Positions 1 to 64,000 of a stretch of DNA of 64,000 nucleotides are shown here, piece after piece (position 1 is the stretch's first letter; every line of letters starts with the position of its first letter). Location of the stretch: positions 323,188 to 387,187 of the forward strand of contig CAJUTK010000002.1 of the NCBI GenBank assembly GCA_910589375.1. Reading direction: 5' to 3'. The stretch is from an uncultured Bacilli bacterium (GTDB taxonomy: Bacteria > Bacillota_I > Bacilli_A > RF39 > UBA660). The translations under genes and the position numbers were made by a program. A model generated the notes under the pieces. The model worked only from the letters and a program-made list of their open reading frames with translations, was not told where the DNA came from and ran no database searches.

Positions 1-20
1 CAGAGGATAATAATGCTAGA

Positions 21-350
21 ATGGAATATGTAATTAATTTTGATCAAAAAGGAGAAAAATTACTTTCCTATACGCAGAGTGCTGTTATGGATTATGGGGA
101 TACAAAGACTGATGAAGAACTTGAAAGTGAATATGAAAATTCTAAAGATTCCTGCGATTCTTATAAAGATATGAAGGGTACAAAGTGCGATGTTGCTAAA
201 AATAAAAAAGAAGTTCGCTTTGATTTAAAAGTAACTCTTTCTGAATTAGACGATTCAGCAAAAGAAAAACTATTTATTTCAGAAATAGAAAACAAATCGT
301 ATGATGAGTTCAAAACTTATATGGCAGATTCTGGTTTTACATGCAAATAA
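21..350 (+). CDS. hypothetical charged small protein; the reading frame is open back to the window edge, so it may be 5'-truncated
   Basis: ORF track; no stop codon in frame between position 3 and 21; no recognisable motif. Confidence 0.35.
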   Translation: MEYVINFDQKGEKLLSYTQSAVMDYGDTKTDEELESEYENSKDSCDSYKDMKGTKCDVAKNKKEVRFDLKVTLSELDDSAKEKLFISEIENKSYDEFKTYMADSGFTCK

Positions 351-420
351 AGATAGTAATATCTTTTTTTGTAAACAAAAAGATAACTTTATGATATAAT
401 TTTAATGTGGAGGGAATAAA

Positions 421-1836
421 ATGAATGAAAAAAACAATGAAAAAATTACATCTAGGGATGTAGATTTTGCTAAATGGTATACTGATGTTTGTAGAGTAGC
501 TGATTTAGTAGACTATTCTTCTGTAAAAGGAAGTATGATTATTCGTCCATATGGTTATGCTATATGGGAAAATATTGTATCTATTTTAGACAAGAAGTTT
601 AAAGAGACTGGGCATGTGAATGTACAGATGCCGATGTTTATTCCCGAAAGTTTATTTAATATTGAAAAAGAGCATGTAGAAGGTTTTGCTCCAGAGGTAG
701 CAGTTGTTACTCATGGTGGCAAAGAAGAACTTGCAGATAAAATGATTGTAAGACCTACTAGTGAGGTATTATTTTGTGAACATTTCAAAAAAATTATAAA
801 ATCTTATCGTGACTTACCACTTCTTTATAATCAATGGTGTACAATTGTAAGATGGGAAAAAGAAACAAGACCATTTTTAAGAAGTAGAGAAATATTATGG
901 CAAGAGGGACATACAATGCATGCTACTAAAGAGGAAGCATTACAAGAAACATTACGTATGTTAGAGGTTTATAAGGATGTTCAAGAGAACTATTTAGCAC
1001 TTGCTGTTGTAACTGGAAAGAAAACAGAAAAAGAAAAGTTTGCTGGGGCAGAGGCATCCTATACTATTGAGGCTATGATGTATGATGGAGTAGCACTTCA
1101 AAATGGGACTAGTCATTATTTTGGAAATGGGTTTGCAAAAGCATTCAATATCCAATTTTTAAATAAAGATAATGTATTAGAAACTCCATATCAAACATCA
1201 TGGGGAGTAACTACTCGTATGATAGGATCTTTAATTATGACACACGGAGATGACCATGGTCTAGTTTTACCACCTAAGATAGCTCCTACTAAAGTAGCAA
1301 TTATCCCAATTGGTGATGTAGAGGAAGTAGTTTCTGGTATTACTGAAAGATTAAAAGAAAAAGAAATAACTTTCTTAGTTGATAGAACGGATAAATCTCC
1401 AGGATATAAATTTGCAGAAGCAGAAGTAAAGGGTTACCCAATCCGCTTAGAAATAGGAAAAAGAGATTTAGAAAATAATGAGGTTACTTTAGTTAGAAGA
1501 GATACTTTGGAGAAAATAAAAGTTTCTAAAGAAGAGGCCGTTACTAAGATTGAAGAATTACTTGTAGATATTCAAAATAACTTATTTGAAAGTGCTAAAA
1601 AGAGAAGGGATTCTAAGATTTATGAAGTTTCTACTTATGAGGAATTTTTAAATACTACAAAAGAGAAAACTGGTTTTATCAAGACAAAATGGTGTGGAGA
1701 ACAAGTTTGTGAAGATAAGATAAAAGAAGATACAACTTATAAATCAAGATGTATTATAGGGGATGCACAAGATGGTAACTGTGTATGCTGTGGTAAAAAA
1801 GCGAAGTATGAAATCTATTTTGGAAAACAATATTAG
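421..1836 (+). CDS. proS: proline--tRNA ligase, archaeal/eukaryotic-like type (class II)
   Basis: 471 aa; N-terminus VDFAKWYTDV...IIRPYGYAIWENI and C-terminal zinc-binding CGEQVC...CCG; RBS GGAGGGAATAAA then ATG; TTGTAA-17-TGaTATAAT promoter at about 381-412. Confidence 0.9.
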   Translation: MNEKNNEKITSRDVDFAKWYTDVCRVADLVDYSSVKGSMIIRPYGYAIWENIVSILDKKFKETGHVNVQMPMFIPESLFNIEKEHVEGFAPEVAVVTHGGKEELADKMIVRPTSEVLFCEHFKKIIKSYRDLPLLYNQWCTIVRWEKETRPFLRSREILWQEGHTMHATKEEALQETLRMLEVYKDVQENYLALAVVTGKKTEKEKFAGAEASYTIEAMMYDGVALQNGTSHYFGNGFAKAFNIQFLNKDNVLETPYQTSWGVTTRMIGSLIMTHGDDHGLVLPPKIAPTKVAIIPIGDVEEVVSGITERLKEKEITFLVDRTDKSPGYKFAEAEVKGYPIRLEIGKRDLENNEVTLVRRDTLEKIKVSKEEAVTKIEELLVDIQNNLFESAKKRRDSKIYEVSTYEEFLNTTKEKTGFIKTKWCGEQVCEDKIKEDTTYKSRCIIGDAQDGNCVCCGKKAKYEIYFGKQY

Positions 1837-1844
1837 GAGGATAT

Positions 1845-2390
1845 ATGATAGAAGAGATTTTAGAAAATACGGAAATAGAAATGGTTAGTGCCATTGAGAA
1901 CATGGAGAAGAGATTTTTAAATATTCGTGCAGGGCGTGCTAATCCTGCAATGCTAGATGGTGTTATGGTTTCTTATTACGGGGTAGATACACCTTTAAAG
2001 CAATTAGCGACTATTTCTATACCTGAAGCAAGACAGCTAGCTATAAAGCCCTTTGATCGTAGTTCTATAAGCGCTATTGAAAAGGGAATTTATGAAGCAA
2101 ATATTGGAATTACACCAAATAATAATGGAGAAGTAATTATTCTAAATATTCCAGCACTTACAGAGGATACTAGAAGAGAATATGTAAAACAGGCAAAGGG
2201 GTATGCTGAAGATTGCCGTATTGTACTCAGAAATATTAGACAAGATGCGAATAAAGCAATTGGTAAATTAGAAGTACCAGAAGATGATATCAAATCTGGT
2301 GAAGAAGCTGTTCAAGAATTAATCAATAAATATAATAAAGAAGTAGATGAAAAATTTAAAGTAAAAGAAACTGAATTGATGAGTGTTTAG
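1845..2390 (+). CDS. frr: ribosome recycling factor
   Basis: 181 aa with the classic RRF sequence (RFLNIRAGRANPAMLDGVMVSYYG...); RBS AGGAGG 8 nt upstream. Confidence 0.9.
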   Translation: MIEEILENTEIEMVSAIENMEKRFLNIRAGRANPAMLDGVMVSYYGVDTPLKQLATISIPEARQLAIKPFDRSSISAIEKGIYEANIGITPNNNGEVIILNIPALTEDTRREYVKQAKGYAEDCRIVLRNIRQDANKAIGKLEVPEDDIKSGEEAVQELINKYNKEVDEKFKVKETELMSV

Positions 2391-2453
2391 ATTGTAGAAA
2401 TTTGACTTTTTTAGTGTAATATGCTATTTTATACCGCAGAAGGGGGATTTTCT

Positions 2454-2639
2454 ATGGAAGAAAGTAAGTATTATACTGATCCAAATGGTAATGTATGGGT
2501 TAGTGAAGAAGACTATAAAGCATATGCAGCTAGGGTAGAAACTAGTTATGTTGCACCAGATGCTACAGTGTGGGCTAGTAAAGCAGATTACGATGCTTAT
2601 GGTGCTCAAACACAAGAAGAGACTGCTAAGAGTCGCTAA
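2454..2639 (+). CDS. small protein with two copies of the DG-x-x-W-x-S-x-x-x-Y-x-A-Y repeat; the internal ATG at 2454 is the preferred start (RBS AAGGGGGA); the track ORF begins at 2421
   Basis: YTDPNGNVWVSEEDYKAYAAR and YVAPDATVWASKADYDAYGAQ; the same repeat occurs in the ORFs at 48828, 50853 and 52202; intrinsic terminator follows at about 2642-2672. Confidence 0.55.
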   Translation: MEESKYYTDPNGNVWVSEEDYKAYAARVETSYVAPDATVWASKADYDAYGAQTQEETAKSR

Positions 2640-2641
2640 TA

Positions 2642-2672
2642 AAAAAGGAATTTTGACTAATTCCTTTTTTTA
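2642..2672 (+). terminator. rho-independent terminator
   Basis: AAAGGAATT-ttgact-AATTCCTTT stem-loop followed by a T-run. Confidence 0.7.
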
Positions 2673-2708
2673 TGTTAGTATATCCTGAGAAAAAAAGGGG
2701 GAAAAAGG

Positions 2709-3779
2709 ATGGAAAAAGGGTTGAAATTTTTTCAAAATAGCTTCTTAGATGGAAAAAAGAAAATGGGAAGAAGAGTGACAACTTCTAAGTGTCTTACAAT
2801 GGGAGATTGCGTATTTTTATCTTCATCAAGTCTTAATTCCTCTAATGAACCTATAGAAATATTGTTTTTTATAGGGGAGGAAGCTAGATTTTTAGGAAAA
2901 AGAGTAACAATTGAATCTGTAAGTGTTGATGAAAACTTTAATGTTATTTATAGAGTAGCATATGATAGCGGTTGTAGAACCTCTGTAGATCAAAAACTTT
3001 TAGAAAGCGAGTTTGTTTTTCAAACTAGAATGGATTTAGAAAGAAGAACAACAATGATTTCTGCTCAACTAGGATTAAATGCACCTAGAAAAGTAGAATC
3101 ATCTCCGCTTGTAAAAAAAGAAGATTTAGTTTCACCAAGAGAAATTGCTTTCCCTTTACCTGCTTCTTTAGAACCTATAAAAAAACAGGAGAAGCAAGTA
3201 GATATTCAGATAGATGAAATTTTAAATTATTTACAAATGCCGTGTACTAGTAATGATTTTCAACAAGTTTACGAGGTTTTTAAAGTATATAAATTTCTTG
3301 TTCAAAATGGAAAGTATGATAAGGCCATTTTAAAAGATTATTTATCATCACCTCCTCCAGAGGTAGAAGTAGATGAGTCAAAATTATCAGAAGAAAGAAA
3401 GGTAGCTTTCGTTTTGCAACATTTACTTTCTAAAGTGGGTGTTAAAACTAAGATTGTTATATCACAAAATAAGAAGACAGGGTTACTACACGATGCTGTT
3501 TTAGTTAATTTATCTAAAAATTGGTATTTCTTTGATGTTGAACATGAAAGAGAATTTAATAGTAATTTGCTATTAGGAAGTTTTTCAATGGCTGCTTTAG
3601 GATTAGAAGAGTATACAAAGTATTATGAAGTGATGGGTGTTTTTTCAGAAATAGGAAGTAATCAGTTATATTCTCTTCCAATTAGTGTATCTAAAATTGG
3701 TATTTATTCTATGATAAAGAAGGGTATTGATAGACAATTATCTGATCTTACTTATTCTAAAGGAGAAAAAAAGATATAA
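2709..3779 (+). CDS. hypothetical protein; the C-terminal region (AFVLQHLLSKVGVKTKIV...LLHDAVLVNLSKNWYFFDVEHE) loosely resembles a transglutaminase-like core but lacks the catalytic Cys
   Basis: 356-aa ORF with RBS AAAGGGGGAAAAAGG. Confidence 0.5.
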   Translation: MEKGLKFFQNSFLDGKKKMGRRVTTSKCLTMGDCVFLSSSSLNSSNEPIEILFFIGEEARFLGKRVTIESVSVDENFNVIYRVAYDSGCRTSVDQKLLESEFVFQTRMDLERRTTMISAQLGLNAPRKVESSPLVKKEDLVSPREIAFPLPASLEPIKKQEKQVDIQIDEILNYLQMPCTSNDFQQVYEVFKVYKFLVQNGKYDKAILKDYLSSPPPEVEVDESKLSEERKVAFVLQHLLSKVGVKTKIVISQNKKTGLLHDAVLVNLSKNWYFFDVEHEREFNSNLLLGSFSMAALGLEEYTKYYEVMGVFSEIGSNQLYSLPISVSKIGIYSMIKKGIDRQLSDLTYSKGEKKI

Positions 3780-3788
3780 GAGGTATTT

Positions 3789-4194
3789 ATGAAAAGACTA
3801 GAAAAATATGAAATATTACAAACGGTTTTTTTATAGGGGAATGAGGGTCTTAGAATACATATCTATGTATCCAAAAATGGATGAATTAGATAAAGAAGCA
3901 ATTAAGTCTACTATTATGAGTGCCTTAGTGTATAAAAAAATGTATTGACCCTACTAGAGAGTTTTTAGATTTAGAGAATTCTAGAATTGTAACAAGAGGG
4001 GGATATAAATATCAAGAATATCCTTTTGTTACAGGGTACCCTTTATGGTTAAAAGAAGAAATGAGAAAGGGAATTATTAGACAATCAGGTTATGTGCCAA
4101 TTTCTGTTTATGCTGCTAGACCTCCAGGAAGAGCAAATTATTCTATCTATGATGCCAATACAGTACTAAGTGTCTTTTTCGATGAATTTTTATA
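3789..4194 (+). pseudogene. decayed gene: three short ORF fragments in three different frames, probably the remains of one ancestral gene that may continue into the 4258-4644 ORF
   Basis: MKRLEKYEILQTVFL* (frame 0), MRVLEYISMYPKMDELDKEAIKSTIMSALVYKKMY* (frame 1), ...RGGYKYQEYPFVTGYPLWLKEEMRKGIIRQSGYVPISVYAARPPGRANYSIYDANTVLSVFFDEFL* (frame 2); about 480 nt with coding-like composition but no ORF long enough to reach the track. Confidence 0.4.
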
Positions 4195-4257
4195 GAAGCA
4201 GATTATGATTCTCCGACAAGACATGGAGTTAGAGTAGAAAAAAGACCATTCTTAGAA

Positions 4258-4644
4258 GTGAAAATGGGAGAAAAAGTTTATCTAGTAGATACACTAACAA
4301 AACGTTTCTTTGAAAAAGAGGAATTTACTAGAAGATATCATTTGACAATATCTTGGATGGCTAATAATAAAGAATTTACACCAAATCAGCAAGAAATCTA
4401 TAAAGAGCAAACTGAGGAAAGAACGAAAGAATATGGAACATTCCTAGCTTTTGTTATTCCTATAATGGATTCTTTTAACTCATATCCTAAATTTCAAGAG
4501 TATATGTATGAATATGAAGAAAGCAAAAGAACTTTTCCCAGTGCTTTTGAAGATGCAAATAAACTGATGAAGGAATGTGAATCTTTTGTACCAATAGGGT
4601 TACCAAAGCAATATGTAAAAGAGAATAAGTCAGAAACAAATTAG
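4258..4644 (+). CDS. hypothetical protein, possibly the C-terminal remnant of the decayed gene upstream
   Basis: 128-aa ORF followed by a terminator (stem AAGAATT/AATTCTT plus T8) at about 4656-4682. Confidence 0.4.
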   Translation: MKMGEKVYLVDTLTKRFFEKEEFTRRYHLTISWMANNKEFTPNQQEIYKEQTEERTKEYGTFLAFVIPIMDSFNSYPKFQEYMYEYEESKRTFPSAFEDANKLMKECESFVPIGLPKQYVKENKSETN

Positions 4645-4655
4645 AGTATATAAAG

Positions 4656-4682
4656 AAGAATTTGAAAGAATTCTTTTTTTTC
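4656..4682 (+). terminator. rho-independent terminator
   Basis: AAGAATT-tgaaag-AATTCTT followed by T8. Confidence 0.7.
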
Positions 4683-4727
4683 GATTTCTCTTTTTTTTCT
4701 CTTTTATATTTGATATAATGAATAAAG

Positions 4728-5888
4728 GTGAGAAATGTGTTTAAAGATGATAAAAAACAAGTAAATTATCGTTCTGTGAACGAAGTACTAGATGTTACAA
4801 AGAAAATTTTAAAAGTATTACTAATTTTACTCATTATTCTAATATCATGGGTAGGATTAAGAATCATGGCAGAATTACATGTTTGGAATATTGTAATGAC
4901 TATTATTGGTATTTTAAGCCCGTTATTTCTAGGAATTGTTGTCGCCTGGTTATTTAATCCTTTTGTAAAATGGTTAAAAAAGTATAAGATAAAACGTTTA
5001 CCAGGAGTTATTATTTCTTATGTACTATTACTGGGTGTTTTAGCTCTTTTAGTAGGAACTATTATTCCTATATTATATGACCAGATTATAGATTTTGTAG
5101 AAACTTTACCAGGTTTATTTAGTACGATAGAAGAATGGTTAAATGGGGCATTCAGCAAAATAGAGTCTATAGAAGCTTTTGATATTGAAACCATGAAACA
5201 AAATATATTTACACAAGTAGAAAATTTAGGGACAGGATTAGTAGAGTCTTTACCAGGATATATCTTAAATGTTGGAAAAACTCTTGTTTCTGGTCTTAGT
5301 ACATTCTTAGTAGGATTAGTAATTGGTTTCTTCTTACTATTAAGCTTTGACAATATTGAAGAAACTTTTATTTATATATTCCCTAAAAAATGGAGAAAAG
5401 ATGCCAATGAATTATTCGGAGAAATTAATGATTGTTTAAAAAATTATGTTCGTGGAGTAGCATTAGATGCTCTTGTAATCTTTATTATTTGTGGAGTAGT
5501 ATTTAGTATCATAGGATTAAAAGCTCCTTTGTTATTTGCTATTTTTTGCGCAATTACTAATGTAATCCCTTATATTGGACCTTATATTGGGGCAGTTCCT
5601 GCGTTAATAGTTGGTTTTTCAATTAGCCCAACAGTAGGACTTTTAACAGGAGCTTCTATTATCGTTATTCAATTCTTTGAAGGAAACTTTTTACAACAAT
5701 ATATTATGAGTAAAACGACAAAGTTACATCCTGTTACTATTATTATGGGACTACTTGTTTTCCAACATTTCTGGGGAGTTATTGGAATGGCGTTATCTGC
5801 ACCTATTATAGGAATTTTAAAGATTATATTTAATTTTATAGATAGAAAATGGAAATTATTAGATTATGTAGATGAGGTGGAGGATTAA
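4728..5888 (+). CDS. AI-2E family transporter (PerM/YdiK-like, UPF0118)
   Basis: multi-pass membrane protein with the characteristic NVIPYIGPYIGAVPALIVGF segment; start is GTG at 4728 or GTG at 4737 (RBS AAAGGTGAG); extended -10 TGaTATAAT upstream. Confidence 0.75.
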   Translation: MRNVFKDDKKQVNYRSVNEVLDVTKKILKVLLILLIILISWVGLRIMAELHVWNIVMTIIGILSPLFLGIVVAWLFNPFVKWLKKYKIKRLPGVIISYVLLLGVLALLVGTIIPILYDQIIDFVETLPGLFSTIEEWLNGAFSKIESIEAFDIETMKQNIFTQVENLGTGLVESLPGYILNVGKTLVSGLSTFLVGLVIGFFLLLSFDNIEETFIYIFPKKWRKDANELFGEINDCLKNYVRGVALDALVIFIICGVVFSIIGLKAPLLFAIFCAITNVIPYIGPYIGAVPALIVGFSISPTVGLLTGASIIVIQFFEGNFLQQYIMSKTTKLHPVTIIMGLLVFQHFWGVIGMALSAPIIGILKIIFNFIDRKWKLLDYVDEVED

Positions 5889-5889
5889 T

Positions 5890-6432
5890 ATGAAGAAAAT
5901 TGTAGCAATTGTAGGCATGTGTGGAAGCGGTAAATCTATCGCTTCTGATTTATTAGAGAGCATGGGTTGGAAGAAAGTTTATTTTGGTGGCGTTACAATG
6001 GAAAAATTAAAAGAGGCTAACTTAGAAGTAACTCCAGAAAATGAAAAGATGATGAGGGAAGGACTACGTAGAGATTTAGGAATGGGAGCTTATGCTAAGA
6101 TTTTACTTCCTCGTATTTTAGAATATGCAGAAGAAGAAAATACAGTATTAGACGGTTTGTATTCTTGGGATGAATTAAAAATACTACAAGAAGAATTAAA
6201 GGGTAAGCTAAAAGTTATCGCTATTGTAGCAGACAGAGATTTACGTTATGAAAGATTATCACAACGTGCTATTAGACCCTTTACTCCTGAACAGGCTGAA
6301 GCAAGAGATATAGCAGAAATAGAAAATTCTGCTAAAGGCGGACCTATTGCGATGGCTGATTATTATATTGATAATAATCATGATTTAGAAAGTTATAAAG
6401 AGAGACTTCTTTCCATTATAGAAAGCATATAG
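5890..6432 (+). CDS. P-loop nucleotide/nucleoside kinase family protein (dephospho-CoA kinase-like / AAA)
   Basis: Walker A motif GMCGSGKS at the N-terminus; the preferred start MKKIVAIVG at 5890 follows RBS GAGGTGGAGG (the track ORF starts at 5872). Confidence 0.5.
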   Translation: MKKIVAIVGMCGSGKSIASDLLESMGWKKVYFGGVTMEKLKEANLEVTPENEKMMREGLRRDLGMGAYAKILLPRILEYAEEENTVLDGLYSWDELKILQEELKGKLKVIAIVADRDLRYERLSQRAIRPFTPEQAEARDIAEIENSAKGGPIAMADYYIDNNHDLESYKERLLSIIESI

Positions 6433-6441
6433 AGGTGACAT

Positions 6442-8190
6442 ATGAACTTAAAAGATTTATACATAGAATTTTTTGTACGTCATAATCATAAACAGATACC
6501 AAGTGCGCCTGTAGTTCCAGAGAATGACCCTAGCGTTTTGTTTAATACAGCAGGAATGCAACCATTAATTCCTTATTTAATGGGGCAACCTCATCCATAT
6601 GGAACAAGATTGTGTGACTATCAAAAATGTATTCGTACAAATGATTTAGATTCTGTTGGAGATACTACACACCATACATTTTTTGAGATGTTAGGAAATT
6701 GGAGTTTAGGCGATTATTTTAAGGAAGAAAGTATTGAGTGGAGTTATGAATTTTTAACACAAGATTTAAAAATACCTGCTGATAGATTGGCAGTTACCGT
6801 TTTTGCTGGAAATGATATTATTCCATTTGATTCTGTGAGCCATGATAAATGGCTAAGCTTAGGAATTCCAGAAGAGAGAATTGCTCGTACTGTGGAAGAT
6901 AATTTTTGGATAGCAGGAGAATCTGGACCATGCGGACCTGATACAGAGATTTTCTATTTTAGAAGTGAAGAGGAAATACCAACTAGCTTTGACCCAGAAG
7001 ATAGTCGTTGGGTAGAAATTTGGAACAATGTATTTATGCAATATCATAAGGATTCAGAAGGAAAAGTAACAGAGCTTCCAAATAAAAATGTAGATACTGG
7101 AATGGGTGTAGAACGCACTACAGCGATTTTAGAAGGTGTAAATGATAATTATGAATCTAGTATTTGGAAAGATATTATTGAAATGATATCTACTATTTCT
7201 GGATTGCCTTATAATGATGAAAATAAAAAGAGTATGCGTATTATTGCAGATCATATGAGAACCGCTGTATTTATTAGTGCAGATCCAGCTGGTATTAAAC
7301 CAAGCAATACAGATCAAGGCTATATTCTAAGAAGATTAATTAGAAGAGCTATTCGCCACGCTAAAAACTTAAATATGGATATCAATAGTGATTGGGAGAG
7401 AAAGATAGCAATCTTAATACTAGATAAATATAAAACATATTATAAGGAATTAGAAGATAATTATCAGTTAGTATTAGATGTTTTAAAAACGGAAAAAGAG
7501 AAATTTAATAGAACGTTAGAAAAAGGATTAAGAGAGTTTGAAAAAGCGACTAGAAATAAAAATAATATAGATGATATCACTGCATTTCATTTATATGATA
7601 CTTATGGATTTCCAATCGAGCTTACTGTAGAACTTGCCAAAGAACGTGGTATTACTGTAGATGAAGAAGGATTCGAAAGAAAATTTAAAGAGCACCAAGA
7701 ATTATCTCGCACTGCTTCTGCTGGAAAATTTAAAGGTGGATTAGCAGGTGATGGTGAGACTGAAACGAAATATCATACAGCAACTCACTTATTAAATGCA
7801 GCACTTAAAATAGTAGTTGGTCCTGATGTACATCAAAAAGGAAGTAATATAACTTCTGAGAGAATGAGATTTGACTTTAGCTGTGACCATAAACTAACAG
7901 ATGACGAAAAGTTTAAAACAGAAGAATTAGTAAACAAATGGATTCAAGAAGGATTAGAAGTTTCTGTAGAAGAAATGAAAAAAGAAGAAGCAATTGCTTC
8001 TGGTGCAGAATGCATGTTTATTGAAAAATATCCTGATATTGTAACTGTTTATACAATAGGAGATAATGTATCTAAAGAGTTATGCGGTGGTCCTCATGTT
8101 TCTAATACAAGAGAATTAGGTCATTTTAAGATAGCAAAAGAAGAAGCTAGTAGTGCTGGAGTAAGACGTATTAAGGCTATACTAGAATAG
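6442..8190 (+). CDS. alaS: alanine--tRNA ligase, compact form (582 aa) with catalytic, tRNA-recognition and editing domains but no C-terminal C-Ala domain
   Basis: N-terminal motifs FFVRHNHKQIPSAPVVP...NDPSVLFNTAGMQP and GMGVERT; editing-site motifs HTATHLLNAALK and CGGPHVSNTRELGHFKI...GVRRIKAILE; the ORF stops straight after the editing domain. Confidence 0.85.
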   Translation: MNLKDLYIEFFVRHNHKQIPSAPVVPENDPSVLFNTAGMQPLIPYLMGQPHPYGTRLCDYQKCIRTNDLDSVGDTTHHTFFEMLGNWSLGDYFKEESIEWSYEFLTQDLKIPADRLAVTVFAGNDIIPFDSVSHDKWLSLGIPEERIARTVEDNFWIAGESGPCGPDTEIFYFRSEEEIPTSFDPEDSRWVEIWNNVFMQYHKDSEGKVTELPNKNVDTGMGVERTTAILEGVNDNYESSIWKDIIEMISTISGLPYNDENKKSMRIIADHMRTAVFISADPAGIKPSNTDQGYILRRLIRRAIRHAKNLNMDINSDWERKIAILILDKYKTYYKELEDNYQLVLDVLKTEKEKFNRTLEKGLREFEKATRNKNNIDDITAFHLYDTYGFPIELTVELAKERGITVDEEGFERKFKEHQELSRTASAGKFKGGLAGDGETETKYHTATHLLNAALKIVVGPDVHQKGSNITSERMRFDFSCDHKLTDDEKFKTEELVNKWIQEGLEVSVEEMKKEEAIASGAECMFIEKYPDIVTVYTIGDNVSKELCGGPHVSNTRELGHFKIAKEEASSAGVRRIKAILE

Positions 8191-8198
8191 GAGAGTTT

Positions 8199-8945
8199 AT
8201 GCAAGAGAAAACATTAAGATCTATTTTAATGGTTGTTATTTTTTTAGTAGCCTTGGTTGGTATTTCAGTAACTTTGAATGATAGAAAAGAAAACAAGCCA
8301 TCTAATACAAATTCTAATTTAGAGGATGGGCGTAAATTTAAAGAGGAATATGAAGCATACAACAATAAAGAAAGAGAAGATGACAAAGGAAATTATTTTC
8401 AAAAATTAGATATTCCTGAAAATAATCCTATAAAATATGCAAGTATCGCGGAAGCAGTAGAACTTTTAAATAAAGGTACAGGTGTTATTTATTTTGGATA
8501 TCCAACTTGTCCTTGGTGCCGAAATGCTGTTCCAGTATTATTAGAAGCTGCCAAGGAAAAGAAAATGAACAGAATATATTATTTAAATGTCAATGAGTAC
8601 AAAAATACTTTCATGGTAAATGATGGAAAAGTAGAGAAAGTGAAAGAAGAAAAAGATGGGTACTATGATTTATTAAAGGCACTAGATAGTGTATTAGACC
8701 CATATGTACTAACTTCAGATGGTAAAACGTATGAGGTGGGAGAAAAAAGAATCTATGTTCCTTTCGTAGTATTTGTAAAAGATGGAAAAATTGTTAGTAC
8801 TCATCTAGGCACAGTTAATTTAGAAGGTACTCAAACAAAGTATGATGTTTTAACGAAAAAACAGCATGATGAATTACTAGATACTTATTTATCAGCAATT
8901 GAAGATATCCAATCAAATAGTTATTGTGATGAGGATTGTGAATGA
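8199..8945 (+). CDS. membrane-anchored thioredoxin-fold protein with a CPWC active-site motif
   Basis: N-terminal TM helix; YFGYPTCPWCRNAVPVL. Confidence 0.55.
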   Translation: MQEKTLRSILMVVIFLVALVGISVTLNDRKENKPSNTNSNLEDGRKFKEEYEAYNNKEREDDKGNYFQKLDIPENNPIKYASIAEAVELLNKGTGVIYFGYPTCPWCRNAVPVLLEAAKEKKMNRIYYLNVNEYKNTFMVNDGKVEKVKEEKDGYYDLLKALDSVLDPYVLTSDGKTYEVGEKRIYVPFVVFVKDGKIVSTHLGTVNLEGTQTKYDVLTKKQHDELLDTYLSAIEDIQSNSYCDEDCE

Positions 8946-9565
8946 ATTTTCAAATAAAATGCGAAGAAATGCTTGAAAAAATTCATGAAAGAAGAGATAC
9001 ACCATCTCTTCTTCTTCATGCTTGTTGTGGCCCTTGTAGTAGTTATGTGTTAGAATATTTAAGTAAATATTTCAACATTACAATTCTTTATTATAATCCT
9101 AATATTTATCCAGAGGAAGAGTATAGAAGAAGATTAGAAGAATTAAAAAAGTTTTTAAAGGATTGCTCTTTTGAAAATACTGTTTCTTTAGTTGAGACAA
9201 GATATTTACCAGAAGAATATTATCAGGCAGTAGATGAATTTAAGCAATTAGGAGAAAGGAGCTTACGGTGTTATCACTGTTATCAACTCCGAATGGAAGA
9301 GGCGTGTCAATATGCTTCTAAGCATCATATAGAATTTTTTACTACAACTCTTTCTATTAGTCCTTATAAAAATAGTGAATGGATTAATGAAATTGGTGAA
9401 AAGTTAGAACAAAAATATGGAGTGTCTTATTTATATGCTGATTTTAAAAAGAAAAACGGATATAAGCGTTCTTTAGAATTATCTAGAGGGTATAATCTTT
9501 ATAGGCAAGATTATTGTGGTTGTGTGTTTTCAAAAGAAGAGAGAATGTCAGTTATTAAAAAATAA
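8942..9565 (+). CDS. queH: epoxyqueuosine reductase QueH (DUF208)
   Basis: LLLHACCGPCSSY, CYHCYQLRMEEA and DYCGCVFSKEE cysteine motifs; the start overlaps the upstream gene by 4 nt. Confidence 0.8.
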   Translation: MNFQIKCEEMLEKIHERRDTPSLLLHACCGPCSSYVLEYLSKYFNITILYYNPNIYPEEEYRRRLEELKKFLKDCSFENTVSLVETRYLPEEYYQAVDEFKQLGERSLRCYHCYQLRMEEACQYASKHHIEFFTTTLSISPYKNSEWINEIGEKLEQKYGVSYLYADFKKKNGYKRSLELSRGYNLYRQDYCGCVFSKEERMSVIKK

Positions 9566-9593
9566 AAAAATTGGATTTTGTCCAATTTTTTTA
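9566..9593. terminator. bidirectional intrinsic terminator between convergent genes
   Basis: AATTGGA-ttttg-TCCAATT flanked by an A-run and a T-run. Confidence 0.7.
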
Positions 9594-10118
9594 TTTTTTA
9601 TTGCATTCAGCGCCTGTTGCCATGTAAGAAGCTTGAATAGAAGAAAGCGTATATTGATTATCGTCATTTAGATAAGTTTTTAGTTTCGGCTGATTTTCAG
9701 CCATTTGCTCTAAATTTATTTTTGTATAATCAATATCGGTATCTACTATTAAATTCTTACCAGAAATTTTTGTATTATAAGTATATCCACCATATTTACT
9801 TGCTTCTACATAAGTATTTTCCATTTTATTTTGAAGAGAGGAAAGCTTTCCTTTATTGTTAGAGGATAAAATTTGCTGTCCTACTACTCTAATAACGATA
9901 TCTTTATCATTTGTATAAATAGCAAATTTAGCTCCCATAACATATCCTTCTGAATCGCTATAGTCTTTATCTACAGTACATACAGCACTAGCATCTTCTT
10001 CATTTAATATAATTTTACTAGAAAGGTTTGTATCTAGTTTTTCTTCTTCAGTATCATTACATCCGACTAAAAGGAATACACATAGCGCCACAAATAAATA
10101 TTTACTACATTTTTTCAT
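9591..10118 (-). CDS. lipoprotein of unknown function
   Basis: signal peptide with lipobox LLVGC (MKKCSKYLFVALCVFLLVGCNDTEEE). Confidence 0.6.
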   Translation of the reverse strand: MKKCSKYLFVALCVFLLVGCNDTEEEKLDTNLSSKIILNEEDASAVCTVDKDYSDSEGYVMGAKFAIYTNDKDIVIRVVGQQILSSNNKGKLSSLQNKMENTYVEASKYGGYTYNTKISGKNLIVDTDIDYTKINLEQMAENQPKLKTYLNDDNQYTLSSIQASYMATGAECNKK

Positions 10119-10229
10119 ATCATCACCTAATTCATTATAACATAAAAAAAGAAAAAAGAATATGAAGAGTGGAAAAATTCATAATTGCGTAATTTTCTTC
10201 TTGCTGATATAATAATAATGGAGGTAGTT

Positions 10230-10754
10230 ATGAAGATATTAATAGCAACAGAAAACCATGTAAAAGTAGATGCTTGCAGGTCTGCTTTTGAAAATTATTT
10301 TGATAATGTAGAAATAGAGGTAGTACATGCACCATCAGAAGTACCTGAAATGCCAAAAAATGATGAAATAAGCCAAGGAACTAGAAATAGAATAAAAAAT
10401 TTAAAAAAATATGCAAGAGAAAATAATATAAAGGTAGACTATTATGTTGCAGTAGAATCTGGTATTGATAATTATTTTGATTCATGGATGATTACTAGTG
10501 TAGCAGGAATAGAAAATGATGAGGGTTTGAAAAGTTATTCTACTAGTCCTAGTTATCCTATACCAGAAGCTTATGTAGATTCTATTATAGAAGAGGGATT
10601 AGGCGTTGTAATGGATAGAATTTTTGCTGATGATGATTCTGGTCATAGTAAAGGTGGCATTGGCTTTTTAACGCATGGAAAGATTACTAGAAGACAATTG
10701 CTTTATGAATCTTTTATGATGGCACTTATTCGTATTATTAATGATAATTGGTAA
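10230..10754 (+). CDS. inosine/xanthosine triphosphatase (YjjX / NTPase_I-T family)
   Basis: VAVESGID and GGIGFLTHGKITRRQL match the YjjX motifs VAIEAGID and GAIGVFTAGKLTR; preferred start MKILIATEN follows RBS GGAGGTAG (the track ORF begins at 10185). Confidence 0.75.
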   Translation: MKILIATENHVKVDACRSAFENYFDNVEIEVVHAPSEVPEMPKNDEISQGTRNRIKNLKKYARENNIKVDYYVAVESGIDNYFDSWMITSVAGIENDEGLKSYSTSPSYPIPEAYVDSIIEEGLGVVMDRIFADDDSGHSKGGIGFLTHGKITRRQLLYESFMMALIRIINDNW

Positions 10755-10807
10755 TTTTTCACTTAATTCTCACTTAATTTACACATAAGGAAAGTATAAT
10801 GAGTTTG

Positions 10808-10939
10808 TTAGCTGATAAAGCATAAGTGTGAAATACTCCTCTCACTTATTTACTTTTCTACTACAAACCCATTATTAATAAATTTTAAATGTTAATAACT
10901 AACAGCTAACGAAAAAAGAATAAGAATATTCTTTTTTTT
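10808..10939 (+). ncRNA. candidate structured small RNA or 3'-UTR element with an 8-bp long-range stem (GTTAGCTG 10807-10814 / CAGCTAAC 10903-10910); it ends in an intrinsic terminator and sits after a TATAAT at 10795-10800
   Basis: inverted repeat enclosing about 90 nt; terminator AAGAATA-agaa-TATTCTT plus T8 at 10916-10939; no ORF longer than 8 codons. Confidence 0.3.
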
Positions 10940-10985
10940 CACGTAAAATTCATATTTATTGTATAATATAAAAATGAGGTGAATT

Positions 10986-11657
10986 ATGACGGTTTTAGTA
11001 GTGGACGATGAAGAGCTTATTAGAAATGTTATTCGGGAATATTTGGAAAGCGAAGACTATTTTGTGTTAGAATCTCAAGATGGAATAGGTGCTTTAGAAC
11101 TGATTAAAGAAAACTCTATAGACTTAGTTATTTTAGACATTATGATGCCTAAAAAAGATGGATATACTACGCTAAAAGAATTAAAGCAGATTAAAAATAT
11201 TCCTGTAATTATGCTATCAGCACGTGGAGAAGAGTATGATAAATTGCATGGATTTGATTTAGGAATAGATGACTATGTGACAAAACCCTTTTCCCCAAAA
11301 GAGCTAATGGCACGAGTAAAAGCTGTTTTAAAAAGAAATAAAGAAATAGATATTTTTAGGCATTTAGATTTTGAGTTAGACTTAAAAGCCCACATTTTAA
11401 AAATTGATAATGAAGAAGTGAAGTTGACACCTAAAGAGTATGAATTATTAGTTTATTTTGTTCAAAATGAGCATATAGCGCTTTCTAGGGAACAACTATT
11501 AAGTAAAATATGGGGATATGATTTTTATGGGGATGACCGTACTATTGATACTCATATTAAGATGCTTAGAAATAATTTAGGAAAATATAGAGATTGGATT
11601 GTAACAGTTAGAGGAATGGGGTATCGTTTTGAAATCAAAGATGAAATCGCTGCATAA
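10986..11657 (+). CDS. OmpR-family response regulator (receiver plus winged-helix domain)
   Basis: MTVLVVDDEELIRNVI...DIMMPKKDGYT...C-terminal YRF; extended -10 TGTATAAT upstream. Confidence 0.9.
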   Translation: MTVLVVDDEELIRNVIREYLESEDYFVLESQDGIGALELIKENSIDLVILDIMMPKKDGYTTLKELKQIKNIPVIMLSARGEEYDKLHGFDLGIDDYVTKPFSPKELMARVKAVLKRNKEIDIFRHLDFELDLKAHILKIDNEEVKLTPKEYELLVYFVQNEHIALSREQLLSKIWGYDFYGDDRTIDTHIKMLRNNLGKYRDWIVTVRGMGYRFEIKDEIAA

Positions 11658-13026
11658 GCAAATTTGGCTCTTTTTTCTCTTTTTTTCCTTTTTTATTTTA
11701 TGTTTTTTATGGACTACACAAGGACTTTTTTTTGATAAGTATTATGAGTTACATAAAAGCCGTGAACTTTCTAATGTTGCCTCTAAATTGATAGATAATT
11801 ATAAGCATATGGATTTCAATGAATTCTTAGATAAGCTAGCATATGAAGAAGGTATCTGTATTGATATTGAAGTGAATAATCAATTTTTATATCTTTCTAC
11901 AAGCTTTAATAGAGGATGTATAATAGGAAATGGTAGAGAGTCTTATAAAAGTGATTTCAAAGCGAGTAATGAGACAAAAAAAGCTTATAAACTTGTTAAC
12001 AGCCGTTTTGGCAATGAAACTTTAGTTTATGGCATTAAATTAGATGAAAACACAGTTGCCTATATTAGTACTTCTTTAGTGCCACTTGATTCTGCAACTC
12101 ATCTTCTGAAGAAACAATTGATACTTATTTCTATTTTTATTGTGCTCTTATCGATTATTATTTCTTATTATTTATCTAAAAAGATTGCAAGACCAATTGA
12201 AGAGATGAATGAAAAAGCTAGTAACATAGCAGGTGGAAACTTTAAGGATTCTTTTAATAGTAATACGAATATTTGTGAAATTAGAGAATTAGAAAATAGT
12301 TTAAATGAAATGAGCCATGAATTCAATCAAACGGAAGAATTAAGAAGAGATTTAATGGCTAATGTTAGTCATGATTTGAAAACTCCACTTACTATGATTA
12401 AAGCCTATGCAGAAATGGTGAGAGACTTAACTTATAAAAATGAAGAGAAAAGAAATGAAAATTTGAACGTAATTATTGATGAGACAGAACGCTTAAATTT
12501 ATTGGTAGACGATATTTTAACTCTTTCTAGTATGCAGGCAGAAATGGTAGAATTAGAATACACCGATTTTTCTTTAAACGCTTTAATAGAATCTATTATC
12601 AAAAGATATAATGTTCTCTTAGATAAAGAAGGCTATGAGTTTATCTATGAAAATAAGGAATTATTTGTATACGCAGATAGAAAAAGAACAGAACAAGTTA
12701 TTTATAATATTTTGAATAATGCTATTAACTATACTGGAGATGATAAAAAAGTATATATCCAAACAGAGGAGAAGGAAAATACTATCAGAATTAGCATAAA
12801 AGATACCGGAAAGGGAATTAAAGAGGAAGAAAAAGATAAAATTTGGAATAAATATTACCACTCTAAAAAGGAACATAAAAGAAATCGTGTTGGTACTGGT
12901 TTAGGACTTTCTATTGTAAAAAATATTTTAGAAGGCTATCATTTACCTTATGGGATTGAGTCTTCAAAAGGAGAGGGAACCATTTTCTTTTTCGAATTAG
13001 AAAAGTCTAGTGGAAAGAACAAGTAA
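11629..13026 (+). CDS. sensor histidine kinase (HisKA plus HATPase_c, two TM helices)
   Basis: H-box SHDLKTPLTMIKAYAEM; N, G1 and G2 boxes (NAINYTGDDKKVY, DTGKGI, GTGLGLSIV); overlaps the response-regulator gene. Confidence 0.9.
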   Translation: MKSKMKSLHKQIWLFFLFFSFFILCFLWTTQGLFFDKYYELHKSRELSNVASKLIDNYKHMDFNEFLDKLAYEEGICIDIEVNNQFLYLSTSFNRGCIIGNGRESYKSDFKASNETKKAYKLVNSRFGNETLVYGIKLDENTVAYISTSLVPLDSATHLLKKQLILISIFIVLLSIIISYYLSKKIARPIEEMNEKASNIAGGNFKDSFNSNTNICEIRELENSLNEMSHEFNQTEELRRDLMANVSHDLKTPLTMIKAYAEMVRDLTYKNEEKRNENLNVIIDETERLNLLVDDILTLSSMQAEMVELEYTDFSLNALIESIIKRYNVLLDKEGYEFIYENKELFVYADRKRTEQVIYNILNNAINYTGDDKKVYIQTEEKENTIRISIKDTGKGIKEEEKDKIWNKYYHSKKEHKRNRVGTGLGLSIVKNILEGYHLPYGIESSKGEGTIFFFELEKSSGKNK

Positions 13027-13049
13027 TTTTACTTGTTTTTTTTTATATT
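13018..13049 (+). terminator. rho-independent terminator
   Basis: AACAAGTA-attt-TACTTGTT followed by T9. Confidence 0.75.
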
Positions 13050-13088
13050 CTTGTGATACAATAGTAGTGTTGAATAGAGGGGATATTT

Positions 13089-13463
13089 ATGTCAAAAAAA
13101 GGATTTACACTCGTTGAGTTATTAGCTGTTTTAGTTTTGTTGACGGTAATAGTATTGGTTGCTTTTCCTAATATTATAGGAGCAGTGAAAAGTACAAATG
13201 ATCAACTTGATAAAGCTACGACTACTCTTTTAGAGTCTAATGCAAGATCTTATGCTAATGATAATCCAGTAAAGTATCCAACAACGACTACCAAAAATTA
13301 CTGTGTAAATGTAGAAGATTTGGTAAAGGAAGGATATACACAAAGCCCAATTGCTAATGTTTCAGAGTCAGATGCAAAAGAAATTGAAAAGGCATGGTCT
13401 GTTTCTTTTTCCTGTGGTAGTGGAAAATGTACAAAATTTCAAGTAAAAAAAGCGAGATGTTAA
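13089..13463 (+). CDS. type IV pilin / ComGC-like pseudopilin (class III signal)
   Basis: MSKKGFTLVELLAVLVLL prepilin motif with G/FTLVE cleavage site; C-terminal Cys pair (FSCGSGKC). Confidence 0.75.
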   Translation: MSKKGFTLVELLAVLVLLTVIVLVAFPNIIGAVKSTNDQLDKATTTLLESNARSYANDNPVKYPTTTTKNYCVNVEDLVKEGYTQSPIANVSESDAKEIEKAWSVSFSCGSGKCTKFQVKKARC

Positions 13464-13464
13464 C

Positions 13465-14139
13465 TTGTTAGAACGATTAGAATTATTAGTAGGAACAGAA
13501 AATCTTGATAAACTACGTAATAGTAACGTATTAGTAATTGGTATAGGTGGAGTAGGTGGGTATGCTGTTGAGTCTTTAGCACGTTCTGGCATTGGGAGTT
13601 TAACTCTTGTTGATCCAGACGTTGTAGAGAAGACAAATATCAATAGACAGATAGTAGCGCTTACTAGTACTATTGGAAAATATAAGGTAGATGTTGCTAA
13701 AGAAAGAGTTCAAGATATCGGTTTAGATACTCATGTAAGGATAGCGAAAGAATTTGTAACAGAAGAAAACATAGAGGATTATTTAGAAGAAATTGACTTT
13801 GTAATAGATGCTTGTGATACCCTTCTGGCAAAACTTGCTATTATCAAGGCTTGTAAGAAAAAGGATATTCCTTTTATTTCTTGTATGGGTACTGGTAATA
13901 AAATGGATCCTACTAAGTTTTGCATTATGGATTTATCTAAGACTAGCTATGATCCTTTGGCGAAACGATTAAGAAAGTTAGTTCGAGATTCTAATATAGA
14001 AGGTTTTATCCCAGTAGTAGTTAGTACAGAAATGAAAAATGTTGATGTGAAAGATACTATTCCATCCAATTCCTTTGTTCCAGGAGTAGCGGGAATGATA
14101 TGTGCAAGTTATGTTATAAATCAATTGATAAGTAGGTGA
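13465..14139 (+). CDS. tcdA: tRNA threonylcarbamoyladenosine dehydratase (ThiF/MoeB E1-like fold, TcdA/CsdL)
   Basis: VLVIGIGGVGGYAVESLARSGIG...LVDPDVVEKTNINRQ; TTG start. Confidence 0.75.
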   Translation: MLERLELLVGTENLDKLRNSNVLVIGIGGVGGYAVESLARSGIGSLTLVDPDVVEKTNINRQIVALTSTIGKYKVDVAKERVQDIGLDTHVRIAKEFVTEENIEDYLEEIDFVIDACDTLLAKLAIIKACKKKDIPFISCMGTGNKMDPTKFCIMDLSKTSYDPLAKRLRKLVRDSNIEGFIPVVVSTEMKNVDVKDTIPSNSFVPGVAGMICASYVINQLISR

Positions 14140-14143
14140 GACT

Positions 14144-14689
14144 TTGGAAAACCTAATAAGTATAGTAAAACAGTTTACAGGAAATGTAGTCTGCTTAGGG
14201 GTACAGGATGGTAGAATTTTAAGAAATTTAGAACAAAATAAGCAAGTAAACGTTTATACTATTGAAAGAAGTAGAGGAAAAAGTATATTTTCTCGCAAAA
14301 AAAAAGCTCATGTAAAAGAATCAAAGTCTAAAAAAGTAAATATGAAGAAGCTTAGAAAAACATTTAAAAAGAAATCTGTTGATTATATTGTTTGCGATAT
14401 AAATGAAATTTATGATTATTTTAAATATTTTATTTATGATAGTGTTGTTATAAATAAGAAGAAACTCTATTTATATGGAGAGTCTAAATATATAGATCCT
14501 AAAGTATTATCGAAAAGATTTAAAAGGTATCATGCAAAAGTAACCATTATAGAATCTTCTTCCACACAATTTTTATTAGTTGTGGATAACGCTGAGAGCA
14601 GAGGAAATTGGTTTCAATCGAAGTGGTATATTGTAATAGATACATTTCATAATATAGGAGATATGATATCAGCTGCGCTAATTAGTTAG
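14144..14689 (+). CDS. hypothetical Lys-rich protein
   Basis: ORF track only; TTG start. Confidence 0.35.
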   Translation: MENLISIVKQFTGNVVCLGVQDGRILRNLEQNKQVNVYTIERSRGKSIFSRKKKAHVKESKSKKVNMKKLRKTFKKKSVDYIVCDINEIYDYFKYFIYDSVVINKKKLYLYGESKYIDPKVLSKRFKRYHAKVTIIESSSTQFLLVVDNAESRGNWFQSKWYIVIDTFHNIGDMISAALIS

Positions 14690-14701
14690 AAAGGTGATAA
14701 G

Positions 14702-15418
14702 ATGAAGATTATTGTTAGTGATTTTGATGGAACATTATTTGGAAAAGATTTTGATGAGAATAGAAAAGCCATTAATGATTTTGTTCATCGTGGAAATTTA
14801 TTTATTATAGCAACTGGTCGTGCTATGAACTATTTAGCGGAAGATTTGAGTATGGTAGATATTGATTGCGAATACTATATATGTAACGATGGTGGAGTAA
14901 TTTTTGATAAGTACTTTAATGTTGTTTACCGAAAAGATATTAAACAGGAATTAGTTAGACCAATTTATCATATACTTGCGGATGATGATAATATGTTAGA
15001 AACTTTTATTGATACGAGTCATGGGTATGTATCAGATACTAGTAAATGTGCAAATGGGATTATAGCGAGACCATATGATAGGGATAAAGCTATGATTACT
15101 TTAGAAAATATTTTAAGAAAATTTCCAGATATTAATGGGTATATGAGCACTCATTGGATTAATTTAATTGATAAGGATGTTTCTAAAAAAGCTGCTATTG
15201 ATTATCTAGTAGAGACTTATCGATATTCCGATACTGACATTTATACAGTAGGGGATGGTATGAATGATTATGATATGATAGAGCACTATAAAGGATACAC
15301 ATTTGAAAGCAGTCCAGAAGATTTAAAGCGAGTTGCTGTTGGAACTGTTAACAACATTAAGGAATTAATAGAATTAATTGACAAGAAGGAAGAAGTTGTA
15401 GATGATAGAGGCTGGTAA
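14702..15418 (+). CDS. HAD-superfamily Cof-type hydrolase
   Basis: DFDGTL motif I at the N-terminus and GDGMNDYDM motif IV. Confidence 0.8.
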   Translation: MKIIVSDFDGTLFGKDFDENRKAINDFVHRGNLFIIATGRAMNYLAEDLSMVDIDCEYYICNDGGVIFDKYFNVVYRKDIKQELVRPIYHILADDDNMLETFIDTSHGYVSDTSKCANGIIARPYDRDKAMITLENILRKFPDINGYMSTHWINLIDKDVSKKAAIDYLVETYRYSDTDIYTVGDGMNDYDMIEHYKGYTFESSPEDLKRVAVGTVNNIKELIELIDKKEEVVDDRGW

Positions 15419-15442
15419 GTTAACGAAAGTTAACTTTTTTTA
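15417..15442 (+). terminator. rho-independent terminator
   Basis: AAGTTAAC-gaaa-GTTAACTT followed by T7. Confidence 0.75.
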
Positions 15443-15496
15443 TATTCTGACATTTTTTTTAATGCTCCTGTATTATAACTAATATAGGAGGTATCT

Positions 15497-16366
15497 ATGG
15501 CGAAAAAGTTTAAGTCTAAAAGAAAGTTAAGGAAACTTTGGATTTTAAAATCTATCTTTTTAATAATATTAGTATATATTCTAATAAAACTATGTATTTA
15601 TTCTTTAGTAGATATAAGCCCGATATCTTATTTTAAAATAGAGACAGTAGGACATGAATTTTATCAGAAAATAAAGGATAATACTATTAATAATCCTGTT
15701 ATTTTATTAAATTATAAAGGTTACCCTAAAGTAAATTTACTTCCTGTTATAACGCCACCAAAGGAGGAAATTAAAAAATTTAGTATTTACATTTATAACA
15801 CACATCAAAAAGAGGGGTATGCTACTAAAGGAAATGTGTTTGATGCTGCTAAAGATTTAAAAAAGGCTTTAGAAAATGATTTATTAGAGGTAGTTGTTGA
15901 GGAAGGAAATATAACAGAGTTTTTAAATGCTAACAATTATGATTATAGGTATAGCTATGTAGCAAGTAGGTATTTTATAGAGGAAGAGTTAAGAAAGAGA
16001 AGCTATGACTTAGTGATAGATTTACATAGAGATGCTATTAGTAAAAGTGCCTCTACTGTAACAATTAATGGAAAGAAATACGCCAAAATTTTATTTGTTG
16101 TTGGTAAGGAACATAAAAATTATAAAAAAAATCAGAAACTAGCAGAAGCTTTAAACAAAGCAGTTTCTTCTAAATATCCAACTTTGACAAGAGGAGTTTT
16201 GTTAAGGGAAGGAAAGAATGTAAATGGAATTTATAATCAAGATTTAGGTGAAAATATGATATTGTTAGAATTGGGTGCTAATTATAATACTTATGAGGAG
16301 GTACAAAATACAATACATTTAATAGCGCCTATTATAGGAGAATATATATATGGAAAAAAAGTATAA
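15497..16366 (+). CDS. spoIIP: stage II sporulation protein P-like (SpoIIP amidase family)
   Basis: N-terminal TM anchor; IYIYNTHQKEGY and DLHRD motifs; LLELGANYNT. Confidence 0.65.
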   Translation: MAKKFKSKRKLRKLWILKSIFLIILVYILIKLCIYSLVDISPISYFKIETVGHEFYQKIKDNTINNPVILLNYKGYPKVNLLPVITPPKEEIKKFSIYIYNTHQKEGYATKGNVFDAAKDLKKALENDLLEVVVEEGNITEFLNANNYDYRYSYVASRYFIEEELRKRSYDLVIDLHRDAISKSASTVTINGKKYAKILFVVGKEHKNYKKNQKLAEALNKAVSSKYPTLTRGVLLREGKNVNGIYNQDLGENMILLELGANYNTYEEVQNTIHLIAPIIGEYIYGKKV

Positions 16367-16676
16367 AGTATTTAAGTGGACATTTCTATTTTTTTTAGTT
16401 ATTTTTTTAACCCTTTATTTCTCGCAATTAACTGGGTATTATGAGTTTAAGAATTATCAGAAAATGTCCTTAACACAGGATCAAATTGCGCAGTTTGAAC
16501 AAGATATAAAGGATGGAAAACAAGTGGATATAAAAGACTATGTTGTTAATACTGATAAAGATTATCAGAATAAATTTTCTAAAACAGGATTAAAACTATC
16601 AACTGGTATTAGTGATCTTGTTAAAAATAGTGTTGCGAAGATTTTTGGAACAATTGCTGGATTTGTAACTGAATAG
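16350..16676 (+). CDS. hypothetical small membrane protein
   Basis: 108-aa ORF with an N-terminal TM helix, overlapping the spoIIP-like gene. Confidence 0.4.
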   Translation: MEKKYKVFKWTFLFFLVIFLTLYFSQLTGYYEFKNYQKMSLTQDQIAQFEQDIKDGKQVDIKDYVVNTDKDYQNKFSKTGLKLSTGISDLVKNSVAKIFGTIAGFVTE

Positions 16677-16741
16677 AAAAAGAAAAGTATTGAAAAAAAA
16701 TTTGGTTATGATAGAATAGAATTAGATACAGGAGGTTTTGT

Positions 16742-17137
16742 ATGGAAAAGAAAGGTATGAATATCACCATAACGGGTGAAGAGAAAAATAAAAATGAAAT
16801 TATTTATAATAATGTAGTAGATGCTATGAACAATTTGAAAATGACGAAAGATGAACAAATTGAATATTTAAAAACGAAAGTATCTAATATGGAGAATACT
16901 TATCAGAGCAATATCATGATTTTAATTACGCTTATTATTTCTGTTTTGTTACTTGGTTTAGGATTATATTTAGTAGCAACTGATCAGATTTTCCTCGGTA
17001 TTGTTTTAGTGCTATTGGGATTTTCTGTTATTGTAGTAAAGCTTTTGTTAACCTTAAGAAGATATACCTCAATGCGTACTAAAAAATATATAGAAATAGA
17101 CTCTTTAAAAGAAAATTTAAGTTCCATTTTGAAATAA
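16742..17137 (+). CDS. hypothetical membrane protein
   Basis: 131-aa ORF with RBS AGGAGG and two TM helices. Confidence 0.4.
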   Translation: MEKKGMNITITGEEKNKNEIIYNNVVDAMNNLKMTKDEQIEYLKTKVSNMENTYQSNIMILITLIISVLLLGLGLYLVATDQIFLGIVLVLLGFSVIVVKLLLTLRRYTSMRTKKYIEIDSLKENLSSILK

Positions 17138-17195
17138 GCAATATTGCTTATTTTTTCTTTCTGTGTTACTCTAATAGTAGAAGGTAGGGGAAAAA

Positions 17196-18875
17196 ATGGA
17201 AGAAACAGTAAAGAAGAAAAAAAGTAAAAAAGGTATCCTATTATTTTTCGTTTTAATAATACTTGTTGGAGGCATTGCTGGCGTTTTTTTAATGAAGAAT
17301 CAAAAGGAGAAGCCAAATAATCCTTCTAATAGCAATGAAGAGCCTAGTAATAGTAATAAAAACGAAATTAAGAGTGATAAGATATCTGTTGTAGTTGAGG
17401 ATGTAAATCTTATTAGACAGTATGGAAATTATTTTGAAGTGGAGAAAGAAGGCGAGTATTCTTTAGTAGATTCTAAAGGAACTACGATACTAGAGAATCC
17501 CCTTTATTTATCTCATGCGCTTTCCGATGGAAAAGTAGTTTATAAAGGAAAACCTCTAGTAGTATTTGGAACATTTGAGAAATATAAAGTATATTATAGT
17601 TCTGATGCCCCAGAATTAGGGTATGTTGTCATTTTTAATGATGTGTTAGATTATCAGAGCAATAAGGTTCAAGATTTCTATATTGGAAATGATATTGTGA
17701 TTACATTCTATTGGAATCAAAAGACAGATGAAAATCTTATTGTAAAATATAATCTTAAGACAGGCGCTGTATTATCAGAAAACTTTGTAGATGGCTCTTT
17801 AGATTTATTTTTTTGGAATGATAAAAATTATTTATCAGTAGGTCACGAGAATATTATTGATTTAAACACCTTAGAAAAAGTTTTTCAAAAAGAATATACC
17901 TTAGGAGAAATGGCATTTGCAGATAGTACTAAGATTATTAGCTATCATAATAAGTATTTAACCGCCAAATTAAACGGTAAATACGGTATAATAGATGCCT
18001 CTGAAAAAGTAATAATTCCTTTTAATTATTTGGGATTAGAACAAACTAAGAACAATGTAGTTATTGCTAGAACAAAAGATGGATTAGGACTTATAGATTA
18101 TCAAAATCAGAAAGTATTAGATTTTGCTTATGATAAGATAGAAGTCTATAATGACTATATTGTAACAATTGATCATAATGGTATCTTAAAAGTCTTAAAT
18201 AGTCGTTATGAACCACTATTTACAGGAACTCATAAACTTCTTTTGACTCGTGAGAATGGCTCTAATACTTCTCAAAATATTAGAGAAAAATGGAATGTGT
18301 TAGCGTACTACAATATGCTATCTACAAATGAATCTACCTCTTATTTTGCTATTTTAGATATAGCAAGTGGAAAATCTAAAGAACTTTTAGATTACTCTTC
18401 TTATGAGAAAGTAAATAGAAGCCCTAGTGGATATGGATATGTAGTATTTATGTCTGATGATAATTTCAGCGTATATGATGGTATTGTAGAGGTGTCAAAA
18501 GTGAATGTTAGTGAATATGGATTTACATCTGTAAATAGTTTCTATTATGTTGGTAGTGATTATATCGTTTTTAATACGAAGAAAAAAGACGATACAGAAA
18601 TTAAGCAATATTTTATAAACATGAAAAAGAATATTATAGAATTACCAGAAGAGGTAACAGTAAAACCAGATGAAATACTAACTTATGATGAATTGTTTGA
18701 TAATGGATATTTCTTAAAATACGAAAATGGTAGAATTAATATTTATGATGCTAATAACAACTTGTTATGCAGTATTATCGGAAAAGTAATAGAACCTATG
18801 AATATTACTGATAATACATACTACCTTATTCAAAATGAAGATAAGGTAACAATCATTAGAATAAATGAAAAATAG
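17196..18875 (+). CDS. membrane-anchored hypothetical protein; weak similarity to WG-type repeats (e.g. GKYGIIDASEKVIIPFNY)
   Basis: 559 aa; Lys-rich N-terminus followed by a TM helix; terminator after the stop. Confidence 0.45.
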   Translation: MEETVKKKKSKKGILLFFVLIILVGGIAGVFLMKNQKEKPNNPSNSNEEPSNSNKNEIKSDKISVVVEDVNLIRQYGNYFEVEKEGEYSLVDSKGTTILENPLYLSHALSDGKVVYKGKPLVVFGTFEKYKVYYSSDAPELGYVVIFNDVLDYQSNKVQDFYIGNDIVITFYWNQKTDENLIVKYNLKTGAVLSENFVDGSLDLFFWNDKNYLSVGHENIIDLNTLEKVFQKEYTLGEMAFADSTKIISYHNKYLTAKLNGKYGIIDASEKVIIPFNYLGLEQTKNNVVIARTKDGLGLIDYQNQKVLDFAYDKIEVYNDYIVTIDHNGILKVLNSRYEPLFTGTHKLLLTRENGSNTSQNIREKWNVLAYYNMLSTNESTSYFAILDIASGKSKELLDYSSYEKVNRSPSGYGYVVFMSDDNFSVYDGIVEVSKVNVSEYGFTSVNSFYYVGSDYIVFNTKKKDDTEIKQYFINMKKNIIELPEEVTVKPDEILTYDELFDNGYFLKYENGRINIYDANNNLLCSIIGKVIEPMNITDNTYYLIQNEDKVTIIRINEK

Positions 18876-18901
18876 AATATCTAATTATTCTATTTTTTTT
18901 T
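18871..18901 (+). terminator. rho-independent terminator
   Basis: AATAGAATA-tctaat-TATTCTATT followed by T8. Confidence 0.75.
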
Positions 18902-18932
18902 GAACTATGTTAAAATGGTAATAGGTGATTTT

Positions 18933-19349
18933 ATGGAACAAATGACAAGAAGCGAACTTCGCCAAAAGATTATGACAATTTTGTATCAAATTAATGTATA
19001 TCAAAATAATAAAATAGAATATGAGGTTGATAAAGTAATTAGTGATGCTTTAGAAATCGATAATGAGTTTGTAAGAGATTCTGTTTATGGAGTTATTACT
19101 AATCAAACAGATATAGATGCTATTGCAGATAGCTATTTAAATAAATGGACTATTAAACGATTAGGTTTTACAGATCAAGCGATTTTACGTTTAGGAATTT
19201 ATGAATTACTTTATACGGATACCCCAGAAGTAGTTGCTATTAATGAAGCTATTGAGCTTGCTAAAGATTATAGTGATGATGATGTTAGAAAAATGATTAA
19301 TGGAGTATTAGATAAAGTATATCATAGTAAGGTGGATCATGAAGCCTAA
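18933..19349 (+). CDS. nusB: transcription antitermination factor NusB
   Basis: [19 protein letters not shown]...[10 protein letters not shown]; preferred start at 18933 (the track ORF starts at 18900). Confidence 0.85.
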
Positions 19350-20682
19350 TCAATCTAAATATTTAACAGTATCTACTATTAATCGATATTTAAAAGATCA
19401 ATTTGATCGAAATGAGCATCTTAGAACCGTATTTTTAAAAGGGGAAATTTCTAATTTTAAAGGACATACTACAGGACATTTATATTTTTCATTGAAAGAT
19501 GAAACTAGTAAAATTAATGCCATTATGTTTAGTAGAAATGCCAGTAAATTAACATTTCAACCAGTAGATGGAACTAAAGTGTTAGTAGTTGGTAGAATTG
19601 GTATTTATGAGGCTAGTGGTAGTTATCAGATATATGTAGAAGATATGCAGGAGGATGGGGTAGGGAATTTATATATTGCCTTTGAAAAATTAAAAGAACA
19701 ATTGTCAAAGGAAGGATTATTTGACCCCAAACATAAAAAGACTTTACCAAAGTATCCTACCAAGATAGGAATAGTAACAGCCCCAACAGGGGCAGCTATT
19801 AGAGATATTTTATCGACTATTAAAAGAAGATATCCTCTATGTGAAACTATCCTTTTTCCTAGTTTAGTGCAAGGTGAGTATGCTGCACCAGATATTGTTA
19901 GAAATATTAAAAGGGCAAATAACTATAATCTTGATTTATTGATTGTAGGTCGTGGTGGAGGCTCTATAGAAGATTTATGGGCTTTCAACGAGGAAATAGT
20001 GGCGCGAGCTATTTATGATTCTGAAGTACCTGTTATTAGTGCAGTTGGTCATGAGGTAGATTTTACAATTGCTGACTTTGTAGCGGATCATAGGGCCCCT
20101 ACACCAACTGGAGCGGCAGAGATGGCAGTTCCTAATGTAGTAGATTTATTAAAATATTTAAATCAATTACAAATTAGATTAGGGGAGTCTATTATAAAGA
20201 AAATTAATTATCAAAAACTAGTAATGGATTCTTTAAAAAACTCTTATGTTATTAAAAGCCCTATGATTATGTTTGATAATAAAAGACAGGCATTAGATTT
20301 ATTACATAATCAACTATTAGAAGGAATGAATGACTATTTAGAGGATAAAAAGGGTACACTTGAACAGTATAGGACACACTACATATTAAAAAATCCAAGA
20401 ATTCTTTATGAAAAGAAAAAGGAAATGGTTAGCAGATTTATAGTAGACTTAAATCGGACTATGATGAATATTATTGACAGAAAAAAAGTACGCATATGTC
20501 ATGATATAGAAAAACTAGAATTAGTAAATCCTTTAGAAGTATTGAAAAGGGGTTATTCGGTTTCTTATAGGGATGGTAATGTTATTAAAAATATAAAAGA
20601 TATTTCTATAGGAGATACAATTGAGGTAAGACTCCAAGATGGTGAACTTCAAGCTAAAGTAGAAAGTACAAAGGAGAAATAA
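19339..20682 (+). CDS. xseA: exodeoxyribonuclease VII large subunit
   Basis: N-terminal OB-fold ([25 protein letters not shown]) and catalytic core; overlaps nusB by 11 nt. Confidence 0.9.
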
Positions 20683-20683
20683 G

Positions 20684-20920
20684 ATGGCAAAAGAAAAAGA
20701 AGTAAAATTTGAAGATAAAATGGTAGAATTAGAGACGATTATTAATGAATTAGAGAACGGAGAAGTAGACTTAGATTCTTCTATTGAAAAATATACTAGA
20801 GCAATGAAATTAGTAAATGAATGTGATGAGAAACTAAAAAGTATAGAAGAACAAGTAAATAAGATAGTAAAAGAGGATGGAAGTTTAGAAGATTTTGAGA
20901 CAGAGGCTATAGAAGATTAG
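20684..20920 (+). CDS. xseB: exodeoxyribonuclease VII small subunit
   Basis: 78 aa, FEDKMVELETIINELENGEVDLDSSIEKYTRAMKL. Confidence 0.85.
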   Translation: MAKEKEVKFEDKMVELETIINELENGEVDLDSSIEKYTRAMKLVNECDEKLKSIEEQVNKIVKEDGSLEDFETEAIED

Positions 20921-20985
20921 TCTCTTTCTTTACTTTCATATTATAAATATGTTATAATACATTTCGTTTTGAGGAGGATAAGAGT

Positions 20986-21834
20986 ATGAACATAACCTTG
21001 AATTCAGTGGGGAACTCTCCAAAAACTTTTCATTTTCTAGACAATAGGACTGAAAATTCAAGTTTCTATAGTAAATTTTCTCATAGCTACAGTATGCAGA
21101 AAAACTATTTTTATTTAGAAAGAGCATTAGAAATTCCTTTTGGGGATTCTATTGTAGAGGGAAATTTTACTGTTTACAATATCAATATTTTAGAAGATGA
21201 TTTTATGAGTGCCTTTAAATTAGGCATGCATAATAGATGGAACTCTAAATTGAGAGAATCCTTTGATCCTGCTATTAATCCTTCTTTCTTTGAATCTTTA
21301 ATGACCCAGGAAGATTTAGAAAAAATAGAGTCTACTCTATACGCCGTCTTCAAACAATATGGTGAATTAGGATTAGAACTTGTTAGAACATTTAATTTAG
21401 CGCATGCTATTTGTGATTCTTGTCATTATATTGCTATTGATGATAAAGAGGATAAATATGATTTAGAAAGTTCAAATGGGAAAAAGATATTATACATAGA
21501 TGCAGATGCATTTGATCCTATTAGTCGCACGTTACAGGCATTAAGCTGTGATGATTTTGCTTATCATCCTAATGAGAATGTAAAAAGTGCGTTATTTGCT
21601 ATGCCATATTTATTATATAGAGGAGAGAATATGGTAAGTGAGCATGAGGTAAGAATGCTATTAAGAGAGATAGAGTATTCTATGAAGCATCCTGTAAAGC
21701 AAGAATTAGATAGAGATACTTACCATGAGGCATTAGGGATTGCAAGAAGCTTATTTTTAAAATATAATGAGGACTTAATTCCTAAAAAGGAAGCTCCTAA
21801 ACAATATAAAAAAGAGGAACCAAAAGATTCCTAA
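20986..21834 (+). CDS. hypothetical protein
   Basis: 282-aa ORF with RBS GAGGAGG. Confidence 0.45.
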   Translation: MNITLNSVGNSPKTFHFLDNRTENSSFYSKFSHSYSMQKNYFYLERALEIPFGDSIVEGNFTVYNINILEDDFMSAFKLGMHNRWNSKLRESFDPAINPSFFESLMTQEDLEKIESTLYAVFKQYGELGLELVRTFNLAHAICDSCHYIAIDDKEDKYDLESSNGKKILYIDADAFDPISRTLQALSCDDFAYHPNENVKSALFAMPYLLYRGENMVSEHEVRMLLREIEYSMKHPVKQELDRDTYHEALGIARSLFLKYNEDLIPKKEAPKQYKKEEPKDS

Positions 21835-21893
21835 ATTTTTGAATAAAACAAAAGGGATTTTATAATGGTCTCTTTTTTTGCGAAATTTAGTTA

Positions 21894-21922
21894 TTGACAA
21901 ATACTCTCATTTGCACTATAAT
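21894..21922 (+). promoter_or_regulatory. consensus sigma-A promoter (TTGACA-17-TATAAT) driving the T-box leader
   Basis: TTGACA at 21894-21899, 17-nt spacer, TATAAT at 21917-21922. Confidence 0.8.
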
Positions 21923-21929
21923 GAATTCA

Positions 21930-22180
21930 TAAGCGTTTTGACGTGGGAGAAGTAAAAATAAAAACGAGTTTAAGCGAGTTAGGTATGGTGAGAGCTAACA
22001 ATGACGTTTATTTTGAATAACACCCACTAGTTGTTGAACTGAAACAATAGTAAGTTTAATCGGAAGTAATCCGTTACCACATTACACAACTTTAATAGAA
22101 GTTGATGAAGTGGCCAAGTGTATTGGCAATTTGGGTGGCACCGCGGATTAGATTCGTCCCATAATAGGACGAAATAGTGT
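21930..22180 (+). promoter_or_regulatory. T-box riboswitch leader with a tRNA-Asn specifier (AAC at 22019-22021 followed by A); T-box sequence at 22128-22146; terminator hairpin at 22151-22175
   Basis: AATTTGGGTGGCACCGCGG matches the T-box consensus AATTAGGGTGGTACCGCGG at 17/19 positions; the variable bulge base in UGGC is complementary to the discriminator G of the downstream tRNA-Asn; the terminator (GATTCGTCC...GGACGAA) shares its 5' arm with the antiterminator 3' strand; Stem I GUGGG...CCCAC carries an AAUAACA loop. Confidence 0.8.
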
Positions 22181-22184
22181 ATTT

Positions 22185-22260
22185 GCTCAATTAGCTCAGT
22201 TGGTAGAGCATCCGGCTGTTAACCGGCAGGTCGTAGGTCCGAGTCCTACATTGAGCGCCA
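22185..22260 (+). tRNA. tRNA-Asn (anticodon GUU), CCA encoded
   Basis: manual cloverleaf: acceptor GCTCAAT/ATTGAGC, D-arm AGCTCAGTTGGTAGAGC, anticodon loop CTGTTAA, T-arm GTAGGTCCGAGTCCTAC, discriminator G, CCA. Confidence 0.9.
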
Positions 22261-22267
22261 TTTTGTT

Positions 22268-22343
22268 GCCTGATTAGCTCAGTTGGTAGAGCATCCGGCT
22301 GTTAACCGGCAGGTCGTAGGTCCGAGTCCTACATCAGGCGCCA
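22268..22343 (+). tRNA. tRNA-Asn (anticodon GUU), second tandem copy, CCA encoded
   Basis: identical to the first copy except for the acceptor stem (GCCTGAT/ATCAGGC). Confidence 0.9.
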
Positions 22344-22357
22344 TTAGAATATAAAAT

Positions 22358-22390
22358 AAGTCCTATGTTTTTAGGACTTATTTTTATTTA
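22358..22390 (+). terminator. intrinsic terminator-like hairpin between the tRNA-Asn genes and gatC (possibly leaky, or a processing site)
   Basis: AAGTCCTA-tgttttt-TAGGACTT followed by ATTTTTATTT. Confidence 0.6.
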
Positions 22391-22404
22391 TATAAGGAGG
22401 AGCT

Positions 22405-22710
22405 ATGGAAAGAAAATTTACAAAAAAAATGGTAGACGATTATGCAGATAAATTACTAATTGGTCTAACAGAAGAAGAAAACAAGATGGTATTAGAGGAA
22501 TTTGATATTATTGATGCCCAAATCGATATTATTAATTCTATACCTGATATTAGTGAAGTAACACCTATGACCCACTGTCTAGATGACTTTGTCTATGAGT
22601 TAAGAGAAGATGAGGACGATGAAGAAGGTTCTGTTCCAATCGATGACTTACTTTCTAACTGTGATGACTATGTAGGTGATGAAATTAGAGTACCAAAGGT
22701 GGTGGGATAA
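22405..22710 (+). CDS. gatC: aspartyl/glutamyl-tRNA(Asn/Gln) amidotransferase subunit C
   Basis: 101 aa, GatC-like; RBS AAGGAGGAG. Confidence 0.85.
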   Translation: MERKFTKKMVDDYADKLLIGLTEEENKMVLEEFDIIDAQIDIINSIPDISEVTPMTHCLDDFVYELREDEDDEEGSVPIDDLLSNCDDYVGDEIRVPKVVG

Positions 22711-24167
22711 TGAAATACATGGATAAAAGTATTAAAGAAATTCATGAAGTACTAAAAAATGGTGAAGTAAAATCAAAAGAATTAATTGAAGAATCATTAG
22801 AGAAATCAAAAGAAGTACAAGAGAAGTGTAATGCCTTTGTAACGATTTTAGAGGATGCTAAAGAAGTACCTGTTACAGATGATTTATTATCAGGAATTCC
22901 TTATGGAATTAAAGATAACTATAGTACCAAAGGAATATTAAGTACAGGTTCTAGTAATACCTTAAAAGACTATGTACCATTTTTTACCGCAACTGCAATA
23001 GAAAATCTAGAGAGTCATGGAGCAGTTGCTACCAATAAAACCGTATTAGATGAATTTGGTATGGGAGGAACTGGAACGACTGGTCATACAGGAATTGTAA
23101 AAAATCCATGGGATACTACTCGTATGTGTGCGGGATCTAGTGCTGGATCTGCCTGTGCGGTTGCTGCTGGAGTATATCCATATGCAACAGGATCTGATAC
23201 GGGAGACTCTATTCGTAAACCAGCAGCTTATTGTGGAATTGTCGGATATAAACCAACTTATGGAATGATATCTAGATATGGATTATTCCCATTTGCTTCT
23301 AGCCTAGATCACTGTGGAGTCCTTGCTCGTAGTGTAGAAGACGCTAGTATTGTCGTAGATGCTATGAAAGGTATCGATAAGAATGATATGACAAGTTGGG
23401 ATTCTAAAGATATTCATCTATATGATTCTTTAACAGGTGATGTTAAGGGTAAAAAAGTATGTACCATTAAAGAAATTAGTAATCCATCTATGTATCCAAA
23501 TGCTTCTTCAGAATTAAAAGAGCATTTAGAAAACTTCCAGAAAGCTTTAGAGCATTTTAAAGAATTAGGAGTAGAAGTAGAAGAAGTATCTGTAGATTCT
23601 AAATTATTAAATGCTTTAGCTTCTGTTTATGTTGTTATCTCTTGTGCGGAAGCAACTTCTAACATGTCTAATTTAACAGGAATTGTTTTTGGACCAAGAG
23701 CAAATGCGGATAACTATATTGATATGATGAAGAAATATCGTACAGAGGGATTTTCACCATTAATCAAAAGAAGATTTGTAATCGGTTCTTACGTGTTACA
23801 AGCAGAGAATAAAGAAAGATATTTCCACAATGCTCAAAGAGTAAGAAGATTACTAGTAGATCGTTGGAAAGAAATATTCAAAAGTTTTGATGCTGTTATC
23901 TTACCAGTAGGTAGTGGCCCTGCAAAACATTTAGATAATTCAGAAGATATTCTAGATGAAAATACAGGAGTATTAGAAGAACACTTACAGATTGGTAACT
24001 TTGGAGGATTCCCATCTATTACGATTCCAGATGGATTTGTAAGTGGACTTCCAGTAGGCCTTAATATTACAGGTAATTGTTATGATGATGTAAACGTATT
24101 AAACTTAGCCTATGCATTAGAATCTAGCATGCCTTATAAAAATCAAGTAGCAAAGGAGGAAAAGTAA
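22710..24167 (+). CDS. gatA: aspartyl/glutamyl-tRNA amidotransferase subunit A
   Basis: amidase signature (GGSSAGSACAVAAG...DTGDSIRKPAAYCG); overlaps gatC by 1 nt. Confidence 0.9.
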   Translation: MKYMDKSIKEIHEVLKNGEVKSKELIEESLEKSKEVQEKCNAFVTILEDAKEVPVTDDLLSGIPYGIKDNYSTKGILSTGSSNTLKDYVPFFTATAIENLESHGAVATNKTVLDEFGMGGTGTTGHTGIVKNPWDTTRMCAGSSAGSACAVAAGVYPYATGSDTGDSIRKPAAYCGIVGYKPTYGMISRYGLFPFASSLDHCGVLARSVEDASIVVDAMKGIDKNDMTSWDSKDIHLYDSLTGDVKGKKVCTIKEISNPSMYPNASSELKEHLENFQKALEHFKELGVEVEEVSVDSKLLNALASVYVVISCAEATSNMSNLTGIVFGPRANADNYIDMMKKYRTEGFSPLIKRRFVIGSYVLQAENKERYFHNAQRVRRLLVDRWKEIFKSFDAVILPVGSGPAKHLDNSEDILDENTGVLEEHLQIGNFGGFPSITIPDGFVSGLPVGLNITGNCYDDVNVLNLAYALESSMPYKNQVAKEEK

Positions 24168-25624
24168 TGGATAATTATCAAGTATTAATCGGTTTAGAGA
24201 TGCACTGTGAAATTAGCGAGACAAAAACTAAAGTATTTTCAAGCGCTAAAAACGGATACAGTGATACACCAAACTCTTATATTAGACCACTCGATATGGC
24301 TTTTCCAGGAACTTTGCCGGTTGTTAATAAAGAAGCAGTCGCACTTGCTTTAAAAGCAAGTATGATACTACACTGTTCACAACCAGAATATCTTTATTTT
24401 GAAAGAAAGAACTATTACTATCCAGATTTACCAAAAGGATATCAGATTACACAGGAGACAAAACCTGCACCAGTAGGTAGTTTTGGATATTTAGATTTCG
24501 ATTGTAAAGGAGAAACAAAAAGAGTACGTATCAATAACATTCACCTAGAAGAAGATGCTGCATCATCGGATCATTATCCAACATTTTCAACAATTGATTA
24601 TAACCGTGCTGGAGTGCCACTTCTAGAACTTGTTACAGAACCAGATATGCATTCAGCAGAAGAAGCAGTAGCCTTCCTAGAGACGATGAGGTCTATCTAC
24701 CAGTATGCAGGAATTAGTGAAGCAGATAGTAGAAAAGGACAGATTCGTTGTGATGTAAACGTATCTATTATGGAAAAAGATAAAGATCCATCAGACCCTA
24801 AAAACTGGGGAACCAAAGTAGAGATGAAAAACGTAAACTCTTTTGGTGGTGTAAGAGACGCTATCAACTATGAAATTGATAGACAAATTGCTTTAAAAGA
24901 AGATGGGACCTATGATGAGATGGAACAACAAACCCGTAGATGGGACGAAGATACTTTCTCAACCATCTATATGAGAAGTAAAGCCGATGCAATTGACTAC
25001 AAATACTTTGTAGAACCAAATATTCCAAAATTTAAAATCAGCGAATCTTGGCTAGAGAGCATTCGTGCTAGTATTCCAGAGCTTGCTTCTGAAAGAAAAG
25101 AAAAGTACATGAATGAATATAACTTATCAGAATATGATTCTACTATTCTAGTAAAAGAAAAAGCAATCTCTGACTTCTATGAAGAAGTAATTTCTCTAGG
25201 GGGAGAAGCAAAAGGTGCTGCAAATTGGTTAACTAGTGTTATTTTAGGATATCTAAATAAAGAAGAATTAGAAATGAAAGATTTATATCTTACTCCTAAA
25301 ATGTTAGTAGACCTAATGAATATGGTTCGAGATGGTAAGATTTCTTCAAAACAGAGTAAGCAAGTACTTTCTAAAGTATTAGAAGATAAAAAAGAACCTA
25401 GTGTTATTGTTGAAGAATTAGGAATGAAACAAATAGGAGACGATAAGACTATTCGTGATATCGTTGTTAAAGTATTAGATGAACACCCAGATTTAATAGA
25501 AGATCATAGAAAAGGAAAGAACACATTTGATTTCTTTGTAGGACAAGTAATGAAAGCCACTCGTGGACAAGCTAATCCAAGTTTAACGGCTGATATTATT
25601 AGAGAAGAAATTGATAAGAGATAG
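24167..25624 (+). CDS. gatB: aspartyl/glutamyl-tRNA amidotransferase subunit B
   Basis: YQVLIGLEMHCEI start region and the C-terminal GatB/YqeY-like domain. Confidence 0.9.
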   Translation: MDNYQVLIGLEMHCEISETKTKVFSSAKNGYSDTPNSYIRPLDMAFPGTLPVVNKEAVALALKASMILHCSQPEYLYFERKNYYYPDLPKGYQITQETKPAPVGSFGYLDFDCKGETKRVRINNIHLEEDAASSDHYPTFSTIDYNRAGVPLLELVTEPDMHSAEEAVAFLETMRSIYQYAGISEADSRKGQIRCDVNVSIMEKDKDPSDPKNWGTKVEMKNVNSFGGVRDAINYEIDRQIALKEDGTYDEMEQQTRRWDEDTFSTIYMRSKADAIDYKYFVEPNIPKFKISESWLESIRASIPELASERKEKYMNEYNLSEYDSTILVKEKAISDFYEEVISLGGEAKGAANWLTSVILGYLNKEELEMKDLYLTPKMLVDLMNMVRDGKISSKQSKQVLSKVLEDKKEPSVIVEELGMKQIGDDKTIRDIVVKVLDEHPDLIEDHRKGKNTFDFFVGQVMKATRGQANPSLTADIIREEIDKR

Positions 25625-25632
25625 GTGATAAT

Positions 25633-27012
25633 ATGATATTAGATATTAAAGAAATAGAAAATAAAAAAGACGACTATTTAAATAAAGAAGTAACTGTTCA
25701 AGGTTGGATTAGAAATCATCGTAAACAAAAAGAATTTGGTTTTATTGATTTTAGTGATGGAACTAGTTTCAATCATTTACAAGTGGTTTATGATAATAAA
25801 TTATCTAACTTTGATAGTATTACGAAACTACATATTGGAAGTGCGATTACGGTAACTGGAACACTCGTTCCTTCTCCAAAAGAAGGACAGGCTATGGAAC
25901 TTCAAGTAAGTAGTTTAGTACTAGAGGGAGACTGTCCAGAAGACTACCCAATACAACCAAAAAGACATACTCGTGAATTCTTAAGAGAATGTGCTTATTT
26001 AAGACCTAGAACCAACTTATTTCAAGCTGTATTTAGAGTAAGAAGTGTAGCAGCTCATGCTATTCATACTTATTTTCAAGAAAGAGGATACGTTTATTTC
26101 CATGCACCTATTATTACAGCAAGTGACTGTGAAGGGGCAGGAGAGATGTTTCAAGTAACAACTCTAGATTTAGAGAAGGTAGCCTCATCTGGAAAAGTAG
26201 ACTACGATAAAGACTTCTTTGGGAAACAAGCGGCATTAACCGTATCAGGACAATTACAAGCAGAAACGTTTGCGTTAGCGTACAAAAAAACGTATACCTT
26301 TGGACCAACTTTTAGAGCTGAAAATTCTAATACGAAAACACATGCTTCAGAATTTTGGATGATTGAGCCAGAAGTAGCGTTCTGTGATTTAAATGGGGAT
26401 ATGGATATCATGGAAGAGATGCTTAAATTTGTTGTTCAATATGTATTAGATCATTGTCCAGACGAAATTAAATTCTTTGATGAATTTGTAGAAAAGGGAT
26501 TAAAGGAAAAATTAGAGAAGTTAGTTGCTTCAGAATTTACTAGAATTGACCATGAAGAAGTTATCTCTATCTTAAAGAAAGCAGATGTGAAATGGGAATT
26601 TGAACCAGAGTATGGGGAAGATATTGCCAAAGAACATGAAAAATATATTACTGAATACTTTCATGGACCAGTATTTATTAAGAACTGGCCAAAAGATATT
26701 AAAGCCTTCTATATGAAACAAAACCCAGATGGCAAAACCGTTGCAGCAGTTGACCTTGAAGTTCCTGGTGCTGGAGAGTTAATGGGTGGTTCTGAGAGGG
26801 AAGCAGATTATGATAAGTTAGTAACTCGTATGAAAGAGATGAACATGTCTAGCGAGGGATTAGAATGGTACTTAAACTTACGTAAATACGGTGGTTGCGT
26901 ACATTCTGGTTTCGGTATGGGATTTGAAAGATTACTAATTTATTTAACAGGTGTTGAAAACATAAGAGACGTTATCCCTTATGCTAGAACACCAAGATCT
27001 TGCGAATTTTAA
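25633..27012 (+). CDS. asnS: asparagine--tRNA ligase
   Basis: 459 aa, class IIb; motif 2 FRAENSNTKTHASEFWMIEPE; motif 3 GGCVHSGFGMGFERL. Confidence 0.85.
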   Translation: MILDIKEIENKKDDYLNKEVTVQGWIRNHRKQKEFGFIDFSDGTSFNHLQVVYDNKLSNFDSITKLHIGSAITVTGTLVPSPKEGQAMELQVSSLVLEGDCPEDYPIQPKRHTREFLRECAYLRPRTNLFQAVFRVRSVAAHAIHTYFQERGYVYFHAPIITASDCEGAGEMFQVTTLDLEKVASSGKVDYDKDFFGKQAALTVSGQLQAETFALAYKKTYTFGPTFRAENSNTKTHASEFWMIEPEVAFCDLNGDMDIMEEMLKFVVQYVLDHCPDEIKFFDEFVEKGLKEKLEKLVASEFTRIDHEEVISILKKADVKWEFEPEYGEDIAKEHEKYITEYFHGPVFIKNWPKDIKAFYMKQNPDGKTVAAVDLEVPGAGELMGGSEREADYDKLVTRMKEMNMSSEGLEWYLNLRKYGGCVHSGFGMGFERLLIYLTGVENIRDVIPYARTPRSCEF

Positions 27013-27040
27013 ACTGAAAAAAATAAGGGGAGTGAAAGGG

Positions 27041-28783
27041 ATGAAAACAAAATATCGTACTATCTATTGTGGCAAAGTAAGTGAAGAAGAACTTGGAAAA
27101 GAAGTTCGTATTGCAGGATGGGTAGAAAATATAAGAGACCATGGAGGAGTAATATTTGTAGATATCAGAGATGAAGAAGGAACTGTTCAGGCTGTAAGTA
27201 ATGATGATTCCATATTCAAACATTTAACGCGTGAATCATCTGTTACGATTACTGGTACAGTTCGGAAAAGAAGCGAAGATGACTACAACCCAAGACTTAA
27301 AACAGGTACTGTTGAAATATTAGTATCTACTTTAGAAGTATTAGGAACTTCTTTAAATGAACTTCCATTTGAAGTAATGAGTTCTACTAGTGTATCAGAA
27401 GATATTCGTCTAAAGTATCGTTATTTAGATTTACGAAATGAAAAAGTTCATAGTAATATCAAATTACGTAGTGAACTACTAAAATTTCTTAGAAATAAAA
27501 TGGATACATTAGGGTTTACAGAAGTGCAAACTCCAATTATTACCGCTTCTAGTCCAGAAGGTGCTCGTGATTTTATTATTCCATCTCGTAAATTTAAAGG
27601 AAAATTCTATGCTTTACCACAAGCTCCACAAGTATTTAAAGAATTACTGATGGTAGGTGGTTTTGATAAGTATTATCAGATTGCTCCTTGTTTTAGAGAT
27701 GAGGATTGCCGCAGTGATCGGACATTAGAATTTTATCAATTAGATTTTGAAATGGCTTTTGTTAGTGAAGAAGATGTCTATGAGATAGGAGAAGAAGTCT
27801 TCTATGAAACTTTTAAACATTTTAGCGATAGAGAGATTAGTCCAAGACCATTTAGAAGAATTTCTTATCGAGATGCGATGCTAAAATATGGAACAGATAA
27901 GCCAGATTTACGAAATCCATTAGAGATTCAAGATATCAGTGAGTTATTTGTTAGTAGTGAATTTAAACCATTTAGAGGAAGTATCGTTCGTTCTATTACG
28001 GTAGATGGTATTGCTAGTTATCCAAATAGTTGGTTTAATGAAGTAGTAGATTATGCTTCTTCAATCGGTATGCCAGGTATTGGTTATTTAAGTGTAATGG
28101 AGGATAATACTTTTAAAGGACCTATTGATAAATTCTTGAAAGAGGAAGATAGAAAATTATTAATGGAAAAAGCTAATTTAAAAGTAGGTAGTGTCGTATT
28201 CTTTATTGCCGATAGAAAAGAATTAGTGGCTGCTAAAGAGGCAGGTATGATTCGTGCCTATTTAGGAAATAAATTAGATTTGATTGATAAGAATAAATAT
28301 GAATTCTGCATTATTAATAATTTCCCAATGTTTGAATACGATGAACAAACTCATAAATATGAATTCTGCCATAATCCATTTAGTATGCCTCATGGTGGGT
28401 TAGAAGGATTAGATAATAAGGATATCGATTCGATATTAGCTTATCAATATGACTTTGTATGTAATGGAAATGAGATGGCTAGTGGTGCCGTTCGTAATCA
28501 TGATATCAAGTGTTTAGAGAAAGCATTCTCTATCGTAGGCTATGATAAATCTGTATTAGAAACAAGATTTGCCTCTTTATATAATGCCTTCCAATTTGGA
28601 GCGCCTCCTCATGCAGGAATGGCTCCAGGAATAGATAGAATGTTAATGCTTTTAAAAGATGAACCAAACTTAAGAGAAGTGCAAGCATTTCCTATGAGTG
28701 TTAGTGGACAAGATATGATGATGAACTCACCTAGTGAAGTAACAGAAGAACAATTAAGAGAAGTTCATATTAAGATAAGATAA
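27041..28783 (+). CDS. aspS: aspartate--tRNA ligase, bacterial type (discriminating or non-discriminating cannot be told from sequence)
   Basis: QLDFEMAF and GAPPHAGMAPGIDRMLML motifs and the GAD insertion domain; preferred start MKTKYRT follows RBS AAGGGGAGTGAAAGGG (the track ORF starts at 26981). Confidence 0.85.
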   Translation: MKTKYRTIYCGKVSEEELGKEVRIAGWVENIRDHGGVIFVDIRDEEGTVQAVSNDDSIFKHLTRESSVTITGTVRKRSEDDYNPRLKTGTVEILVSTLEVLGTSLNELPFEVMSSTSVSEDIRLKYRYLDLRNEKVHSNIKLRSELLKFLRNKMDTLGFTEVQTPIITASSPEGARDFIIPSRKFKGKFYALPQAPQVFKELLMVGGFDKYYQIAPCFRDEDCRSDRTLEFYQLDFEMAFVSEEDVYEIGEEVFYETFKHFSDREISPRPFRRISYRDAMLKYGTDKPDLRNPLEIQDISELFVSSEFKPFRGSIVRSITVDGIASYPNSWFNEVVDYASSIGMPGIGYLSVMEDNTFKGPIDKFLKEEDRKLLMEKANLKVGSVVFFIADRKELVAAKEAGMIRAYLGNKLDLIDKNKYEFCIINNFPMFEYDEQTHKYEFCHNPFSMPHGGLEGLDNKDIDSILAYQYDFVCNGNEMASGAVRNHDIKCLEKAFSIVGYDKSVLETRFASLYNAFQFGAPPHAGMAPGIDRMLMLLKDEPNLREVQAFPMSVSGQDMMMNSPSEVTEEQLREVHIKIR

Positions 28784-28790
28784 AAAATAA

Positions 28791-28830
28791 AGGTCTATTT
28801 ACATTTATTTGTAAATAGACTTTTTATTTA
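28791..28830 (+). terminator. rho-independent terminator ending the gat-asnS-aspS operon
   Basis: GTCTATTTACA-tttatt-TGTAAATAGAC followed by a T-rich run. Confidence 0.8.
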
Positions 28831-28873
28831 CTCTAAAATCCTATATAATGAAAATAAGATAGGTAGTGGTAGC

Positions 28874-30112
28874 ATGAGTATAAAAGAATTTGCTGATTTA
28901 TTTGATAATCCTTGTTCATTAGAAGACTTATTGTCACACAAAGAGGAATTATTAGAATGCGATTTTATAGATGAGGATATTTTAAAAGGGTTATTGGATG
29001 CTATACAAAAAGAGAACAGTCCTTTTGTTGATAGAAGAGTCGCTATTAAAGCTATTATTACTTCTATTTGTACAACAGGAGAATTTGGCTATTTTACTAG
29101 GAGTGTATTTAGAGAATTACTAGAAAAAGATGGTTGTTCAAAAGAAGCTATTACCAAAATCTTAATGCAGGCAAATGAGCAAGCAGGCATGGTAAGACAA
29201 AGAAACAGAGAAAAAAGATTAGCAGAAAAGAAAAAGAAAGAAGACGCTTTAAAAAAATTAGAAGCAGGTATTGATATGTCAAAAACGGCAGTCAGTTATG
29301 ATACTGCTAGATTTTTAATAAGAAATGGAATGACTTATGAAGAATTGGAAAAAAGTATTTCTGTTTCTATTAGTAGTCAAGAAGATATAGATCCAATTTT
29401 ATATAAGTATCGAATAGGAACTGACGGGGAAAAAGAAAACGTAAGTATAGCAGATGTAGTAGGATATGATTATAGTTATATGCGATGTGGTAATGATTTA
29501 TTAAAAGCATTTCCGAATTTCTTTGATTCTACTAAAAGGGATGGTTATCATACGAGATCTCTTTCTATGTTAGATTTAACAACAGAAAATGGAGTAAGGG
29601 CATTAACTCCTAGTTTCAAGGAAGAACCCATGAAACTTGCTGATGCTCCTGGTGGTAGATATACAATTAATGGAAATGGAATGCACAGATATTCTGTTTT
29701 ACGAAGTCTTTATTTAATTGAGATGGCAAAGTCAAAAGGGAATAAGGAACAGGAACAAGCCATTCGCGAGAAATATACAGTTCCTGCTTTAGTTTCAAAA
29801 ATAGATTATGTAAAAACGTATTCTAATTTTGTTTTAACTACGTTGAAGATGGCATACTGGGTAGGTAATGAAAGAGATGAACAGAATAATTTAACAGGGA
29901 GAGTAAAAGTTGAAACTACTAATGGTGAAAACTTATTTTTAACGAATGAGGAATTATTAGAGTATGTTAGAAATGTAATCAGTACTCAAATGGATAGTCC
30001 TTCTATGCAGTGGTTATTAGACTTTGATAATCCATCATTCCAACAATTTTTATCTTTAGTAGATCCTAAAAAAGTATATGGTAAGGGGGAAGAAAATGCT
30101 AAAACTGTATAA
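28874..30112 (+). CDS. hypothetical protein with a candidate ParB/sulfiredoxin-like nuclease motif
   Basis: GGRYTINGNGMHRYSVLRSL fits the Y-x-I-DG-x-HR-x-x-A pattern of the ParB/Srx fold; 412 aa. Confidence 0.4.
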   Translation: MSIKEFADLFDNPCSLEDLLSHKEELLECDFIDEDILKGLLDAIQKENSPFVDRRVAIKAIITSICTTGEFGYFTRSVFRELLEKDGCSKEAITKILMQANEQAGMVRQRNREKRLAEKKKKEDALKKLEAGIDMSKTAVSYDTARFLIRNGMTYEELEKSISVSISSQEDIDPILYKYRIGTDGEKENVSIADVVGYDYSYMRCGNDLLKAFPNFFDSTKRDGYHTRSLSMLDLTTENGVRALTPSFKEEPMKLADAPGGRYTINGNGMHRYSVLRSLYLIEMAKSKGNKEQEQAIREKYTVPALVSKIDYVKTYSNFVLTTLKMAYWVGNERDEQNNLTGRVKVETTNGENLFLTNEELLEYVRNVISTQMDSPSMQWLLDFDNPSFQQFLSLVDPKKVYGKGEENAKTV

Positions 30113-30443
30113 AATGTCCGAAGAGGAAAAAATGGAAATGAATATTTCACCATCTGATAATTATTATTCTTTTAGGCAAGGGGACGAATTATTAGGATTT
30201 GCTAAAATTAATGTTTTAAAGGAAATAGATATTTTTATCTTTATATTGGAAGAAAAAAGAGGAAATGGATTTGGTAATGAGCTTTATTCACAAGTTTTAG
30301 AGATGCTAAAAGAGAGAGGAATAAATTCTTTTGCTCTTATGTTTCCTTTAAAAAATGTTATTATGAGAAAAATAGTGGAAGCTTATGGTGCTAAAGAAGA
30401 TTCGCGTAAGGAAAATAAGATAAGGTATCAAGTTTTTATATAG
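30096..30443 (+). CDS. GNAT-family N-acetyltransferase (small)
   Basis: RGNGFGNELY acetyl-CoA binding motif; preferred start at 30096 follows RBS AAGGGGGAAG (the track ORF begins at 30078 and overlaps the upstream gene). Confidence 0.55.
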   Translation: MLKLYKMSEEEKMEMNISPSDNYYSFRQGDELLGFAKINVLKEIDIFIFILEEKRGNGFGNELYSQVLEMLKERGINSFALMFPLKNVIMRKIVEAYGAKEDSRKENKIRYQVFI

Positions 30444-30516
30444 TATTGAAAAGAAATTATTTTTTTGTTTCTTTTTTTATGTTATAATACAAGAGTTTTA
30501 AAGAAAGGAATTTTAT

Positions 30517-31506
30517 ATGGAATGTTATGTAAAAATAGATAGAACGTATGATTCTTTAACACCTTTTCATGGATATTGGGGGATTTATAAAAATGTGAGA
30601 ACAGGGCAAAAAGTATCAGTAGAAGAGGGAGAACAGGAAGATTTATTTATAGGAAATAATCTTATCATCACATGGGAAGAATATCAAAGAAGAATGGAAT
30701 ATGAGAAATATGGTATTCATACCGATCAAGTAGAGAAGTATGGTTTAATTGGAAGAAATTATGATAAAATTTTAAAATCCTATGGAAGAAGACTTGAAGA
30801 TGTATTACCTAAAACAGAATTGTTATATGAAAAAGATAAAGGATATTTTGATATTCACTTTTTGGAAATTTTAATGTTAATTTGTCAGCATCGTCAGATA
30901 CCTATTTTTCATACATATGAAAATGAAGGATATCAATATAAAAGAAGTACTTCTTATGATGTTATTGATGAATTGTATAAATTTTATACAGAAGTAAGCC
31001 ATCGATTGTTATTAGCAAGACATTATAAGAATAATGGAATCCAAAGTGAAATAACGAGAAAGAAAGTAGAGGAGTTAATTTATCACTTACTCGCCAATCA
31101 TACAGATACAGCTAGTACTTGTAATAATCTATTGGATATAGATGAGTTTAGAGCTTTATTAGAAGATGAGGAAATAGGTGCTTTAATAAATAAAGTTGTC
31201 ATTCCATGGACTATTAGAATACCATCACCATGGGATCGTGAATCTTTAGTAAATGGATTAGTGAAGCTATCTTATAAAGGAATTTCACCAACAGAATGTG
31301 CTATTATTAATTACGGGGAATTAAATAGTTATTTAAGGCAAAATTCTGGCATTATTCTCCCAGCTCTTTATAGTACTACTATAATGAATATAAGTCGCGA
31401 TTTCCCTGTTTTACTTCCTTTTATATCTCAACAAGAAGGGAAAGATAGTACTATTACTTTTGAAAGTAAAAATAAAGTTTATAGTATTGGTAGTAAAATA
31501 TTTTAA
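30517..31506 (+). CDS. hypothetical protein
   Basis: 329-aa ORF with RBS AAAGGAA. Confidence 0.45.
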   Translation: MECYVKIDRTYDSLTPFHGYWGIYKNVRTGQKVSVEEGEQEDLFIGNNLIITWEEYQRRMEYEKYGIHTDQVEKYGLIGRNYDKILKSYGRRLEDVLPKTELLYEKDKGYFDIHFLEILMLICQHRQIPIFHTYENEGYQYKRSTSYDVIDELYKFYTEVSHRLLLARHYKNNGIQSEITRKKVEELIYHLLANHTDTASTCNNLLDIDEFRALLEDEEIGALINKVVIPWTIRIPSPWDRESLVNGLVKLSYKGISPTECAIINYGELNSYLRQNSGIILPALYSTTIMNISRDFPVLLPFISQQEGKDSTITFESKNKVYSIGSKIF

Positions 31507-31515
31507 TAAAAAACT

Positions 31516-32223
31516 ATGAAGAATAATCATACAATATTAATTCAGGGTGCTTTAGAAGAAGAATTAGAACAATTTCTTTCTGCTTTATTAAATAGAGAAG
31601 AAAAAATAATTGCAGGTTATGAATTTTATATAGGAAAAATTAGTGATCAAAATATAATTCTTTCTAAAACACTAGTTGGAACTTTAAATTCTACTATAGC
31701 TACTACACTTGGTATATTAAATTTTCACCCAGATACAGTAATTAATCAAGGAATAGCAGGATCGCATAGCTTAGAGTTACATGTGGGAGATATTATAATA
31801 GGGGAATCCTGTGTAAATATCAACGCTTATAAGATGCCTTTGACTAAACGAGGAGAAGGATCAAATCCCTTTGAATGGGAATTGAATAAAAGGGCAAGAG
31901 ATGTACAATTTGCTGACAAGAATTTAATAGACAAAATAGAAAAAAATTTAAGTTCTCAAGAAAAGAAAGTATATAGAGGAATCTTTGGAAGTGGAGACGT
32001 ATTTAATAGGGAATATGATAGAATTAGTTGGATTCAGAATACCTTTCATAATCTAAGTGAAGATATGGAAAGTATTGGCTGCTATACGGTATGTAATAGA
32101 TTTTCTATTCCTTGCATTGGTATTAGAATTATTTCCAATAATGAGTTATTACAGGAGAAAATGGATAAATCAGTAGCAAGTGACTTGCAAAAAGCTTTAT
32201 TATCTGTAATAGATAAAATATAA
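31516..32223 (+). CDS. mtnN: 5'-methylthioadenosine/S-adenosylhomocysteine nucleosidase family (PNP_UDP_1)
   Basis: ILIQGALEEE...INQGIAGS...FGSGDVF motifs. Confidence 0.75.
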   Translation: MKNNHTILIQGALEEELEQFLSALLNREEKIIAGYEFYIGKISDQNIILSKTLVGTLNSTIATTLGILNFHPDTVINQGIAGSHSLELHVGDIIIGESCVNINAYKMPLTKRGEGSNPFEWELNKRARDVQFADKNLIDKIEKNLSSQEKKVYRGIFGSGDVFNREYDRISWIQNTFHNLSEDMESIGCYTVCNRFSIPCIGIRIISNNELLQEKMDKSVASDLQKALLSVIDKI

Positions 32224-32237
32224 TTATTAAAAAAATA

Positions 32238-32268
32238 GAAAAGAGACTTTTCAAAGTCTCTTTTTTTA
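32238..32268. terminator. bidirectional terminator between convergent mtnN and glmS
   Basis: GAGACTTT-tc-AAAGTCTC flanked by an A-run and a T-run. Confidence 0.7.
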
Positions 32269-34065
32269 TTCAACAGTTACAGATTTTGCTAAATTTCTAG
32301 GCTTATCAATATCGCAGCCTCTTAGCTTAGCAATTTCATAGGCAATAAGTTGTAATGGAATAATGGTAAGAAGGGCTTGCCATAATGGATGGACTGTTGG
32401 TATTAGGATAAGCTCTGCTACATCAGAAATTACCTCTGTACTAATAGCAATAATAGAAGCGCCTCTTGCTGAAGTTTCTTTTAAATTACTAATTGTTTTT
32501 TCTTTCATAGTAGAGTCTGTAATAATACCAATAACTGGAGTATTTTTTTCAACTAGAGAAATAGTACCATGTTTTAGTTCTCCTGCAGGATAAGAAACAC
32601 TGTTAATATAAGAAATTTCCTTTAACTTTAAAGCACCTTCCATACTAATAGCATAGTCTAATTTTCTTCCCAAATAGAAGATGTCTTCTCTTTGATAGAT
32701 ATTAGTTGCGATTTTTCTATATTGATCATTTAAAATTAGCTTTTCTATCATATTAGGAAGCTCTACTAATTGTCCATTAATGGTAGAAAGTTCTTGGACT
32801 TCTATTTTATTGTGAATAATAGCTAGTTTCAAAGTGAGTAAACTTAGTAGGGCAAGCTGTGCAGAATAGGCTTTTGTTGTAGCAACTGCAATTTCACATC
32901 CGGCTTTAATATAAAGAACATTATCTGCTTCTCTTGCGATACTAGAGCCAATAACATTTACGATTGCTAAAGTGTCAATATGGTCTTTTTTAGCTTTTCT
33001 TAGGGAAGCTAGTGTATCAGCAGTTTCTCCTGATTGGGAGATAACTATAACGAGTGTAGATTCATCATAAAATACTTTTTTATAACGATATTCACTAGCA
33101 ATTTCACAAGTTACAGGTAATTCTACGATTTCTTCTATCAATGTCTTGGTAACTAATCCAGTGTGGTAGGCAGAACCACAGGCAACAATATGAATGTTAT
33201 TATATTTGTCTAGGTTTGGTAAATTTTTATCTAGTGATTCCTTTGTTCCATCATAATAATATTGTATAGTATCCATAATTACTTTTGGTTGTTCGTGAAT
33301 TTCTTTTAGCATGTAGTGTTCATATCCTTCTTTGCGTGAAGATTCAACGTTTCCTTCAAAGATAAGTTTTTCTTTCTCAAAATATCCTTTCTTTGGATGA
33401 TAGAAAGATAAGCTATTTTCTTTTAATATGGCTATATCAAAATCATCTAATAAATAGTATTCATTTGTGTATGATAAGATGGCTGGAACATCAGAGGCAA
33501 TAAACTTATTTTCACCTTTCTCAGCTACAATTAAAGGACTTTTATTTCTCATAGCATAAAGAGTGTTTAAATCATCGCTACATAGGATTCCTAATGCATA
33601 GCTACCTTTTAATTTTTGTTCAGCGATAGATAATGTTTTTAAAATATCTAGTTCCTCTTGATAGATAGCATCTAGCATAGCGCAAGCTACTTCTGTATCT
33701 GTATCTGACTTAAAAATGTATCCTTTTTCTTCTAACTCTTTTTTTAATTCTGCATAGTTCTCAATGATCCCATTATGGACAATTGTGAACTTTCCACATT
33801 GATGAGGGTGAGAGTTTTTTTCGTTAGGTTCTCCGTGGGTAGCCCATCTAGTATGACCAATTCCCATAAAAATAGGTAGGTCAAAATCTAGAGTCTTTTT
33901 TAAGGTCGCTATTCTTCCTTCCTTTTTTTTGATAGTAATTTGATTTTTTTCAACATAAGCAATTCCTGCAGAATCATATCCTCTATATTCTAATGCTTCT
34001 AATCCATCAATAATGGTTTTAATTGCATTTGGTTTTGTACCAATGTATCCTACGATACCACACAT
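32266..34065 (-). CDS. glmS: glutamine--fructose-6-phosphate aminotransferase (isomerising)
   Basis: N-terminal MCGIVGYIG nucleophile, two SIS domains, C-terminal ...KSVTVE. Confidence 0.95.
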   Translation of the reverse strand: MCGIVGYIGTKPNAIKTIIDGLEALEYRGYDSAGIAYVEKNQITIKKKEGRIATLKKTLDFDLPIFMGIGHTRWATHGEPNEKNSHPHQCGKFTIVHNGIIENYAELKKELEEKGYIFKSDTDTEVACAMLDAIYQEELDILKTLSIAEQKLKGSYALGILCSDDLNTLYAMRNKSPLIVAEKGENKFIASDVPAILSYTNEYYLLDDFDIAILKENSLSFYHPKKGYFEKEKLIFEGNVESSRKEGYEHYMLKEIHEQPKVIMDTIQYYYDGTKESLDKNLPNLDKYNNIHIVACGSAYHTGLVTKTLIEEIVELPVTCEIASEYRYKKVFYDESTLVIVISQSGETADTLASLRKAKKDHIDTLAIVNVIGSSIAREADNVLYIKAGCEIAVATTKAYSAQLALLSLLTLKLAIIHNKIEVQELSTINGQLVELPNMIEKLILNDQYRKIATNIYQREDIFYLGRKLDYAISMEGALKLKEISYINSVSYPAGELKHGTISLVEKNTPVIGIITDSTMKEKTISNLKETSARGASIIAISTEVISDVAELILIPTVHPLWQALLTIIPLQLIAYEIAKLRGCDIDKPRNLAKSVTVE

Positions 34066-34171
34066 ATTATCAACTTCCTTCTATATTTAATTTTATTATA
34101 TACTTTTAAAAATAGAAAGTAAAGAAAAGGAAATTGGAAAGAAATCGATAATAATAGGATAGGAGGTAATT

Positions 34172-34813
34172 ATGAATAAGAAACAAAAAATAACGATTGT
34201 TATAGTGTCTGTCTTATTTTTGTGCTATTTTTCCTATTCCTTTTTCTTTGAGAGGGAGGGAAAAGTAGAAGCAAAAGATCAAGATATAGTAGTTAATGAT
34301 AATATTCCAGATAAAGAAGTTAAGTCCATTTATAAAGTAGATATTAAAGGGCAAGTGGAAAAGCCTGGTGTTTATGAAGTAAATGAGAATGCTAGAGTCA
34401 TTGACGTAATAGAAAAGGCAGGTGGGTTAAAGAAAAACGCTAACACAGATTTTTTAAATCTAAGTAAGAAAGTTGTTGATGGAGATGTTATTTGGGTATA
34501 TACGACAAAAGAAATAGAGAAATTACAGAAAGTAAAGACGGTAATAGAATATGTAGAAAAAGACTGCCATTGCCCAGATGTTTCTAATAGTGCTTGCATT
34601 ACAAAGCCTACAACAAACAATCCAGGAAAAATCAATATCAATACAGCCTCTTTAAAAGAACTCATTACTTTAAATGGGATAGGGGATTCAAAGGCAAAAT
34701 TAATTATAGAGTATCGTACAAAAAAGCTATTTACAACTATTGAAGAAATTAAAAATGTTTCGGGTATTGGGGACAGTGCCTATGAAAAAATTAAAGATTT
34801 TATTGTCGTATAA
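34172..34813 (+). CDS. comEA: competence protein ComEA (SLBB plus tandem helix-hairpin-helix DNA-binding domain)
   Basis: N-terminal TM helix; C-terminal ININTASLKELITLNGIGDSKAKLII...VSGIGDSAYEKI. Confidence 0.8.
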   Translation: MNKKQKITIVIVSVLFLCYFSYSFFFEREGKVEAKDQDIVVNDNIPDKEVKSIYKVDIKGQVEKPGVYEVNENARVIDVIEKAGGLKKNANTDFLNLSKKVVDGDVIWVYTTKEIEKLQKVKTVIEYVEKDCHCPDVSNSACITKPTTNNPGKININTASLKELITLNGIGDSKAKLIIEYRTKKLFTTIEEIKNVSGIGDSAYEKIKDFIVV

Positions 34814-36794
34814 TATTATTCTTATTTTTCTAGCTATATTTACACTACTGAGAATTGTTTTTATATTTGGTAGACCATTATGTGAGAATGATAAGTTGGG
34901 GGAGAAAACAATTTCTGGAACAGTAAAAAGTATAGAGGTGACAGAATATAATACAAAAATACTTGTTCAAGATACTTTAATTACAGTAAAAACGAATGAT
35001 TTTAAACTGGGGAATAAAGTTGTCTGTAAGGGAGAAGTAAGTGAAGCTATTAGCCAAAGTAATTTTTATTTGTTTGATTATCAGAAATATTTAGCTAGTA
35101 GAGGCATTTATTATGTGATGAAAGGAGACTGTGAAGTAAAAGGTTTTTCAGTTAACTTTTTTTATCAAATTAAAAATAAAATGATTGAAATTATTAATAA
35201 AAATAAGAGTAGAGCTTATTTAAAAGCCTTCTTATTAGGTGATAATAAAGAAATAAATCAGAGTGTTAAGAAGAGTTATCAATTAAATGGTATTAGTCAT
35301 TTGTTTGCTGTATCAGGAATGCATGTTAGCTTTTTCTTTTTATTATTTGGAAAAATTTTTAAAAAGGAAAGAAGTAAAAATATTATTTTATTTGTATTTC
35401 TTCTTTTTTATTTGTTTTTGACAAATTTTTCTCCCTCTGTTATTCGTGCAAGTATATTTTTTTTCTTTGTTAAAATATTTTCAAGATGGGGATTTTCGAA
35501 TCTCCAAAGTTATGCCATATTTATTATGGTAATGCTTTGGTATAGACCATACTATTTATATCATACTGGCTTTCTATATAGTTTCACTATCAGCTTTTTT
35601 CTTCTTTACTATAGTACTTTTATTAACAGCGAAAAAAACTACTGGAAAGTCCTATTTAAGATTTCCTTTATTGCCATCCTTGCTAGTATCCCTATTCAAG
35701 TAGAAACAAATTTTTCTATCAATTTATTTTCTATTCTATACAATTTAATATTTGTTCCTATTATTTCTCAACTTCTTTTTCCTATGTCTTTTTTAGTTTT
35801 CCTATTGCCGTTTCTAGATTCCTTTTACTGTTTTTTAATTACTCTATTAGAAAATATGTCTTTATTTTTCATGAATATTCCAACTCATATTGTGTTGTGC
35901 CATTTAAATTCGTTATATTATATTTTTTATTATGGTATCATCTTTTTTATGATGCACAAAATAAAAGAAAAAGAATATAAATATATTGTAATACTATTTT
36001 TCTTATTAGGTTTCCATTTTTACTTACCAAGAATGAATTCTAGCGGTATGATTCTTATGATGGATGTTGGGCAGGGAGATAGTACTTTAATAGTTTATCC
36101 TTATCAAAAATTAAAAATATTAGTGGATACAGGCGGAATGTTTTCTAATCGTTCCATTTCTGAAAATACTATTATTCCTTCTATGCACGCTCATGGCGTT
36201 ACAACTCTTGATTACTTAATTTTAAGTCATGGTGATTTCGATCATGTTGGGGAAGCCAGAAATCTCTTAGAGAAAGTAAAAGTAGGAAAAGTATTTTTGA
36301 ATAGTGGGAATGATACAGAAGAGGAAAGAAAGATTATTGCGTATTTAGAAGAAAAAAAGATTCCTTATGAGAAAATTTCTGTTGGAACAATTAGTAGAAA
36401 GGGTATTCCTATTCAATTTTTAAATAGTGTAAAAATTGAAAATGAGAATGAGGATAGTCTTGTATGCTATTTAAAAATAAAAAATTTCTCTATTCTTTTA
36501 ATGGGCGATAGCGGTCATTTTGTAGAAAAAGAATTATTACAAGAATATAATCTTCCAACGGTGGATATATTAAAAGTAGGACATCATGGTTCTAAATACA
36601 GTAGTAGTTTAGAGTTTATATCTAAAATAAGTCCTTCCTTTTGTTTAATTTCTGCAGGACAAAACAATCGCTATGGTCATCCACACAAAGAAGCTTTAGA
36701 AAATTTGCAATTTTGTGACACCTATATAACGAGCATAGATGGCGCTATTAAAATAAAAGTAGGAAAATCTATGCGCGTTACTAAGGTACGCTAA
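34782..36794 (+). CDS. comEC: DNA internalisation competence protein ComEC/Rec2 (competence domain plus metallo-beta-lactamase domain)
   Basis: polytopic membrane region; C-terminal LILSHGDFDHVGEA...VGHHGS; start is uncertain (34740, 34755 or 34782) and overlaps comEA. Confidence 0.8.
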   Translation: MKKLKILLSYNIILIFLAIFTLLRIVFIFGRPLCENDKLGEKTISGTVKSIEVTEYNTKILVQDTLITVKTNDFKLGNKVVCKGEVSEAISQSNFYLFDYQKYLASRGIYYVMKGDCEVKGFSVNFFYQIKNKMIEIINKNKSRAYLKAFLLGDNKEINQSVKKSYQLNGISHLFAVSGMHVSFFFLLFGKIFKKERSKNIILFVFLLFYLFLTNFSPSVIRASIFFFFVKIFSRWGFSNLQSYAIFIMVMLWYRPYYLYHTGFLYSFTISFFLLYYSTFINSEKNYWKVLFKISFIAILASIPIQVETNFSINLFSILYNLIFVPIISQLLFPMSFLVFLLPFLDSFYCFLITLLENMSLFFMNIPTHIVLCHLNSLYYIFYYGIIFFMMHKIKEKEYKYIVILFFLLGFHFYLPRMNSSGMILMMDVGQGDSTLIVYPYQKLKILVDTGGMFSNRSISENTIIPSMHAHGVTTLDYLILSHGDFDHVGEARNLLEKVKVGKVFLNSGNDTEEERKIIAYLEEKKIPYEKISVGTISRKGIPIQFLNSVKIENENEDSLVCYLKIKNFSILLMGDSGHFVEKELLQEYNLPTVDILKVGHHGSKYSSSLEFISKISPSFCLISAGQNNRYGHPHKEALENLQFCDTYITSIDGAIKIKVGKSMRVTKVR

Positions 36795-36817
36795 CGTGTT
36801 TAGCGTTTTATATAGAT

Positions 36818-36848
36818 GGAAAGATTTTATCTTTCCTTTTTTTATTTT
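36818..36848 (+). terminator. rho-independent terminator after comEC
   Basis: GGAAAGAT-ttt-ATCTTTCC followed by a T-run; a second small hairpin (ACGCTAA-cgtgt-TTAGCGT) overlaps the comEC stop codon. Confidence 0.75.
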
Positions 36849-36959
36849 TGTGATATAATACATTGCAATGGGCAAATTTTTAAAAAATTGTCAAAAAAAA
36901 AGGAAAAGAATAAATTTTCTTGTATATTAATAATGTAGGGTTTTTTTAGGAAGTGGTCT

Positions 36960-38717
36960 ATGAAACTTGAAAATAGTACAATTAATGATATACGCAATGG
37001 GGTAGATATAGTAGATGTTATTTCTAGTTATCTTCCACTTACTGCTAAAGGTAAAAATTATTTTGGGGTTTGTCCATTTCATGATGATCATTCTCCTAGT
37101 ATGAGTGTATCAAAAGAAAAACAAATATATACTTGCTTCTCTTGTGGAGCAACTGGGAATGTTTTTAAATTTTTACAAGATTATGAAAACATTAGTTTTA
37201 TGGAAGCTGTTGCAAAATGTGCTGATATAGCCGGCATTCCCATTTCATTAGGTCAATATGAGAAAAAAGATAATAAGTATCAAGAACTATATGATATTTA
37301 TGAAGTAAGCCAGAAATTTTATCAAAATAATATGAATAGTTCTCAGGCAAAAGAAGCTAAGGAATATTTATATCAAAGGCAATTAGATGATACTCTTATT
37401 AAAGAGTTTGGAATAGGACTTTCTTTAAACGAAAGTAACATGCTAACGAAATTATTAAAAAAGAAAAATTATAGTGATAAAGTACTACTTGCAAGTGGAC
37501 TAGTAGGAGAAGAAAACAATAGAGTCGACTTATATGATTTATATAGAAATCGAATCATGTTTCCTCTACACGATTCTTCGGGTAAGTTAGTCGCTTATAA
37601 TGGACGAGCCTATCATGGGGAAGCTACTAATAAATATGTGAATACAAAAGAGACTCCCATTTTTAAGAAGAGAGAAATTCTATATAATTATCATAGGGCT
37701 AAAGAAGTTGCTAGGATTAAAAAGCAGATTATTATTATGGAGGGCCCTATGGATGTTATTCGCGCCTATACAATAGGGGTTACCAATGTTGTAGCGAGTT
37801 TAGGAACTGCCTTTGGAAGTGAACAAGCAATGCTTGTTAGGAAACTTTCTAGTAATGTTGTTCTTTGTTTTGATGGAGACGCAGCAGGTTTAAAAGCTAC
37901 AAAATCAGCAATAGAAGAATTTGCTAAAATTGGAATTCAACCTAGTGTTATTCGCCTAGAAGATGATTCAGACCCAGATGAATATATTAAAAAATATGGA
38001 AAAGACTCATTTTTAGAGAAAGTAAAGAATGCAATGAATCCTATAGAGTTTAAAGAATTCTTGTTGAAAGATAATCTAGATATGAATAACTCTATTGATA
38101 TGGCAAATTATGCAAATGCTATGATAGAAGAAATTAAAAAGATGGATGATGAGGTATTACAGGAAGTAAGTATTACTAAGTTAAGTGAAGAAACTCATCT
38201 GTCATTAGACTTTTTACGCAGTAAGATAGCAAAAGAGCAACAGAAAGTAGTAGCGCAAGAAATTAGTTCAGAGAAAAAGAAGAAACTTACGAAATGTGAG
38301 AGATCTGAACGCAATCTCTTATATTACATGTTGAGATTTCCAAATGCTATCAAAATGTATGATAAAAAGATTACCCATATGCCTACTGATAGATACCGTC
38401 ATTTGGCATTTCAAGTTAGTACATTTTTAAAGCAATATGGGTATATAGATATAGCGGATTTACTTACAGAATTAAGAGAAGATGAGGAAGCTATAGAGAC
38501 GATTGGAGAACTTTCAAGTTTAACATTGCCTGAGGAAATGAAGGTAGAAGAAGTAGACGATTATTTAAAGAATATTAAAGAGTATAATGAGAAATTGCAG
38601 TTAGATAAATATCGAAAAGAACTTTTTAATTCTAATAATTATGATAGAAAACTGGAGCTAGCTCAGAAGTTAGTGGATTATAAAATGAGGAGTGAAGAAG
38701 AGAATGCAAGAGATTAA
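36960..38717 (+). CDS. dnaG: DNA primase
   Basis: zinc-ribbon [13 protein letters not shown]...[14 protein letters not shown] and TOPRIM domain. Confidence 0.9.
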
Positions 38718-39780
38718 AAGTTATGAACAGAGAAAAGAAGAATTAGTAAAAAAAGGAAAAGAGCAAGGCTTCATTACCTATGAAGATCTAGCCGCTGCGT
38801 TAAAAGGATTAGACTTAGATGCAGATTGTTTAGATGATTTATATAATGTCTTTAATGAAAATAATATTGCTATTGTTTCTGAAGAGGATGATTCCGAAAG
38901 TGGTGGAGATAAGCTTTTATTAGATGATAGTACATTAACGAAAGATTTAACAATTAATGATCCAGTTAGAATGTATTTAAAAGAGATTGGGCAAATTAAA
39001 TTGTTAACATTAGAGGAAGAAGCTGCTCTTGCCGATAGAATAGTTGCAGGGGATCCAGAAGCTAAAAATATTTTGGCGGAAGCTAATTTACGTCTAGTGG
39101 TAAGTATTGCTAAACGTTATGTTGGAAGAGGTATGCTGTTTTTGGATTTAATTCAAGAGGGTAATATTGGTCTTATGAAAGCAGTTGATAAATTTGACGT
39201 GACTAAGGGATATAAGTTCTCTACTTATGCTACTTGGTGGATTAGACAAGCTATTACTAGAGCAATTGCTGATCAGGCTCGTACGATTCGTGTACCTGTA
39301 CATATGGTAGAAACTATTAATAAGTTAGCCCGTGTACAAAGACAGTTAACATTGGAATTAAATAGGGAACCTAGTGAAGAAGAATTAGCAAAAAAAATGA
39401 ATACGAGTGTAGATAAAATTAGGGAAATTTATAAGATAAGTCAAGACCCAGTTAGCTTAGAGACTCCAATAGGCGAAGAAGACGACTCTCATTTAGGAGA
39501 TTTTATAAAAGATGAGAGAAACTTAAGCCCAGAAGAGTTTGCTACTAATGAGATGTTAAAAGATGAGATTAGTCAGGTTTTGCTTACTCTTACAGAAAGA
39601 GAAGAAAAAGTGGTACGTTTAAGATTTGGTTTAGAAGATGGAAAACCAAGAACATTAGAAGAGGTTGGTCAAATGTTTGGTGTTACTAGGGAAAGAATTA
39701 GACAAATAGAAGCAAAAGCTTTAAGAAAGCTTCGTCACCCATCAAGAAGTCGTAAACTACGTGATTATATGGCAGAATAA
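38704..39780 (+). CDS. sigA: RNA polymerase primary sigma factor
   Basis: regions 2-4 ([27 protein letters not shown], region 4.2 helix-turn-helix); preferred start at 38704 (the track gives a GTG at 38692). Confidence 0.9.
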
Positions 39781-48827: not shown

Positions 48828-50405
48828 ATGAATATGAATTTAGGACTTACTGATACATTAAATAGAGTATTAGGGTCAAAAGGAATTGCAAAAAAAGGAT
48901 TTGTTTTATTAAATACTACTAAGAAGAAAATTGTAGCTGCAAGTTTAGCATTTACATTAGCTGTAGGTGGAGGAACAGTTGCTTATAATCATTTTAATGG
49001 TGGATCTGCTGCTGACGTACCAGCACCACAGAATCCAGTGGTTACAAATGATTCAGAGACTCCAACAGATACTCCTGTTGCAACGGATCAATTTGGAATT
49101 TTAGCTGATGGTTTAGAAATTGATGGCTTAGGCATGAAAAATGATATGTTAACAATTGAAGAACAAGCTAAGAAAATAGCAGAGGAAATGGGTGCAACTT
49201 ATGATGGACCTTCATATGATGTAACTGATAAAGATGGTAATCCACAAAGTTGGGTTAGTGAGGACGATTATAATAAAGCAGTTGATGCTGGTTTACAAGA
49301 TGCTCCTGTTGGTACTGAAGTTACTACTTATGATCAAGACGTATTTGTTGCTGATGATGGTACTCCATTTGAAACAGAAGCTGATAAAGATGCATGGAAT
49401 GCTTATTTAAAACAACAAAATGACGGTAAAACTGGTACAGTTATAGAAACTGAAGGTAATGTTTATGTAGCTGAAGATGGTACTGTATGGGCTTCAAAAG
49501 AAGATGCAGATGCCTATAACAATTCACAAAATGGTACAGTAACTACTGTTACTGATGGAGATGTAGTAGAAGCTGGTGAAGGATATAGAGATCCAGAAGG
49601 TAATTATTGGACTAGCGAAGCAGAATATCAAGCTTATATTTCAGGTGTTAACAATATTAATGGCGGAAATAGTGTAGTTGGCGGAAGCGATGTAACTTAT
49701 GAAGATGATAACTTATATCGTGCACCAGACGGATCAGTATGGGCAAGCGAAGCAGAATACCAAGCATATATTTCAAATATCAACAATGTAGTTGGTGGAG
49801 ATAATGTAGTTGGTGGAAATGATGTAACTTATGATGATAATTTCTACCATGCACCAGATGGATCAGTATGGGCAAGTGAAGCAGAGTATCAGGACTATAT
49901 AAAGAGTCAAAGTTCTATGTCAGGTACTTTTGTACAAAATACTTCAACAGGAACACAAACCCAAGAACCACCAATAGAAGCAACAGATGATTTCTATCAC
50001 GCACCAGATGGATCAGTATGGGCAAGTGAAGAAGAATACCAAGCATTTGTAAATAGTCAACAATCTGAATCTGCAACTTATACTCAAACTTCTGCTGCAG
50101 AAACACCAGCACAAGAGCCACCAATAGAAGCAACAGATGATTTCTATTATGCACCAGATGGATCAGTATGGGCAAGCGAAGCAGATTATCAAGCTTTTGC
50201 AAATAGTGCTGTAGAAGAATCTCAAGAAGTAGTGGAGAGTTCTGAAGAAGAAAAGAAAAATGATATTGTTTTAGATGAATATGGCGGATACATTGATCCA
50301 GAAACTGGTTTCTATTGTGTAGATGGCGAATATTATGCTACGAAAGCAGATTATATTGCTTATAGACAAATGGAAAATGGTAATGATAACGAAAAAACAA
50401 TGTAA
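48828..50405 (+). CDS. secreted or membrane-anchored protein built from about nine ~20-aa repeats (consensus Y-x-A-P-D-G-S-V-W-A-S-E-A-E-Y-Q-A-Y); unknown family
   Basis: N-terminal signal-anchor (IVAASLAFTLAVGGG); repeats YRAPDGSVWASEAEYQAYIS, YHAPDGSVWASEAEYQDYIK, YHAPDGSVWASEEEYQAFVN, YYAPDGSVWASEADYQAFAN and more degenerate copies. Confidence 0.7.
   Translation: MNMNLGLTDTLNRVLGSKGIAKKGFVLLNTTKKKIVAASLAFTLAVGGGTVAYNHFNGGSAADVPAPQNPVVTNDSETPTDTPVATDQFGILADGLEIDGLGMKNDMLTIEEQAKKIAEEMGATYDGPSYDVTDKDGNPQSWVSEDDYNKAVDAGLQDAPVGTEVTTYDQDVFVADDGTPFETEADKDAWNAYLKQQNDGKTGTVIETEGNVYVAEDGTVWASKEDADAYNNSQNGTVTTVTDGDVVEAGEGYRDPEGNYWTSEAEYQAYISGVNNINGGNSVVGGSDVTYEDDNLYRAPDGSVWASEAEYQAYISNINNVVGGDNVVGGNDVTYDDNFYHAPDGSVWASEAEYQDYIKSQSSMSGTFVQNTSTGTQTQEPPIEATDDFYHAPDGSVWASEEEYQAFVNSQQSESATYTQTSAAETPAQEPPIEATDDFYYAPDGSVWASEADYQAFANSAVEESQEVVESSEEEKKNDIVLDEYGGYIDPETGFYCVDGEYYATKADYIAYRQMENGNDNEKTM
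49630..50215 (+). repeat. intragenic near-identical tandem DNA repeats (about 123-bp and 150-bp units) encoding the PDGSVWASE motif
   Basis: gcaccagatggatcagtatgggcaag(c/t)gaagcaga... occurs four times; a stretch of more than 60 nt, ccaccaatagaagcaacagatgatttctat...gcaccagatggatcagtatgggcaag, is repeated at about 49969 and 50119. Confidence 0.8.
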
Positions 50406-50426
50406 TAAAAGTAAGAAAAAAGGGGT

Positions 50427-50458
50427 AAAGATTGAGAATTTCTCAATCTTTTTTTATT
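50427..50458 (+). terminator. strong rho-independent terminator
   Basis: AAAGATTGAGA-att-TCTCAATCTTT (11-bp stem) followed by T7. Confidence 0.85.
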
Positions 50459-50529
50459 TTTTTAAAATTTTGTTGTTACTAAGTTTAAAATGTGATATGA
50501 TAAATATAGAAAAAATAGGAGGGTAGTTT

Positions 50530-50841
50530 ATGAATCAATTGAAATATGCTAATTTTCGTTTGTTACTGGATTCTAAAGCTAACAGTGTTGGGGTTTCAAA
50601 AACAGATTGTGTGAGACATGTGCTTTCAGGTATGTATAAACTGACTCTACTTAGTAAAGAAGGTTTTGTAGGTCTAAAAAAGTTGCAAGAAAGACAAGCA
50701 CAAGATTTAGAAATTGATACTCGTAAAGCTGTGAATAAAGCACTTCAAGATAATCCTATTGTTAATCCGAGGGATGAAGAATATATACAAGAAGTGAGAT
50801 CTTTTGTTAGAGGCGAGATTAGAGGAAGGTTTCATCGTTAG
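50530..50841 (+). CDS. hypothetical cytoplasmic protein
   Basis: 103-aa ORF with RBS AGGAGGG. Confidence 0.4.
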   Translation: MNQLKYANFRLLLDSKANSVGVSKTDCVRHVLSGMYKLTLLSKEGFVGLKKLQERQAQDLEIDTRKAVNKALQDNPIVNPRDEEYIQEVRSFVRGEIRGRFHR

Positions 50842-50852
50842 GGGGAAATGAA

Positions 50853-51107
50853 ATGAGCAGAAGTAGAAAAATATCCCTTTCCATTGTGGCAATAGGCTTG
50901 CTATTAGTTATTGGAAAGAACTTTGGAAATGGAAGTTTAGGTACAAGTGTAGTAAATGTAGGAAATAGAGATTATTATCAAGATGAAGATGGGGCTTTAT
51001 GGGAAAGTAAGAAGAGCTATGAAAATTATGATGATACTTCTTACTTTGTAGCACCAGATGGAAGCTATTGGGTAAATGAATATCGTTATTTACAATCAAA
51101 GAGATAG
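50853..51107 (+). CDS. small secreted protein with two copies of the DG-x-x-W-x-S repeat
   Basis: signal/TM segment (ISLSIVAIGLLLVIG); DEDGALWESKKSYENYDD and YFVAPDGSYWVNEYRYLQ. Confidence 0.5.
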   Translation: MSRSRKISLSIVAIGLLLVIGKNFGNGSLGTSVVNVGNRDYYQDEDGALWESKKSYENYDDTSYFVAPDGSYWVNEYRYLQSKR

Positions 51108-51144
51108 TTTTCTCTCTTTTTTTATGATAGAAAGATGGTAAAAT

Positions 51145-52140
51145 ATGAAAAAATTCATAAATTTTGTAAGAGATAATTGTTTATTTCTTATCATATATGT
51201 TGTTGTATTCTCCTTATTAATGGTTAAATTTCCATATTATATAGATGCACCAGGAGGTCTTATTAATGTTGACAATAGAATTGAAATAGAAGGAGGTTAT
51301 CTTTCTTCAGGCAGTCTTAATTTAGCTTATGTGACAGAATATGAGGCGACTTTACCTATGCTTTTTATATCTCTATTTAAAGATGATTGGGATGTTTATC
51401 CAAAGAAGAGTAATGAAGTATCTGATTCTTATGAAGATTTACTTGCTAGAGATAGATTATGGATGAAAGCTTCCTATGCGAATGCAACTATTTTGGCTTA
51501 CGAAAAGGCTGGTAAGGAAATTGAAATTACAGATAGAGAGCTTTTTGTTTTATATATTTATAAAGAAGCAAATACTGATTTGAAGGTAGGAGATGAATTG
51601 CTATCAGTAGAAGGAAAAGAAATACATGATAGAAAAGACTTGGCTTTAGCGATTTCTTCTAAAAAAGCTGGAGAATCTATTTCATTAAAGGTTCTTCATA
51701 ATGGAAAAGAATTTGATAGAACGGCAGAAGTTCTTGAAATAGATGGTACTAAGATTATTGGTATAGTTCCTTCTGAGATTAGGGAGTATAAAGCTAACCC
51801 TAGTATTAAAATATCTTATGGAGATTCAGAATCTGGTCCAAGTGGAGGATTGATGGTTACTTTAGCAATTTATAATGCTTTGGTAGAAGAAGATATTACA
51901 GGAGGGCTTACTATTGTAGGTACTGGAACTATTGAATCTGATGGTACTGTTGGTGAAATCGGAGGAGTAGAATATAAATTAAAGGGCGCAGTTGCTAAGA
52001 AAGCTGATTTATTTTTCGTGCCAGCTGGTATTAATTATGAGGAAGCTATAAGGTTAAAAGAAAAGAAAAAGTATTCTATTACTATTGTACCAGTTTCTAC
52101 TTTTGATGAAGCTTTAACTTATTTGAAAGAGAATGTATAA
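51145..52140 (+). CDS. SepM/YlbL-family membrane-anchored serine protease (PDZ plus Lon-like S16 C-terminal domain)
   Basis: N-terminal TM helix; PDZ region (LKVGDELLSVEGKEI); Lon-like serine motif GPSGGLMVTLAIYNAL. Confidence 0.75.
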   Translation: MKKFINFVRDNCLFLIIYVVVFSLLMVKFPYYIDAPGGLINVDNRIEIEGGYLSSGSLNLAYVTEYEATLPMLFISLFKDDWDVYPKKSNEVSDSYEDLLARDRLWMKASYANATILAYEKAGKEIEITDRELFVLYIYKEANTDLKVGDELLSVEGKEIHDRKDLALAISSKKAGESISLKVLHNGKEFDRTAEVLEIDGTKIIGIVPSEIREYKANPSIKISYGDSESGPSGGLMVTLAIYNALVEEDITGGLTIVGTGTIESDGTVGEIGGVEYKLKGAVAKKADLFFVPAGINYEEAIRLKEKKKYSITIVPVSTFDEALTYLKENV

Positions 52141-52201
52141 TAAATATTTGCAAACATTCTCTTTTTATGGTAGAATAGGTTCAATTAAGGAGGCTTGTGG
52201 T

Positions 52202-53176
52202 ATGAGAGTAAATAAAGAAGCCGCTTCAAAGATTAGAGGAAGGGCAAAAAAAACATTACGAAATTTCGTGAAAAGTAGTAGAGATACTGCTCTAGTATTA
52301 CCATCAGTACAAATTTTTTGTTCTGAAAAAATGACACAAGATTATCCCACTTACGCATATGTTCCTTACAATCAATTATGGGGGAATAAGGAAGCTATTC
52401 ACAAAATATCTATTCGGGTTGCTAATAATGGTTTAGGAATTGTCAATAAAAAAGATGCAAATCCAGAATTATTAAAAGAAATTTATCATTGCTTAGGAGA
52501 GGCAAAAGTAGAGAATTCAAAATATGATATTATTACTTTCCGTTTATGGAAAGATAATTCTAATATTCCTACAATTGATAGAACTTCATTTGCTTTCTAT
52601 AAGAAAAATATATCTTTATTAAGACCTTTTACTTGCATGGATGCTTATTTGCCAGTTACTGTTTTTATGGCACCAGATGGTCAGCAATGGGTTGATGAAA
52701 GAAATTATATAGTATATGCGAGTAATCAAAACGCAGTATATCAATGTAGTGATGGTACTCTTGCTAATTCTTATGATAAATTTAAAGATTGGGAATGTGA
52801 GTTAGCATATCATCCTCGTAATCCTTTATGTCCAACTTATTCAGACTCTCAAGAAACATTAGAAACTATTGGATATTTAGAGTGTAGTGATGGCACTATT
52901 TGGAGAGACTCTACTTTATTAGGGGAATATCTTGAGTGGAAAGAAAATAAAAATTATGGAATGAAAGATGGCCTTTATGTAGGTATGTATGGAACTTGTT
53001 CTAGTTTTGAAGATTATGCTAGATTTTATAATGCAGCTTATTATGTAAATGCTGGATTGTCTCGTGGAAGTCAGTTTTGCGGGGCTTATGGGTTCTTATA
53101 TTCTACTGAGGAAAGTGCTTTTATTTCTATTGATAAATTAAATGGATATCAGAAAGTAAAAAATAAAGAAAATTAA
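52202..53176 (+). CDS. hypothetical Cys-containing protein with three divergent copies of the DG-x-x-W repeat
   Basis: FMAPDGQQWVDERNYIVYASNQ, YQCSDGTLANSYDKFKDWEC and LECSDGTIWRDSTLLGEYLEWKE; preferred start at 52202 follows RBS AAGGAGG (the track ORF starts at 52133); my manual reading of the 3'-end coordinate disagrees with the track by 1 nt. Confidence 0.5.
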   Translation: MRVNKEAASKIRGRAKKTLRNFVKSSRDTALVLPSVQIFCSEKMTQDYPTYAYVPYNQLWGNKEAIHKISIRVANNGLGIVNKKDANPELLKEIYHCLGEAKVENSKYDIITFRLWKDNSNIPTIDRTSFAFYKKNISLLRPFTCMDAYLPVTVFMAPDGQQWVDERNYIVYASNQNAVYQCSDGTLANSYDKFKDWECELAYHPRNPLCPTYSDSQETLETIGYLECSDGTIWRDSTLLGEYLEWKENKNYGMKDGLYVGMYGTCSSFEDYARFYNAAYYVNAGLSRGSQFCGAYGFLYSTEESAFISIDKLNGYQKVKNKEN

Positions 53177-53229
53177 TAGAAAAATGGACTTTGGTCCGTT
53201 TTTTTGTTACAATGAATGAGGTGGTATGC

Positions 53230-55773
53230 ATGAAAATGAGTGACATTGATTACAACAAAATTACGCCTATGATGCGTCAATATATAGAAATAAAAAAAGC
53301 TCATCCAGATATTTTTATTTTTTTTAGATTGGGTGACTTTTATGAGGTGTTTTTTGAAGATGCTGTTACAGTATCTAGGGAGTTAGAACTTACTTTAACA
53401 GGTAGAAATGCTGGATTAGATGAGAGAGTTCCTATGTGTGGAGTACCTCACCATGCTGTTCATATTTATATTGAAAAGTTAGTGGATAAAGGATATAAAG
53501 TAGGAATCTGTGAACAGTTAGAAGACCCAAAAGAAGCTAAAGGATTAGTGGAAAGAGGATTAACTCAAATCATTAGTAAGGGAACTGTTATGAATAGTGA
53601 TAGCCTTTCAGAAAAAGACTTTAATTATATTGGGAATATTTTAGATTTTGAACATGCTTATGGTGTTGCTTATACAGATATTACAACTGGTATTTTATAT
53701 GTTATGTTAGTGCCACATCAATCTACAAAATTGGTAAGTGAAATTGTTTCTTTAGATATTAAAGAAGTAGTTGTCTCATCCAAAGTAGATAGAGGAATCC
53801 TTTCCATTTTAGAAAACCAATTTAAGATTTTAGTGACAATTAATGATGATATAGTAGATATTGAAGATTACAAAAATGTTTATGAAGATATAACAGATGA
53901 TAGACTCGTTATGGCAATTAAACATTTATTAACCTATATTACAAGTACTCAAATGAAGTCTTTGTCACATATTCAAAGGGCAGTTATAAAAGAAAATAAA
54001 AATGTACTAAAGATGGATATGCATACAAAGAGAAATCTAGAATTAACAGAAACTCTGCGTTTAAAGCAAAGAAATTTCTCGCTTATTTGGTTACTTGATA
54101 AAACCAAAACAGCAATGGGCTCTAGAATGCTTAAAAGTTATATTGAAAATCCACTTATCAATAAAGATGACATTAATAGAAGGTATGATGTAGTAGAAAA
54201 ATTATTAGAAGAATTTTTGTTAAAAGAAGATCTTAAAAATTTACTTTATGAAGTTTATGACTTGGAGAGATTGAGTGGTAGAATAGCATTTGGTAATGCG
54301 AATGCTCGGGATTTGATTCAATTAAAAAGTAGTTTAAAAGTATTACCAGATATTGCTAATATTTTGTCTGCTCTTTCTTATTCTACTTTTAGTCCATTAA
54401 CAGACTTATATGAGTTATTAGAAAAAAGCATTTATGAGAATCCTCCTATTGGTATTAAAGAAGGCTCTATTATTAAAGAGGGATTTTCAGAAGAATTAGA
54501 TGAGCTGAAAGATTTACGAAAAGGCGGTAAAGATTTTGTTGCTCGTTTTGAAGCTGAGGAAAGAGAAAAGACTGGAATTAAGACTTTAAAGGTTGGATAT
54601 AATAAGGTATTTGGATATTATATAGAAGTATCTAAAGGAAGTATTAATTTAGTAAAAGAAGAATATGGGTATGAGAGAAAACAAACTTTAAGTAATTGTG
54701 AACGTTATATTAGCCCAATTTTAAAAGAGAAGGAAGCTTTAATATTAAATGCAGAAGAACGCATTATAGAGTTAGAGTATCAATTATTTATAAGTATTCG
54801 TGATAAAATTAAAGAATATATTCCTAGAATACAGGAAATTTCTAAAATTATTAGCGAGATAGATGTATTGCAATCTTTTGCAACAGTGGCAGAAGAGAAT
54901 AATTATATTCGCCCGATTTTAACAGATAAGAGAGAAGTAAAACTAATCGAGAATAGACATGCTGTAGTTGAGAAAGTTCTTGCAAGTGAGTATGTAGCAA
55001 ATGATATCATAATGGATGAAAATACTGATATTTTATTAATTACAGGACCAAATATGGCTGGAAAAAGTACTTATATGAGACAATTTGCAGTTACTGTGAT
55101 TATGGCTCAAATAGGTTGTTTTGTTCCAGCGAAAGAGGCAATCTTACCGGTTTTTGATGCAATTTATACGAGAATTGGAGCAAGTGATGATTTAGTAAGT
55201 GGTGAATCTACTTTTATGGTAGAGATGAAAGAAGCAAATGATGCTGTTTCTAATGCTACAGAAAACAGTTTAGTTTTATTCGATGAATTAGGTAGAGGAA
55301 CTGCCACTTTTGATGGAATGGCTTTAGCGCAAGCAATTATTGAGTATATTCACGATCAAATCCATTCTAAAACAATTTTTTCTACGCATTACCATGAATT
55401 AACGGATTTAGAAAAAACATTAAAGAATTTAAAAAATATTCATGTAAGTGCTTATGAAGAAAATGGGAATATCACTTTTTTACATAAGATTAAGGAAGGT
55501 AGCGTAGATAAGAGTTATGGTATTCATGTTGCTCGCCTTGCATCTTTGCCTGATTCTTTAATAGACCGTGCTACTAATATTTTATCTATCTATGAAAATA
55601 AAGAAAGAAATAGAGATATTAAAGTACAGGAGGCACTTCCACTAGATGATTTAGTTTCTAAAAAAGATGAGCTTAGAGATAAATTAAAGGAATTAGATCC
55701 TTTGCAAATAACACCAATGCAAGCGCTATCAACTTTGGTAGAGTTAAAAGAATTAAGCAAGAAGGAGAATTAA
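53230..55773 (+). CDS. mutS: DNA mismatch repair protein MutS
   Basis: mismatch-binding N-terminus (ITPMMRQYIEIKK...LGDFYEVFFEDA), Walker A GPNMAGKSTYMRQ, DELGRGT, C-terminal helix-turn-helix; preferred start follows RBS GAGGTGG. Confidence 0.9.
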   Translation: MKMSDIDYNKITPMMRQYIEIKKAHPDIFIFFRLGDFYEVFFEDAVTVSRELELTLTGRNAGLDERVPMCGVPHHAVHIYIEKLVDKGYKVGICEQLEDPKEAKGLVERGLTQIISKGTVMNSDSLSEKDFNYIGNILDFEHAYGVAYTDITTGILYVMLVPHQSTKLVSEIVSLDIKEVVVSSKVDRGILSILENQFKILVTINDDIVDIEDYKNVYEDITDDRLVMAIKHLLTYITSTQMKSLSHIQRAVIKENKNVLKMDMHTKRNLELTETLRLKQRNFSLIWLLDKTKTAMGSRMLKSYIENPLINKDDINRRYDVVEKLLEEFLLKEDLKNLLYEVYDLERLSGRIAFGNANARDLIQLKSSLKVLPDIANILSALSYSTFSPLTDLYELLEKSIYENPPIGIKEGSIIKEGFSEELDELKDLRKGGKDFVARFEAEEREKTGIKTLKVGYNKVFGYYIEVSKGSINLVKEEYGYERKQTLSNCERYISPILKEKEALILNAEERIIELEYQLFISIRDKIKEYIPRIQEISKIISEIDVLQSFATVAEENNYIRPILTDKREVKLIENRHAVVEKVLASEYVANDIIMDENTDILLITGPNMAGKSTYMRQFAVTVIMAQIGCFVPAKEAILPVFDAIYTRIGASDDLVSGESTFMVEMKEANDAVSNATENSLVLFDELGRGTATFDGMALAQAIIEYIHDQIHSKTIFSTHYHELTDLEKTLKNLKNIHVSAYEENGNITFLHKIKEGSVDKSYGIHVARLASLPDSLIDRATNILSIYENKERNRDIKVQEALPLDDLVSKKDELRDKLKELDPLQITPMQALSTLVELKELSKKEN

Positions 55774-55789
55774 AAATTCTTCTTTTTTA

Positions 55790-55818
55790 TTGACTTTCTT
55801 GACATCTTTTTTTATAAT
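55790..55818 (+). promoter_or_regulatory. sigma-A promoter (TTGACT-17-TATAAT) for the pilin operon
   Basis: TTGACT at 55790-55795, 17-nt spacer, TATAAT at 55813-55818. Confidence 0.6.
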
Positions 55819-55833
55819 GAATATGGTGAGAAT

Positions 55834-56421
55834 ATGAAAAATAGAGGGTTTACATTAGTAGAATTATTAGCTGTTATTACTTTGATGGCTTTATTAGCAT
55901 TAGCGGCTTTTGAATTATTAGATTCTGTCAATAAAGGAAATAAAGAGAAAGCTGAAAATGTACAGATAAGCAATATTTTAACATCTGCTATTTCCTATAT
56001 TTCAACTAGCGAAATAAAGCTACCAGATGTAGCAGATGCTTATGCTGATAAAAGGGGCATTTCTAATTGTGCGGGCAAATCAAATGGGGAGCTTAACCAA
56101 GCTAGTTATAATGACCTAGAAGATGAAAAAAAAGTTGTTCAAAATATGCAAAAAGAAGGATATACAAAGATATGTAGTACAAGAGTAAGTCTTAAGTATT
56201 TAAGCAAAGTTGGAATTGTTGAATCTAGAATTAAGAATCCTATTACAGGGAAATATTATAGTATGGCTGAATCAGAAATTTTAATTTATTATATTACAAA
56301 TGCTCGTAAAGCAGAAGAGGAACTACAATTAAATTTAACTTATAGAGATGATACTAAAATGGATAAACCATGGAAATATGATGGCAACTATTTATATTTC
56401 TTTGACTTTAAGGAGGAGTAG
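55834..56421 (+). CDS. type IV pilin / pseudopilin
   Basis: MKNRGFTLVELLAVITLMALLALAAFE class III signal. Confidence 0.75.
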   Translation: MKNRGFTLVELLAVITLMALLALAAFELLDSVNKGNKEKAENVQISNILTSAISYISTSEIKLPDVADAYADKRGISNCAGKSNGELNQASYNDLEDEKKVVQNMQKEGYTKICSTRVSLKYLSKVGIVESRIKNPITGKYYSMAESEILIYYITNARKAEEELQLNLTYRDDTKMDKPWKYDGNYLYFFDFKEE

Positions 56422-56428
56422 GTGAATT

Positions 56429-56947
56429 ATGAAAAACAATAGAGGGTTTACATTAGTAGAAATAGTAGCAGTGGTAGTTATTTTAGGATTAATAGGGCTC
56501 TTTGTCGGACCTGCTGTAATCAAAGTAATCCGTGGAGCTAGAACGGATGTAAAAGAGGTAAATATAGATACTGTTTTAAATGCTGCTTATGATTTTTCTC
56601 AAAAATATATGAAAATTTTACCAGATTCTACACCTGGTGTTGTAAGTGAGGAAGTATGTGCTTACGAATTAATTACTTGTGGCCTATTAAAATCTGAGAT
56701 AGTAAGTGGTAAAAATCCTCAAATAGAAAACTTTGAAACGGCCACATTTTCTATTACTTATTGTGATCAGGTTCATGACGCTAGTGAGGTAGCAGGCACT
56801 TCTTTATCAGCTTGTGTTAGTGATCCTACAGATGGTAAATATTTTGGTCACTATCTTTTTACTTATCATGAAAATGGAAATGTAAGTAATTGTGATAAGG
56901 TTAGTTGTAGATATCGTCCTAGTTTAAATACAGATACAACTTCTTAA
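56429..56947 (+). CDS. type IV pilin / pseudopilin
   Basis: MKNNRGFTLVEIVAVVVILGLIGLFVGPAV class III signal; RBS AGGAGGAG. Confidence 0.75.
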   Translation: MKNNRGFTLVEIVAVVVILGLIGLFVGPAVIKVIRGARTDVKEVNIDTVLNAAYDFSQKYMKILPDSTPGVVSEEVCAYELITCGLLKSEIVSGKNPQIENFETATFSITYCDQVHDASEVAGTSLSACVSDPTDGKYFGHYLFTYHENGNVSNCDKVSCRYRPSLNTDTTS

Positions 56948-56975
56948 GTGGTTAAAGAATAGAGGGAGAAGAATC

Positions 56976-58250
56976 ATGAAAAAGTATTTATTAAGTATAG
57001 CAATTGTTTTTACATTCTTTTTAGGAATAGAGACCACTTATGCTATAGAGAATCATAAGAATGAAGAAAATAGTGATAATTTATATACTTTAACCTTATC
57101 TGGTGAGTATGACTATGATATTATTTATGAAGTATTAACTCTCGTAAATACATATCGAAAAAAAGAGGGTTTGAATACTTTAAAACTTGATAATACTTTA
57201 ACTGAGATTGCTATGACTAGAGCTCGTGAAACTTCTACATACTGGAGTCACACTAGACCAAATGGTAATAGTTGGAGTACTTTAGTAACCCACTATACAG
57301 GCTATGTAGGAGAAAATATTGCTGTAAATTATATCAATCCTAAAGATGTTATGATAGGATGGATGGAGTCGAAAGGTCATCGCGATAATATATTAAACTC
57401 CAGATGGAATTCTATTGGAATTGGCTACTATAGAATTGGCAATAATATTCTTTGGGTTCAAATCTTTAGTGATAAAAAAACAGTAGCTACTGTTGAGAAA
57501 AAAGGAAACATCAAAGAAATTGATGGAACAGTAGAAATATTAAGCAATTATATTGATTTTCGTGTATTATGGGATAAAGATTCTATTTCTGTAAAAGTGG
57601 ATGAACAAGTATCTCCTAATGGAGTAGAATTTATCAATAATGGCTATGATAAAATTGTAATACCAACTGCTAAAGAGGATTATATTTGGAAGAGTTCTGA
57701 TACTAATATTTTTACAGTAGATGAAAATGGGAATATTTACGGTAAAAAAGTAGGAGATGCTATCCTATCCGTTTCTATTGGAAATGTAGAGAAGAGATAT
57801 CCAGTAAGTGTTAGTGCAGATTTAAAATCTATTTCTCTTCTAGAATCTATTTCTCTATCTATTGGTAATACTAAAGAATTAAGCGTAATTTATTATCCAG
57901 AGAATGCAACGCTTCCAGTAAATAGTGAAGTTATATGGACTTCAAGCAATCCAGAGGTCGCAACCGTTAAAGATGGAAAAGTAGTTGCAATTAGTACTGG
58001 TACTGCTACTATTATGGCAACTTTAGGTGATAAAAAGGCAAGCACCAAAGTTACTGTGCTTCCTACTGTTTTAGGAGATAGCGATGGAGATAATGTAATA
58101 GGAATTAAAGATTTAGTTAATTTTTTCCATGCAACTAGTAGATCTATGACTTCTGTTAATGATTTAATGACTTTAGATATTAATAAAAACGGATATATTG
58201 ATATCATGGACATCTTTTATATGATGTATAATGGTTATCTAAATAGGTAA
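56976..58250 (+). CDS. secreted CAP (SCP/PR-1/YkwD-like) domain protein with Big_2 Ig-like domains and a C-terminal dockerin-like double Ca-binding repeat
   Basis: signal peptide; CAP motifs (HTRPNG..., GWMESKGHRDNILNSRWNSIGIGYY); Big_2-like segments; dockerin-like DSDGDNVIGIKDL and DINKNGYIDIMDI. Confidence 0.65.
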   Translation: MKKYLLSIAIVFTFFLGIETTYAIENHKNEENSDNLYTLTLSGEYDYDIIYEVLTLVNTYRKKEGLNTLKLDNTLTEIAMTRARETSTYWSHTRPNGNSWSTLVTHYTGYVGENIAVNYINPKDVMIGWMESKGHRDNILNSRWNSIGIGYYRIGNNILWVQIFSDKKTVATVEKKGNIKEIDGTVEILSNYIDFRVLWDKDSISVKVDEQVSPNGVEFINNGYDKIVIPTAKEDYIWKSSDTNIFTVDENGNIYGKKVGDAILSVSIGNVEKRYPVSVSADLKSISLLESISLSIGNTKELSVIYYPENATLPVNSEVIWTSSNPEVATVKDGKVVAISTGTATIMATLGDKKASTKVTVLPTVLGDSDGDNVIGIKDLVNFFHATSRSMTSVNDLMTLDINKNGYIDIMDIFYMMYNGYLNR

Positions 58251-58279
58251 GAAACTTCTTAAAAAAGTTTCTTTTTTTC
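58249..58279 (+). terminator. rho-independent terminator
   Basis: AAGAAACTT-cttaaaa-AAGTTTCTT followed by T7. Confidence 0.75.
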
Positions 58280-58354
58280 TTATAAAATAACATTTTTTTG
58301 GAATTTGTTTGTGTAAAGTTTAAAAATTTGTTATAATACTGTAAGGTGATGAGA

Positions 58355-60265
58355 ATGACAAAATATGATGAGAGCTCTATCAAAATATTAGAAGGATTGG
58401 AGGCAGTAAGAAAGCGTCCTGGAATGTACATTGGATCAACCGATAAAAAAGGATTACATCACCTTATTTGGGAGATAGTAGACAACTCTATCGATGAAGT
58501 AATCAACGGTTATGGGAATAGAATTCGTATTGTAATTCATAAAGATCACAGTGTTAGTATAGAAGATGAGGGACGTGGTGTTCCTGTTGGAAAGCATGCA
58601 AGTGGGAAAGATACTCCAGAAGTAATTTATACGGTACTACATGCAGGTGGAAAGTTTGAATCTAGCGGATATAGTGTATCAGGAGGGCTTCATGGTGTGG
58701 GTGCCTCTGTTGTAAACGCCTTATCTAAATGGATGAAAGTAACTATTAAAAGAGATGGTTATGAGCATTTCATCTCTTTCAAAGACGGTGGACAGCTAGA
58801 TCAAAAATTAACAAAATTAGATAAAACTTCTAAAACTGGTACAAAGGTACAGTTTTTACCAGACAGTGAGATTTTTCAGACGACTTCTTTCTCTTTTTCA
58901 ACAATTTGTGAAAGAATGCAAGAAAGTGCCTTTTTATTACAGGGGCTTACTATTGAAGTAGTAGACGAAGAAGATCAAAAGCAAGAGATATTTCACTATG
59001 ATAACGGTTTAAAATCCTTTGTAGAATATATTAATGAGGATAAAGAAGAACTTCATAAGGTTGTGGAATTTAATGGAAATAAAAATAAGATAGATGTTTC
59101 TGTAGCATTTCAATATACGACAGGCTATTCAGAAAGCATTATATCGTTTGTTAACAACGTAAAGACAACCGATGGCGGTTCTCATGAAGTAGGATTTAAA
59201 ACAGCCTTAACTAAAGTATTTAATGATTATGCACGTGCTAATGGGTATTTAAAAGCGAAAGATAAAAACTTAGAAGGCCCAGATACTAGAGAAGGATTAA
59301 CGGCTATTATTAGTTTAAAAATACCTGAGGCTTTATTACAATTTGAAGGTCAGACAAAGTCTAAGTTAGGAACACCGGCAGCCCGTACTGTAGTGGAAGC
59401 TGTTGTCTCTGAAAAATTACAATACTTTTTAGAAGAAAATAAAGAAATTGCGACGAATATAGTAGGAAAGATGCTAAAAAGTAAAGTAGCACGTGAAGCG
59501 GCCCGTAAAGCAAGGGATGAAGCTCGTAATGGAAAAGATAAACAGAAAAAGGAAAGAGCTTTAAGTGGAAAACTTACGCCAGCACAGTCTAAAAATCCTA
59601 GTATTAATGAATTATTCTTAGTCGAGGGAGATTCTGCTGGAGGGTCTGCTAAAACGGGAAGAGATAGAAAATATCAGGCTATATTACCTTTACGTGGTAA
59701 AGTATTAAATACAGAAAAAGCTTCTCTAGATGAAGCTTATAAAAACGAAGAAATCAATACAATGATTCATGCTATTGGAGCAGGTGTTGGAAGTGACTTT
59801 GATATAGAAGACAGCAATTATGATAAAGTTATTATTATGACCGATGCTGATGTTGATGGCTCTCATATTCAGATTTTATTACTTACTTTCTTTTATCGTT
59901 ATATGAAACCATTAATTGAGCATGGACACTTATATATCGCAATGCCCCCATTGTATAAAATAGAATGTGGTAAAGAAGGAGAGTATGCTTGGACAGAGGA
60001 AGATCGTAAAAATCTTTTGGAAAAGTATAAAGGAAAACAAACTAAAACGCAAAGATATAAAGGATTAGGAGAAATGGACGCTACTCAGCTATGGGAAACA
60101 ACCATGGATCCACAAACTAGAAGTTTAATCAAAGTAAGCATCAGTGATGCAGCATTAGCAGAAAAAAGAGTATCTGTCTTAATGGGAGATAAAGTAGCTC
60201 CTAGAAAAGATTGGATAGAAGAAAATGTAGAATTCTCTTTGGAAGATGACTACAAAATTAATTAG
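58355..60265 (+). CDS. parE: type IIA topoisomerase B subunit; topoisomerase IV ParE is favoured over GyrB
   Basis: GHKL ATPase N-terminus, TOPRIM (EGDSAGG) and PLRGK motifs; the paired A subunit lacks a GyrA-box; the locus is not near dnaA. Confidence 0.6.
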   Translation: MTKYDESSIKILEGLEAVRKRPGMYIGSTDKKGLHHLIWEIVDNSIDEVINGYGNRIRIVIHKDHSVSIEDEGRGVPVGKHASGKDTPEVIYTVLHAGGKFESSGYSVSGGLHGVGASVVNALSKWMKVTIKRDGYEHFISFKDGGQLDQKLTKLDKTSKTGTKVQFLPDSEIFQTTSFSFSTICERMQESAFLLQGLTIEVVDEEDQKQEIFHYDNGLKSFVEYINEDKEELHKVVEFNGNKNKIDVSVAFQYTTGYSESIISFVNNVKTTDGGSHEVGFKTALTKVFNDYARANGYLKAKDKNLEGPDTREGLTAIISLKIPEALLQFEGQTKSKLGTPAARTVVEAVVSEKLQYFLEENKEIATNIVGKMLKSKVAREAARKARDEARNGKDKQKKERALSGKLTPAQSKNPSINELFLVEGDSAGGSAKTGRDRKYQAILPLRGKVLNTEKASLDEAYKNEEINTMIHAIGAGVGSDFDIEDSNYDKVIIMTDADVDGSHIQILLLTFFYRYMKPLIEHGHLYIAMPPLYKIECGKEGEYAWTEEDRKNLLEKYKGKQTKTQRYKGLGEMDATQLWETTMDPQTRSLIKVSISDAALAEKRVSVLMGDKVAPRKDWIEENVEFSLEDDYKIN

Positions 60266-60274
60266 GAGTGAATT

Positions 60275-62800
60275 ATGAAGAAGAAACAAGAAGAAACAGT
60301 ATTAGGAAAAATTTATGATTACACTTTAGAAGATATTATGGGAGATCGTTTTGGCCAATATGCGAAAGATATCATCCAAAATAGAGCTATTCCTGATGTA
60401 AGAGATGGATTAAAGCCAGTACAAAGACGTATTCTTTATGCTATGTTCCGCGATAAGAACACATATGAGAAAGCTCATAAAAAAAGTGCAACAGCAGTAG
60501 GAAATGTAATGGGCCATTACCATCCACATGGAGATTCTTCTATCTATGAAGCTATGGTTCATATGAGCCAGTGGTGGAAGCAGAATGAATGCTATATCGA
60601 TATGCATGGTAACAATGGTTCTATGGATGGTGATGGACCTGCTGCGATGCGTTATACAGAAGCGCGCCTTTCTAAAATAAGTGGAGAATTATTAAAAGAT
60701 ATTGATAAGAACACTATTGAATGGGCCCCTAACTTTGATGACACATTATATGAACCAATTGTACTACCTGCTAAATATCCAAACCTTTTAGTAAATGGAG
60801 CAAAAGGTATTAGTGCAGGGTATGCAACTGAAATCCCCCCTCATAACTTAGGTGAAGTAATTGATGCGACTATTAAGAGAATTGATAGCCCAAATTGTCG
60901 TTTAGAAACTATTTTAGATATTGTAAAAGGTCCAGATTTTCCAACTGGTGCTATAGCAGAAGGAAAAAAAGAAATAGAAGAGGCGTTAACTACTGGTCGT
61001 GGGAAAGTAGTAATACGTTCTAAATATGAAACAGTAGAAGATAAAAATAAAAAACAAATTATTATTCATGAAATTCCTTTTGAAGTAAATAAAGCAGCTC
61101 TTGTAAAAAGAATAGCAGATATTATTTATGATAAAAAAATAGATGGTATTTCAGAAGTACGTGATGAATCTGATAGGGAAGAATCAGTACGTATCGTTAT
61201 CGATTTAAAGAAAGATGCGAATACAGAAAATATTATTAACTATCTATTTAAAAATACAGAGATGCAGATTAATTATAACTACAATATGGTTGCTATTGTA
61301 AATAGAAGACCAATGGTTGTTGGCGTTGTTGAGGCCCTAGATGCTTATATTGCTCATCAACGGGAAGTTATTACAAGAAGAACTGAATTTGATTTAGAAC
61401 ATGCTAAAGCCAGAATGCATATTGTAGAAGGGTTAATAAAAGCTTTAGATATTTTAGATGAGATAATCCATACTATTCGTTCTAGTAAGAATAAGCAAAA
61501 TGCTATTGATAATTTAGTGAGTATGTACGATTTTTCGGATAAGCAAGCAGAAGCTATTGTGAATTTACAACTTTATCGTTTGACCAATACAGATGTTGAT
61601 GTATTAAAAGAAGAATATAATAATTTACTTTTAATTATTCAAGGACTAGAAGCTATTTTAGCGGATGAGAATAAATTAAAGAATGTTATGAAAGAAGAAC
61701 TTAGAAAGATAAAAAATGAGTATGCTACGCCTAGAAAAACAGAAATAAAAGCGGAAATAACAGAAATTAAAGTAGATACTACTTCTATGATTCCAAAAGA
61801 GGATTGTGTAGTGGTAGTTAGTAAAGATGGTTATGTAAAAAGGGTTTCTACTAGAAGCTATCAGGCTAGGACAGAAAATACTGCTTTAAAAGAAGGCGAT
61901 TATGTTTTAGGTTTATACGAGCTAAATACTTTAGATACTATTTTATTGTTTACAGATTTAGGAAACTATTTGTATATTCCAGTTTATGAACTTCCAGATT
62001 TAAAATGGAGAGACTTAGGAAAACATGTAAGCAATATTATTCAAATTAGTTCAGATGAAAATATAATAGCAAGTATCCCAGTATCTAATTTTACGGATAA
62101 ACAGGCTGTTACTTTTGTATCACGTGATGGTATGATTAAACGTACATTACTTTCTGACTTAAAAGTACAGAGATATACAAAACCACTTGTCTGTATGAAA
62201 TTAAAATCTGATGATAGAGTAGTAGATGTAAAATTATCATCTGGTAAGAATGTGTTTATTGCTACTCATGGTGGATACGGCCTACGTTATTCTATTAGTG
62301 AAGTACCAATTACTGGAGTTAGAAGTAGTGGAGTGAAAGCTATTTCTGTAAAAAATGATTTTGTAGTTAGTTTCTCATTATTTAATAATGAAGAATTTCT
62401 TACTATCATTACTAGTAAGAATACTGGAAAACGTGTTCATATGCAAGAGTTTGAATTAGCTAGTCGAGGTAGAAAAGGTTCAAAATTAATTAGGGAAGTA
62501 AAAACTAACCCATATTATATTTTAAAAACATTTGTATCAAATGGTAAAGATTTATTAGGTCTTAGATGTCTCAATGATAATTTAGAGGTAAAAATGACAG
62601 AACTTCCAATTGCTGATAGGCAGTCTACTGGATCAGTTATTACAAAAGCTGTAGTGGAAGATGTCTACATTATAACGGATTTAGAGCATCAAGAAGAAGA
62701 GGTAATAGAAATAAATGAACCAGTTTCTTTAAATACAGTGGATGAACAAATTATGACCATAGATGATTTTCTAGATAATTTTGATATAGGAGAAAAATAG
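60275..62800 (+). CDS. parC: type IIA topoisomerase A subunit; topoisomerase IV ParC is favoured over GyrA
   Basis: catalytic Tyr region AAMRYTE; no QRRGGKG GyrA-box at the start of the C-terminal domain. Confidence 0.6.
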   Translation: MKKKQEETVLGKIYDYTLEDIMGDRFGQYAKDIIQNRAIPDVRDGLKPVQRRILYAMFRDKNTYEKAHKKSATAVGNVMGHYHPHGDSSIYEAMVHMSQWWKQNECYIDMHGNNGSMDGDGPAAMRYTEARLSKISGELLKDIDKNTIEWAPNFDDTLYEPIVLPAKYPNLLVNGAKGISAGYATEIPPHNLGEVIDATIKRIDSPNCRLETILDIVKGPDFPTGAIAEGKKEIEEALTTGRGKVVIRSKYETVEDKNKKQIIIHEIPFEVNKAALVKRIADIIYDKKIDGISEVRDESDREESVRIVIDLKKDANTENIINYLFKNTEMQINYNYNMVAIVNRRPMVVGVVEALDAYIAHQREVITRRTEFDLEHAKARMHIVEGLIKALDILDEIIHTIRSSKNKQNAIDNLVSMYDFSDKQAEAIVNLQLYRLTNTDVDVLKEEYNNLLLIIQGLEAILADENKLKNVMKEELRKIKNEYATPRKTEIKAEITEIKVDTTSMIPKEDCVVVVSKDGYVKRVSTRSYQARTENTALKEGDYVLGLYELNTLDTILLFTDLGNYLYIPVYELPDLKWRDLGKHVSNIIQISSDENIIASIPVSNFTDKQAVTFVSRDGMIKRTLLSDLKVQRYTKPLVCMKLKSDDRVVDVKLSSGKNVFIATHGGYGLRYSISEVPITGVRSSGVKAISVKNDFVVSFSLFNNEEFLTIITSKNTGKRVHMQEFELASRGRKGSKLIREVKTNPYYILKTFVSNGKDLLGLRCLNDNLEVKMTELPIADRQSTGSVITKAVVEDVYIITDLEHQEEEVIEINEPVSLNTVDEQIMTIDDFLDNFDIGEK

Positions 62801-62826
62801 ATAGTTCAAAAAACTATCTTTTTTCA
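62798..62826 (+). terminator. rho-independent terminator
   Basis: GATAGTT-caaaa-AACTATC followed by T6. Confidence 0.7.
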
Positions 62827-62847
62827 TATACTATGTTAGGTGGTAAT

Positions 62848-63195
62848 ATGTCTAAAGAGTCTTTTAAAGAATTTGTAAGAAAGAATCCAAAATTAGTAAC
62901 GCATGTAAATAGTGGGGATATGAATTGGCAGAAATTTTATGAGATGTATGACATGTATGGTGAAGAAAATGAAGTATGGACCCCTTATTTGGCAACTCCT
63001 AAAAAAAAGGAAGAGAATACACATTCTGATTTTATGGATTATTTTAAAAATATTAATTTAGATTCTGTTCAAGAATCGATTGCTAGTATCCAAAGAGTTT
63101 TAGGAGTGCTTGGAGATTTAGCAGTTACTAAAGAGGCTACAGATACAAAACCTGCTTATGAGCCAAAGCCAATCTATAAACATTTTGATGACTAA
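62848..63195 (+). CDS. YlbD-like protein (from my recollection of the B. subtilis YlbD putative coat protein family)
   Basis: KESFKEFVRKNPKLV...NWQKFYEMYDMYGEENEVW resembles the YlbD N-terminal pattern; RBS AGGTGG. Confidence 0.4.
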   Translation: MSKESFKEFVRKNPKLVTHVNSGDMNWQKFYEMYDMYGEENEVWTPYLATPKKKEENTHSDFMDYFKNINLDSVQESIASIQRVLGVLGDLAVTKEATDTKPAYEPKPIYKHFDD

Positions 63196-63416
63196 TGAGT
63201 TATGAGTTGCAATTAAAAATGAAGGAGAATCCTCTTTATAAAAAGTATTTACGTGAAAATAGCTTATGGTATAAAAAATTAATACGGAACCCTAGTCTAT
63301 TTAATGAGTTTAAAGAGGAGATGAGAGCTACTTATAAACTTAGACCAAGTGATAAAGTAGATAAGGCTTTAGATGCCTTTAATTTTATTTCAAATTTATT
63401 AAGTAGTATGGTATAA
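63195..63416 (+). CDS. YlbE-like small protein (recollection-based call)
   Basis: NPLYKKYLRENSLWYKKLIRNPSLFNEFKEEM; position between the ylbD-like gene and rsmD. Confidence 0.35.
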   Translation: MSYELQLKMKENPLYKKYLRENSLWYKKLIRNPSLFNEFKEEMRATYKLRPSDKVDKALDAFNFISNLLSSMV

Positions 63417-63432
63417 TGAATTTGGTGAAATT

Positions 63433-63972
63433 ATGAGAGTAATTAGTGGTAAATATAAAGGAAAGAAATTAGATGGTTTTGGAATTCCTGGAACGAGACC
63501 AACTATGGACCGTGTGAAGGAATCTTTATTTGGTTCTATTCAAAATGATATAAAAGATAGTGTTGTATTAGATTTATTTGCAGGTACAGGTTCTTTAGGG
63601 ATAGAAGCTCTTTCTAATGGTGCAAAGAAATGTTTTTTTGTAGATTCTAGTTCATCCATAGAAAGAGTTTTAAAAAAGAACTTAGATGGAATAGAAAATG
63701 CGTATCTTTTAGCAATGGATTATCAGTTAGCTTTAGAAAGATTGAAAAGAGATAATATAAAATTTCACTTAGTATTTCTAGACCCACCTTATCATTTGAA
63801 TTTATTAAACGCTGCTATTAGAAAAATAGCGTCTTTAGATTTATTAGCAAGAGGAGCTCTTATTGTATGTGAATTTGATAGTGAAGTTCCTATAGTAGAT
63901 GAAAGTAAATTTACTTTAAAAAAATCAAAAAAATATGGTGATAAAAATATCTTTATTTACAAGTTTGAATAA
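63433..63972 (+). CDS. rsmD: 16S rRNA (guanine966-N2)-methyltransferase
   Basis: VLDLFAGTGSLGIEALSNGA SAM motif and DPPY catalytic motif. Confidence 0.85.
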   Translation: MRVISGKYKGKKLDGFGIPGTRPTMDRVKESLFGSIQNDIKDSVVLDLFAGTGSLGIEALSNGAKKCFFVDSSSSIERVLKKNLDGIENAYLLAMDYQLALERLKRDNIKFHLVFLDPPYHLNLLNAAIRKIASLDLLARGALIVCEFDSEVPIVDESKFTLKKSKKYGDKNIFIYKFE

Positions 63973-64000
63973 TATGTGAAAAAGGAGGCTCTTGGCTTTC

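What the first reader, a model, noticed from the sequence alone, without database searches (positions are those of the whole stretch)
2454..53176. Four paralogous repeat proteins in one window (2454, 48828, 50853, 52202), three of them clustered around the ylbJ-like and sepM-like genes
The same DG-x-x-W-x-S-x-x-x-Y-x-x-Y motif occurs in four ORFs. The first is a 61-aa signal-less protein with 2 repeats. The second is the 525-aa protein with about 9 repeats. The third is an 84-aa secreted protein with 2 repeats. The fourth is a 324-aa Cys-containing protein with 3 divergent repeats. Three of them flank a SepM-family protease; in streptococci SepM processes a secreted peptide pheromone. Lineage-specific expansion of a small extracytoplasmic repeat module suggests a surface or signalling role.
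Basis: partly seen in the sequence, partly recalled or inferred. Interest (0 to 1): 0.5.

Follow-up and report, generated by a model that had tools for sequence, protein, structure and literature searches.

The report
Orphan envelope repeat proteins beside YlbL/SepM protease
Four genes in this uncultured gut Bacilli genome share a rare, unannotated 23-residue hairpin-plus-helix repeat; three of them sit in a gene cluster with a YlbL/SepM-type membrane protease that is kept in every relative found, so they are probably membrane-tethered envelope proteins working with that protease, but their function is untested.

Summary
A ~23-residue unit, Y-x-A-P-D-G-x-x-W-x-S-E-x-E-Y-x-x-Y, occurs in exactly four ORFs of the window: p61, p525, p84 and p324. 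It is far above chance.

- **Rarity:** an exhaustive profile search of 1.84 billion representative proteins gave 114 hits, about 105 of them genuine. No curated family covers the window proteins.
- **Fold:** AlphaFold models of p525 and p324 give each unit as a beta-hairpin plus helix, with disordered acidic linkers between units in p525. The nearest structures are tandem C2H2 zinc fingers, but the matches are not significant and there are no metal ligands.
- **Location:** 22 of 33 p525 homologues carry a lipobox, most p324 orthologues have a signal peptide, and p84 has an N-terminal membrane helix. p61 has none of these.
- **Synteny:** the block ylbJ(-) | p525 – p103 – p84 – PDZ-Lon protease – p324 – mutS recurs in every related MAG found, all uncultured gut Bacilli. 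This is a conserved clade-specific module, not a recent expansion.
- **Reading:** the proteins are most likely tethered envelope proteins that are clients of the protease, which resembles B. subtilis YlbL as much as SepM. Pheromone-precursor features are absent.

Interest is moderate.

The parts
2454..2639 (+). p61: 61-aa acidic protein (pI 4.3), two units (aa 5-27 = nt 2466-2534; aa 30-52 = nt 2541-2609), no signal or TM segment, C-terminus ...EETAKSR
   Evidence: RBS GAAGGGGGA lies upstream of ATG 2454, and an AT-rich hairpin plus T-run follows the stop. The orthologue P0074 sits at the same proS-frr-[gene]-380 aa position in GCA_011262095.1.
47799..48662 (-). ylbJ-like membrane protein (Gate domain), divergent from p525
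   Evidence: Pfam Gate E = 3.7e-11. TIGR02871 YlbJ E = 1.4e-43, below its cut-off. Present next to the p525 gene in L007 and L009; a ylbJ match is also found in 7 of the 9 loci compared.
48766..48794 (+). Sigma-70-like promoter of p525 (TTGACA-17-TAGTAT with upstream TG)
   Evidence: Best-scoring promoter-like site in 47700-53400. Sequence read. A consensus match only.
48828..50405 (+). p525: N-terminal basic segment, hydrophobic anchor (aa 35-53), conserved juxtamembrane motif, 9 units separated by acidic linkers, tail ...NEKTM. pI 4.05.
   Evidence: The AF2 model gives 9 hairpin-helix units at pLDDT 75-93, linkers below 50, pTM 0.23. 33 homologues are aligned in A4.
49215..49286 (+). p525 unit 1, divergent (aa 130-153)
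   Evidence: Weak HMM hit. AF2 strands 130-133 and 139-142, helix 145-153.
49338..50207 (+). p525 canonical units 2-8 (aa 171-193, 211-233, 251-273, 295-317, 338-360, 388-410, 438-460). DNA tandem arrays at 49614-49891 (period 132) and 49836-50207 (period 150).
   Evidence: HMM domain scores 32-45 bits. Tandem Repeats Finder gives about 80% matches.
50286..50390 (+). p525 unit 9, variant with an extra strand (DEYGGY...DGEYYATKADYIAY)
   Evidence: AF2 three strands plus helix 506-521, pLDDT about 93. This variant is the dominant unit in P0010.
50427..50461 (+). Intrinsic-terminator-like hairpin plus T-run after p525
   Evidence: 11-pair stem followed by TTTTATTTTT.
50530..50841 (+). p103: conserved basic protein (pI 9.7) without a TM segment or the repeat, lying between p525 and p84
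   Evidence: A match is found in 7 of the 9 loci compared; orthologues from seven loci are aligned. No family hit.
50853..51107 (+). p84: short basic N-terminus, TM segment aa 7-25, two units (nt 50970-51038 and 51039-51104), conserved C-terminus W-x-N-E-Y-R-Y-L-x-S-x-R
   Evidence: Orthologues from 9 related loci plus P0083 and P0121 are aligned.
51145..52140 (+). YlbL/SepM-type membrane serine protease: N-terminal TM segment, PDZ domain, Lon_C (S16) domain, predicted dyad S233/K278
   Evidence: PDZ_2 E = 2.7e-9 and Lon_C E = 8.6e-6. SepM_fam_S16 E = 1.4e-48, 165.6 bits against a cut-off of 200. Hit to the B. subtilis YlbL PDZ structure 2kjp, E = 2.9e-4. GPSGG and EYKLKGA motifs read.
52202..53176 (+). 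p324 (347 aa from 52133): N-terminal domain (aa about 52-170) plus five hairpin-helix units. The canonical unit VFMAPDGQQWVDERNYIVYA is at nt 52658-52726. 9 Cys, of which one (C182, in YQCSDG) is invariant.
   Evidence: A2/A3 alignments. AF2 mean pLDDT 72.9.
53230..55773 (+). mutS, the conserved downstream neighbour of the cluster
   Evidence: 77-92% identity across relatives.

Best explanation
**The module.** The four ORFs are genuine paralogues built from one small module. It is a ~23-residue unit that is predicted to fold as a beta-hairpin followed by a helix.

Nearly every conserved position can be read as fold-determining:
- the P-D-G positions as a tight turn;
- S-x-x-E as a helix-capping box;
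- Y, W, Y and Y/F as a small aromatic core.

I therefore read the unit as a structural bead rather than a catalytic or ligand-specific site. The assignment of these residue roles is my inference.

**The proteins.**
- p525 is an N-terminally tethered, strongly acidic 'beads-on-a-string' envelope protein. It is a lipoprotein in most relatives and signal-anchored in this genome, and it has its own promoter-like site and terminator-like hairpin.
- p84 is a small bitopic membrane protein carrying two units outside the cell.
- p324 is an exported protein in most relatives, with a distinct N-terminal domain and five packed units.
- p61 is a signal-less two-unit relative encoded elsewhere, beside frr.

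**The cluster.** p103, p84, the PDZ-Lon protease, p324 and possibly mutS look like one operon that follows p525, and this block is kept throughout the clade.

**Most likely working.** The tethered repeat proteins form a fast-evolving layer in the wall zone. They are clients of the adjacent YlbL/SepM-type membrane protease, either as substrates or as partners. The conserved C-terminal tails (…E-x-K-T/S/Q-R) may be what the PDZ domain recognises.

**What is shown and what is inferred.**
- Shown: the repeat, its rarity and the conserved synteny.
- Predicted: the fold and the topology.
- Inferred: the protease-client relationship and the role of the tail.
For: **The repeat is real and rare**
- It is confined to four ORFs of the window and is far above chance.
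- An exhaustive profile search gave only 114 hits at E <= 1e-3 among 1.84e9 representatives. About 10 of these are false, matching only the Y-T-A-P-D-G half.
- No Pfam, NCBIfam or PHROG family covers the window proteins.
- No partner domain recurs among 95 hits.

**Fold**
- Two independent AF2 models give hairpin plus helix for every unit. In p324 the mean pLDDT is 72.9. In p525 the units score 75-93 and the linkers below 50.
- The top five Foldseek hits for p525 are all tandem C2H2 arrays (E = 0.05-1.4).

**Topology**
- A lipobox is present in 22 of 33 p525 homologues.
- Most p324 orthologues have a signal peptide.
- p84 has a TM helix in all 12 family members aligned, the window's included.

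**Link to the protease**
- A p525-like protein, p84, the PDZ-Lon protease, p324 and mutS occur in the same order in L007-L009, L011-L017 and L024/L025; the short contig L010 holds p84 and p324.
- In the more divergent L018, two differently built repeat proteins (long cytoplasmic domain, TM segment, C-terminal units) sit directly upstream of the protease.
- The protease evolves much faster than its housekeeping neighbours: 43-79% identity against 77-92% for MutS. The repeat proteins do the same, at 30-65%.

**C-terminal tail**
- The last residue is R in 45 of 105 hits, against 5 of 59 background ORFs.
- [TSQ]R at the C-terminus occurs in 28 of 105 hits, against 1 of 59.

**Precedent**
- B. subtilis YlbL is a membrane PDZ-Lon protease that acts on YneA, a small protein with an N-terminal TM domain whose bulk lies outside the cell (PMC6051672).
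Against: - No experiment or expression data bears on any of these genes.
- The conserved synteny lies within one narrow clade (MutS at least 77% identical), so vertical inheritance alone could explain the linkage.
- p525 appears to be a separate transcription unit, with its own promoter-like site and terminator-like hairpin.
- p61 lacks any export signal and is not linked to the protease.
- Some family members lie in unrelated contexts: P0071 beside Ser/Thr kinases and P0073 in an integrative element.
- A C-terminal Arg is not a classical PDZ ligand (my own knowledge). The window's own p525 ends in ...EKTM and p324 in ...NKEN, so the tail rule is loose.
- The fold matches are not statistically significant, and both AF2 alignments are shallow (15 and 33 sequences).
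- The window's p324 has a degenerate signal peptide.
Confidence: 0.45

Rival explanations
1. This is the first reader's model: a pheromone or signalling system. The small paralogues p84 and/or p61 would be precursors of secreted signalling peptides, matured by the SepM-like protease in the way S. mutans SepM trims CSP-21.
For: - The protease matches the SepM family model over its full length (E = 1.4e-48).
- SepM is an extracellular TM-PDZ-S16 protease that cleaves CSP-21 (PMC11197336).
- p84 is small and lies immediately upstream, separated by a 38-nt gap.
- The C-terminal tails are conserved.
Against: - The score of 165.6 bits is below the equivalog cut-off of 200.
- p84 has a plain N-terminal membrane anchor and no double-glycine leader.
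- The public calls for the 21.6 kb locus L001 list no C39 or ABC-transporter, histidine-kinase or LytTR family.
- The most conserved part of p84 is a folded repeat unit, not a short diffusible peptide.
- p61 has no export signal.
- The same module builds a 525-aa tethered protein, which does not fit a pheromone.
Confidence: 0.08
2. This is a YneA-like checkpoint model. p84 would be a small membrane-bound inhibitor, for example of cell division or wall synthesis. It would be cleared by the YlbL-type protease, as in the B. subtilis DNA-damage checkpoint, and its position beside mutS would reflect a link to DNA repair.
For: - YlbL acts on YneA, a small protein with an N-terminal TM domain and an extracellular bulk (PMC6051672). 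p84 has the same size class and topology.
- The protease lies by a ylbJ-like gene, as ylbL does in Bacillus (the Bacillus gene order is from my own knowledge).
- It matches the YlbL PDZ structure 2kjp.
- mutS is always immediately downstream of the cluster.
Against: - There is no LysM domain.
- No LexA-box-like site lies near the cluster. The GAAC-N4-GTTC scan gave 11 matches against 13.3 expected, and none falls between 28000 and 60600.
- p84 is apparently co-transcribed with its supposed protease, rather than separately induced.
- The model does not explain p525, p324 or p61.
Confidence: 0.12
3. This model treats the repeat proteins as an independent surface coat or adhesins. They would be fast-evolving, variable surface (lipo)proteins used for shielding, adhesion or evasion of phage and host immunity in the gut. 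Their position next to the protease would be inherited gene order with no functional coupling.
For: - The proteins diverge rapidly (p525 30-53% against MutS 77-92%).
- Unit number varies from 3 to 9, and the gene is duplicated in several genomes.
- Tandem duplication is visible at the DNA level.
- p525 has its own promoter-like site and terminator-like hairpin.
- Most homologues are lipoprotein-anchored.
- All examples come from gut MAGs.
Against: - The order of the cluster genes from p525 to mutS is kept even where the flanking pilin genes and the architecture of the repeat proteins change.
- p84 and p324 are tightly spaced with the protease on one strand.
- The conserved C-terminal tail suggests a protein partner.
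- The proteins are strongly acidic, whereas known wall-binding modules tend to be basic (my own knowledge).
Confidence: 0.3
4. The motif is a compositional or low-complexity artefact of an AT-rich genome, and the small ORFs are not genes.
For: - The genome is 31% G+C.
- The linkers of p525 are low-complexity and acidic.
Against: - Shuffles never give the strict motif.
- Only four of 752 six-frame ORFs match the HMM.
- Orthologues of each protein are conserved at the protein level in syntenic positions in other genomes.
- p61 has an RBS, a promoter-like site and a terminator-like hairpin.
- AF2 predicts the same ordered unit in two different proteins.
Confidence: 0.01

Closest known systems
B. 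subtilis YlbL (PDZ-Lon membrane protease) with its substrate YneA
   Same: - The protease has the same TM-PDZ-Lon_C architecture, with a predicted Ser/Lys dyad.
- It lies next to a ylbJ-like gene.
- A small protein with an N-terminal TM segment and an extracellular bulk (p84) is a plausible client.
   Different: - The candidate clients carry the new hairpin-helix repeat rather than a LysM domain.
- No LexA box was found near the cluster.
- The clients are encoded in the same cluster as the protease.
- No activity data exist.
Streptococcal SepM (NF041438), the CSP-21-processing protease
   Same: The window protease matches the family model over its full length, and SepM also acts on an extracellular substrate.
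   Different: - The score is below the equivalog cut-off.
- No ComC-like peptide with a double-glycine leader was seen, and no ComAB- or ComDE-type genes appear within about 10 kb.
- The neighbouring small protein is membrane-anchored and folded.
C2H2 zinc-finger arrays (beta-beta-alpha units in tandem)
   Same: - The predicted topology of each unit is the same.
- The spacing of core aromatic residues is similar: Y-x2-turn-x3-W-x5-Y-x2-Y against (F/Y)-x-C-x2-5-C-x3-F-x5-hydrophobic-x2-H. The zinc-finger consensus is from my own knowledge.
- Tandem zinc-finger arrays are the top structural hits for two different proteins.
   Different: - There are no Cys or His ligands, so the unit would be metal-free.
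- The proteins are extracytoplasmic and acidic rather than basic and DNA-binding.
- This is a resemblance of shape, not homology.
Pfam DUF7196 (PF23826) and the hairpin-helix half of MBD (PF01429)
   Same: Both share the local pattern Y-x-x-P-x-G-x-x-[FW]-x-S-x-x-E-x-x-x-Y. One homologue, P0031, just passes both cut-offs (29.3 against 27 bits; 22.5 against 21 bits).
   Different: - The window proteins give no hit at E <= 1.
- Only part of each profile is matched.
- None of the hits listed by the word-index searches carries a precomputed Pfam domain.
Variable repeat surface lipoproteins of low-G+C Gram-positives and Mollicutes; choline-binding or cell-wall-binding repeats
   Same: - The proteins are tethered by an N-terminal lipid or TM anchor.
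- They carry tandem short repeats rich in aromatic residues.
- Copy number varies and divergence is fast.
   Different: - There is no sequence relationship (Choline_bind_3 E = 0.23).
- The unit includes a helix rather than being a pure hairpin.
- The proteins are strongly acidic.

Membership tests
SepM family S16 protease (NCBIfam NF041438) | Whole-protein score at or above the curated cut-off of 200 bits | tested here: not met
   165.6 bits, E = 1.4e-48, model positions 10-339 of 340.
SepM/YlbL-type protease | N-terminal TM segment, PDZ domain and Lon_C (S16) domain, with no AAA+ module | tested here: met
   PDZ_2 at aa 143-190 and Lon_C at aa 230-325. The hydrophobic segment at aa 12-30 has a Kyte-Doolittle mean of 2.43.
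SepM/YlbL-type protease | Catalytic Ser-Lys dyad | tested here: met
   GPS233GG and EYK278LKGA are conserved against the L018 orthologue. Compare YlbL S234 in PMC6051672. Shown by sequence only.
SepM pheromone system | A ComC-like precursor with a double-glycine leader, and ComAB or ComDE genes | tested here: not met
   No GG leader in p84 or p61. The public calls for the 21.6 kb locus L001 list no C39 or ABC-transporter, HisKA or LytTR family. The rest of the genome was not examined.
YlbL-YneA checkpoint (B. subtilis) | A LexA-regulated small TM protein with a LysM domain as substrate | tested here: not met
   No LysM hit. No GAAC-N4-GTTC site near the cluster. p84 does share the small-size, N-terminal-TM topology.
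YlbL orthology | Neighbourhood with ylbJ and similarity to the YlbL PDZ domain | tested here: met
   The nearby divergent gene hits TIGR02871 YlbJ at E = 1.4e-43, below its cut-off. The protease hits 2kjp, the YlbL PDZ structure, at E = 2.9e-4. The Bacillus gene order is from my own knowledge.
C2H2 zinc finger | Cys2His2 metal ligands | tested here: not met
   The units have A/P/D in place of Cys and Y in place of His. Only C182 of p324 is invariant.
C2H2 zinc finger | Beta-beta-alpha fold | tested here: inconclusive
   The AF2 secondary structure fits. The structural matches are top-ranked but not significant.
Pfam DUF7196 (PF23826) | Score at or above the gathering threshold of 27 bits | tested here: not met
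   No hit for the window proteins at E <= 1. Among homologues, P0031 scores 29.3 bits and the others 15-21 bits. The family relationship therefore stays inconclusive.
Pfam MBD (PF01429) | A full methyl-CpG-binding domain at or above 21 bits | tested here: not met
   Only profile positions 23-58 of 77 are matched. P0031 reaches 22.5 bits with no single stretch passing on its own. The window proteins give no hit.
Choline-binding or cell-wall-binding repeats | A match to Choline_bind_3 or CW_binding models | tested here: not met
   p84 scores E = 0.23, 11.9 bits against a cut-off of 27.
Bacterial lipoprotein | A lipobox [LVI][ASTVI][GAS]C after the signal hydrophobic segment | tested here: not met
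   The window's p525 has ...AVGGGTVAY and no Cys. 22 of 33 homologues do have a lipobox.
ABM / heme-degrading monooxygenase (the JGI name for P0009) | An ABM domain | tested here: not met
   Only a 15-residue W-x-S-E helix-cap match to IsdI, E = 0.09. The NCBIfam HmuQ hit has E = 0.56. The name is spurious.

The most novel reading that the evidence does not exclude
The unit is a previously undescribed, metal-free mini-domain that folds on its own. It would be a natural analogue of a zinc finger, held together by an aromatic core. The repeat proteins, together with the adjacent YlbL/SepM-type protease, would form a dedicated envelope proteolysis module. In that module the conserved C-terminal tail (…E-x-K-T/S/Q-R) acts as the tag read by the PDZ domain. 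If so, this would be a genetically linked set of natural clients for a protease family whose mode of substrate recognition is still unknown.
Probability: 0.15. Interest if true: 0.6.

Novelty: new variant of a known kind. Interest (0 to 1): 0.35.

Why it matters
**The protease family.** YlbL/SepM-type PDZ-Lon proteases are widespread in Firmicutes, but only two substrates have been reported: YneA and CSP-21. How they recognise substrates is unresolved. The YlbL authors could not detect activity from YlbL lacking its TM domain in vitro, and they leave the role of the PDZ domain open (PMC6051672). A clade in which the protease is always encoded together with three tethered proteins, all sharing one module and a conserved C-terminal tail, offers concrete candidate clients to test.

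**The repeat.** A 23-residue hairpin-helix unit with an all-aromatic core and no metal ligands would be among the smallest natural folding units. It could interest people who work on protein folding and design.

**Annotation.** The family has no annotation at present, and one member is mis-named a heme monooxygenase.

**Limits.** The organisms are uncultured, the family is tiny, and nothing here overturns current understanding.

Tried and rejected
- **LexA-box scan.** Matches were at chance level and none lay near the cluster. An SOS-regulated YneA analogue is therefore not supported.
- **Viral origin.** A scan of IMG/VR with a four-unit segment found no relative, and PHROGs gave no hit.
- **PDB sequence search with the unit profile.** It returned only spurious ABM helix-cap matches.
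- **Foldseek of the p525 model.** Nothing was significant.
- **AFDB50 fold library.** It was unavailable.
- **Partner-domain search on 95 family members.** No domain recurred. There was one Pkinase fusion and one Sigma70_r4 fusion.
- **Zinc site in p324 unit 2 (C...H...C...H).** Rejected, because only C182 is invariant in the alignment.
- **p103 as a ribbon-helix-helix regulator, or p84 as an anti-sigma factor.** Neither has support. p103 has no family hit, and p84 has only about 6 cytoplasmic residues.
- **Tool limits.** The unit alignment was too short or too variable for the search for related loci and the search for homologous proteins, so a two-unit alignment was used instead.
- **Short contigs.** Context look-ups for P0054 and P0089 returned contigs too short to be useful.

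Full report
**1. The observation**

The four ORFs exist as described.
- p61 (2454-2639) has two units and no hydrophobic segment. A good RBS (GAAGGGGGA) precedes ATG 2454, and an AT-rich hairpin follows the stop.
- p525 (48828-50405) has a basic N-terminus and a hydrophobic segment at aa 35-53. It has seven canonical and two divergent units.
- p84 (50853-51107) has a TM segment at aa 7-25 and two units.
- p324 (52202-53176, or 347 aa from 52133) has one unit that the HMM recognises and several degenerate ones.

The consensus from 38 aligned units is x-Y-x-A-P-D-G-x-x-W-x-S-E-x-E-Y-x-x-Y.

An HMM of the units finds only these four among 752 six-frame ORFs, with the next best at E = 4.5. The strict regular expression occurs 5 times against 0 in 200 shuffles, and the loose one 8 times against a mean of 0.165.

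Between the four genes, DNA similarity is limited to short stretches of p61 and p525, at 76-82% identity. Inside p525, two tandem DNA arrays of period 132 and 150 (about 80% identity) show that units 4-8 arose by duplication within the gene.

**2. What the unit is**

No curated family covers the window proteins.
- The best Pfam hits are sub-threshold: DUF7457 at E = 0.011 and Choline_bind_3 at E = 0.23.
- NCBIfam gives only compositional noise.
- PHROGs gives nothing.
- The PDB sequence search gives only a 15-residue helix-cap match to ABM proteins. That match explains why JGI names one homologue 'HmoA'.
- Some homologues touch DUF7196 and the hairpin-helix half of MBD. P0031 scores 29.3 against 27 bits and 22.5 against 21 bits. 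I read this as a shared local supersecondary motif, or at most a very distant relationship.

AlphaFold models were made for two different family members.
- For p324 (15 sequences, mean pLDDT 72.9), every unit comes out as strand-turn-strand-helix.
- For p525 (33 sequences), the nine units have pLDDT 75-93. The linkers are below 50 and pTM is 0.23, which describes beads on a flexible acidic string.

The conserved residues can all be read as structural. P-D-G would form a turn, S-x-x-E a helix cap, and the four aromatic residues a small core. This assignment of roles is my inference.

**3. How widespread it is**

An exhaustive profile search of 1.84 billion 50%-identity representatives gave 114 proteins at E <= 1e-3 and 44 at E <= 1e-10. 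About ten of the 114 are large proteins that match only the first half of the motif.

The genuine hits fall into four groups.
- p525-like tethered proteins with 3-9 units.
- p84-like proteins.
- Tiny signal-less proteins of 31-97 aa with one or two units, like p61.
- Proteins with a long cytoplasmic helical N-domain, a TM helix and C-terminal units.

No partner domain recurs.

Word-index searches gave 11 clusters for p525, 15 for p324 and 15 for the small proteins. None of the hits carries a precomputed Pfam domain, and apart from the spurious 'HmoA' label none has an informative name.

A scan of one genome per GTDB species with the p324 family found 8 species. Seven are titled 'uncultured Bacilli bacterium' MAGs, from mouse and rabbit gut, and the eighth (L010) is titled Muribaculaceae, probably a binning error. 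The window itself matches mouse-gut MAGs such as GCA_948521505.1.

**4. Topology**

- 22 of 33 p525 homologues have a lipobox Cys straight after the hydrophobic segment. The window's lineage has lost the Cys and probably keeps a signal anchor.
- Most p324 orthologues have a clear signal peptide. The window's copy and a few others have a shortened, doubtful one.
- All 12 p84 family members aligned, the window's included, have a basic N-terminus and one TM helix.
- p61 and similar small proteins have nothing of the kind.
- p525 is strongly acidic, with pI 4.05 and 98 Asp plus Glu.

**5. Gene context**

The order is ylbJ-like(-) | p525 – p103 – p84 – PDZ-Lon protease – p324 – mutS. This block sits inside a type IV pilus or competence-like locus.

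The same order from the p525-like gene through the protease and p324 to mutS is found in L007, L008, L009, L011-L017 and L024/L025; a ylbJ-like gene is found beside the p525 gene wherever the contig reaches that far. p103 is replaced by other small ORFs in L017 and L024/L025. The short contig L010 holds only part of the block. The p525 gene is sometimes duplicated.

In L018, MutS is 77% identical to the window's. There, two repeat proteins of the 'long cytoplasmic domain' type sit directly upstream of the protease.

Identities to the window across relatives are:

| Gene | Identity to the window |
|---|---|
| mutS | 77-92% |
| parE | 86-98% |
| protease | 43-79% |
| p84 | 34-65% |
| p324 | 30-60% |
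| p525 | 30-53% |

The envelope set therefore evolves quickly, and the protease with it.

p525 has the best promoter-like site of the region and a terminator-like hairpin. The genes from p103 to p324 are closely spaced on one strand.

p61 is conserved at its own locus. The orthologue P0074 lies at proS-frr-[gene]-380 aa in GCA_011262095.1.

**6. The protease**

It has a TM segment, a PDZ domain and a Lon_C domain. It matches the SepM family model over its full length but below the cut-off, at 165.6 against 200 bits. It also matches the solved PDZ domain of B. subtilis YlbL. GPS233GG and K278 supply the expected dyad.

In B. subtilis, ylbL lies near ylbJ (my own knowledge). YlbL is a membrane protease that acts on YneA, a small protein anchored by its N-terminus with most of its mass outside the cell. 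How YlbL recognises YneA is unknown (PMC6051672). SepM cleaves CSP-21 (PMC11197336).

**7. A conserved tail**

Among 105 genuine hits, the last residue is Arg in 45 and Lys in 26. In background ORFs of the window the figures are 5 and 9 of 59. A C-terminal [TSQ]-R occurs in 28 of 105 hits against 1 of 59.

In p525-like proteins the tail reads …E-x-K-T-R, or -L or -M. In p84 it reads …NEYRYLxSxR. A free, conserved C-terminus next to a PDZ protease suggests a recognition tag. That is an inference, and Arg is not a typical PDZ ligand.

**8. Interpretation**

The best reading is a clade-restricted envelope module. It would consist of tethered, acidic proteins built from a small hairpin-helix bead, encoded with a YlbL/SepM-type protease that probably acts on them or with them. 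I give this a confidence of 0.45.

The rivals are:
- an independent, fast-evolving surface coat with no link to the protease (0.30);
- a YneA-like inhibitor model for p84 (0.12), weakened by the lack of a LysM domain and of LexA boxes;
- the pheromone model (0.08), weakened by the lack of a leader peptide, transporter and sensor genes;
- an artefact (0.01).

**9. Novelty and interest**

The repeat is an unannotated family in a tiny, uncultured clade. The kind of thing is familiar: repeat-bearing envelope proteins, and a PDZ protease with membrane-anchored clients. I therefore rate it a new variant of a known kind and of moderate interest (0.35).

Its main value is as a set of testable candidate clients for a protease family that is poorly understood. 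It is also a possible natural metal-free beta-beta-alpha mini-domain.

Noticed in passing
window 40797-47791 and 55834-58250: A type IV pilus or competence-like gene set brackets the cluster: T2SSF, prepilin peptidase A24, T2SSE on the minus strand, a 166-aa ORF, and a 678-aa pilin-like protein (N_methyl plus Listeria-Bacteroides repeats plus DUF11). After mutS come two N_methyl pilins and a 424-aa CAP/Big_2 protein. The pilin genes diverge strongly between relatives: the 678-aa protein aligns over only 10-23% of its length.
   Followed up: partly
window 50530-50841: p103 is a basic 103-aa protein with no TM segment and no family hit. It lies between p525 and p84, and a match is found in 7 of the 9 loci compared. 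Its N-terminal ~65 residues are conserved (MN.i.YANF...GV...sGMW.lTvlTKEGFaG) and its C-terminus is variable. Its function is unknown.
   Followed up: partly
window 2709-3779: A 356-aa ORF directly downstream of p61 has no Pfam or NCBIfam family. A 380-aa ORF occupies the same position in the relative L022.
   Followed up: no
window 51145-52140 compared with 53230-55773: The YlbL/SepM-like protease evolves far faster than its neighbour MutS: 43% against 77% identity to L018, and 59-79% against 82-92% in the other relatives.
   Followed up: partly
window 52133-52330 (N-terminus of p324): The signal peptide that most p324 orthologues carry is shortened and doubtful in the window's copy and in P0015, P0016, P0023 and P0024. 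Either export has been lost in this sub-lineage or the start and topology differ.
   Followed up: no
P0009 (JGI); L010 (CAZRIC010000092.1): Two public labels look wrong. P0009 is named 'heme-degrading monooxygenase HmoA', apparently because of a 15-residue W-x-S-E helix-cap match. The contig L010 is filed under 'uncultured Muribaculaceae' but carries this Bacilli cluster, so it is probably a binning error.
   Followed up: partly
L021 7001-7999 (P0071); L023 5001-5213 (P0073): Some members lie outside the cluster context. P0071 (332 aa, units at its N-terminus) follows two Ser/Thr kinase genes on a contig that also carries a dockerin-bearing cellulase. P0073 (70 aa) lies among integrase, FtsK and resolvase genes, which suggests a mobile element.
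   Followed up: no
window 47799-48662 (-): The ylbJ-like gene encodes 287 aa and scores well below the YlbJ equivalog cut-off (149 against 305 bits, model positions 4-221 of 363). It may be a truncated or diverged form. In L024/L025 the ORF at this position encodes only 217 aa.
   Followed up: no

Follow-up and report, generated by a model that had tools for sequence, protein, structure and literature searches.

An asparagine-specific T-box leader ahead of two tRNA-Asn genes and gatCAB-asnS-aspS, with a possible relay to a distal terminator

In the 64-kb stretch of DNA analysed here (the window), an asparagine-specific T-box leader reads directly into two tandem tRNA-Asn genes, which are followed by a second, terminator-like hairpin (terminator 2) and by gatC-gatA-gatB-asnS-aspS. 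The hairpin that competes with the T-box antiterminator (hairpin 1) has no U tract, and its 3' arm is complementary to, and co-varies with, the 5' arm of terminator 2, which fits control of gatCAB-asnS-aspS rather than of the tRNAs. We propose a relay in which the tRNAs would be made constitutively while uncharged tRNA-Asn would open the distal terminator for the gat, asnS and aspS genes, a reading of the sequence to which we give an even chance of being correct. All features described below lie on the forward (+) strand.

The locus begins with a sigma-70-type promoter (21894-21922; -35 TTGACA at 21894-21899, 17-nt spacer, -10 TATAAT at 21917-21922) that matches the consensus at 12/12 positions, and the expected start site (~21929) is position 1 of the T-box model. 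The Rfam T-box model RF00230 aligned over its full length (model 1-219) to 21929-22164 with 122.7 bits against a gathering threshold of 93 (E 1.1e-26), and the leader contains Stem I with its GA/K-turn, specifier loop and distal platform, Stem II, Stem IIA/B, Stem III and the antiterminator; relatives scored 119-144 bits. In the Rfam alignment, the specifier loop core GAA-U-AAC-A (22015-22022) presents the Asn codon AAC at 22019-22021 followed by the purine A at 22022, in agreement with the tRNA-Asn, gatCAB, asnS and aspS genes downstream. Across an alignment of 76 distinct homologous leaders, compensatory changes were found at 28/38 consensus pairs, and the G,A,A and A,A,C columns of the specifier loop were invariant. 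The antiterminator (22132-22161, from the Rfam structure line; 22132-22135 paired with 22158-22161 and 22143-22147 with 22153-22157) folds alone at -6.0 kcal/mol and exposes a 7-nt bulge, UGGCACC, whose UGGC (22136-22139) is complementary to G73-C-C-A of both tRNAs in the window.

These tRNAs, both tRNA-Asn(GUU), were detected by ARAGORN at 22185-22260 (copy 1; Rfam tRNA 69 bits; acceptor stem GCUCAAU/AUUGAGC, discriminator G73, encoded CCA, T-loop UCCGAGU) and at 22268-22343 (copy 2; 68.4 bits; acceptor stem GCCUGAU/AUCAGGC, otherwise identical to copy 1), and ARAGORN found no further tRNA in the 64 kb. Each of the two sequences was found identical in 17 loci. Two of their features are unusual: C55 in the T-loop and the G1-C72 pair. 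A U1-A72 pair is the determinant for GatCAB, and both copies carry G1-C72 instead; a tRNA-dependent Asn pathway, with a non-discriminating AspRS and a GatCAB accepting Asp-tRNA(Asn), is therefore a putative role for the AspRS and GatCAB of this locus, which were assigned by family. Up to this point, the preliminary description of this DNA, made from the letters alone, holds well: the consensus sigma-A promoter, the T-box leader, its Asn specifier followed by A, the tandem tRNA-Asn genes right behind it and a bulge matching their discriminator G and CCA were all recovered by the promoter scan, covariance models and gene finders.

Downstream of the tRNAs, terminator 2 (22353-22389) consists of AAAATAAGTCCTA (22353-22365), the loop TGTTTT and TAGGACTTATTTT (22372-22384), followed by TATTT. 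With 13 pairs in the terminator scan, a fold of -17.4 kcal/mol and at least 5 T within 8 nt after the stem, it is a predicted intrinsic terminator; its stem-loop (22353-22384) corresponds to the hairpin that had been noticed after the second tRNA and ahead of gat genes. The operon that follows starts with gatC (22405-22710; RBS AAGGAGG at 22394-22400), which was recognized by NCBIfam TIGR00135 below the curated cut-off (E 1e-8) and keeps its position directly before gatA in 64 loci. It continues with gatA (22710-24167; TIGR00132, E 2.9e-131, 438 bits, just under the 481-bit cut-off), gatB (24167-25624; NF004012, 564.6 bits vs a cut-off of 338), asnS, encoding asparagine--tRNA ligase (25633-27012; NF003037, 632 bits vs 414), and aspS, encoding a bacterial-type aspartate--tRNA ligase (NF001750, 721 bits vs 443), whose coordinates (26981-28783) are those of the longest ORF, with homology from residue 24 (~27050). 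A terminator-like hairpin (28789-28824; 15 pairs, then TATTT) closes the operon. The promoter scan found no promoter-like site of at least 10/12 between 22345 and 28557, and thus none between the tRNAs and gatC, so that gat, asnS and aspS depend on read-through of terminator 2.

To see how widespread this arrangement is, genomes were scanned with a generic pattern (T-box motif, 40-70 nt, common tRNA D-arm). The scan retrieved 119 genome loci, ~90 of which read Asn T-box, tRNA-Asn, then gatCAB or asnS; the same layout occurs in ~90 species genomes and in 17 further metagenome contigs, and viral contigs yielded 0 matches. The T-box/tRNA arrangement is far above chance. The matches in Sphingobacterium, Muribaculaceae, Chromatiaceae and Nitriliruptoraceae include chance ones (in Sphingobacterium the tRNA-Phe has GGTGGCACCA|CG at its 3' end). 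Phe and Ala-like analogues of the layout also exist. The relatives fall into two classes: about half have a canonical terminator at the position of hairpin 1 (class A), and the window's group never does (class B). Nearly all class B loci have a perfect or near-perfect TTGACA-17-TATAAT promoter at the equivalent position, and almost every locus has a hairpin with a run of 4-8 T after its last tRNA and ahead of the RBS. The bulge is UGGC, Watson-Crick with G73, in 37/43 class B loci and UGGU in 40/40 class A loci; the variable base is thus C or U, either of which pairs with G. The T-box-gated tRNA-Asn genes of class A sometimes lie inside a tRNA-Ile/tRNA-Glu operon.

Hairpin 1 (22153-22173) pairs TTCGTCC (22153-22159) with GGACGAA (22167-22173) across the loop CATAATA, 7 bp in all (-10.0 kcal/mol with flanks), and its 5' arm is common to the antiterminator. 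In the window it is followed by AUAGUGUAUUU, with no U tract and a longest T run of 3, and the terminator scan of the window did not call it. The same holds across the group: the longest T run after the hairpin is 1-4 in 43 class B loci vs 5-9 in 40 class A loci (this metric was preferred to the U count after automatically extracted hairpins, which is unreliable because RNAfold pairs the U tracts of class A with upstream A's). The organisms of class B do use canonical U-tract terminators, with T runs of 4-8 directly after their tRNAs, and in one locus (L104, the single same-organism control) a second T-box, located before a protein gene, has a canonical U7 terminator. The hairpin itself is conserved, its core pairs being kept in 87-100% of 39 class B sequences vs 34-52% with a slid partner; double changes showed no excess over shuffles in class B, because the 5' arm is fixed by the antiterminator, and the demonstration is one of conservation alone. 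The preliminary description had taken this hairpin for the T-box terminator: the helix and its shared 5' arm are there, the U tract is not. As judged from its trailer, hairpin 1 is probably non-terminating, and the competing helix of the window does not appear to be the intrinsic terminator expected of a transcriptional-type T-box. The tRNA autoregulation through a hairpin-1 terminator that had been suggested for this locus is therefore not borne out here; such a loop on tRNA-Asn is plausible in class A, with its canonical T-box terminator. An extended form of hairpin 1 reaches the first two tRNA nucleotides (GCGGAUUA/UGUAUUUGC) and was considered as a sequestrator of the RNase P site; it was rejected since equivalent pairing occurs in almost every locus of both classes, this GCG(G/A):(U/C)UGC pairing being near-universal because ACCGCG is conserved and tRNAs start with GC.

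The evidence for a link between the two hairpins comes from a long-range complementarity that brackets the tRNA genes. Segment B (22164-22184) runs from within the loop of hairpin 1 through its 3' arm and the leader of tRNA 1; segment C' (22347-22366) comprises the tRNA 2 trailer together with the terminator-2 5' arm. They pair in two blocks, P1 (AUAGGAC 22164-22170 with GUCCUAU 22360-22366) and P2 (UGUAUUU 22178-22184 with GAAUAUA 22347-22353). In the window, the B:C' duplex reaches -13.4 kcal/mol (RNAduplex, 1000 dinucleotide shuffles; z -3.2, p 0.007). The median in class B genome loci is -12.8 vs -6.3 for shuffles, with p<=0.05 in 25/33, and an independent metagenome set gave p<=0.05 in 17/17 (median z -3.3); in class A the median z is -0.27 and 1/15 is significant. 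In 33/34 class B loci, at least 3 nt of the hairpin-1 3' arm and at least 3 nt of the terminator-2 5' arm fall within the duplex. Sequence varies and pairing follows: B and C' from the same locus pair better than those exchanged between loci (sum -420.9 vs -292, p<1/5000), the core occurs in matched forms (GGAC/GUCC 21/21, AGAC/GUCU 8/8, GGC/GCC in 2) and the positions flanking it co-vary (p 0.008). In L138, the terminator stem is unrelated, yet a 10-bp B:C' helix is retained. Tested alone, P2 is marginal (p 0.04), its position is variable, and in a fixed-register test for a coaxial extension of the acceptor stem no offset was significant. Altogether, B:C' complementarity exceeds chance where hairpin 1 has no U tract, and the helix would exclude both hairpin 1 and terminator 2. 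When both tRNAs were folded as cloverleaves, the structure without the long-range helix (OFF) had a predicted energy of -75.9 kcal/mol and that with it (ON) -68.9 kcal/mol; these modelled energetics are those of a switch.

The relay that we propose from these features is an Asn-specific T-box whose expression platform would lie in two parts on either side of the tRNA-Asn pair. One transcript, from the leader through gatC-gatA-gatB-asnS-aspS, would arise from a very strong promoter, and because hairpin 1 has lost its U tract, polymerase would pass and both tRNAs would be made whatever the T-box decides. When tRNA-Asn is charged, the 3' strand of the antiterminator (A) would pair with B as hairpin 1. 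The terminator-2 5' arm (C) would then remain available to the 3' arm of that terminator (D), and transcription would stop at ~22385-22390, before gatC. When uncharged tRNA-Asn binds the AAC specifier and the UGGC bulge, A would be locked in the antiterminator and B left single-stranded; B would then pair with the emerging tRNA 2 trailer and with C, leaving D partnerless and allowing read-through into gatCAB-asnS-aspS. The B:C' helix would thus form in vivo and block terminator 2, and a basal level of the essential gat, asnS and aspS products would presumably come from leak at that terminator; termination efficiencies in this model are those we infer from sequence. Whether the leader controls only the tRNAs or also the gat genes had been left open, and the sequence evidence points to gatCAB-asnS-aspS as the probable target, with the tRNAs constitutive. 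A number of features count against the relay. P1 of the window has 7 bp vs 13 bp in terminator 2, and branch migration could allow D to oust B; ~175 nt separate B from C', a connection that RNase P would sever by cutting at 22184/22185. Moreover, 8/33 class B genome loci lack individual B:C' significance, the core covariation comes from a few clade-level events, and UAGGAC is directly repeated in B and D, which makes a duplication a possible source of part of P1. Consistent with the relay, class B loci have their own perfect promoter and mostly the UGGC bulge, and in two relatives (L016 and L038) the tRNA is followed by a further full T-box ahead of gatC, another route to the goal of the proposed class B relay.

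One alternative is classical leaky attenuation, with hairpin 1 as a weak intrinsic or factor-assisted terminator: uncharged tRNA-Asn would then raise everything downstream, including the tRNA-Asn genes, in a positive autoregulatory loop, and terminator 2 would be a constitutive attenuator setting a high tRNA-to-mRNA ratio. In its favour, the T-box is intact, as is hairpin 1, and the two exclude each other; a leaky terminator would suit essential downstream genes. The 40 class A relatives have a canonical terminator ahead of their tRNAs, so T-box control of tRNA-Asn genes exists in the family, and certain class B trailers are moderately U-rich (e.g. L049, L007). In Bacilli, NusA or NusG can bring about partial termination even at a weak hairpin whose trailer is poor in U, which also counts against the relay. 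Against leaky attenuation, the stem of the window is followed by AUAGUGUA, several class B trailers are A-rich (e.g. AAAAAUAAAACU) and the terminator scan passed over hairpin 1. This model also leaves unexplained both the GUCC-type terminator 2 in lineages whose GatA is only ~55% identical and the B:C' complementarity that is found in class B only; and a switch that depends on a tRNA and governs what may be the cell's own supply of it would be risky, since a shortage of the tRNA is also a shortage of inducer. We therefore consider leaky attenuation possible but rather doubtful.

The long-range helix might instead be a leader-trailer processing stalk, as around rRNAs, from which RNase III or another nuclease excises the tRNA pair, the T-box acting weakly or not at all on the transcript. 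Such a stalk would explain why the helix encloses precisely the tRNA pair (in the window, one P2 strand reaches -1 of tRNA 1 and the other is 4 nt past the CCA of tRNA 2) and why pairing is kept while sequence varies, and tRNAs do need excision from a tRNA-mRNA co-transcript. The same need exists in class A, where the helix is missing, and the arms of hairpin 1 and terminator 2 that the duplex almost always includes are needless for a pure stalk. A helix of 14-19 bp with internal loops is also short for RNase III. Finally, an idle T-box would be expected to lose its invariant specifier and its antiterminator, which has 97.7% of cells paired in class B (0/500 shuffles as good). A stalk is, in our view, an unlikely account of the locus. 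Still far less probable is an evolutionary relic, in which an ordinary T-box terminator would have had its stem parted from its U tract by an insertion of tRNA genes, with duplication of UAGGAC, leaving B:C' and a U-less hairpin behind a decaying T-box. The direct repeats in B (AUAGGACGAA) and D (UUAGGACUUA), the resemblance of A (UUCGUCC) to C (AAGUCCU) and the position of the U tract, now after D, are what such an insertion would leave. The architecture is nonetheless common to lineages with GatA identity down to 53%, class B loci have T-boxes of full strength (120-135 bits with RF00230), and both leader and B:C' covary, where neutral leftovers would have diverged.

T-boxes are the textbook RNAs that sense whether a tRNA is charged, and the targets known for them encode proteins. 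The window shares with the canonical transcriptional T-box (B. subtilis tyrS and glyQS; RF00230) the same sensor, a 7-nt bulge with UGGN for pairing to the NCCA end of uncharged tRNA, and an antiterminator strand common to the competing hairpin. It differs in that this hairpin has no U tract, that the next genes are those of the ligand tRNA itself and not a protein gene, and that a separate canonical terminator, with a 5' arm complementary to the hairpin 3' arm, lies ~180 nt further on. Chains of mutually exclusive helices that carry an upstream decision to a downstream terminator are known from multi-helix attenuators, such as the trp leader (1:2/2:3/3:4) and the anti-antiterminators of PyrR and TRAP. 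The putative chain of the window (bulge:A / A:B / B:C' / C:D) resembles them, but its signal would be a tRNA binding the T-box, and not ribosome position or a protein, and it encloses two independently folding tRNA genes between B and C'. Promoter-proximal tRNAs on one transcript with a translation-factor mRNA, separated by RNase P and other nucleases, are found likewise in E. coli thrU-tyrU-glyT-thrT-tufB, which has no riboswitch and whose tRNAs are not the ligand of any sensor there.

The closest parallel in gene content is in Clostridium acetobutylicum, where an Asn-responsive T-box reportedly precedes an AspRS and GatCAB operon with no tRNA genes and a standard terminator. In both cases an Asn T-box stands before an operon for tRNA-dependent Asn-tRNA(Asn) formation, a putative function in the window; the window differs by the two tRNA-Asn genes between sensor and gatC, the inclusion of asnS and the location of the terminator beyond the tRNAs. 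This NT-box operon (Saad et al. 2012, 2013) is cited in PMC4574755 and PMC4206432. The translational T-boxes of Actinobacteria, mentioned in PMC7778990, are similar in that their OFF helix is a sequestrator without U tract and that the availability of a downstream strand is switched; they sequester the Shine-Dalgarno, whereas the strand in the window apparently acts as an anti-terminator on an intrinsic terminator further away. In surveys of T-box targets, genes for aaRS, biosynthesis and transport are named and no tRNA genes (PMC2494555, PMC3766115), and a full-text literature search, with Vitreschak 2008 and Saad 2012/2013 outside its reach, did not turn up any account of a T-box preceding tRNA genes.

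What would be new here is a sensor coupled to the genes encoding the very tRNA that it binds, in about a hundred mostly uncultured species of gut Bacilli and Mollicutes-like bacteria, a layout that was probably overlooked because annotation pipelines take the nearest protein gene as the target. Two logics seem to be at work. In class A, the T-box gates tRNA genes, which raises the question of a dead-lock when inducer and product are the same; in the window, it seems to bypass the tRNAs and relay to a distal terminator, which, if true, would be a new type of expression platform among riboswitches and a natural way of building a split terminator. We are evenly divided on the full proposal, a three-step relay (antiterminator, hairpin 1, long-range helix, distal terminator) spanning two tRNA genes, with the ligand's genes constitutive inside the platform and the enzymes switched, which together with class A and the Phe and Ala-like analogues may form a new operon group. 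If this is true, operons reading T-box, cognate tRNA and cognate synthetase would be a previously unrecognised group, and the locus offers a handle on the balance between tRNA supply, tRNA-dependent Asn/Gln formation by GatCAB, AsnRS and AspRS in reduced genomes.

A promoter TTGACA-17-TATAAT at 21894-21922, the sole 12/12 match of the region in our promoter scan, is followed by a T-box that begins at the start site expected from it and is matched over its full length by Rfam RF00230 (21929-22164, 122.7 bits vs a gathering score of 93, E 1e-26). The Rfam alignment places the specifier loop GAA-U-AAC-A, with AAC at 22019-22021, and the antiterminator bulge UGGCACC, with UGGC at 22136-22139. Two tandem tRNA-Asn(GUU) genes (22185-22260 and 22268-22343), the only tRNA genes of the 64-kb window, were found by both ARAGORN and Rfam; because both have discriminator G (followed by an encoded CCA), the variable C of the bulge pairs with G73. 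After the second tRNA, a terminator scan detected a 13-bp hairpin with a U-rich tail, TATTT (22353-22384; terminator 2). Each of these parts had been named in the preliminary description and is confirmed, including the complementarity of UGGC to G plus CCA. The exception is the hairpin that it read as the T-box terminator ahead of the tRNAs: TTCGTCC/GGACGAA is followed by AUAGUGUAUUU, which has no U tract. The sensor shows every T-box-defining feature tested, and the helix competing with its antiterminator (hairpin 1, 22153-22173) does not have the form of the intrinsic terminator of a transcriptional-type T-box.

The two tRNA copies differ in the acceptor stem only (GCUCAAU vs GCCUGAU), and each recurs identically in 17 loci among the matches listed. 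Both carry C55 (T-loop UCCGAGU), at a position where U55 is near-universal in tRNAs, and a G1-C72 pair, the bacterial GatCAB determinant being U1-A72; they could be good GatCAB substrates or ordinary elongator tRNAs.

A ribosome-binding site (AAGGAGG) separates terminator 2 from gatC (22405-22710), which is followed by gatA (22710-24167), gatB (24167-25624), asnS (25633-27012) and a bacterial-type aspS (longest ORF 26981-28783); a terminator-like hairpin at 28789-28824 ends the transcription unit. As no promoter-like site of at least 10/12 was found between the tRNAs and 28557, the protein genes rely on polymerase that has come through the leader, the tRNA pair and terminator 2 (22353-22384). 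asnS and the longest aspS ORF share 32 nt (26981-27012), and AspRS homology runs from residue 24 of that ORF (~27050); the true start probably lies downstream, the overlap being an ORF-calling artefact. The window has a GC content of ~28-36%, a positive GC skew in nearly all 2-kb bins (1-64000) and, in 17-32 kb, nearly all ORFs of at least 80 aa on the + strand; skew and strand bias fit a stretch of leading strand in a low-GC Bacilli-like genome.

We scanned one genome per GTDB species for the T-box motif GGTGGNACCRCG followed after 40-70 nt by the D-arm TAGCTCAGNNGGNAGAGC, which is common to many tRNAs, the pattern being generic on purpose. At least 119 loci match, and one to four tandem copies of tRNA-Asn(GUU) stand behind the motif in at least 82 loci with a complete tRNA; at least eight further tRNA-Asn loci are cut by contig ends. 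Among the matches listed, every tRNA-Asn has discriminator G73 with CCA encoded, and GAA-N-AAC-R stands at the proper distance in nearly every leader. By tblastn, gatC-gatA-gatB then asnS and/or aspS lie downstream in at least 64 loci; among the matches listed, one further gatCAB-type locus has a gatC too divergent for detection, asnS follows directly in four, 11 are truncated and two differ. GatA identity to the window ranges from 53% to 99% among these matches, which come mostly from uncultured Bacilli, Tenericutes or Erysipelotrichaceae MAGs; L032 (CAJTZU010000001.1, "uncultured Bacilli bacterium MGBC118066"), whose proteins are 98-100% identical, is the closest among them. Some pattern matches in Sphingobacterium and a few other taxa are due to chance (the Sphingobacterium tRNA-Phe 3' end reads GGTGGCACCA then CG), and the same pattern gave no match in a viral collection. 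Rfam found full-length T-boxes (119-144 bits) in 8/8 Asn loci tested (nine matches, two of them in L016). When 76 distinct leaders were aligned with MAFFT, the GAA and AAC columns did not vary, and RNAalifold reproduced the T-box fold, 28/38 pairs showing compensatory double changes; together these results indicate that the sensor is a T-box under purifying selection.

The Asn loci fall into two main designs. Class A (40 loci among the matches listed) has the bulge UGGU and a long canonical terminator before the tRNAs, for example ACAGUUAUUCGUCC...GGAUG..UAACUGU then U6-9. Many class A loci lack a promoter of their own and lie directly behind tRNA-Ile(GAU)-tRNA-Glu(UUC) on the same strand, which makes the T-box a conditional terminator inside a tRNA operon. 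Gating of its own ligand's genes by the T-box, as the preliminary description proposed, is the natural reading for class A; for the window, where the parts were rightly observed, this regulatory output is probably wrong. An Asn T-box follows the Ile-Glu pair with no good promoter between in, for example, L010, L011, L017, L020 and L061, and L106 (class A) has an additional tRNA-Asn upstream of its T-box. In some class A loci (L031, L116, L108, L065, L067, L106) post-tRNA terminator hairpins contain AGGUCGUAGGU...CCUAC, a match to the variable-loop and T-arm sequence of tRNA-Asn, and resemble the remains of a truncated tRNA copy that came to serve as a terminator.

Class B comprises 43 genome loci among the matches listed, window included, with the UGGC bulge in 37/43, an own promoter in each (usually a perfect TTGACA-17-TATAAT) and mostly two tRNAs. 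Its competing helix is short and lacks a U tract, with an A-rich trailer in some other loci (e.g. AAAAAUAAAACU); T runs ahead of the tRNA reach at most 1-4 nt, vs 5-9 in class A. This lack is not a genome-wide habit, because the same loci keep canonical hairpin and U-tract terminators directly after the tRNAs (T runs 4-8) and the one control locus with a second T-box before a protein gene, L104, has a normal U7 terminator there. Nor is the class B T-box decaying: antiterminator pairing holds in 97.7% of cells, exceeding all 500 shuffles, and the hairpin-1 core is kept in 87-100% of sequences vs 34-52% with a slid partner. L016 and L038 show a third solution, in which tRNA-Asn stands between two complete T-boxes and the second of these, with its U8 terminator, precedes gatC. 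In L016 (3340-3967) the T-boxes score 119 and 137 bits around a single tRNA-Asn; in both loci only ~10 nt separate tRNA and T-box 2, leaving no room for a promoter.

A side-by-side listing of hairpin 1 and the post-tRNA spacer first brought out that segment B (22164-22184; hairpin-1 3' side plus tRNA leader) is complementary to C' (22347-22366; tRNA trailer plus terminator-2 5' arm). In the window, AUAGGAC (22164-22170) pairs with GUCCUAU (22360-22366) as P1, and UGUAUUU (22178-22184) with GAAUAUA (22347-22353) as P2. The duplex reaches -13.4 kcal/mol in RNAduplex, vs -6.4 +/- 2.2 for 1000 dinucleotide shuffles (z -3.2, p 0.007). Across class B genome loci (n=33) the median energy is -12.8, vs -6.3 for shuffles (median z -2.98, p<=0.05 in 25/33), whereas class A loci (n=15) have a median z of -0.27 (p<=0.05 in 1/15); 17 new metagenome loci, obtained in another scan with the class B motif, have a median z of -3.3 and p<=0.05 in 17/17. 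The paired sequences vary by lineage (UUACUAUU/GAUAGUAA, AAACAAAAA/UUUUUGUUU, GUGUAAU/AUUAC), and L138, whose terminator stem is wholly different (AACUAGUU), still has a 10-bp B:C' helix. Own-locus partners fit better than cross-locus ones (sum -420.9 vs permuted mean -292, p<1/5000), the positions on either side of the GGAC/GUCC core co-vary (p 0.008), and core forms are matched (GGAC with GUCC, 21/21; AGAC with GUCU, 8/8; GGC or GGU with GCC, in 2), though few independent events lie behind the core covariation. Altogether, these comparisons favour selection for the pairing over simple inheritance.

B:C' overlaps the hairpin-1 3' arm and the terminator-2 5' arm, each by at least 3 nt, in 33/34 class B loci. 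Consequently the pairing of B with the antiterminator 3' strand (A), the B:C' helix and the pairing of the terminator-2 arms (C and D) cannot all form together. The most likely mechanism, to which we give about an even chance, is a relay in which the distal terminator 2 would be switched via B:C' and the tRNAs made regardless. The strong promoter would fire constitutively. With charged tRNA-Asn, A would leave the antiterminator and pair with B; polymerase would pass hairpin 1, as there is no U tract, and make both tRNAs, C would then pair with D and transcription would end at ~22385-22390. Uncharged tRNA-Asn would keep A in the antiterminator, leaving B free to capture the emerging tRNA trailer and C; with D unpaired, polymerase would read into gatCAB-asnS-aspS. 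Leakage past terminator 2 would supply the basal expression of these genes; in Bacilli-like genomes, Gln-tRNA(Gln) probably requires GatCAB too. When the two tRNAs are drawn as cloverleaves, the OFF structure (hairpin 1 and terminator 2) is predicted at -75.9 kcal/mol and the ON structure (antiterminator, P1 and P2) at -68.9, a gap that tRNA binding could plausibly bridge.

Such a relay would account for the perfect promoter, the conserved hairpin 1 lacking a U tract, a strong terminator without a promoter ahead of essential genes, the conservation of terminator 2 in sequence beyond structure alone, the restriction of B:C' to class B, and the UGGU to UGGC switch; we speculate that the fourth Watson-Crick pair of UGGC could prolong the complex while ~200 nt are transcribed. 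Against it count the 7 bp of P1 in the window vs 13 bp for terminator 2, the lack of a fixed register in P2, which is marginal when tested alone, and RNase P, which would cut between B and tRNA 1. As B and D are direct repeats, part of P1 could also derive from an ancient duplication. A leaky attenuator of the classical kind, tuning the tRNAs as well, is a possible but distinctly less probable explanation. Were B:C' a stalk for leader-trailer processing with no part in the switch, its absence in class A and its constant overlap with both hairpin arms would be hard to understand, and we regard this as unlikely; a relic left when tRNAs were inserted into an old terminator is very improbable given the depth of conservation.

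There is a Phe counterpart and an Ala-like one. In L025, L033, L066 and L110 (also L021, L053, L046 and L068), a T-box with specifier GAA-U-UUC-A, bulge UGGU and a canonical U-tract terminator precedes tRNA-Phe(GAA), a 345-aa ORF, probably pheS, and an 807-aa ORF that matches pheT from its N-terminus (NCBIfam); among these only L053 reaches the Rfam T-box threshold. They share the design T-box, cognate tRNA, cognate synthetase. In the Ruminococcus-type MAG loci L037, L085, L001 and L045, a tRNA-like element of 93-131 nt (Rfam tRNA score 42-44 bits) and then alaS lie behind a T-box and terminator. Its D and T arms are normal, a long insertion replaces the anticodon arm, and the acceptor stem GUGCCGU/ACGGUAC carries G3:U70, A73 and CCA, the AlaRS identity set; the element may be a tRNA-Ala mimic placed in the leader of alaS.

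In large surveys, T-box targets are synthetases (62%), biosynthesis (18%), transport (12%) and unknowns, and tRNA genes are absent from them (PMC2494555; also PMC3766115); in TBDB, a target is assigned from the ontology of the downstream gene (PMC7778990). In the full-text literature searched, no T-box ahead of tRNA genes is described, an absence that is not proof of novelty. The closest functional relative is the Asn "NT-box" operon of C. acetobutylicum (AspRS/GatCAB; Saad 2012, 2013, as cited by PMC4574755 and PMC4206432). The relay logic resembles trp-type multi-helix attenuators, and the U-less OFF helix resembles translational T-boxes. A relay would remove a circuit problem, namely tRNA synthesis that depends on the same tRNA. 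The interest of the architecture is high because it is conserved in about a hundred species, with Phe and Ala-like counterparts, and suggests a testable new type of expression platform.

Follow-up and report, generated by a model that had tools for sequence, protein, structure and literature searches.

The window analysed here, a stretch of 64,000 nucleotides from a contig of an uncultured Bacilli bacterium (CAJUTK010000002.1, positions 323,188 to 387,187 of the forward strand), carries the genes gatC, gatA, gatB, asnS and aspS in a row that spans positions 22405 to 28783, preceded by a promoter, a T-box leader and two tRNA-Asn genes (Table 1). The gaps between the five genes are -1, -1, +8 and +28 nt, essentially the packing of 0-28 nt given in the first-pass annotation, whose five gene identities were borne out by Pfam and NCBIfam. 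In Pfam, the three GatCAB subunits matched the GatC, amidase, GatB_N and YqeY-like domains. GatC scored 26.8 bits with the Pfam model (cutoff of 23) and 35 bits with NCBIfam, under the cutoff of 47; GatA scored 438 bits with TIGR00132, under the cutoff of 481, and is therefore divergent; GatB, with 565 bits, lies above its NCBIfam cutoff. AsnRS matched the equivalog model NF003037 with 632 bits (cutoff of 414), and the class II motif that had been quoted for it, FRAENSNTKTHASEFWMIEPE, begins at residue 227. AspRS scored 721 bits as the bacterial type and contains the GAD domain. The true start of aspS is the ATG at 27041 with the ribosome-binding site AAGGGGAG upstream, in place of 26981 in the list of open reading frames, and a protein of 580 aa is what most public gene calls predict. 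The strong terminator claimed for the end of the cluster is present as a 15-bp stem (28789-28824) with a U tail (dG -17.7, z -7.7).

Table 1. Features of the tRNA-Asn/gatCAB-asnS-aspS locus (positions in the window)
Feature	Position	Strand	Evidence
Promoter TTGACA-17-TATAAT, sigma-70-type	21894-21922	+	12/12 matches
T-box leader, RF00230	21929-22164	+	Full-length Rfam match, 122.7 bits (gathering score 93)
Helix H1 (TTCGTCC/GGACGAA)	22153-22173	+	Fold; comparison with relatives
Putative long-range helix, leader half: AUAGGAC (22164-22170) and UGUAUUU (22178-22184)	22164-22184	+	RNAduplex, covariation
tRNA-Asn(GTT) copy 1, G1-C72, G73, CCA encoded	22185-22260	+	ARAGORN; Rfam, 69 bits
tRNA-Asn(GTT) copy 2, G1-C72	22268-22343	+	ARAGORN; Rfam
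Putative long-range helix, trailer half: GAAUAUA (22347-22353) and GUCCUAU (22360-22366)	22347-22366	+	RNAduplex, covariation
Hairpin H2 (13 bp, 22353-22384) and U-rich tail	22353-22394	+	Terminator scan; fold
gatC	22405-22710	+	ORF; Pfam/NCBIfam
gatA (amidase subunit)	22710-24167	+	ORF; Pfam/NCBIfam
gatB	24167-25624	+	Pfam/NCBIfam
asnS (asparaginyl-tRNA synthetase)	25633-27012	+	NCBIfam equivalog NF003037
aspS, bacterial type with GAD domain	27041-28783	+	Pfam/NCBIfam; RBS
Intrinsic terminator closing the unit	28789-28831	+	Terminator scan; fold

T-box leader, tRNA-Asn genes and extent of the unit

The genes had been described as lying behind an Asn T-box. The Asn specificity was upheld: the specifier AAC (22019-22021) is followed by A in the context GAAU-AAC-A (22015-22022), the T-box bulge UGGC (22136-22139) complements the G73-C-C-A end of both tRNA-Asn copies, and with the search pattern applied, 38 of 39 related T-boxes also showed an AAC specifier. 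The direct adjacency was not, because two tRNA-Asn genes and a hairpin, H2, lie in between. The two tRNA copies differ only by compensated acceptor-stem changes. H2 is terminator-like (dG -17.4, z -3.65), and its tail runs to the gatC ribosome-binding site AAGGAGG (22394-22400), which begins about 10 nt past the hairpin.

The order of a T-box, one to five tRNA-Asn genes and then gatCAB was found on 26 different contigs from uncultured Bacilli of the gut, and a hairpin with a U-run stands at the place of H2 in all complete loci of the two classes, A and B, that are distinguished below. T-boxes have been described as regulating synthetase, biosynthesis and transporter genes; in the literature, no report was found in which tRNA genes separate a T-box from the genes under its control, or in which the terminator of a T-box is moved to the far side of tRNA genes.

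Very probably, the leader, the tRNA genes and gatCAB-asnS-aspS form one co-transcribed unit headed by the T-box. In nearly all related tRNA-containing loci, a promoter with 11-12 of 12 matches lies about 185-218 nt 5' of the T-box motif (10 of 12 in L016). A division into two independent units, in which the T-box and tRNAs end at H2 and the five enzyme genes have their own unrecognised promoter, would fit the apparent strength of H2, which equals that of the final terminator of the operon, but it has a very small chance of being correct on four grounds. First, about 20 nt separate the end of H2 from the gatC start codon, and the ribosome-binding site lies within them. Second, a promoter scan of the + strand between 21922 and 22405 found no promoter-like site. 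Third, related loci without intervening tRNA genes, referred to as direct loci, have the same T-box immediately 5' of gatC. Fourth, a second T-box located 3' of the tRNAs in two loci (L022 and L141) lacks a separate promoter (the best candidate site has 7-8 of 12 matches), so the tRNAs and gatCAB must share one transcript there.

[quoted passage not shown]

The earlier view that the type of AspRS could not be decided from the sequence was too pessimistic. First, His34 of the window AspRS (codon 27140-27142, in ENIRDHGG) occupies the position equivalent to H31 of the Pseudomonas aeruginosa enzyme, a His that Bernard and colleagues reportedly described in 2006 as a determinant of non-discriminating AspRS. 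PDB chains labelled as Asp/Asn ligase (4wj3 and 5w25) have RDHGG at this site, and the Thermus thermophilus chain labelled as Asp ligase has RDLGG. Second, the family of gatCAB-linked AspRSs, to which the window enzyme belongs, has His at this position in 120 of 120 members and in 78 of 81 loci, and hisS-linked paralogues have Leu in 119 of 120. For example, the gene order in the related genome L028 is hisS, aspS1 (Leu), asnS, aspS2 (His) and gatCAB. The window enzyme consists of an OB-fold anticodon domain, a class II core and the GAD insertion; in the PDB it matched 4wj3, the P. aeruginosa Asp/Asn ligase, best (441 bits), although the T. thermophilus Asp ligase scored 430. It is also 56-61% identical to gatCAB-linked AspRSs of Clostridia, which share ENIRDHGG and several of whose aspS genes have a T-box 5' of the gene. 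At the second P. aeruginosa determinant (RPEGARNP), the window enzyme lacks the Gly and has Asp-Asp instead (RSEDDYNP). We consider the window AspRS likely to be the non-discriminating paralogue, which would aspartylate tRNA-Asn.

The first-pass annotation also held that both routes to Asn-tRNA are co-encoded. AsnRS would load free Asn directly, AspRS would put Asp on tRNA-Asn and GatCAB would turn this Asp into Asn on the tRNA, with both routes and their tRNA substrate expressed together as uncharged tRNA-Asn accumulates. The genes for both are present, as claimed; the indirect route is one that we infer, because the tRNA-Asn here has G1-C72, which under the published rules makes a poor substrate for ordinary bacterial GatCAB. 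Among the tRNA-Asn genes of the lineage that were scored, G1-C72 was found in 120 of 122, and the remaining two are truncated by the end of a contig. The bacterial GatCAB enzymes characterised so far have a preference for U1-A72 (PMC2811023, PMC1635274): in Staphylococcus aureus the 3-10 turn decides between U1-A72 and G1-C72 (PMC2811023), and in Neisseria meningitidis G1-C72 cut amidation about 100-fold (PMC1635274). U1-A72 is a bioinformatic criterion for bacterial tRNA-dependent Asn synthesis.

At the position of S. aureus Met184 in this turn, the window GatB has Ser188 (codon 24728-24730, in ADSRKG). The turn keeps its bacterial length (K183-M184-E-E186 in S. aureus) and its hydrophobic anchor is replaced; an insertion of about five residues follows NVSIM. 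Of the 150 nearest cluster representatives, 141 could be scored, and 135 of these have Met, Leu or Ile at the position; it is Ser or Thr in all copies from the lineage, with 27 contigs having both a G1-C72 tRNA-Asn and a Ser/Thr GatB. Since the tRNA-Asn here is G1-C72, the linked GatB, with Ser for Met, probably has a relaxed or altered reading of the first base pair, and we lean towards the view that GatCAB acts on this tRNA-Asn. If the module runs on a G1-C72 tRNA-Asn, the U1-A72 rule would be broken and the lineage would offer a test, set up by nature, of what the 3-10 turn of GatB does. Ser or Thr at this position may be a trait of the clade and not an adaptation, as L085 has a Thr-type GatB beside a Leu-type AspRS with no T-box.

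The same enzymes could instead be housekeeping ones, with GatCAB serving Gln-tRNA-Gln (U1-A72), AspRS being ordinary, Asn-tRNA-Asn coming from AsnRS alone and the clustering with an Asn T-box being a legacy of gene transfer. This would agree with the poor use of G1-C72 by characterised bacterial enzymes, with the U1-A72 kept by the tRNA-Gln on contig L109 and with the presence of asnS in the same unit as gatCAB. Furthermore, Mollicutes and Erysipelothrix, which are also without U1-A72, are listed with AsnRS and asnA (asnS and asnA for Mycoplasma and Erysipelothrix), and by analogy the GatCAB here might not act on tRNA-Asn. We nevertheless consider a housekeeping role improbable. An AAC T-box lies directly 5' of gatC or aspS in dozens of species, even where asnS is not nearby (L012, L015, L018 and L025), the linkage of aspS with gatCAB is kept across rearrangements, and the AspRS family with its His signature is separate from the hisS-linked paralogue. 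In addition, L056 has a second gatC'-gatA' set, and it would be odd for the sole route to Gln-tRNA to stand under Asn control.

Helix H1, a proposed leader/trailer helix and a possible relay

Helix H1 (about -10 kcal/mol) shares a strand, X, with the antiterminator, so the two compete in the predicted fold. In the window, the tail of H1 is AATAGTGTATTT / AAUAGUGUAUUU with no U-run, and the terminator scan of the window did not flag H1 as an intrinsic terminator. The H1 tails of class B, to which the window belongs, have T-runs of at most 3 (13 loci), and those of class A and the direct loci have at least 5. Several class B tails are A-rich (e.g., L099 and L106, with ACAAAAAUGCC) and a few are moderately T-rich (e.g., L016, L095 and L097). 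In class A and the loci with two T-boxes (L018, L020, L092, L103, L137, L140, L022 and L141), the tRNAs are preceded by a full terminator whose T-run is about 7 long. The 5' strand of H2 resembles a diverged copy of strand X, a likeness kept only in class B.

The leader and the trailer can pair through two 7-bp segments and an internal loop, in a predicted helix that encloses the tRNA array and abuts the 5' end of the first tRNA. For the window, RNAduplex gave -13.4 kcal/mol and a z of -4.1 for the free duplex with no loop penalty; the corresponding values are -10.7 to -14.8 kcal/mol and z of -2.9 to -4.3 in all 13 class B loci, compared to a z of about 0 in all three class A loci. Cognate leader/trailer pairs had a mean of -12.9 kcal/mol versus -9.0 for non-cognate pairs, a result that 0 of 20000 permutations matched. 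When the nascent transcript is folded with strand X masked and before Y2 has been synthesised, the minimum-energy structure contains the pairing.

A relay of the T-box decision across the tRNA genes to H2 can be proposed on this basis. H1, having lost its U-run, could not terminate, and the tRNAs would therefore be made constitutively; the working terminator would be H2, 3' of the tRNAs. When no uncharged tRNA-Asn is held, H1 and H2 would both form and transcription would halt after the tRNAs. Uncharged tRNA-Asn would hold the antiterminator and free the 3' strand of H1, which together with the leader would reach across the folded tRNAs and pair with both the trailer and the H2 5' strand. This pairing would block H2 and polymerase would proceed into gatC. 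If real, such a relay would represent a new riboswitch wiring and an example from nature of a ligand gene that lies within its own sensor.

We put this relay forward tentatively and with some doubt. H2 (-17.4) is more stable than the blocking helix (-13.4 kcal/mol), so the relay needs a kinetic advantage, and RNase P could cut off the leader before H2 is made. Part of the leader/trailer complementarity could be a legacy of duplication, given the likeness of the H2 5' strand to strand X, and not a product of selection. The relay is not general, since class A keeps its full terminator 5' of the tRNAs, and in the literature no published example was found of a helix chain spanning at least 160 nt of folded tRNA genes.

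Two other explanations of the leader have to be weighed. Under ordinary T-box control, H1 would terminate with NusA or NusG despite its poor U tail, uncharged tRNA-Asn would switch on the tRNA-Asn genes as well, in a positive loop, and H2 would fix the tRNA-to-mRNA ratio, either as a terminator that leaks or by stabilising the 3' end of the tRNA or the 5' end of the mRNA. T-box-gated tRNA genes do occur in the lineage, in class A and the two-T-box loci, factor-dependent terminators with weak U-tracts exist in Bacillus subtilis, and the moderately T-rich class B tails mentioned above would suit such control; the A-rich ones would not. It also leaves unexplained why leader/trailer complementarity and covariation are limited to the class without a U-run, and why the H2 5' strand resembles the T-box strand in class B only. 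Thus, we regard ordinary control as unlikely. The leader/trailer helix could alternatively be a processing stalk with no role in termination, cut by a double-strand-specific nuclease to excise the tRNA array and split the leader from the gatCAB mRNA. Its position around the entire array suits this function, and flanking stems are a standard means of releasing stable RNAs (e.g., rRNAs) from long precursors. However, the helix is short, class A loci manage tRNA processing in its absence, and a stalk explains neither the loss of the H1 U-run nor why one half coincides precisely with the strand alternating with the antiterminator, which makes it quite unlikely.

The best explanation in its entirety, in which a self-contained unit supplying Asn-tRNA(Asn) to a low-GC gut bacterium, its enzymes, their control and tRNA recognition are combined, comes close to an even prospect in our judgement without reaching it. 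Its most specific form is doubtful: a T-box expression platform split by the genes of its own ligand, with the decision relayed over one to five folded tRNA-Asn genes, the tRNA constitutive and the enzymes on demand, plus an acquired Asn-transamidation module whose GatB was re-tuned (Met to Ser) to the G1-C72 tRNA-Asn of the host, independent of U1-A72.

Comparison with known systems

The likeness to Clostridium acetobutylicum drawn in the first-pass annotation holds. As cited in PMC4206432 (ref 18, Saad et al. 2012 J Biol Chem), a tRNA-Asn-dependent T-box controls an aspS-gatCAB transamidation operon in that organism, a Firmicute that also has AsnRS; in both cases, an Asn-specifier T-box heads a unit with AspRS and GatCAB. 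Compared to the aspS-gatCAB order of the cited operon, the order in the window is gatCAB-asnS-aspS, with asnS inside the unit. Unlike C. acetobutylicum, the window lineage has its sensor separated from the regulated genes by one to five tRNA-Asn genes, and the U-run terminator of the window lies beyond them. Furthermore, the tRNA-Asn of the window has G1-C72, whereas that of C. acetobutylicum is listed with U1-A72, and the window GatB has Ser in place of Met/Leu. The locus is a variant of the T-box transamidation operon typified by C. acetobutylicum, with a predicted mechanism.

In Deinococcus radiodurans and T. thermophilus, AsnRS is found together with a second, non-discriminating AspRS and GatCAB, and the indirect route is at the same time a pathway of Asn synthesis (PMC2330236, PMC4206432). 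The window resembles these species in that direct and indirect routes would coexist and a dedicated second AspRS would feed GatCAB, but their tRNA-Asn has U1-A72, and the AspRS of the window is of the bacterial type with a GAD domain. Archaeal GatCAB accepts G1-C72 tRNA-Asn with a GatB whose 3-10 turn is shortened by 1-3 residues, whereas in the window GatB the turn is as long as in bacteria and has Ser for the anchoring Met.

In the thrU-tyrU-glyT-thrT-tufB operon of Escherichia coli, tRNA genes share a transcript with a protein gene for translation that lies downstream, and the tRNAs are excised from the precursor. That operon has no riboswitch, whereas the tRNA of the window is the ligand of the leader as well as the substrate of the enzymes. 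In the trp leader, mutually exclusive helices (1:2, 2:3 and 3:4) pass a sensing event to a distal terminator. Trp-type relays and tandem T-boxes share with the present proposal a chain of helices leading to a distal terminator, and two T-boxes follow one another in L022 and L141. Unlike the trp leader, the chain proposed for the window would cross at least 160 nt of folded tRNA genes.

Organization of the Asn locus

Five head-to-tail ORFs at 22405–28830 encode GatC, GatA, GatB, AsnRS and AspRS, as identified with NCBIfam and Pfam, and this five-gene finding is real. The close spacing claimed in the first-pass annotation was borne out: gatC/gatA and gatA/gatB each share a one-base overlap (TAATG), gatB and asnS are separated by 8 nt, and asnS and aspS by 28 nt, if aspS begins at the ATG at 27041 downstream of AAGGGGAG, a start shared by most public gene calls. 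The strong terminator said to close the unit was also found, and the first-pass interpretation of the locus was broadly right. AspRS is of the bacterial type with a GAD domain. GatC and GatA score under the NCBI equivalog cutoffs, so the GatCAB of the window is divergent.

Features of the Asn locus and ORFs in its surroundings
Feature	Position	Strand	Basis or description
Promoter TTGACA-17-TATAAT, perfect	21894–21922	+	Sequence scan
T-box, full length	21929–22164	+	122.7 bits
tRNA-Asn(GTT), two copies, CCA encoded	22185–22343; first begins 20 nt past T-box	+	tRNA prediction
H2, AU-rich 13-bp hairpin with U-rich tail	22353–22394	+	dG −17.4, z −3.65; flagged terminator-like
gatC ribosome-binding site	22394–22400	+	Sequence
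Unit-end terminator	3′ end of stretch 22405–28830	+	15-bp hairpin with U tail
AlaRS ORF	6442–8190		582 aa; catalytic core and SAD domain
ORF directly after AlaRS ORF	8199–8945		248 aa; no Pfam match
Conserved operon-flanking ORF	17196–18875		559 aa; no Pfam match
Conserved operon-flanking ORF	20986–21834		282 aa; no Pfam match
Conserved operon-flanking ORF	28874–30112		412 aa; no Pfam match
Conserved operon-flanking ORF	30517–31506		329 aa; no Pfam match
GATase/SIS protein	32266–34065		GlmS-like
ComEC/ComEA-like genes	34172–36794
T2SSF-like and T2SSE-like genes	40797–45147		On opposite strands, near the ComEC/ComEA-like genes

The T-box is Asn-specific because its specifier loop reads GAAU-AAC-A, and its bulge, UGGC, complements the G73-CCA acceptor end. 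A promoter scan of the + strand from 21922 to 22405 saw no promoter-like sites. The absence of such a site, and of space ahead of gatC, ruled out a promoter inside the unit for either the tRNAs or gatC; separate transcription units are unlikely, even with a terminator-like hairpin standing between the tRNAs and gatC.

The two tRNA-Asn copies differ only at four of the seven acceptor-stem pairs, with both strands changed (GCTCAAT/ATTGAGC vs GCCTGAT/ATCAGGC), and both variants recur together in other species, e.g., at locus L018. In public assemblies of the window species, the tandem repeat is interrupted: L001 carries a 100-N scaffold gap (6465–6564), and the L004 and L005 contigs start at the second tRNA-Asn. 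Two copies may be a lower bound for the window, and copy number among relatives ranges from 1 to 5.

Proteins identical to those of the window came from gut metagenome contigs and two NCBI MAGs (GCA_948521505.1 and GCA_948913175.1), and relatives are recorded as "uncultured Bacilli bacterium". The window, with a GC content of ~30%, also encodes ProRS, AlaRS, RpoD, DnaG, MutS, gyrase or topoisomerase IV, pilus or competence proteins, and SpoIIP. In the stretch 6442–8945, alaS may be split, or a frameshift may have cut off its C-terminal part. The T2SSF/T2SSE-like and ComEC/ComEA-like genes, with a SpoIIP homologue near 15.5 kb, hint that this small-genome gut lineage can form competence pili and sporulate.

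Junction classes and a proposed relay across the tRNAs

The junctions around the tRNAs fell into two classes, A and B, the window belonging to the second. The T-box bulge is UGGU in class A and UGGC in class B, except for the class B locus L016, which has UGGU. Past the antiterminator, class A has a long canonical terminator with a run of ~7 T ahead of the tRNAs, whereas class B has a short helix of 6–8 bp (H1) and a tail that is ordinary or even A-rich, its longest T-run being ≤3. After the tRNAs, the class A hairpin is unrelated in sequence to the T-box, whereas the class B hairpin (H2) is followed by 5–8 T and its 5′ strand (AAGTCCTAT) is similar to strand X of the T-box (TTCGTCCCAT), the 5′ strand of H1. 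The H2 U-runs were read from the sequences, as an automated U-tail measure for H2 proved unreliable, RNAfold pairing the run with A-rich flanks. One rival reading of the class B junction is a factor-dependent terminator at H1 with H2 being leaky; the relay set out below explains the loss of the U-run at H1 and both the placement and the sequence of H2.

In class B, the 3′ strand of H1 (Y1) and the tRNA-proximal leader are complementary to the trailer and the 5′ strand of H2 (X2). In the window, AUAGGAC (22164–22170) can pair with GUCCUAU (22360–22366), and UGUAUUU (22178–22184) with GAAUAUA (22347–22353). The duplex reached −10.7 to −14.8 kcal/mol with z-scores of −2.9 to −4.3 in each of the 13 class B loci, whereas z was ~0 in all three class A loci. 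Cognate leader/trailer pairs (−12.9 kcal/mol) were more stable than non-cognate ones (−9.0 kcal/mol), a difference matched by 0 of 20000 permutations, so leader and trailer co-vary. When X was masked, as with the antiterminator in place, and the transcript stopped short of Y2, the 3′ strand of H2, the minimum-energy fold of the window contained exactly this helix around the tRNAs. The helix could alternatively be a processing stalk; the relay would also account for the co-variation.

We infer from these sequences a relay that operates across the tRNAs through four mutually exclusive pairings: T-box strand with X (antiterminator), X with Y1 (H1), Y1 and leader with trailer and X2, and X2 with Y2 (H2, the terminator). 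Uncharged tRNA-Asn would favor the antiterminator and the Y1/leader:trailer/X2 helix, which would block H2 and let polymerase read into gatC. Without uncharged tRNA-Asn, H1 and H2 would form and transcription would stop past the tRNAs. Synthesis of the tRNAs from the consensus promoter would thus be constitutive, with induction restricted to the enzymes. The relay has several weaknesses. First, H2 has a greater thermodynamic stability than the helix that would block it. Second, some of the complementarity may descend from duplication of the T-box terminator, as illustrated by L016, whose H2 tail and ribosome-binding site are similar to the terminator tail of locus L011. Third, RNase P might detach the leader first. 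Fourth, class A loci operate differently.

Two other candidates were set aside. A short leader ORF after H1, running from a GTG/ATG into the TAG of the tRNA in the window and locus L099 and out of frame in locus L100, was judged by eye to be a coincidence. Direct pairing of the H2 5′ strand with the T-box bulge strand showed, also by eye, too poor a complementarity.

AspRS type, tRNA-Asn identity and GatB

The first-pass annotation held that the type of AspRS could not be decided from sequence. This stood for overall similarity, as the window enzyme scored 441 bits against the P. aeruginosa Asp/Asn ligase and 430 bits against the T. thermophilus Asp ligase among solved structures, which does not separate the types; it did not stand for a single determinant, His34, which does. 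His34 lies in ENIRDHGG; the P. aeruginosa and Mycobacterium chains that carry the Asp/Asn ligase label likewise have RDHGG, whereas T. thermophilus AspRS1 has RDLGG at the same site. In work by Bernard et al. of 2006, the equivalent His of the P. aeruginosa AspRS, H31, reportedly contributes to tRNA-Asn recognition. A second reported determinant, a Gly, is absent, the window enzyme having Asp-Asp there.

Both AspRS paralogues of the lineage lie close together in contig L028 (5031–14390), where the order is hisS, aspS1 (Leu type, KKRDLGG), asnS, aspS2 (His type, ENIRDHGG) and gatCAB, with no T-box detected in that stretch. All 120 homologues of the window AspRS have the His, and 119 of 120 homologues of L028 aspS1 have the Leu. 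Among AspRS of the fetched loci, 78 of 81 have the His; the Clostridial enzymes are among them, and most of those adjoin gatCAB. The window AspRS is therefore the gatCAB-linked and, to judge from its sequence, probably non-discriminating paralogue, and a hisS-linked housekeeping AspRS is predicted elsewhere in the genome. A search with L028 AspS1 matched a large Leu-type family, with no member linkable to the window genome.

G1-C72 and G73 are found in both tRNA-Asn of the window and in 120 of 122 lineage tRNA-Asn scored, the remaining two genes being cut at contig ends. Variation in the acceptor stems takes the form of compensated changes; the genes are therefore functional. In bacteria, the GatCAB identity element is U1-A72, and G1-C72 lowers amidation efficiency ~100-fold (PMC1635274). 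A 3-10 turn of GatB (K183-M184-E-E186 in S. aureus, anchored by Met184) discriminates U1-A72 from G1-C72; archaeal GatB is without this turn, and deleting it yields an enzyme that accepts G1-C72 substrates (PMC2811023). The window GatB retains the bacterial length, with Ser188 replacing Met184 (ADSRKG). This position is Ser or Thr in all aspS-linked GatB proteins of the Bacilli lineage and Met or Leu in those of Clostridia. It was scored in 141 of the 150 nearest 50%-identity cluster representatives, being Met in 119, Leu in 15, Ile in 1 and Ser in only 3, and these three share the SEA[DK]S motif of the lineage. Ser/Thr-type GatB and G1-C72 tRNA-Asn occur together on 27 contigs.

A coherent reading of these sequences is that tRNA-Asn had already drifted to G1-C72 in a host lineage, which may have acquired, or retained, an aspS2-gatCAB module; the GatB of this module would then have ceased to read the first base pair strictly. 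As a caveat, locus L085, where no T-box is present, pairs a GatB of the Thr type with an AspRS of the Leu type. In a survey table, U1-A72 is missing from the tRNA-Asn of Acholeplasma, Mycoplasma capricolum and Erysipelothrix, all three of which have asnS and asnA.

That GatCAB serves Asn is favored by the Asn T-box and by the conserved linkage to aspS, whereas the G1-C72 of tRNA-Asn speaks against it under the published rules; both could hold if GatB is altered, as the substitution suggests. A role in Gln is possible, and one lineage contig (L109) carries a tRNA-Gln with U1-A72. No glnS, gltX, hisS, asnA, asnB, second aspS or second gatCAB was present among the window ORFs checked, namely 20 of the larger ORFs by Pfam together with precomputed Pfam calls for 15.6–37 kb on L001. 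The mechanisms proposed at the locus are put forward as hypotheses.

Two further observations concern GatCAB. In locus L056 (13700–14400), asnS-aspS-gatCAB is directly followed by a second gatC, gatC′ (44% identical), and by the beginning of a gatA′ (61% identical), so at least one relative has two GatCAB sets in tandem, the contig ending before gatB′; a search for a second lineage GatB with the GatA′ fragment matched only truncated GatA fragments at contig ends. At 24770–24800 of the window (GatB ~203–213), a lineage-specific insertion of ~5 residues (MEKDKDPSDPKNWG vs LR-PYGQEKFG in S. aureus) directly follows the NVS motif of the cradle domain and is missing in loci L027 and L028.

Comparison with other Asn loci

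The five proteins, the tRNAs and the T-box core motif were mapped on 80 loci from genomes and 59 from metagenomes, with T-boxes confirmed by Rfam in a sample. By the pattern used, all T-boxes but one have the AAC specifier. In the Bacilli lineage, a T-box immediately 5′ of gatCAB-(asnS)-aspS is common, and 26 distinct loci have a T-box followed by 1–5 tandem tRNA-Asn genes. Several of these contigs stop inside or just past the tRNA array; in every locus long enough, gatCAB comes next, either directly or via a second T-box. The latter layout, in L022 and L141, consists of a T-box, tRNA-Asn (one and five copies, respectively), a second T-box and gatCAB-asnS-aspS, the second T-box beginning ~8 nt past the last tRNA and being promoterless (best match 7–8 of 12). 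Other species have a T-box, asnS, tRNA-Asn and tRNA-Glu, or tRNA-Asn immediately 5′ of the T-box. These recurring layouts indicate that, in this lineage, Asn-T-box units habitually include tRNA-Asn genes.

The first of these other layouts recurs in seven loci (L091, L096, L098, L119, L121, L134 and L136) with 1–3 tRNA-Asn, which trail the T-box-controlled asnS and do not precede gatCAB. In L015, a circular 1.2-Mb MAG, a Lys-Gly-Ile-Asn-Asn-Glu tRNA cluster (5630–6404) lies directly 5′ of a T-box-gatCAB-aspS unit, and asnS is absent within 10 kb of it.

No description of a T-box in front of tRNA genes was found in the searchable literature. In Clostridia, the order is aspS-gatCAB, with a T-box detected 5′ of aspS in about a dozen loci, and this layout is the arrangement of C. 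acetobutylicum, for which the survey table gives two gatCAB sets, three aspS, asnS, no glnS and U1-A72. The novel features of the present locus are the array of ligand tRNAs inside a T-box expression platform and the pairing of a transamidation module with G1-C72 tRNA-Asn.

Follow-up and report, generated by a model that had tools for sequence, protein, structure and literature searches.

A conserved pilin pair beside a variable slot for probably dockerin-tagged surface proteins in an uncultured gut Bacilli lineage

Type IV pilins of Gram-positive bacteria, such as Clostridioides difficile PilA1/PilJ and the tandem major pilins PilE1/PilE2 of Streptococcus sanguinis, are the described proteins that most resemble the two pilins encoded at the locus analyzed here. 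The likeness lies in the leader, the Phe at +1 and Glu at +5, the N-terminal helix, and the combination of a conserved N-terminus with a variable head. It extends to the arrangement in tandem genes, with a prepilin peptidase, a PilB-type ATPase and a PilC-type platform protein in the same genome region. Cellulosomal dockerins of Clostridium thermocellum (the CipA X-module plus type II dockerin, 2b59 and 3kcp; the type I dockerin of Xyn10B/XynY, 1ohz and 2ccl) share duplicated Ca loops with the C-terminal module of the third protein of the locus, and likewise form the very C-terminal end of a secreted protein, directly after an Ig-like module. Dockerins are also found outside cellulosomes, and have been described on proteases and other non-CAZyme proteins in gut and rumen Firmicutes (PMC6487960); the likeness here is that the dockerin-bearing protein has nothing to do with the degradation of plant fibre. 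Finally, bacterial CAP/SCP proteins (YkwD; PDB 4ifa; Rhodobacter sphaeroides DalA) have in common with the third protein a CAP domain and an extracytoplasmic location. DalA is a bacterial CAP lipoprotein that binds peptidoglycan non-covalently (PMC10470522). Our search of the literature for CAP or SCP-like proteins combined with dockerins returned nothing relevant.

The window, a stretch of 64,000 nucleotides from an uncultured Bacilli bacterium, carries a pair of pilin genes followed closely by a gene for a secreted CAP protein. The explanation we favor, and hold to be somewhat better than evenly supported, is that a conserved pilin pair served by PilC, PilD and PilB genes lies beside a variable slot for dockerin-anchored surface proteins, and that these two modules form one unit here.

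The pilin pair and its transcription unit

The three open reading frames lie on the same strand, and the features of the unit are as follows.

55761-55788, + strand: terminator-like hairpin with T-run at the mutS end (RNAfold -10.2 kcal/mol, z=-2.1)
55790-55818, + strand: sigma-70-type promoter TTGACT-17-TATAAT (11/12 match, top of the region in a consensus scan)
55834-56421, + strand: pilin A, 195-aa prepilin, leader MKNRG/FTLVE, cut after G (N_methyl, TIGR02532)
56429-56947, + strand: pilin B, 172-aa prepilin, leader MKNNRG/FTLVE, cut after G (N_methyl, TIGR02532)
56976-58250, + strand: secreted CAP/Ig-like/Big_2 protein with a dockerin-type C-terminus, 424 aa (Pfam, homologues)
58249-58280, + strand: terminator-like 9-bp hairpin with T-run after the CAP gene (RNAfold centroid -6.6 kcal/mol)

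An earlier note on this DNA had given gaps of 7 nt (pilin A to pilin B) and 28 nt (pilin B to the CAP gene) behind a TTGACT-17-TATAAT promoter, and both ORF coordinates and the consensus scan agree with it. The promoter boxes are kept at 11/12 in the relative L001 despite only ~76% nucleotide identity. Only 15 nt separate the end of the -10 box from the ATG of pilin A, which predicts a leader of ~9 nt, and a Shine-Dalgarno sequence, GGTGAG, lies ahead of pilin A at 55825-55830. The hairpin at the mutS end, with equivalents in L001 and L004, insulates the pilin unit from transcription upstream. This hairpin with its T-run and the conserved promoter speak against transcription of the unit by read-through from mutS. 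The terminator after the CAP gene has counterparts in L004, L001 and L006, and is missed by the consensus scan because it is AT-rich. Between any of the three genes in the window, no hairpin followed by a T-run was found. Since the 28-nt gap holds neither a hairpin nor a promoter-like box, and since terminators flank the unit, the three genes are probably co-transcribed in this strain.

Both pilins carry a class III signal, that is, a short basic leader ending in Gly, Phe or Met at +1, Glu at +5 and a hydrophobic stretch of ~20 residues (pilin A, MKNRG/FTLVELLAVITLMALLALAAF; pilin B, MKNNRG/FTLVEIVAVVVILGLIGLFVG). As the earlier note had proposed, the two can be classed as class-III-signal pilins, with scores above the cutoffs of Pfam PF07963 N_methyl (30.8 bits for pilin A and 28.6 bits for pilin B; cutoff 21.2) and of TIGR02532 (28.2 and 23.8 bits respectively; cutoff 16.3). 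Beyond the N-terminus they are harder to place. No significant match to a solved pilin, in sequence or structure, was obtained for the head domains, and against the NCBIfam equivalogs of named pilins (ComGC-GG, GspG-J) both proteins match at the N-terminus only and fall far below the cutoffs (for example, GspG 29.2 against a cutoff of 88.9, and ComGE 23 against 49).

The AF2 model of pilin A (pLDDT 86.9) consists of a helix at residues 8-58 and an alpha/beta head with several helices. Its N-terminal helix is near-invariant and its head highly variable: the stretch 56017-56443 of the window, which codes for the head, is unalignable with L004, while its flanks are 92-93% identical. The dS of pilin A against L004 is 1.09 compared with ~0.38 in the flanks, pointing to allele replacement. 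A near-invariant helix joined to a head that is swapped between close relatives suggests that pilin A is an exposed, probably major, subunit. Pilin A belongs to a small family, with only 14 full-length representatives in an exhaustive profile search of 1.84 billion proteins, a search that gave no functional lead. When genome and metagenome collections were scanned with the same profile, most matches covered no more than the N-terminal helix, and the only true orthologous loci among them were L013, L014 and L095. Pilin B has 14 homologue clusters, in which Cys77, Cys155 and Cys160 are conserved, and is found directly 3′ of pilin A in the locus of every relative.

Cognate peptidase, ATPase and platform genes are present ~10 kb upstream of the pilin pair.

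40797-42779, + strand: PilC/T2SSF-type platform protein, 660 aa, with a long N-terminal extension (T2SSF 173 bits)
42782-43576, + strand: prepilin peptidase (A24_N_bact 116 bits, Peptidase_A24 54.5 bits)
43606-45147, - strand: T2SSE/PilB-type assembly ATPase, 513 aa (T2SSE 418 bits)

The prepilin peptidase (42782-43576) would cleave both pilins after Gly, and the PilC-like platform and PilB-like ATPase (40.8-45.1 kb) would build them into a type IV pilus or pseudopilus. The identity of that structure is where a first alternative comes in: pilins A and B could be ComG-type competence pseudopilins working in DNA uptake instead of forming an adhesive pilus, with the CAP gene an unrelated passenger. 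The window does encode ComEA and ComEC (34172-36794) and a ComGC-like pilin (13089-13463), both pilins have weak N-terminal matches to ComGE, ComGD and ComGF, and PilT and PilMNO genes were not detected around the assembly machinery. However, every one of the ComG matches is restricted to the N-terminal helix and lies far under its family cutoff, a 678-aa adhesin-like prepilin (Listeria-Bacteroides repeats, DUF11 domain) adjoins the machinery, and exposed major pilins typically show the kind of allele swapping found in the pilin A head. At 513 aa and 660 aa, the ATPase and platform protein also exceed the usual size of ComGA and ComGB, which counts against a competence role as well. We regard competence as unlikely, and continue with assembly into a pilus or pseudopilus by the upstream machinery.

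The CAP protein and its C-terminal module

The protein encoded by the third gene is built of the following parts.

56976-57044, + strand: putative Sec-type signal peptide MKKYLLSIAIVFTFFLGIETTYA/IE, without lipobox (from reading the translation)
57135-57467, + strand: CAP domain (SCP/PR-1, YkwD-like), aa 54-164 (PF00188 73.7 bits, cutoff 21.1)
57669-58055, + strand: two Ig-like spacers, ~aa 232-279 and Big_2 at aa 291-360 (Big_2, Big-like)
58074-58247, + strand: divergent dockerin-type module, aa 367-424 (profile and sequence matches to dockerins)

The combination of CAP and Big_2 domains reported in the earlier note is confirmed by Pfam, with the CAP score listed above, 55.2 bits for Big_2 over two stretches and 40.8 bits for Big-like. 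In the PDB, the Ig-like modules match Big_2 domains of LigA/LigB, and the nearest solved structure to the CAP domain is 4ifa_A (E=1e-8). Residues E85, H92, E113 and H135 of this domain are invariant in 10 homologues, and we take them to be the CAP tetrad. The protein stays below the cutoffs of the two named CAP families, scoring 91 bits (E=5e-26) against a cutoff of 171 for YkwD TIGR02909, and 47.3 bits against 200 for DalA NF052539. A dN/dS of 0.094 against L004 (~0.09) indicates that the CAP gene is under purifying selection; the estimate is from the L004 comparison only, as dS against L001 is saturated at ~1-1.4 and hence unreliable.

The C-terminal module has the layout of a dockerin, namely two 12-residue Ca loops with D or N at positions 1, 3, 5 and 12, each followed by a helix. 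Loop 1 spans D368-D379 (DSDGDNVIGIKD; D368-S-D-G-D-N-V-I-G-I-K-D379) and loop 2 spans D401-D412 (DINKNGYIDIMD; D401-I-N-K-N-G-Y-I-D-I-M-D412), ~33 residues apart. In 10 homologues, G367, D368, D379, D401 and D412 are invariant. A pair of Ca loops could also belong to a generic extracellular EF-hand pair used for Ca sensing or stabilization, which would not dock and would leave the CAP protein free in the medium. Pfam by itself leans this way: on the isolated C-terminus, Dockerin_1 (PF00404) reaches 11.1 bits (E=0.48), below its cutoff of 22.9, compared with ~22.7 bits for EF-hand_1/6/7, which are likewise below their own cutoffs. On the whole CAP protein, the Pfam scan gave no Dockerin_1 hit. 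Calmodulins also appear, at E ~4e-5, when a profile of the orthologues is searched against the PDB.

In that same profile search, though, the top match is a dockerin, that of XynY (2ccl_B, E=2.6e-6). Dockerins also rank first in a single-sequence phmmer search of the PDB, with the CipA X-Doc 2b59_B at E=6.8e-5 (module LDINKNGYIDIMDI opposite LDINRNGAINMQDI) and XynY 2ccl_B at E=0.0036, whereas calmodulin appears only at E of at least 0.11. Alignment with seven canonical dockerins by hhalign gives a probability of 97.4% and E=1.2e-11 over 54 gapless columns. All six orthologues searched match Dockerin_1 at E<=10, the best at E=8.1e-7, and homologue P0003 has a precomputed PF00404 match. Loop 1 starts directly after the Big_2 domain, and the lack of an entering helix before it makes the motif an F-hand rather than an EF-hand. 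Lastly, CAP homologues of other Firmicutes carry wall anchors in the same C-terminal position, these being SLH, choline-binding repeats, ChW or canonical dockerin. Taken with this evidence, a generic EF-hand pair seems quite unlikely, and the module is best read as a divergent dockerin. We rely on sequence and profile evidence for this assignment because the AF2 model of the module (68 aa; loop-helix-linker-loop-helix) is of low confidence, at pLDDT 60.6, and the top Foldseek match obtained with it, the C. thermocellum double dockerin 8x3a, is not significant (E=3.6). The dockerin pair named in the earlier note thus holds in part: both loops are present and dockerins outrank calmodulin, but the Pfam Dockerin_1 threshold is not reached.

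The architecture of CAP, Big_2 or FN3, and Dockerin_1 recurs in homologues P0008, P0015, P0023, P0050, P0051 and P0057. The use of alternative wall anchors at this C-terminal position among CAP homologues also lends support to an anchoring role.

Gene order at the locus in relatives

We compared the locus among relatives, which were calibrated by their ParE identity to the window.

L004, ParE 99%: CAP gene after a 28-nt gap
L001 and L013, ParE 98%: terminator and promoter, then CAP gene
L006 (L009 with the same layout), ParE 97.5%: terminator and promoter, gene for a 650-aa protein, then CAP gene
L095, ParE 97.3%: terminator and promoter, then gene for a 662-aa Big_2-dockerin protein, without CAP gene
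L010, L011, L012 and L014, ParE 83-91%: pilin pair, terminator, parE, without CAP gene

The distant relatives have the order mutS-pilin-pilin-parE. Among the close ones, the gene after the pilin pair varies, and can be the CAP gene, a gene for a 650-aa protein followed by the CAP gene, or a gene for a 662-aa protein alone. Every inserted gene ends in one shared dockerin subtype, DxNxNGxIDIxDI. The close 28-nt junction between pilin B and CAP genes occurs only in the window and in one 92%-identical relative, L004. A terminator and promoter separating the pilins from the CAP gene would speak against the single operon described in the earlier note; such elements are indeed present between the pilins and the next gene in L001, L006, L009 and L095, but there are none in the 28-nt gap of the window. 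The proteins themselves diverge fast: at a ParE identity of 98%, identity falls to 58% for pilin A, 51% for pilin B and 47% for the CAP protein. More distant CAP-Big_2 homologues (L007, L093, L094) have no pilin neighbors, and in relatives a canonical dockerin is carried by a 686-704-aa Cadherin-like-domain protein encoded a few kb downstream. Linkage and co-transcription wherever the pair or the CAP gene occurs, as in a conserved pilin-CAP operon, are therefore not what the relatives display. Judged by gene content and order, the comparison shows the CAP gene as an interchangeable neighbor and apparently not a built-in partner of the pilus.

This bears on the suggestion of the earlier note that the CAP protein is part of a pilus-associated complex. 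In such a complex, the dockerin-like module would dock the CAP protein on the pilus, through pilin A or B or a pilus-borne adaptor, and the three genes would make up one functional system. Tight spacing with probable co-transcription in the window and L004 fits this, as does the presence of dockerin-bearing genes next to the pilin pair in all five close-clade locus variants. A further point in its favor is that no classical cohesin is encoded nearby: as the earlier note had observed, neither a Pfam scan of ~55 ORFs of the window nor a reading of the unannotated ORFs detected a cohesin. Yet the pilin pair is kept without any such gene in L010, L011, L012 and L014, a terminator and promoter intervene in four of the closer relatives, CAP-Big_2-dockerin homologues occur elsewhere without pilin neighbors, and other dockerin proteins of the lineage are unrelated to pilins. 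Moreover, no cohesin-type beta-sandwich is seen in the AF2 model of pilin A, whose predicted alpha/beta fold with several helices would differ from one. With CAP-less pilin pairs, a varying slot gene and pilin-free CAP homologues, the suggested complex is unsupported, and we consider it very unlikely. A looser functional link between the pilins and the slot genes is conceivable, given their adjacency throughout the close clade.

A narrower version holds that the partner of the DxNxNGxIDIxDI subtype is a part of the pilus, be it the variable head of either pilin or some other component, and not a classical cohesin. We give it the slimmest of chances, and mention it because dockerin-bearing genes adjoin the pair in all five close-clade variants and no cohesin lies nearby. 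If true, CAP and other proteins would be displayed interchangeably on the pilus, making it a scaffold analogous to the cellulosome. As the loci stand, a pilus displaying dockerin-tagged proteins is disfavored.

We return to the explanation favored at the outset, in which two functionally separate surface modules would have merged into one transcription unit in this strain. In this lineage of uncultured gut Bacilli, the conserved pilin pair between mutS and parE would be the ancestral unit. The slot after it would take genes for dockerin-bearing secreted proteins, each normally preceded by a terminator and promoter of its own. With the intergenic region apparently shrunk to 28 nt in the window and L004, transcription of the CAP gene there now probably starts at the pilin promoter. 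The CAP protein would be exported via Sec, with its two Ig-like modules holding the CAP domain off the cell, and the divergent dockerin may tether it, in a Ca-dependent and non-covalent manner, to a surface protein with a cohesin, the gene for which would lie in another part of the genome.

Significance and comparison with known systems

The locus is largely ordinary and does not reveal a new mechanism. Its interest is that type IV pili are encoded together with dockerin-tagged, non-enzymatic surface proteins in a poorly known lineage of uncultured gut Bacilli, and that two housekeeping genes bracket the fast-evolving surface island in which both reside. Annotation of MAGs of the lineage can benefit from this, as can studies of how the surface of gut bacteria varies from strain to strain. 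On a small scale, the locus further illustrates that neighbors can merge into an apparent operon once a terminator and promoter are lost.

Set against the systems described at the start, the differences are as follows. Unlike the Gram-positive type IV pilins, pilins A and B have heads without a significant match to solved pilins, belong to a tiny, lineage-restricted family, and are encoded between mutS and parE, 10 kb away from the machinery. In contrast to cellulosomal dockerins, the module in the window is under the Dockerin_1 gathering score and tags a CAP domain instead of a carbohydrate-active enzyme or scaffoldin, and its host is an uncultured gut member of the Bacilli instead of a cellulolytic clostridium. 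The CAP-Dockerin_1 homologues (P0008 and others) differ from the window protein in that they pass the dockerin HMM and are not beside pilin genes. With respect to YkwD and DalA, the CAP protein is below both family cutoffs and has Ig spacers and a dockerin-type module, and unlike DalA it is no lipoprotein. By analogy to the peptidoglycan-binding DalA, an envelope-directed role of the CAP protein is possible.

Layout and predicted transcription of the pilin-CAP cluster

The cluster consists of two prepilin genes (pilin A and pilin B) and a gene for a CAP-domain protein, with gaps of 7 nt between the pilins and 28 nt between pilin B and the CAP gene, which confirms the three-gene arrangement described in the earlier note.

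53191-55773, mutS, flank before the cluster
55761-55788, hairpin and T-run closing mutS (-10.2 kcal/mol)
55790-55818, promoter-like TTGACT-17-TATAAT
55834-56421, + strand, pilin A, 195 aa
56429-56947, + strand, pilin B, 172 aa
56976-58250, + strand, CAP protein, 424 aa
58249-58280, 9-bp AT-rich hairpin and T-run behind the CAP gene
58346-62800, parE/parC-like topoisomerase pair, flank after the cluster

The promoter-like site, also proposed earlier, is the top-scoring one in the region (11/12 consensus match), and its boxes are retained at 11/12 in the orthologous locus L001 despite flanking DNA that is only ~76% identical. One reservation is the short distance of 15 nt from the end of the -10 box to the ATG, which would leave a leader of only ~9 nt that starts at the GGTGAG ribosome-binding site. 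Folding gives no structure in either gap within the cluster, and a region scan found no promoter-like site of at least 9/12 on the 5' side of the CAP gene. With terminators on the flanks and neither hairpin nor promoter inside, the sequence fits a single transcription unit, and the three genes are consistent with one in the window strain.

Pilins and pilus machinery

Both pilins carry textbook prepilin leaders (pilin A, MKNRG/FTLVE; pilin B, MKNNRG/FTLVE) and score above the Pfam N_methyl and TIGR02532 cutoffs, as expected of the class-III-signal pilins they had been taken for. Their families are very small, with 39 clusters for pilin A and 14 for pilin B among 5.8 billion proteins, and only 14 full-length representatives of pilin A among 1.84 billion proteins. 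Judged by its genes, 40797-47791 is a type IV pilus gene cluster.

13089-13463, isolated ComGC-like prepilin, 124 aa, under the ComGC cutoff
34172-36794, ComEA and ComEC
40797-42779, PilC/T2SSF-type platform protein, 660 aa, ~10 kb upstream of the pilins
42782-43576, prepilin peptidase
43606-45147, PilB/T2SSE-type ATPase, opposite strand, divergent
45258-45758, degenerate pilin-like gene, AFVLIE motif
45755-47791, 678-aa prepilin (GFTVVE motif, Listeria-Bacteroides repeats, DUF11 domain), likely an adhesin-type pilin

The upstream PilD/PilC/PilB genes would process and assemble the pilin pair. Competence pseudopilins, rather than adhesive pili, seem a rather unlikely identity for the pair, one that would bear only on the kind of filament. 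ComEA and ComEC, encoded in the window, speak for it; against it, matches to named pilins (GspG, GspJ, ComGC-GF) cover the N-terminal helix only and lie far under the family cutoffs.

Several neighbouring features deserve mention. The N-terminus of the platform protein is unusual in being extended by ~250 residues, a Lys/Glu-rich segment among them. The ComGC-like prepilin gene immediately follows a two-component system (10986-13026) and borders on a ThiF-family gene. A 525-aa protein (48828-50405), possibly a surface repeat protein, has an N-terminal membrane anchor, ~7 repeats like (Y)xAPDGSVWASEAEYQAY and no Pfam match. Genes of SpoIIP and YlbD type (15497-16366 and 62833-63195; YlbE in relatives) point to possible spore formation in this uncultured lineage of Bacilli, whose GC content is low (31%).

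The CAP protein and its C-terminal module

Behind a signal peptide judged by eye to be of Sec type, through which the protein would be exported by Sec, the claimed CAP and Big_2 Ig-like domains were recovered: a CAP domain (73.7 bits in Pfam; closest solved structure 4ifa), with E85, H92, E113 and H135 invariant in 10 homologues, and two Ig-like modules (Big_2, 55 bits). The C-terminal module, 58 residues long, contains two acidic loops of 12 residues each (D368-D379 and D401-D412), in keeping with the two Ca-binding segments from which a dockerin had been proposed. The earlier note counted failure at dockerin HMM thresholds against that proposal, and formally the isolated module does fail, at 11.1 bits (E=0.48) against a Pfam Dockerin_1 cutoff of 22.9. 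EF-hand models score ~22.7 bits, above the Dockerin_1 score yet also under their own cutoffs. A plain EF-hand pair, with the CAP protein released, is nonetheless unlikely, as evidence from orthologues, PDB and profiles favours a divergent dockerin. Dockerin_1 is matched by all six orthologues (best E=8e-7), and a PDB search with a profile built from the orthologous modules gives the XynY dockerin as top match (E=2.6e-6), with the CipA type II dockerin matched as well. Searched as a single sequence, the window module matches the CipA X-module/type II dockerin dyad (E=6.8e-5) and XynY (E=0.0036), with calmodulins only at E of at least 0.1. In a profile-profile alignment to seven canonical dockerins, 54 columns pair without a gap, at 97.4% probability. 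Loop 1 begins right behind the Ig-like domain, and no helix leads into it, an arrangement of dockerins and not of EF-hands. The predicted structure of the module is of low confidence (pLDDT 60.6), and a fold comparison made with it gave no significant match.

CAP homologues of other Firmicutes carry SLH domains, choline-binding repeats, ChW repeats or canonical dockerins at the same C-terminal position, which fits a surface-anchoring role. The divergent dockerin would hold the CAP protein at the surface by binding a cohesin encoded elsewhere; none was found among ~55 window ORFs scanned, in agreement with the reported absence of one nearby. In relatives, a fully canonical C-terminal dockerin is found on a 686-704-aa secreted Cadherin-like-domain protein a few kb downstream, so that dockerin use in the lineage is wider than this one gene; a cohesin-dockerin display system of non-cellulosomal kind seems to be present. 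The Cadherin-like gene directly follows an rsmD-like gene in every relative (L013 18241-20301; equivalents in L001, L004 and L010-L012), and its window equivalent would start just beyond position 64000.

Orthologous loci and the origin of the linkage

The decisive evidence is the comparison with orthologous loci. They come from MAGs of gut metagenomes that carry the label 'uncultured Bacilli bacterium', and are ordered by ParE identity to the window, which serves to gauge relatedness.

Arrangement behind the pilin pair in orthologous loci
L004, ParE 99%: 28-nt gap, then CAP, as in the window
L001/L013, ParE 98%: hairpin and T-run, TATAAT box, then CAP
L006 (L009 same layout), ParE 97.5%: terminator, TTGTAA-17-TATAAT, 650-aa Big_2 protein with one-loop dockerin remnant, then CAP
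L095, ParE 97.3%: terminator, TTGTAA-17-TATAAT, 662-aa unknown-Big_2-dockerin protein, without CAP gene
L011, L012/L014 and L010, ParE 91%, 89% and 83%: terminator, then parE

On these arrangements the pilin pair is the conserved, ancestral element, and the position behind it is a slot with changing occupants, genes of dockerin-bearing secreted proteins that normally have their own promoter. The alternative slot genes (L095 7135-9123, L006 901-2832, L009 1338-3287) encode proteins of 643-662 aa with a ~530-residue uncharacterised N-terminal region and a single Big_2 domain. Their dockerin is of the same subtype as that of the CAP protein, and in L006 and L009 only one of its Ca loops is left. 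Pilin genes do not adjoin the more distant CAP-Big_2(-dockerin) homologues.

A separate promoter and terminator between pilins and CAP gene, which the earlier note, if joined by uncorrelated expression, counted against its reading, are absent in the window and present in L001/L013. The 28-nt junction appears to reflect their recent loss, which would have created the single operon of the window strain. The observation of the three-gene cluster stands, as does part of its interpretation; the hinted pilus-associated complex finds no support, because the pilin pair occurs without CAP in L010, L011 and L012/L014, and the slot gene has its own terminator and promoter in L001, L006 and L095. The operon linkage appears to be a strain-level accident and not evidence for a pilus-borne complex. 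Docking of the CAP protein on the pilus itself is accordingly quite unlikely in our estimate, and a pilus serving as scaffold for dockerin-tagged proteins very improbable.

The pilin-CAP island changes far faster than its flanks: where ParE is 98% and MutS 89% identical, the figure falls to 58% for pilin A, 51% for pilin B and 47% for CAP. Between the window and L004, flanking DNA is 92-93% identical, and the region encoding the pilin A head (56017-56443; L004 5066-5468) is unalignable, with a pilin A dS of 1.09 versus ~0.38 in the flanks. This argues for allele replacement by recombination and looks like a cassette-style swap of the exposed pilin head. Pilin B and CAP (dN/dS 0.12 and 0.09; housekeeping neighbours 0.01-0.05) are, by these ratios, functional and less constrained than those neighbours, as usual for exposed surface proteins. 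A Cys-rich 347-aa protein (52133-53176), which overlaps the end of a Lon/PDZ gene (51145-52140) and has no family match, is also fast-evolving (55% identity at ParE 98%); its position upstream of mutS is kept in all relatives.

On balance we consider it probable that a conserved type IV pilin pair and a neighbouring gene for a dockerin-anchored CAP protein have been fused into one operon in the window strain. What is new is the lineage-specific type IV pilins and the CAP protein with a divergent dockerin, and both kinds are already known. Dockerins on non-fibrolytic proteins have been documented in rumen metagenomes (PMC6487960), and the peptidoglycan-binding bacterial CAP lipoprotein DalA offers a functional precedent (PMC10470522).
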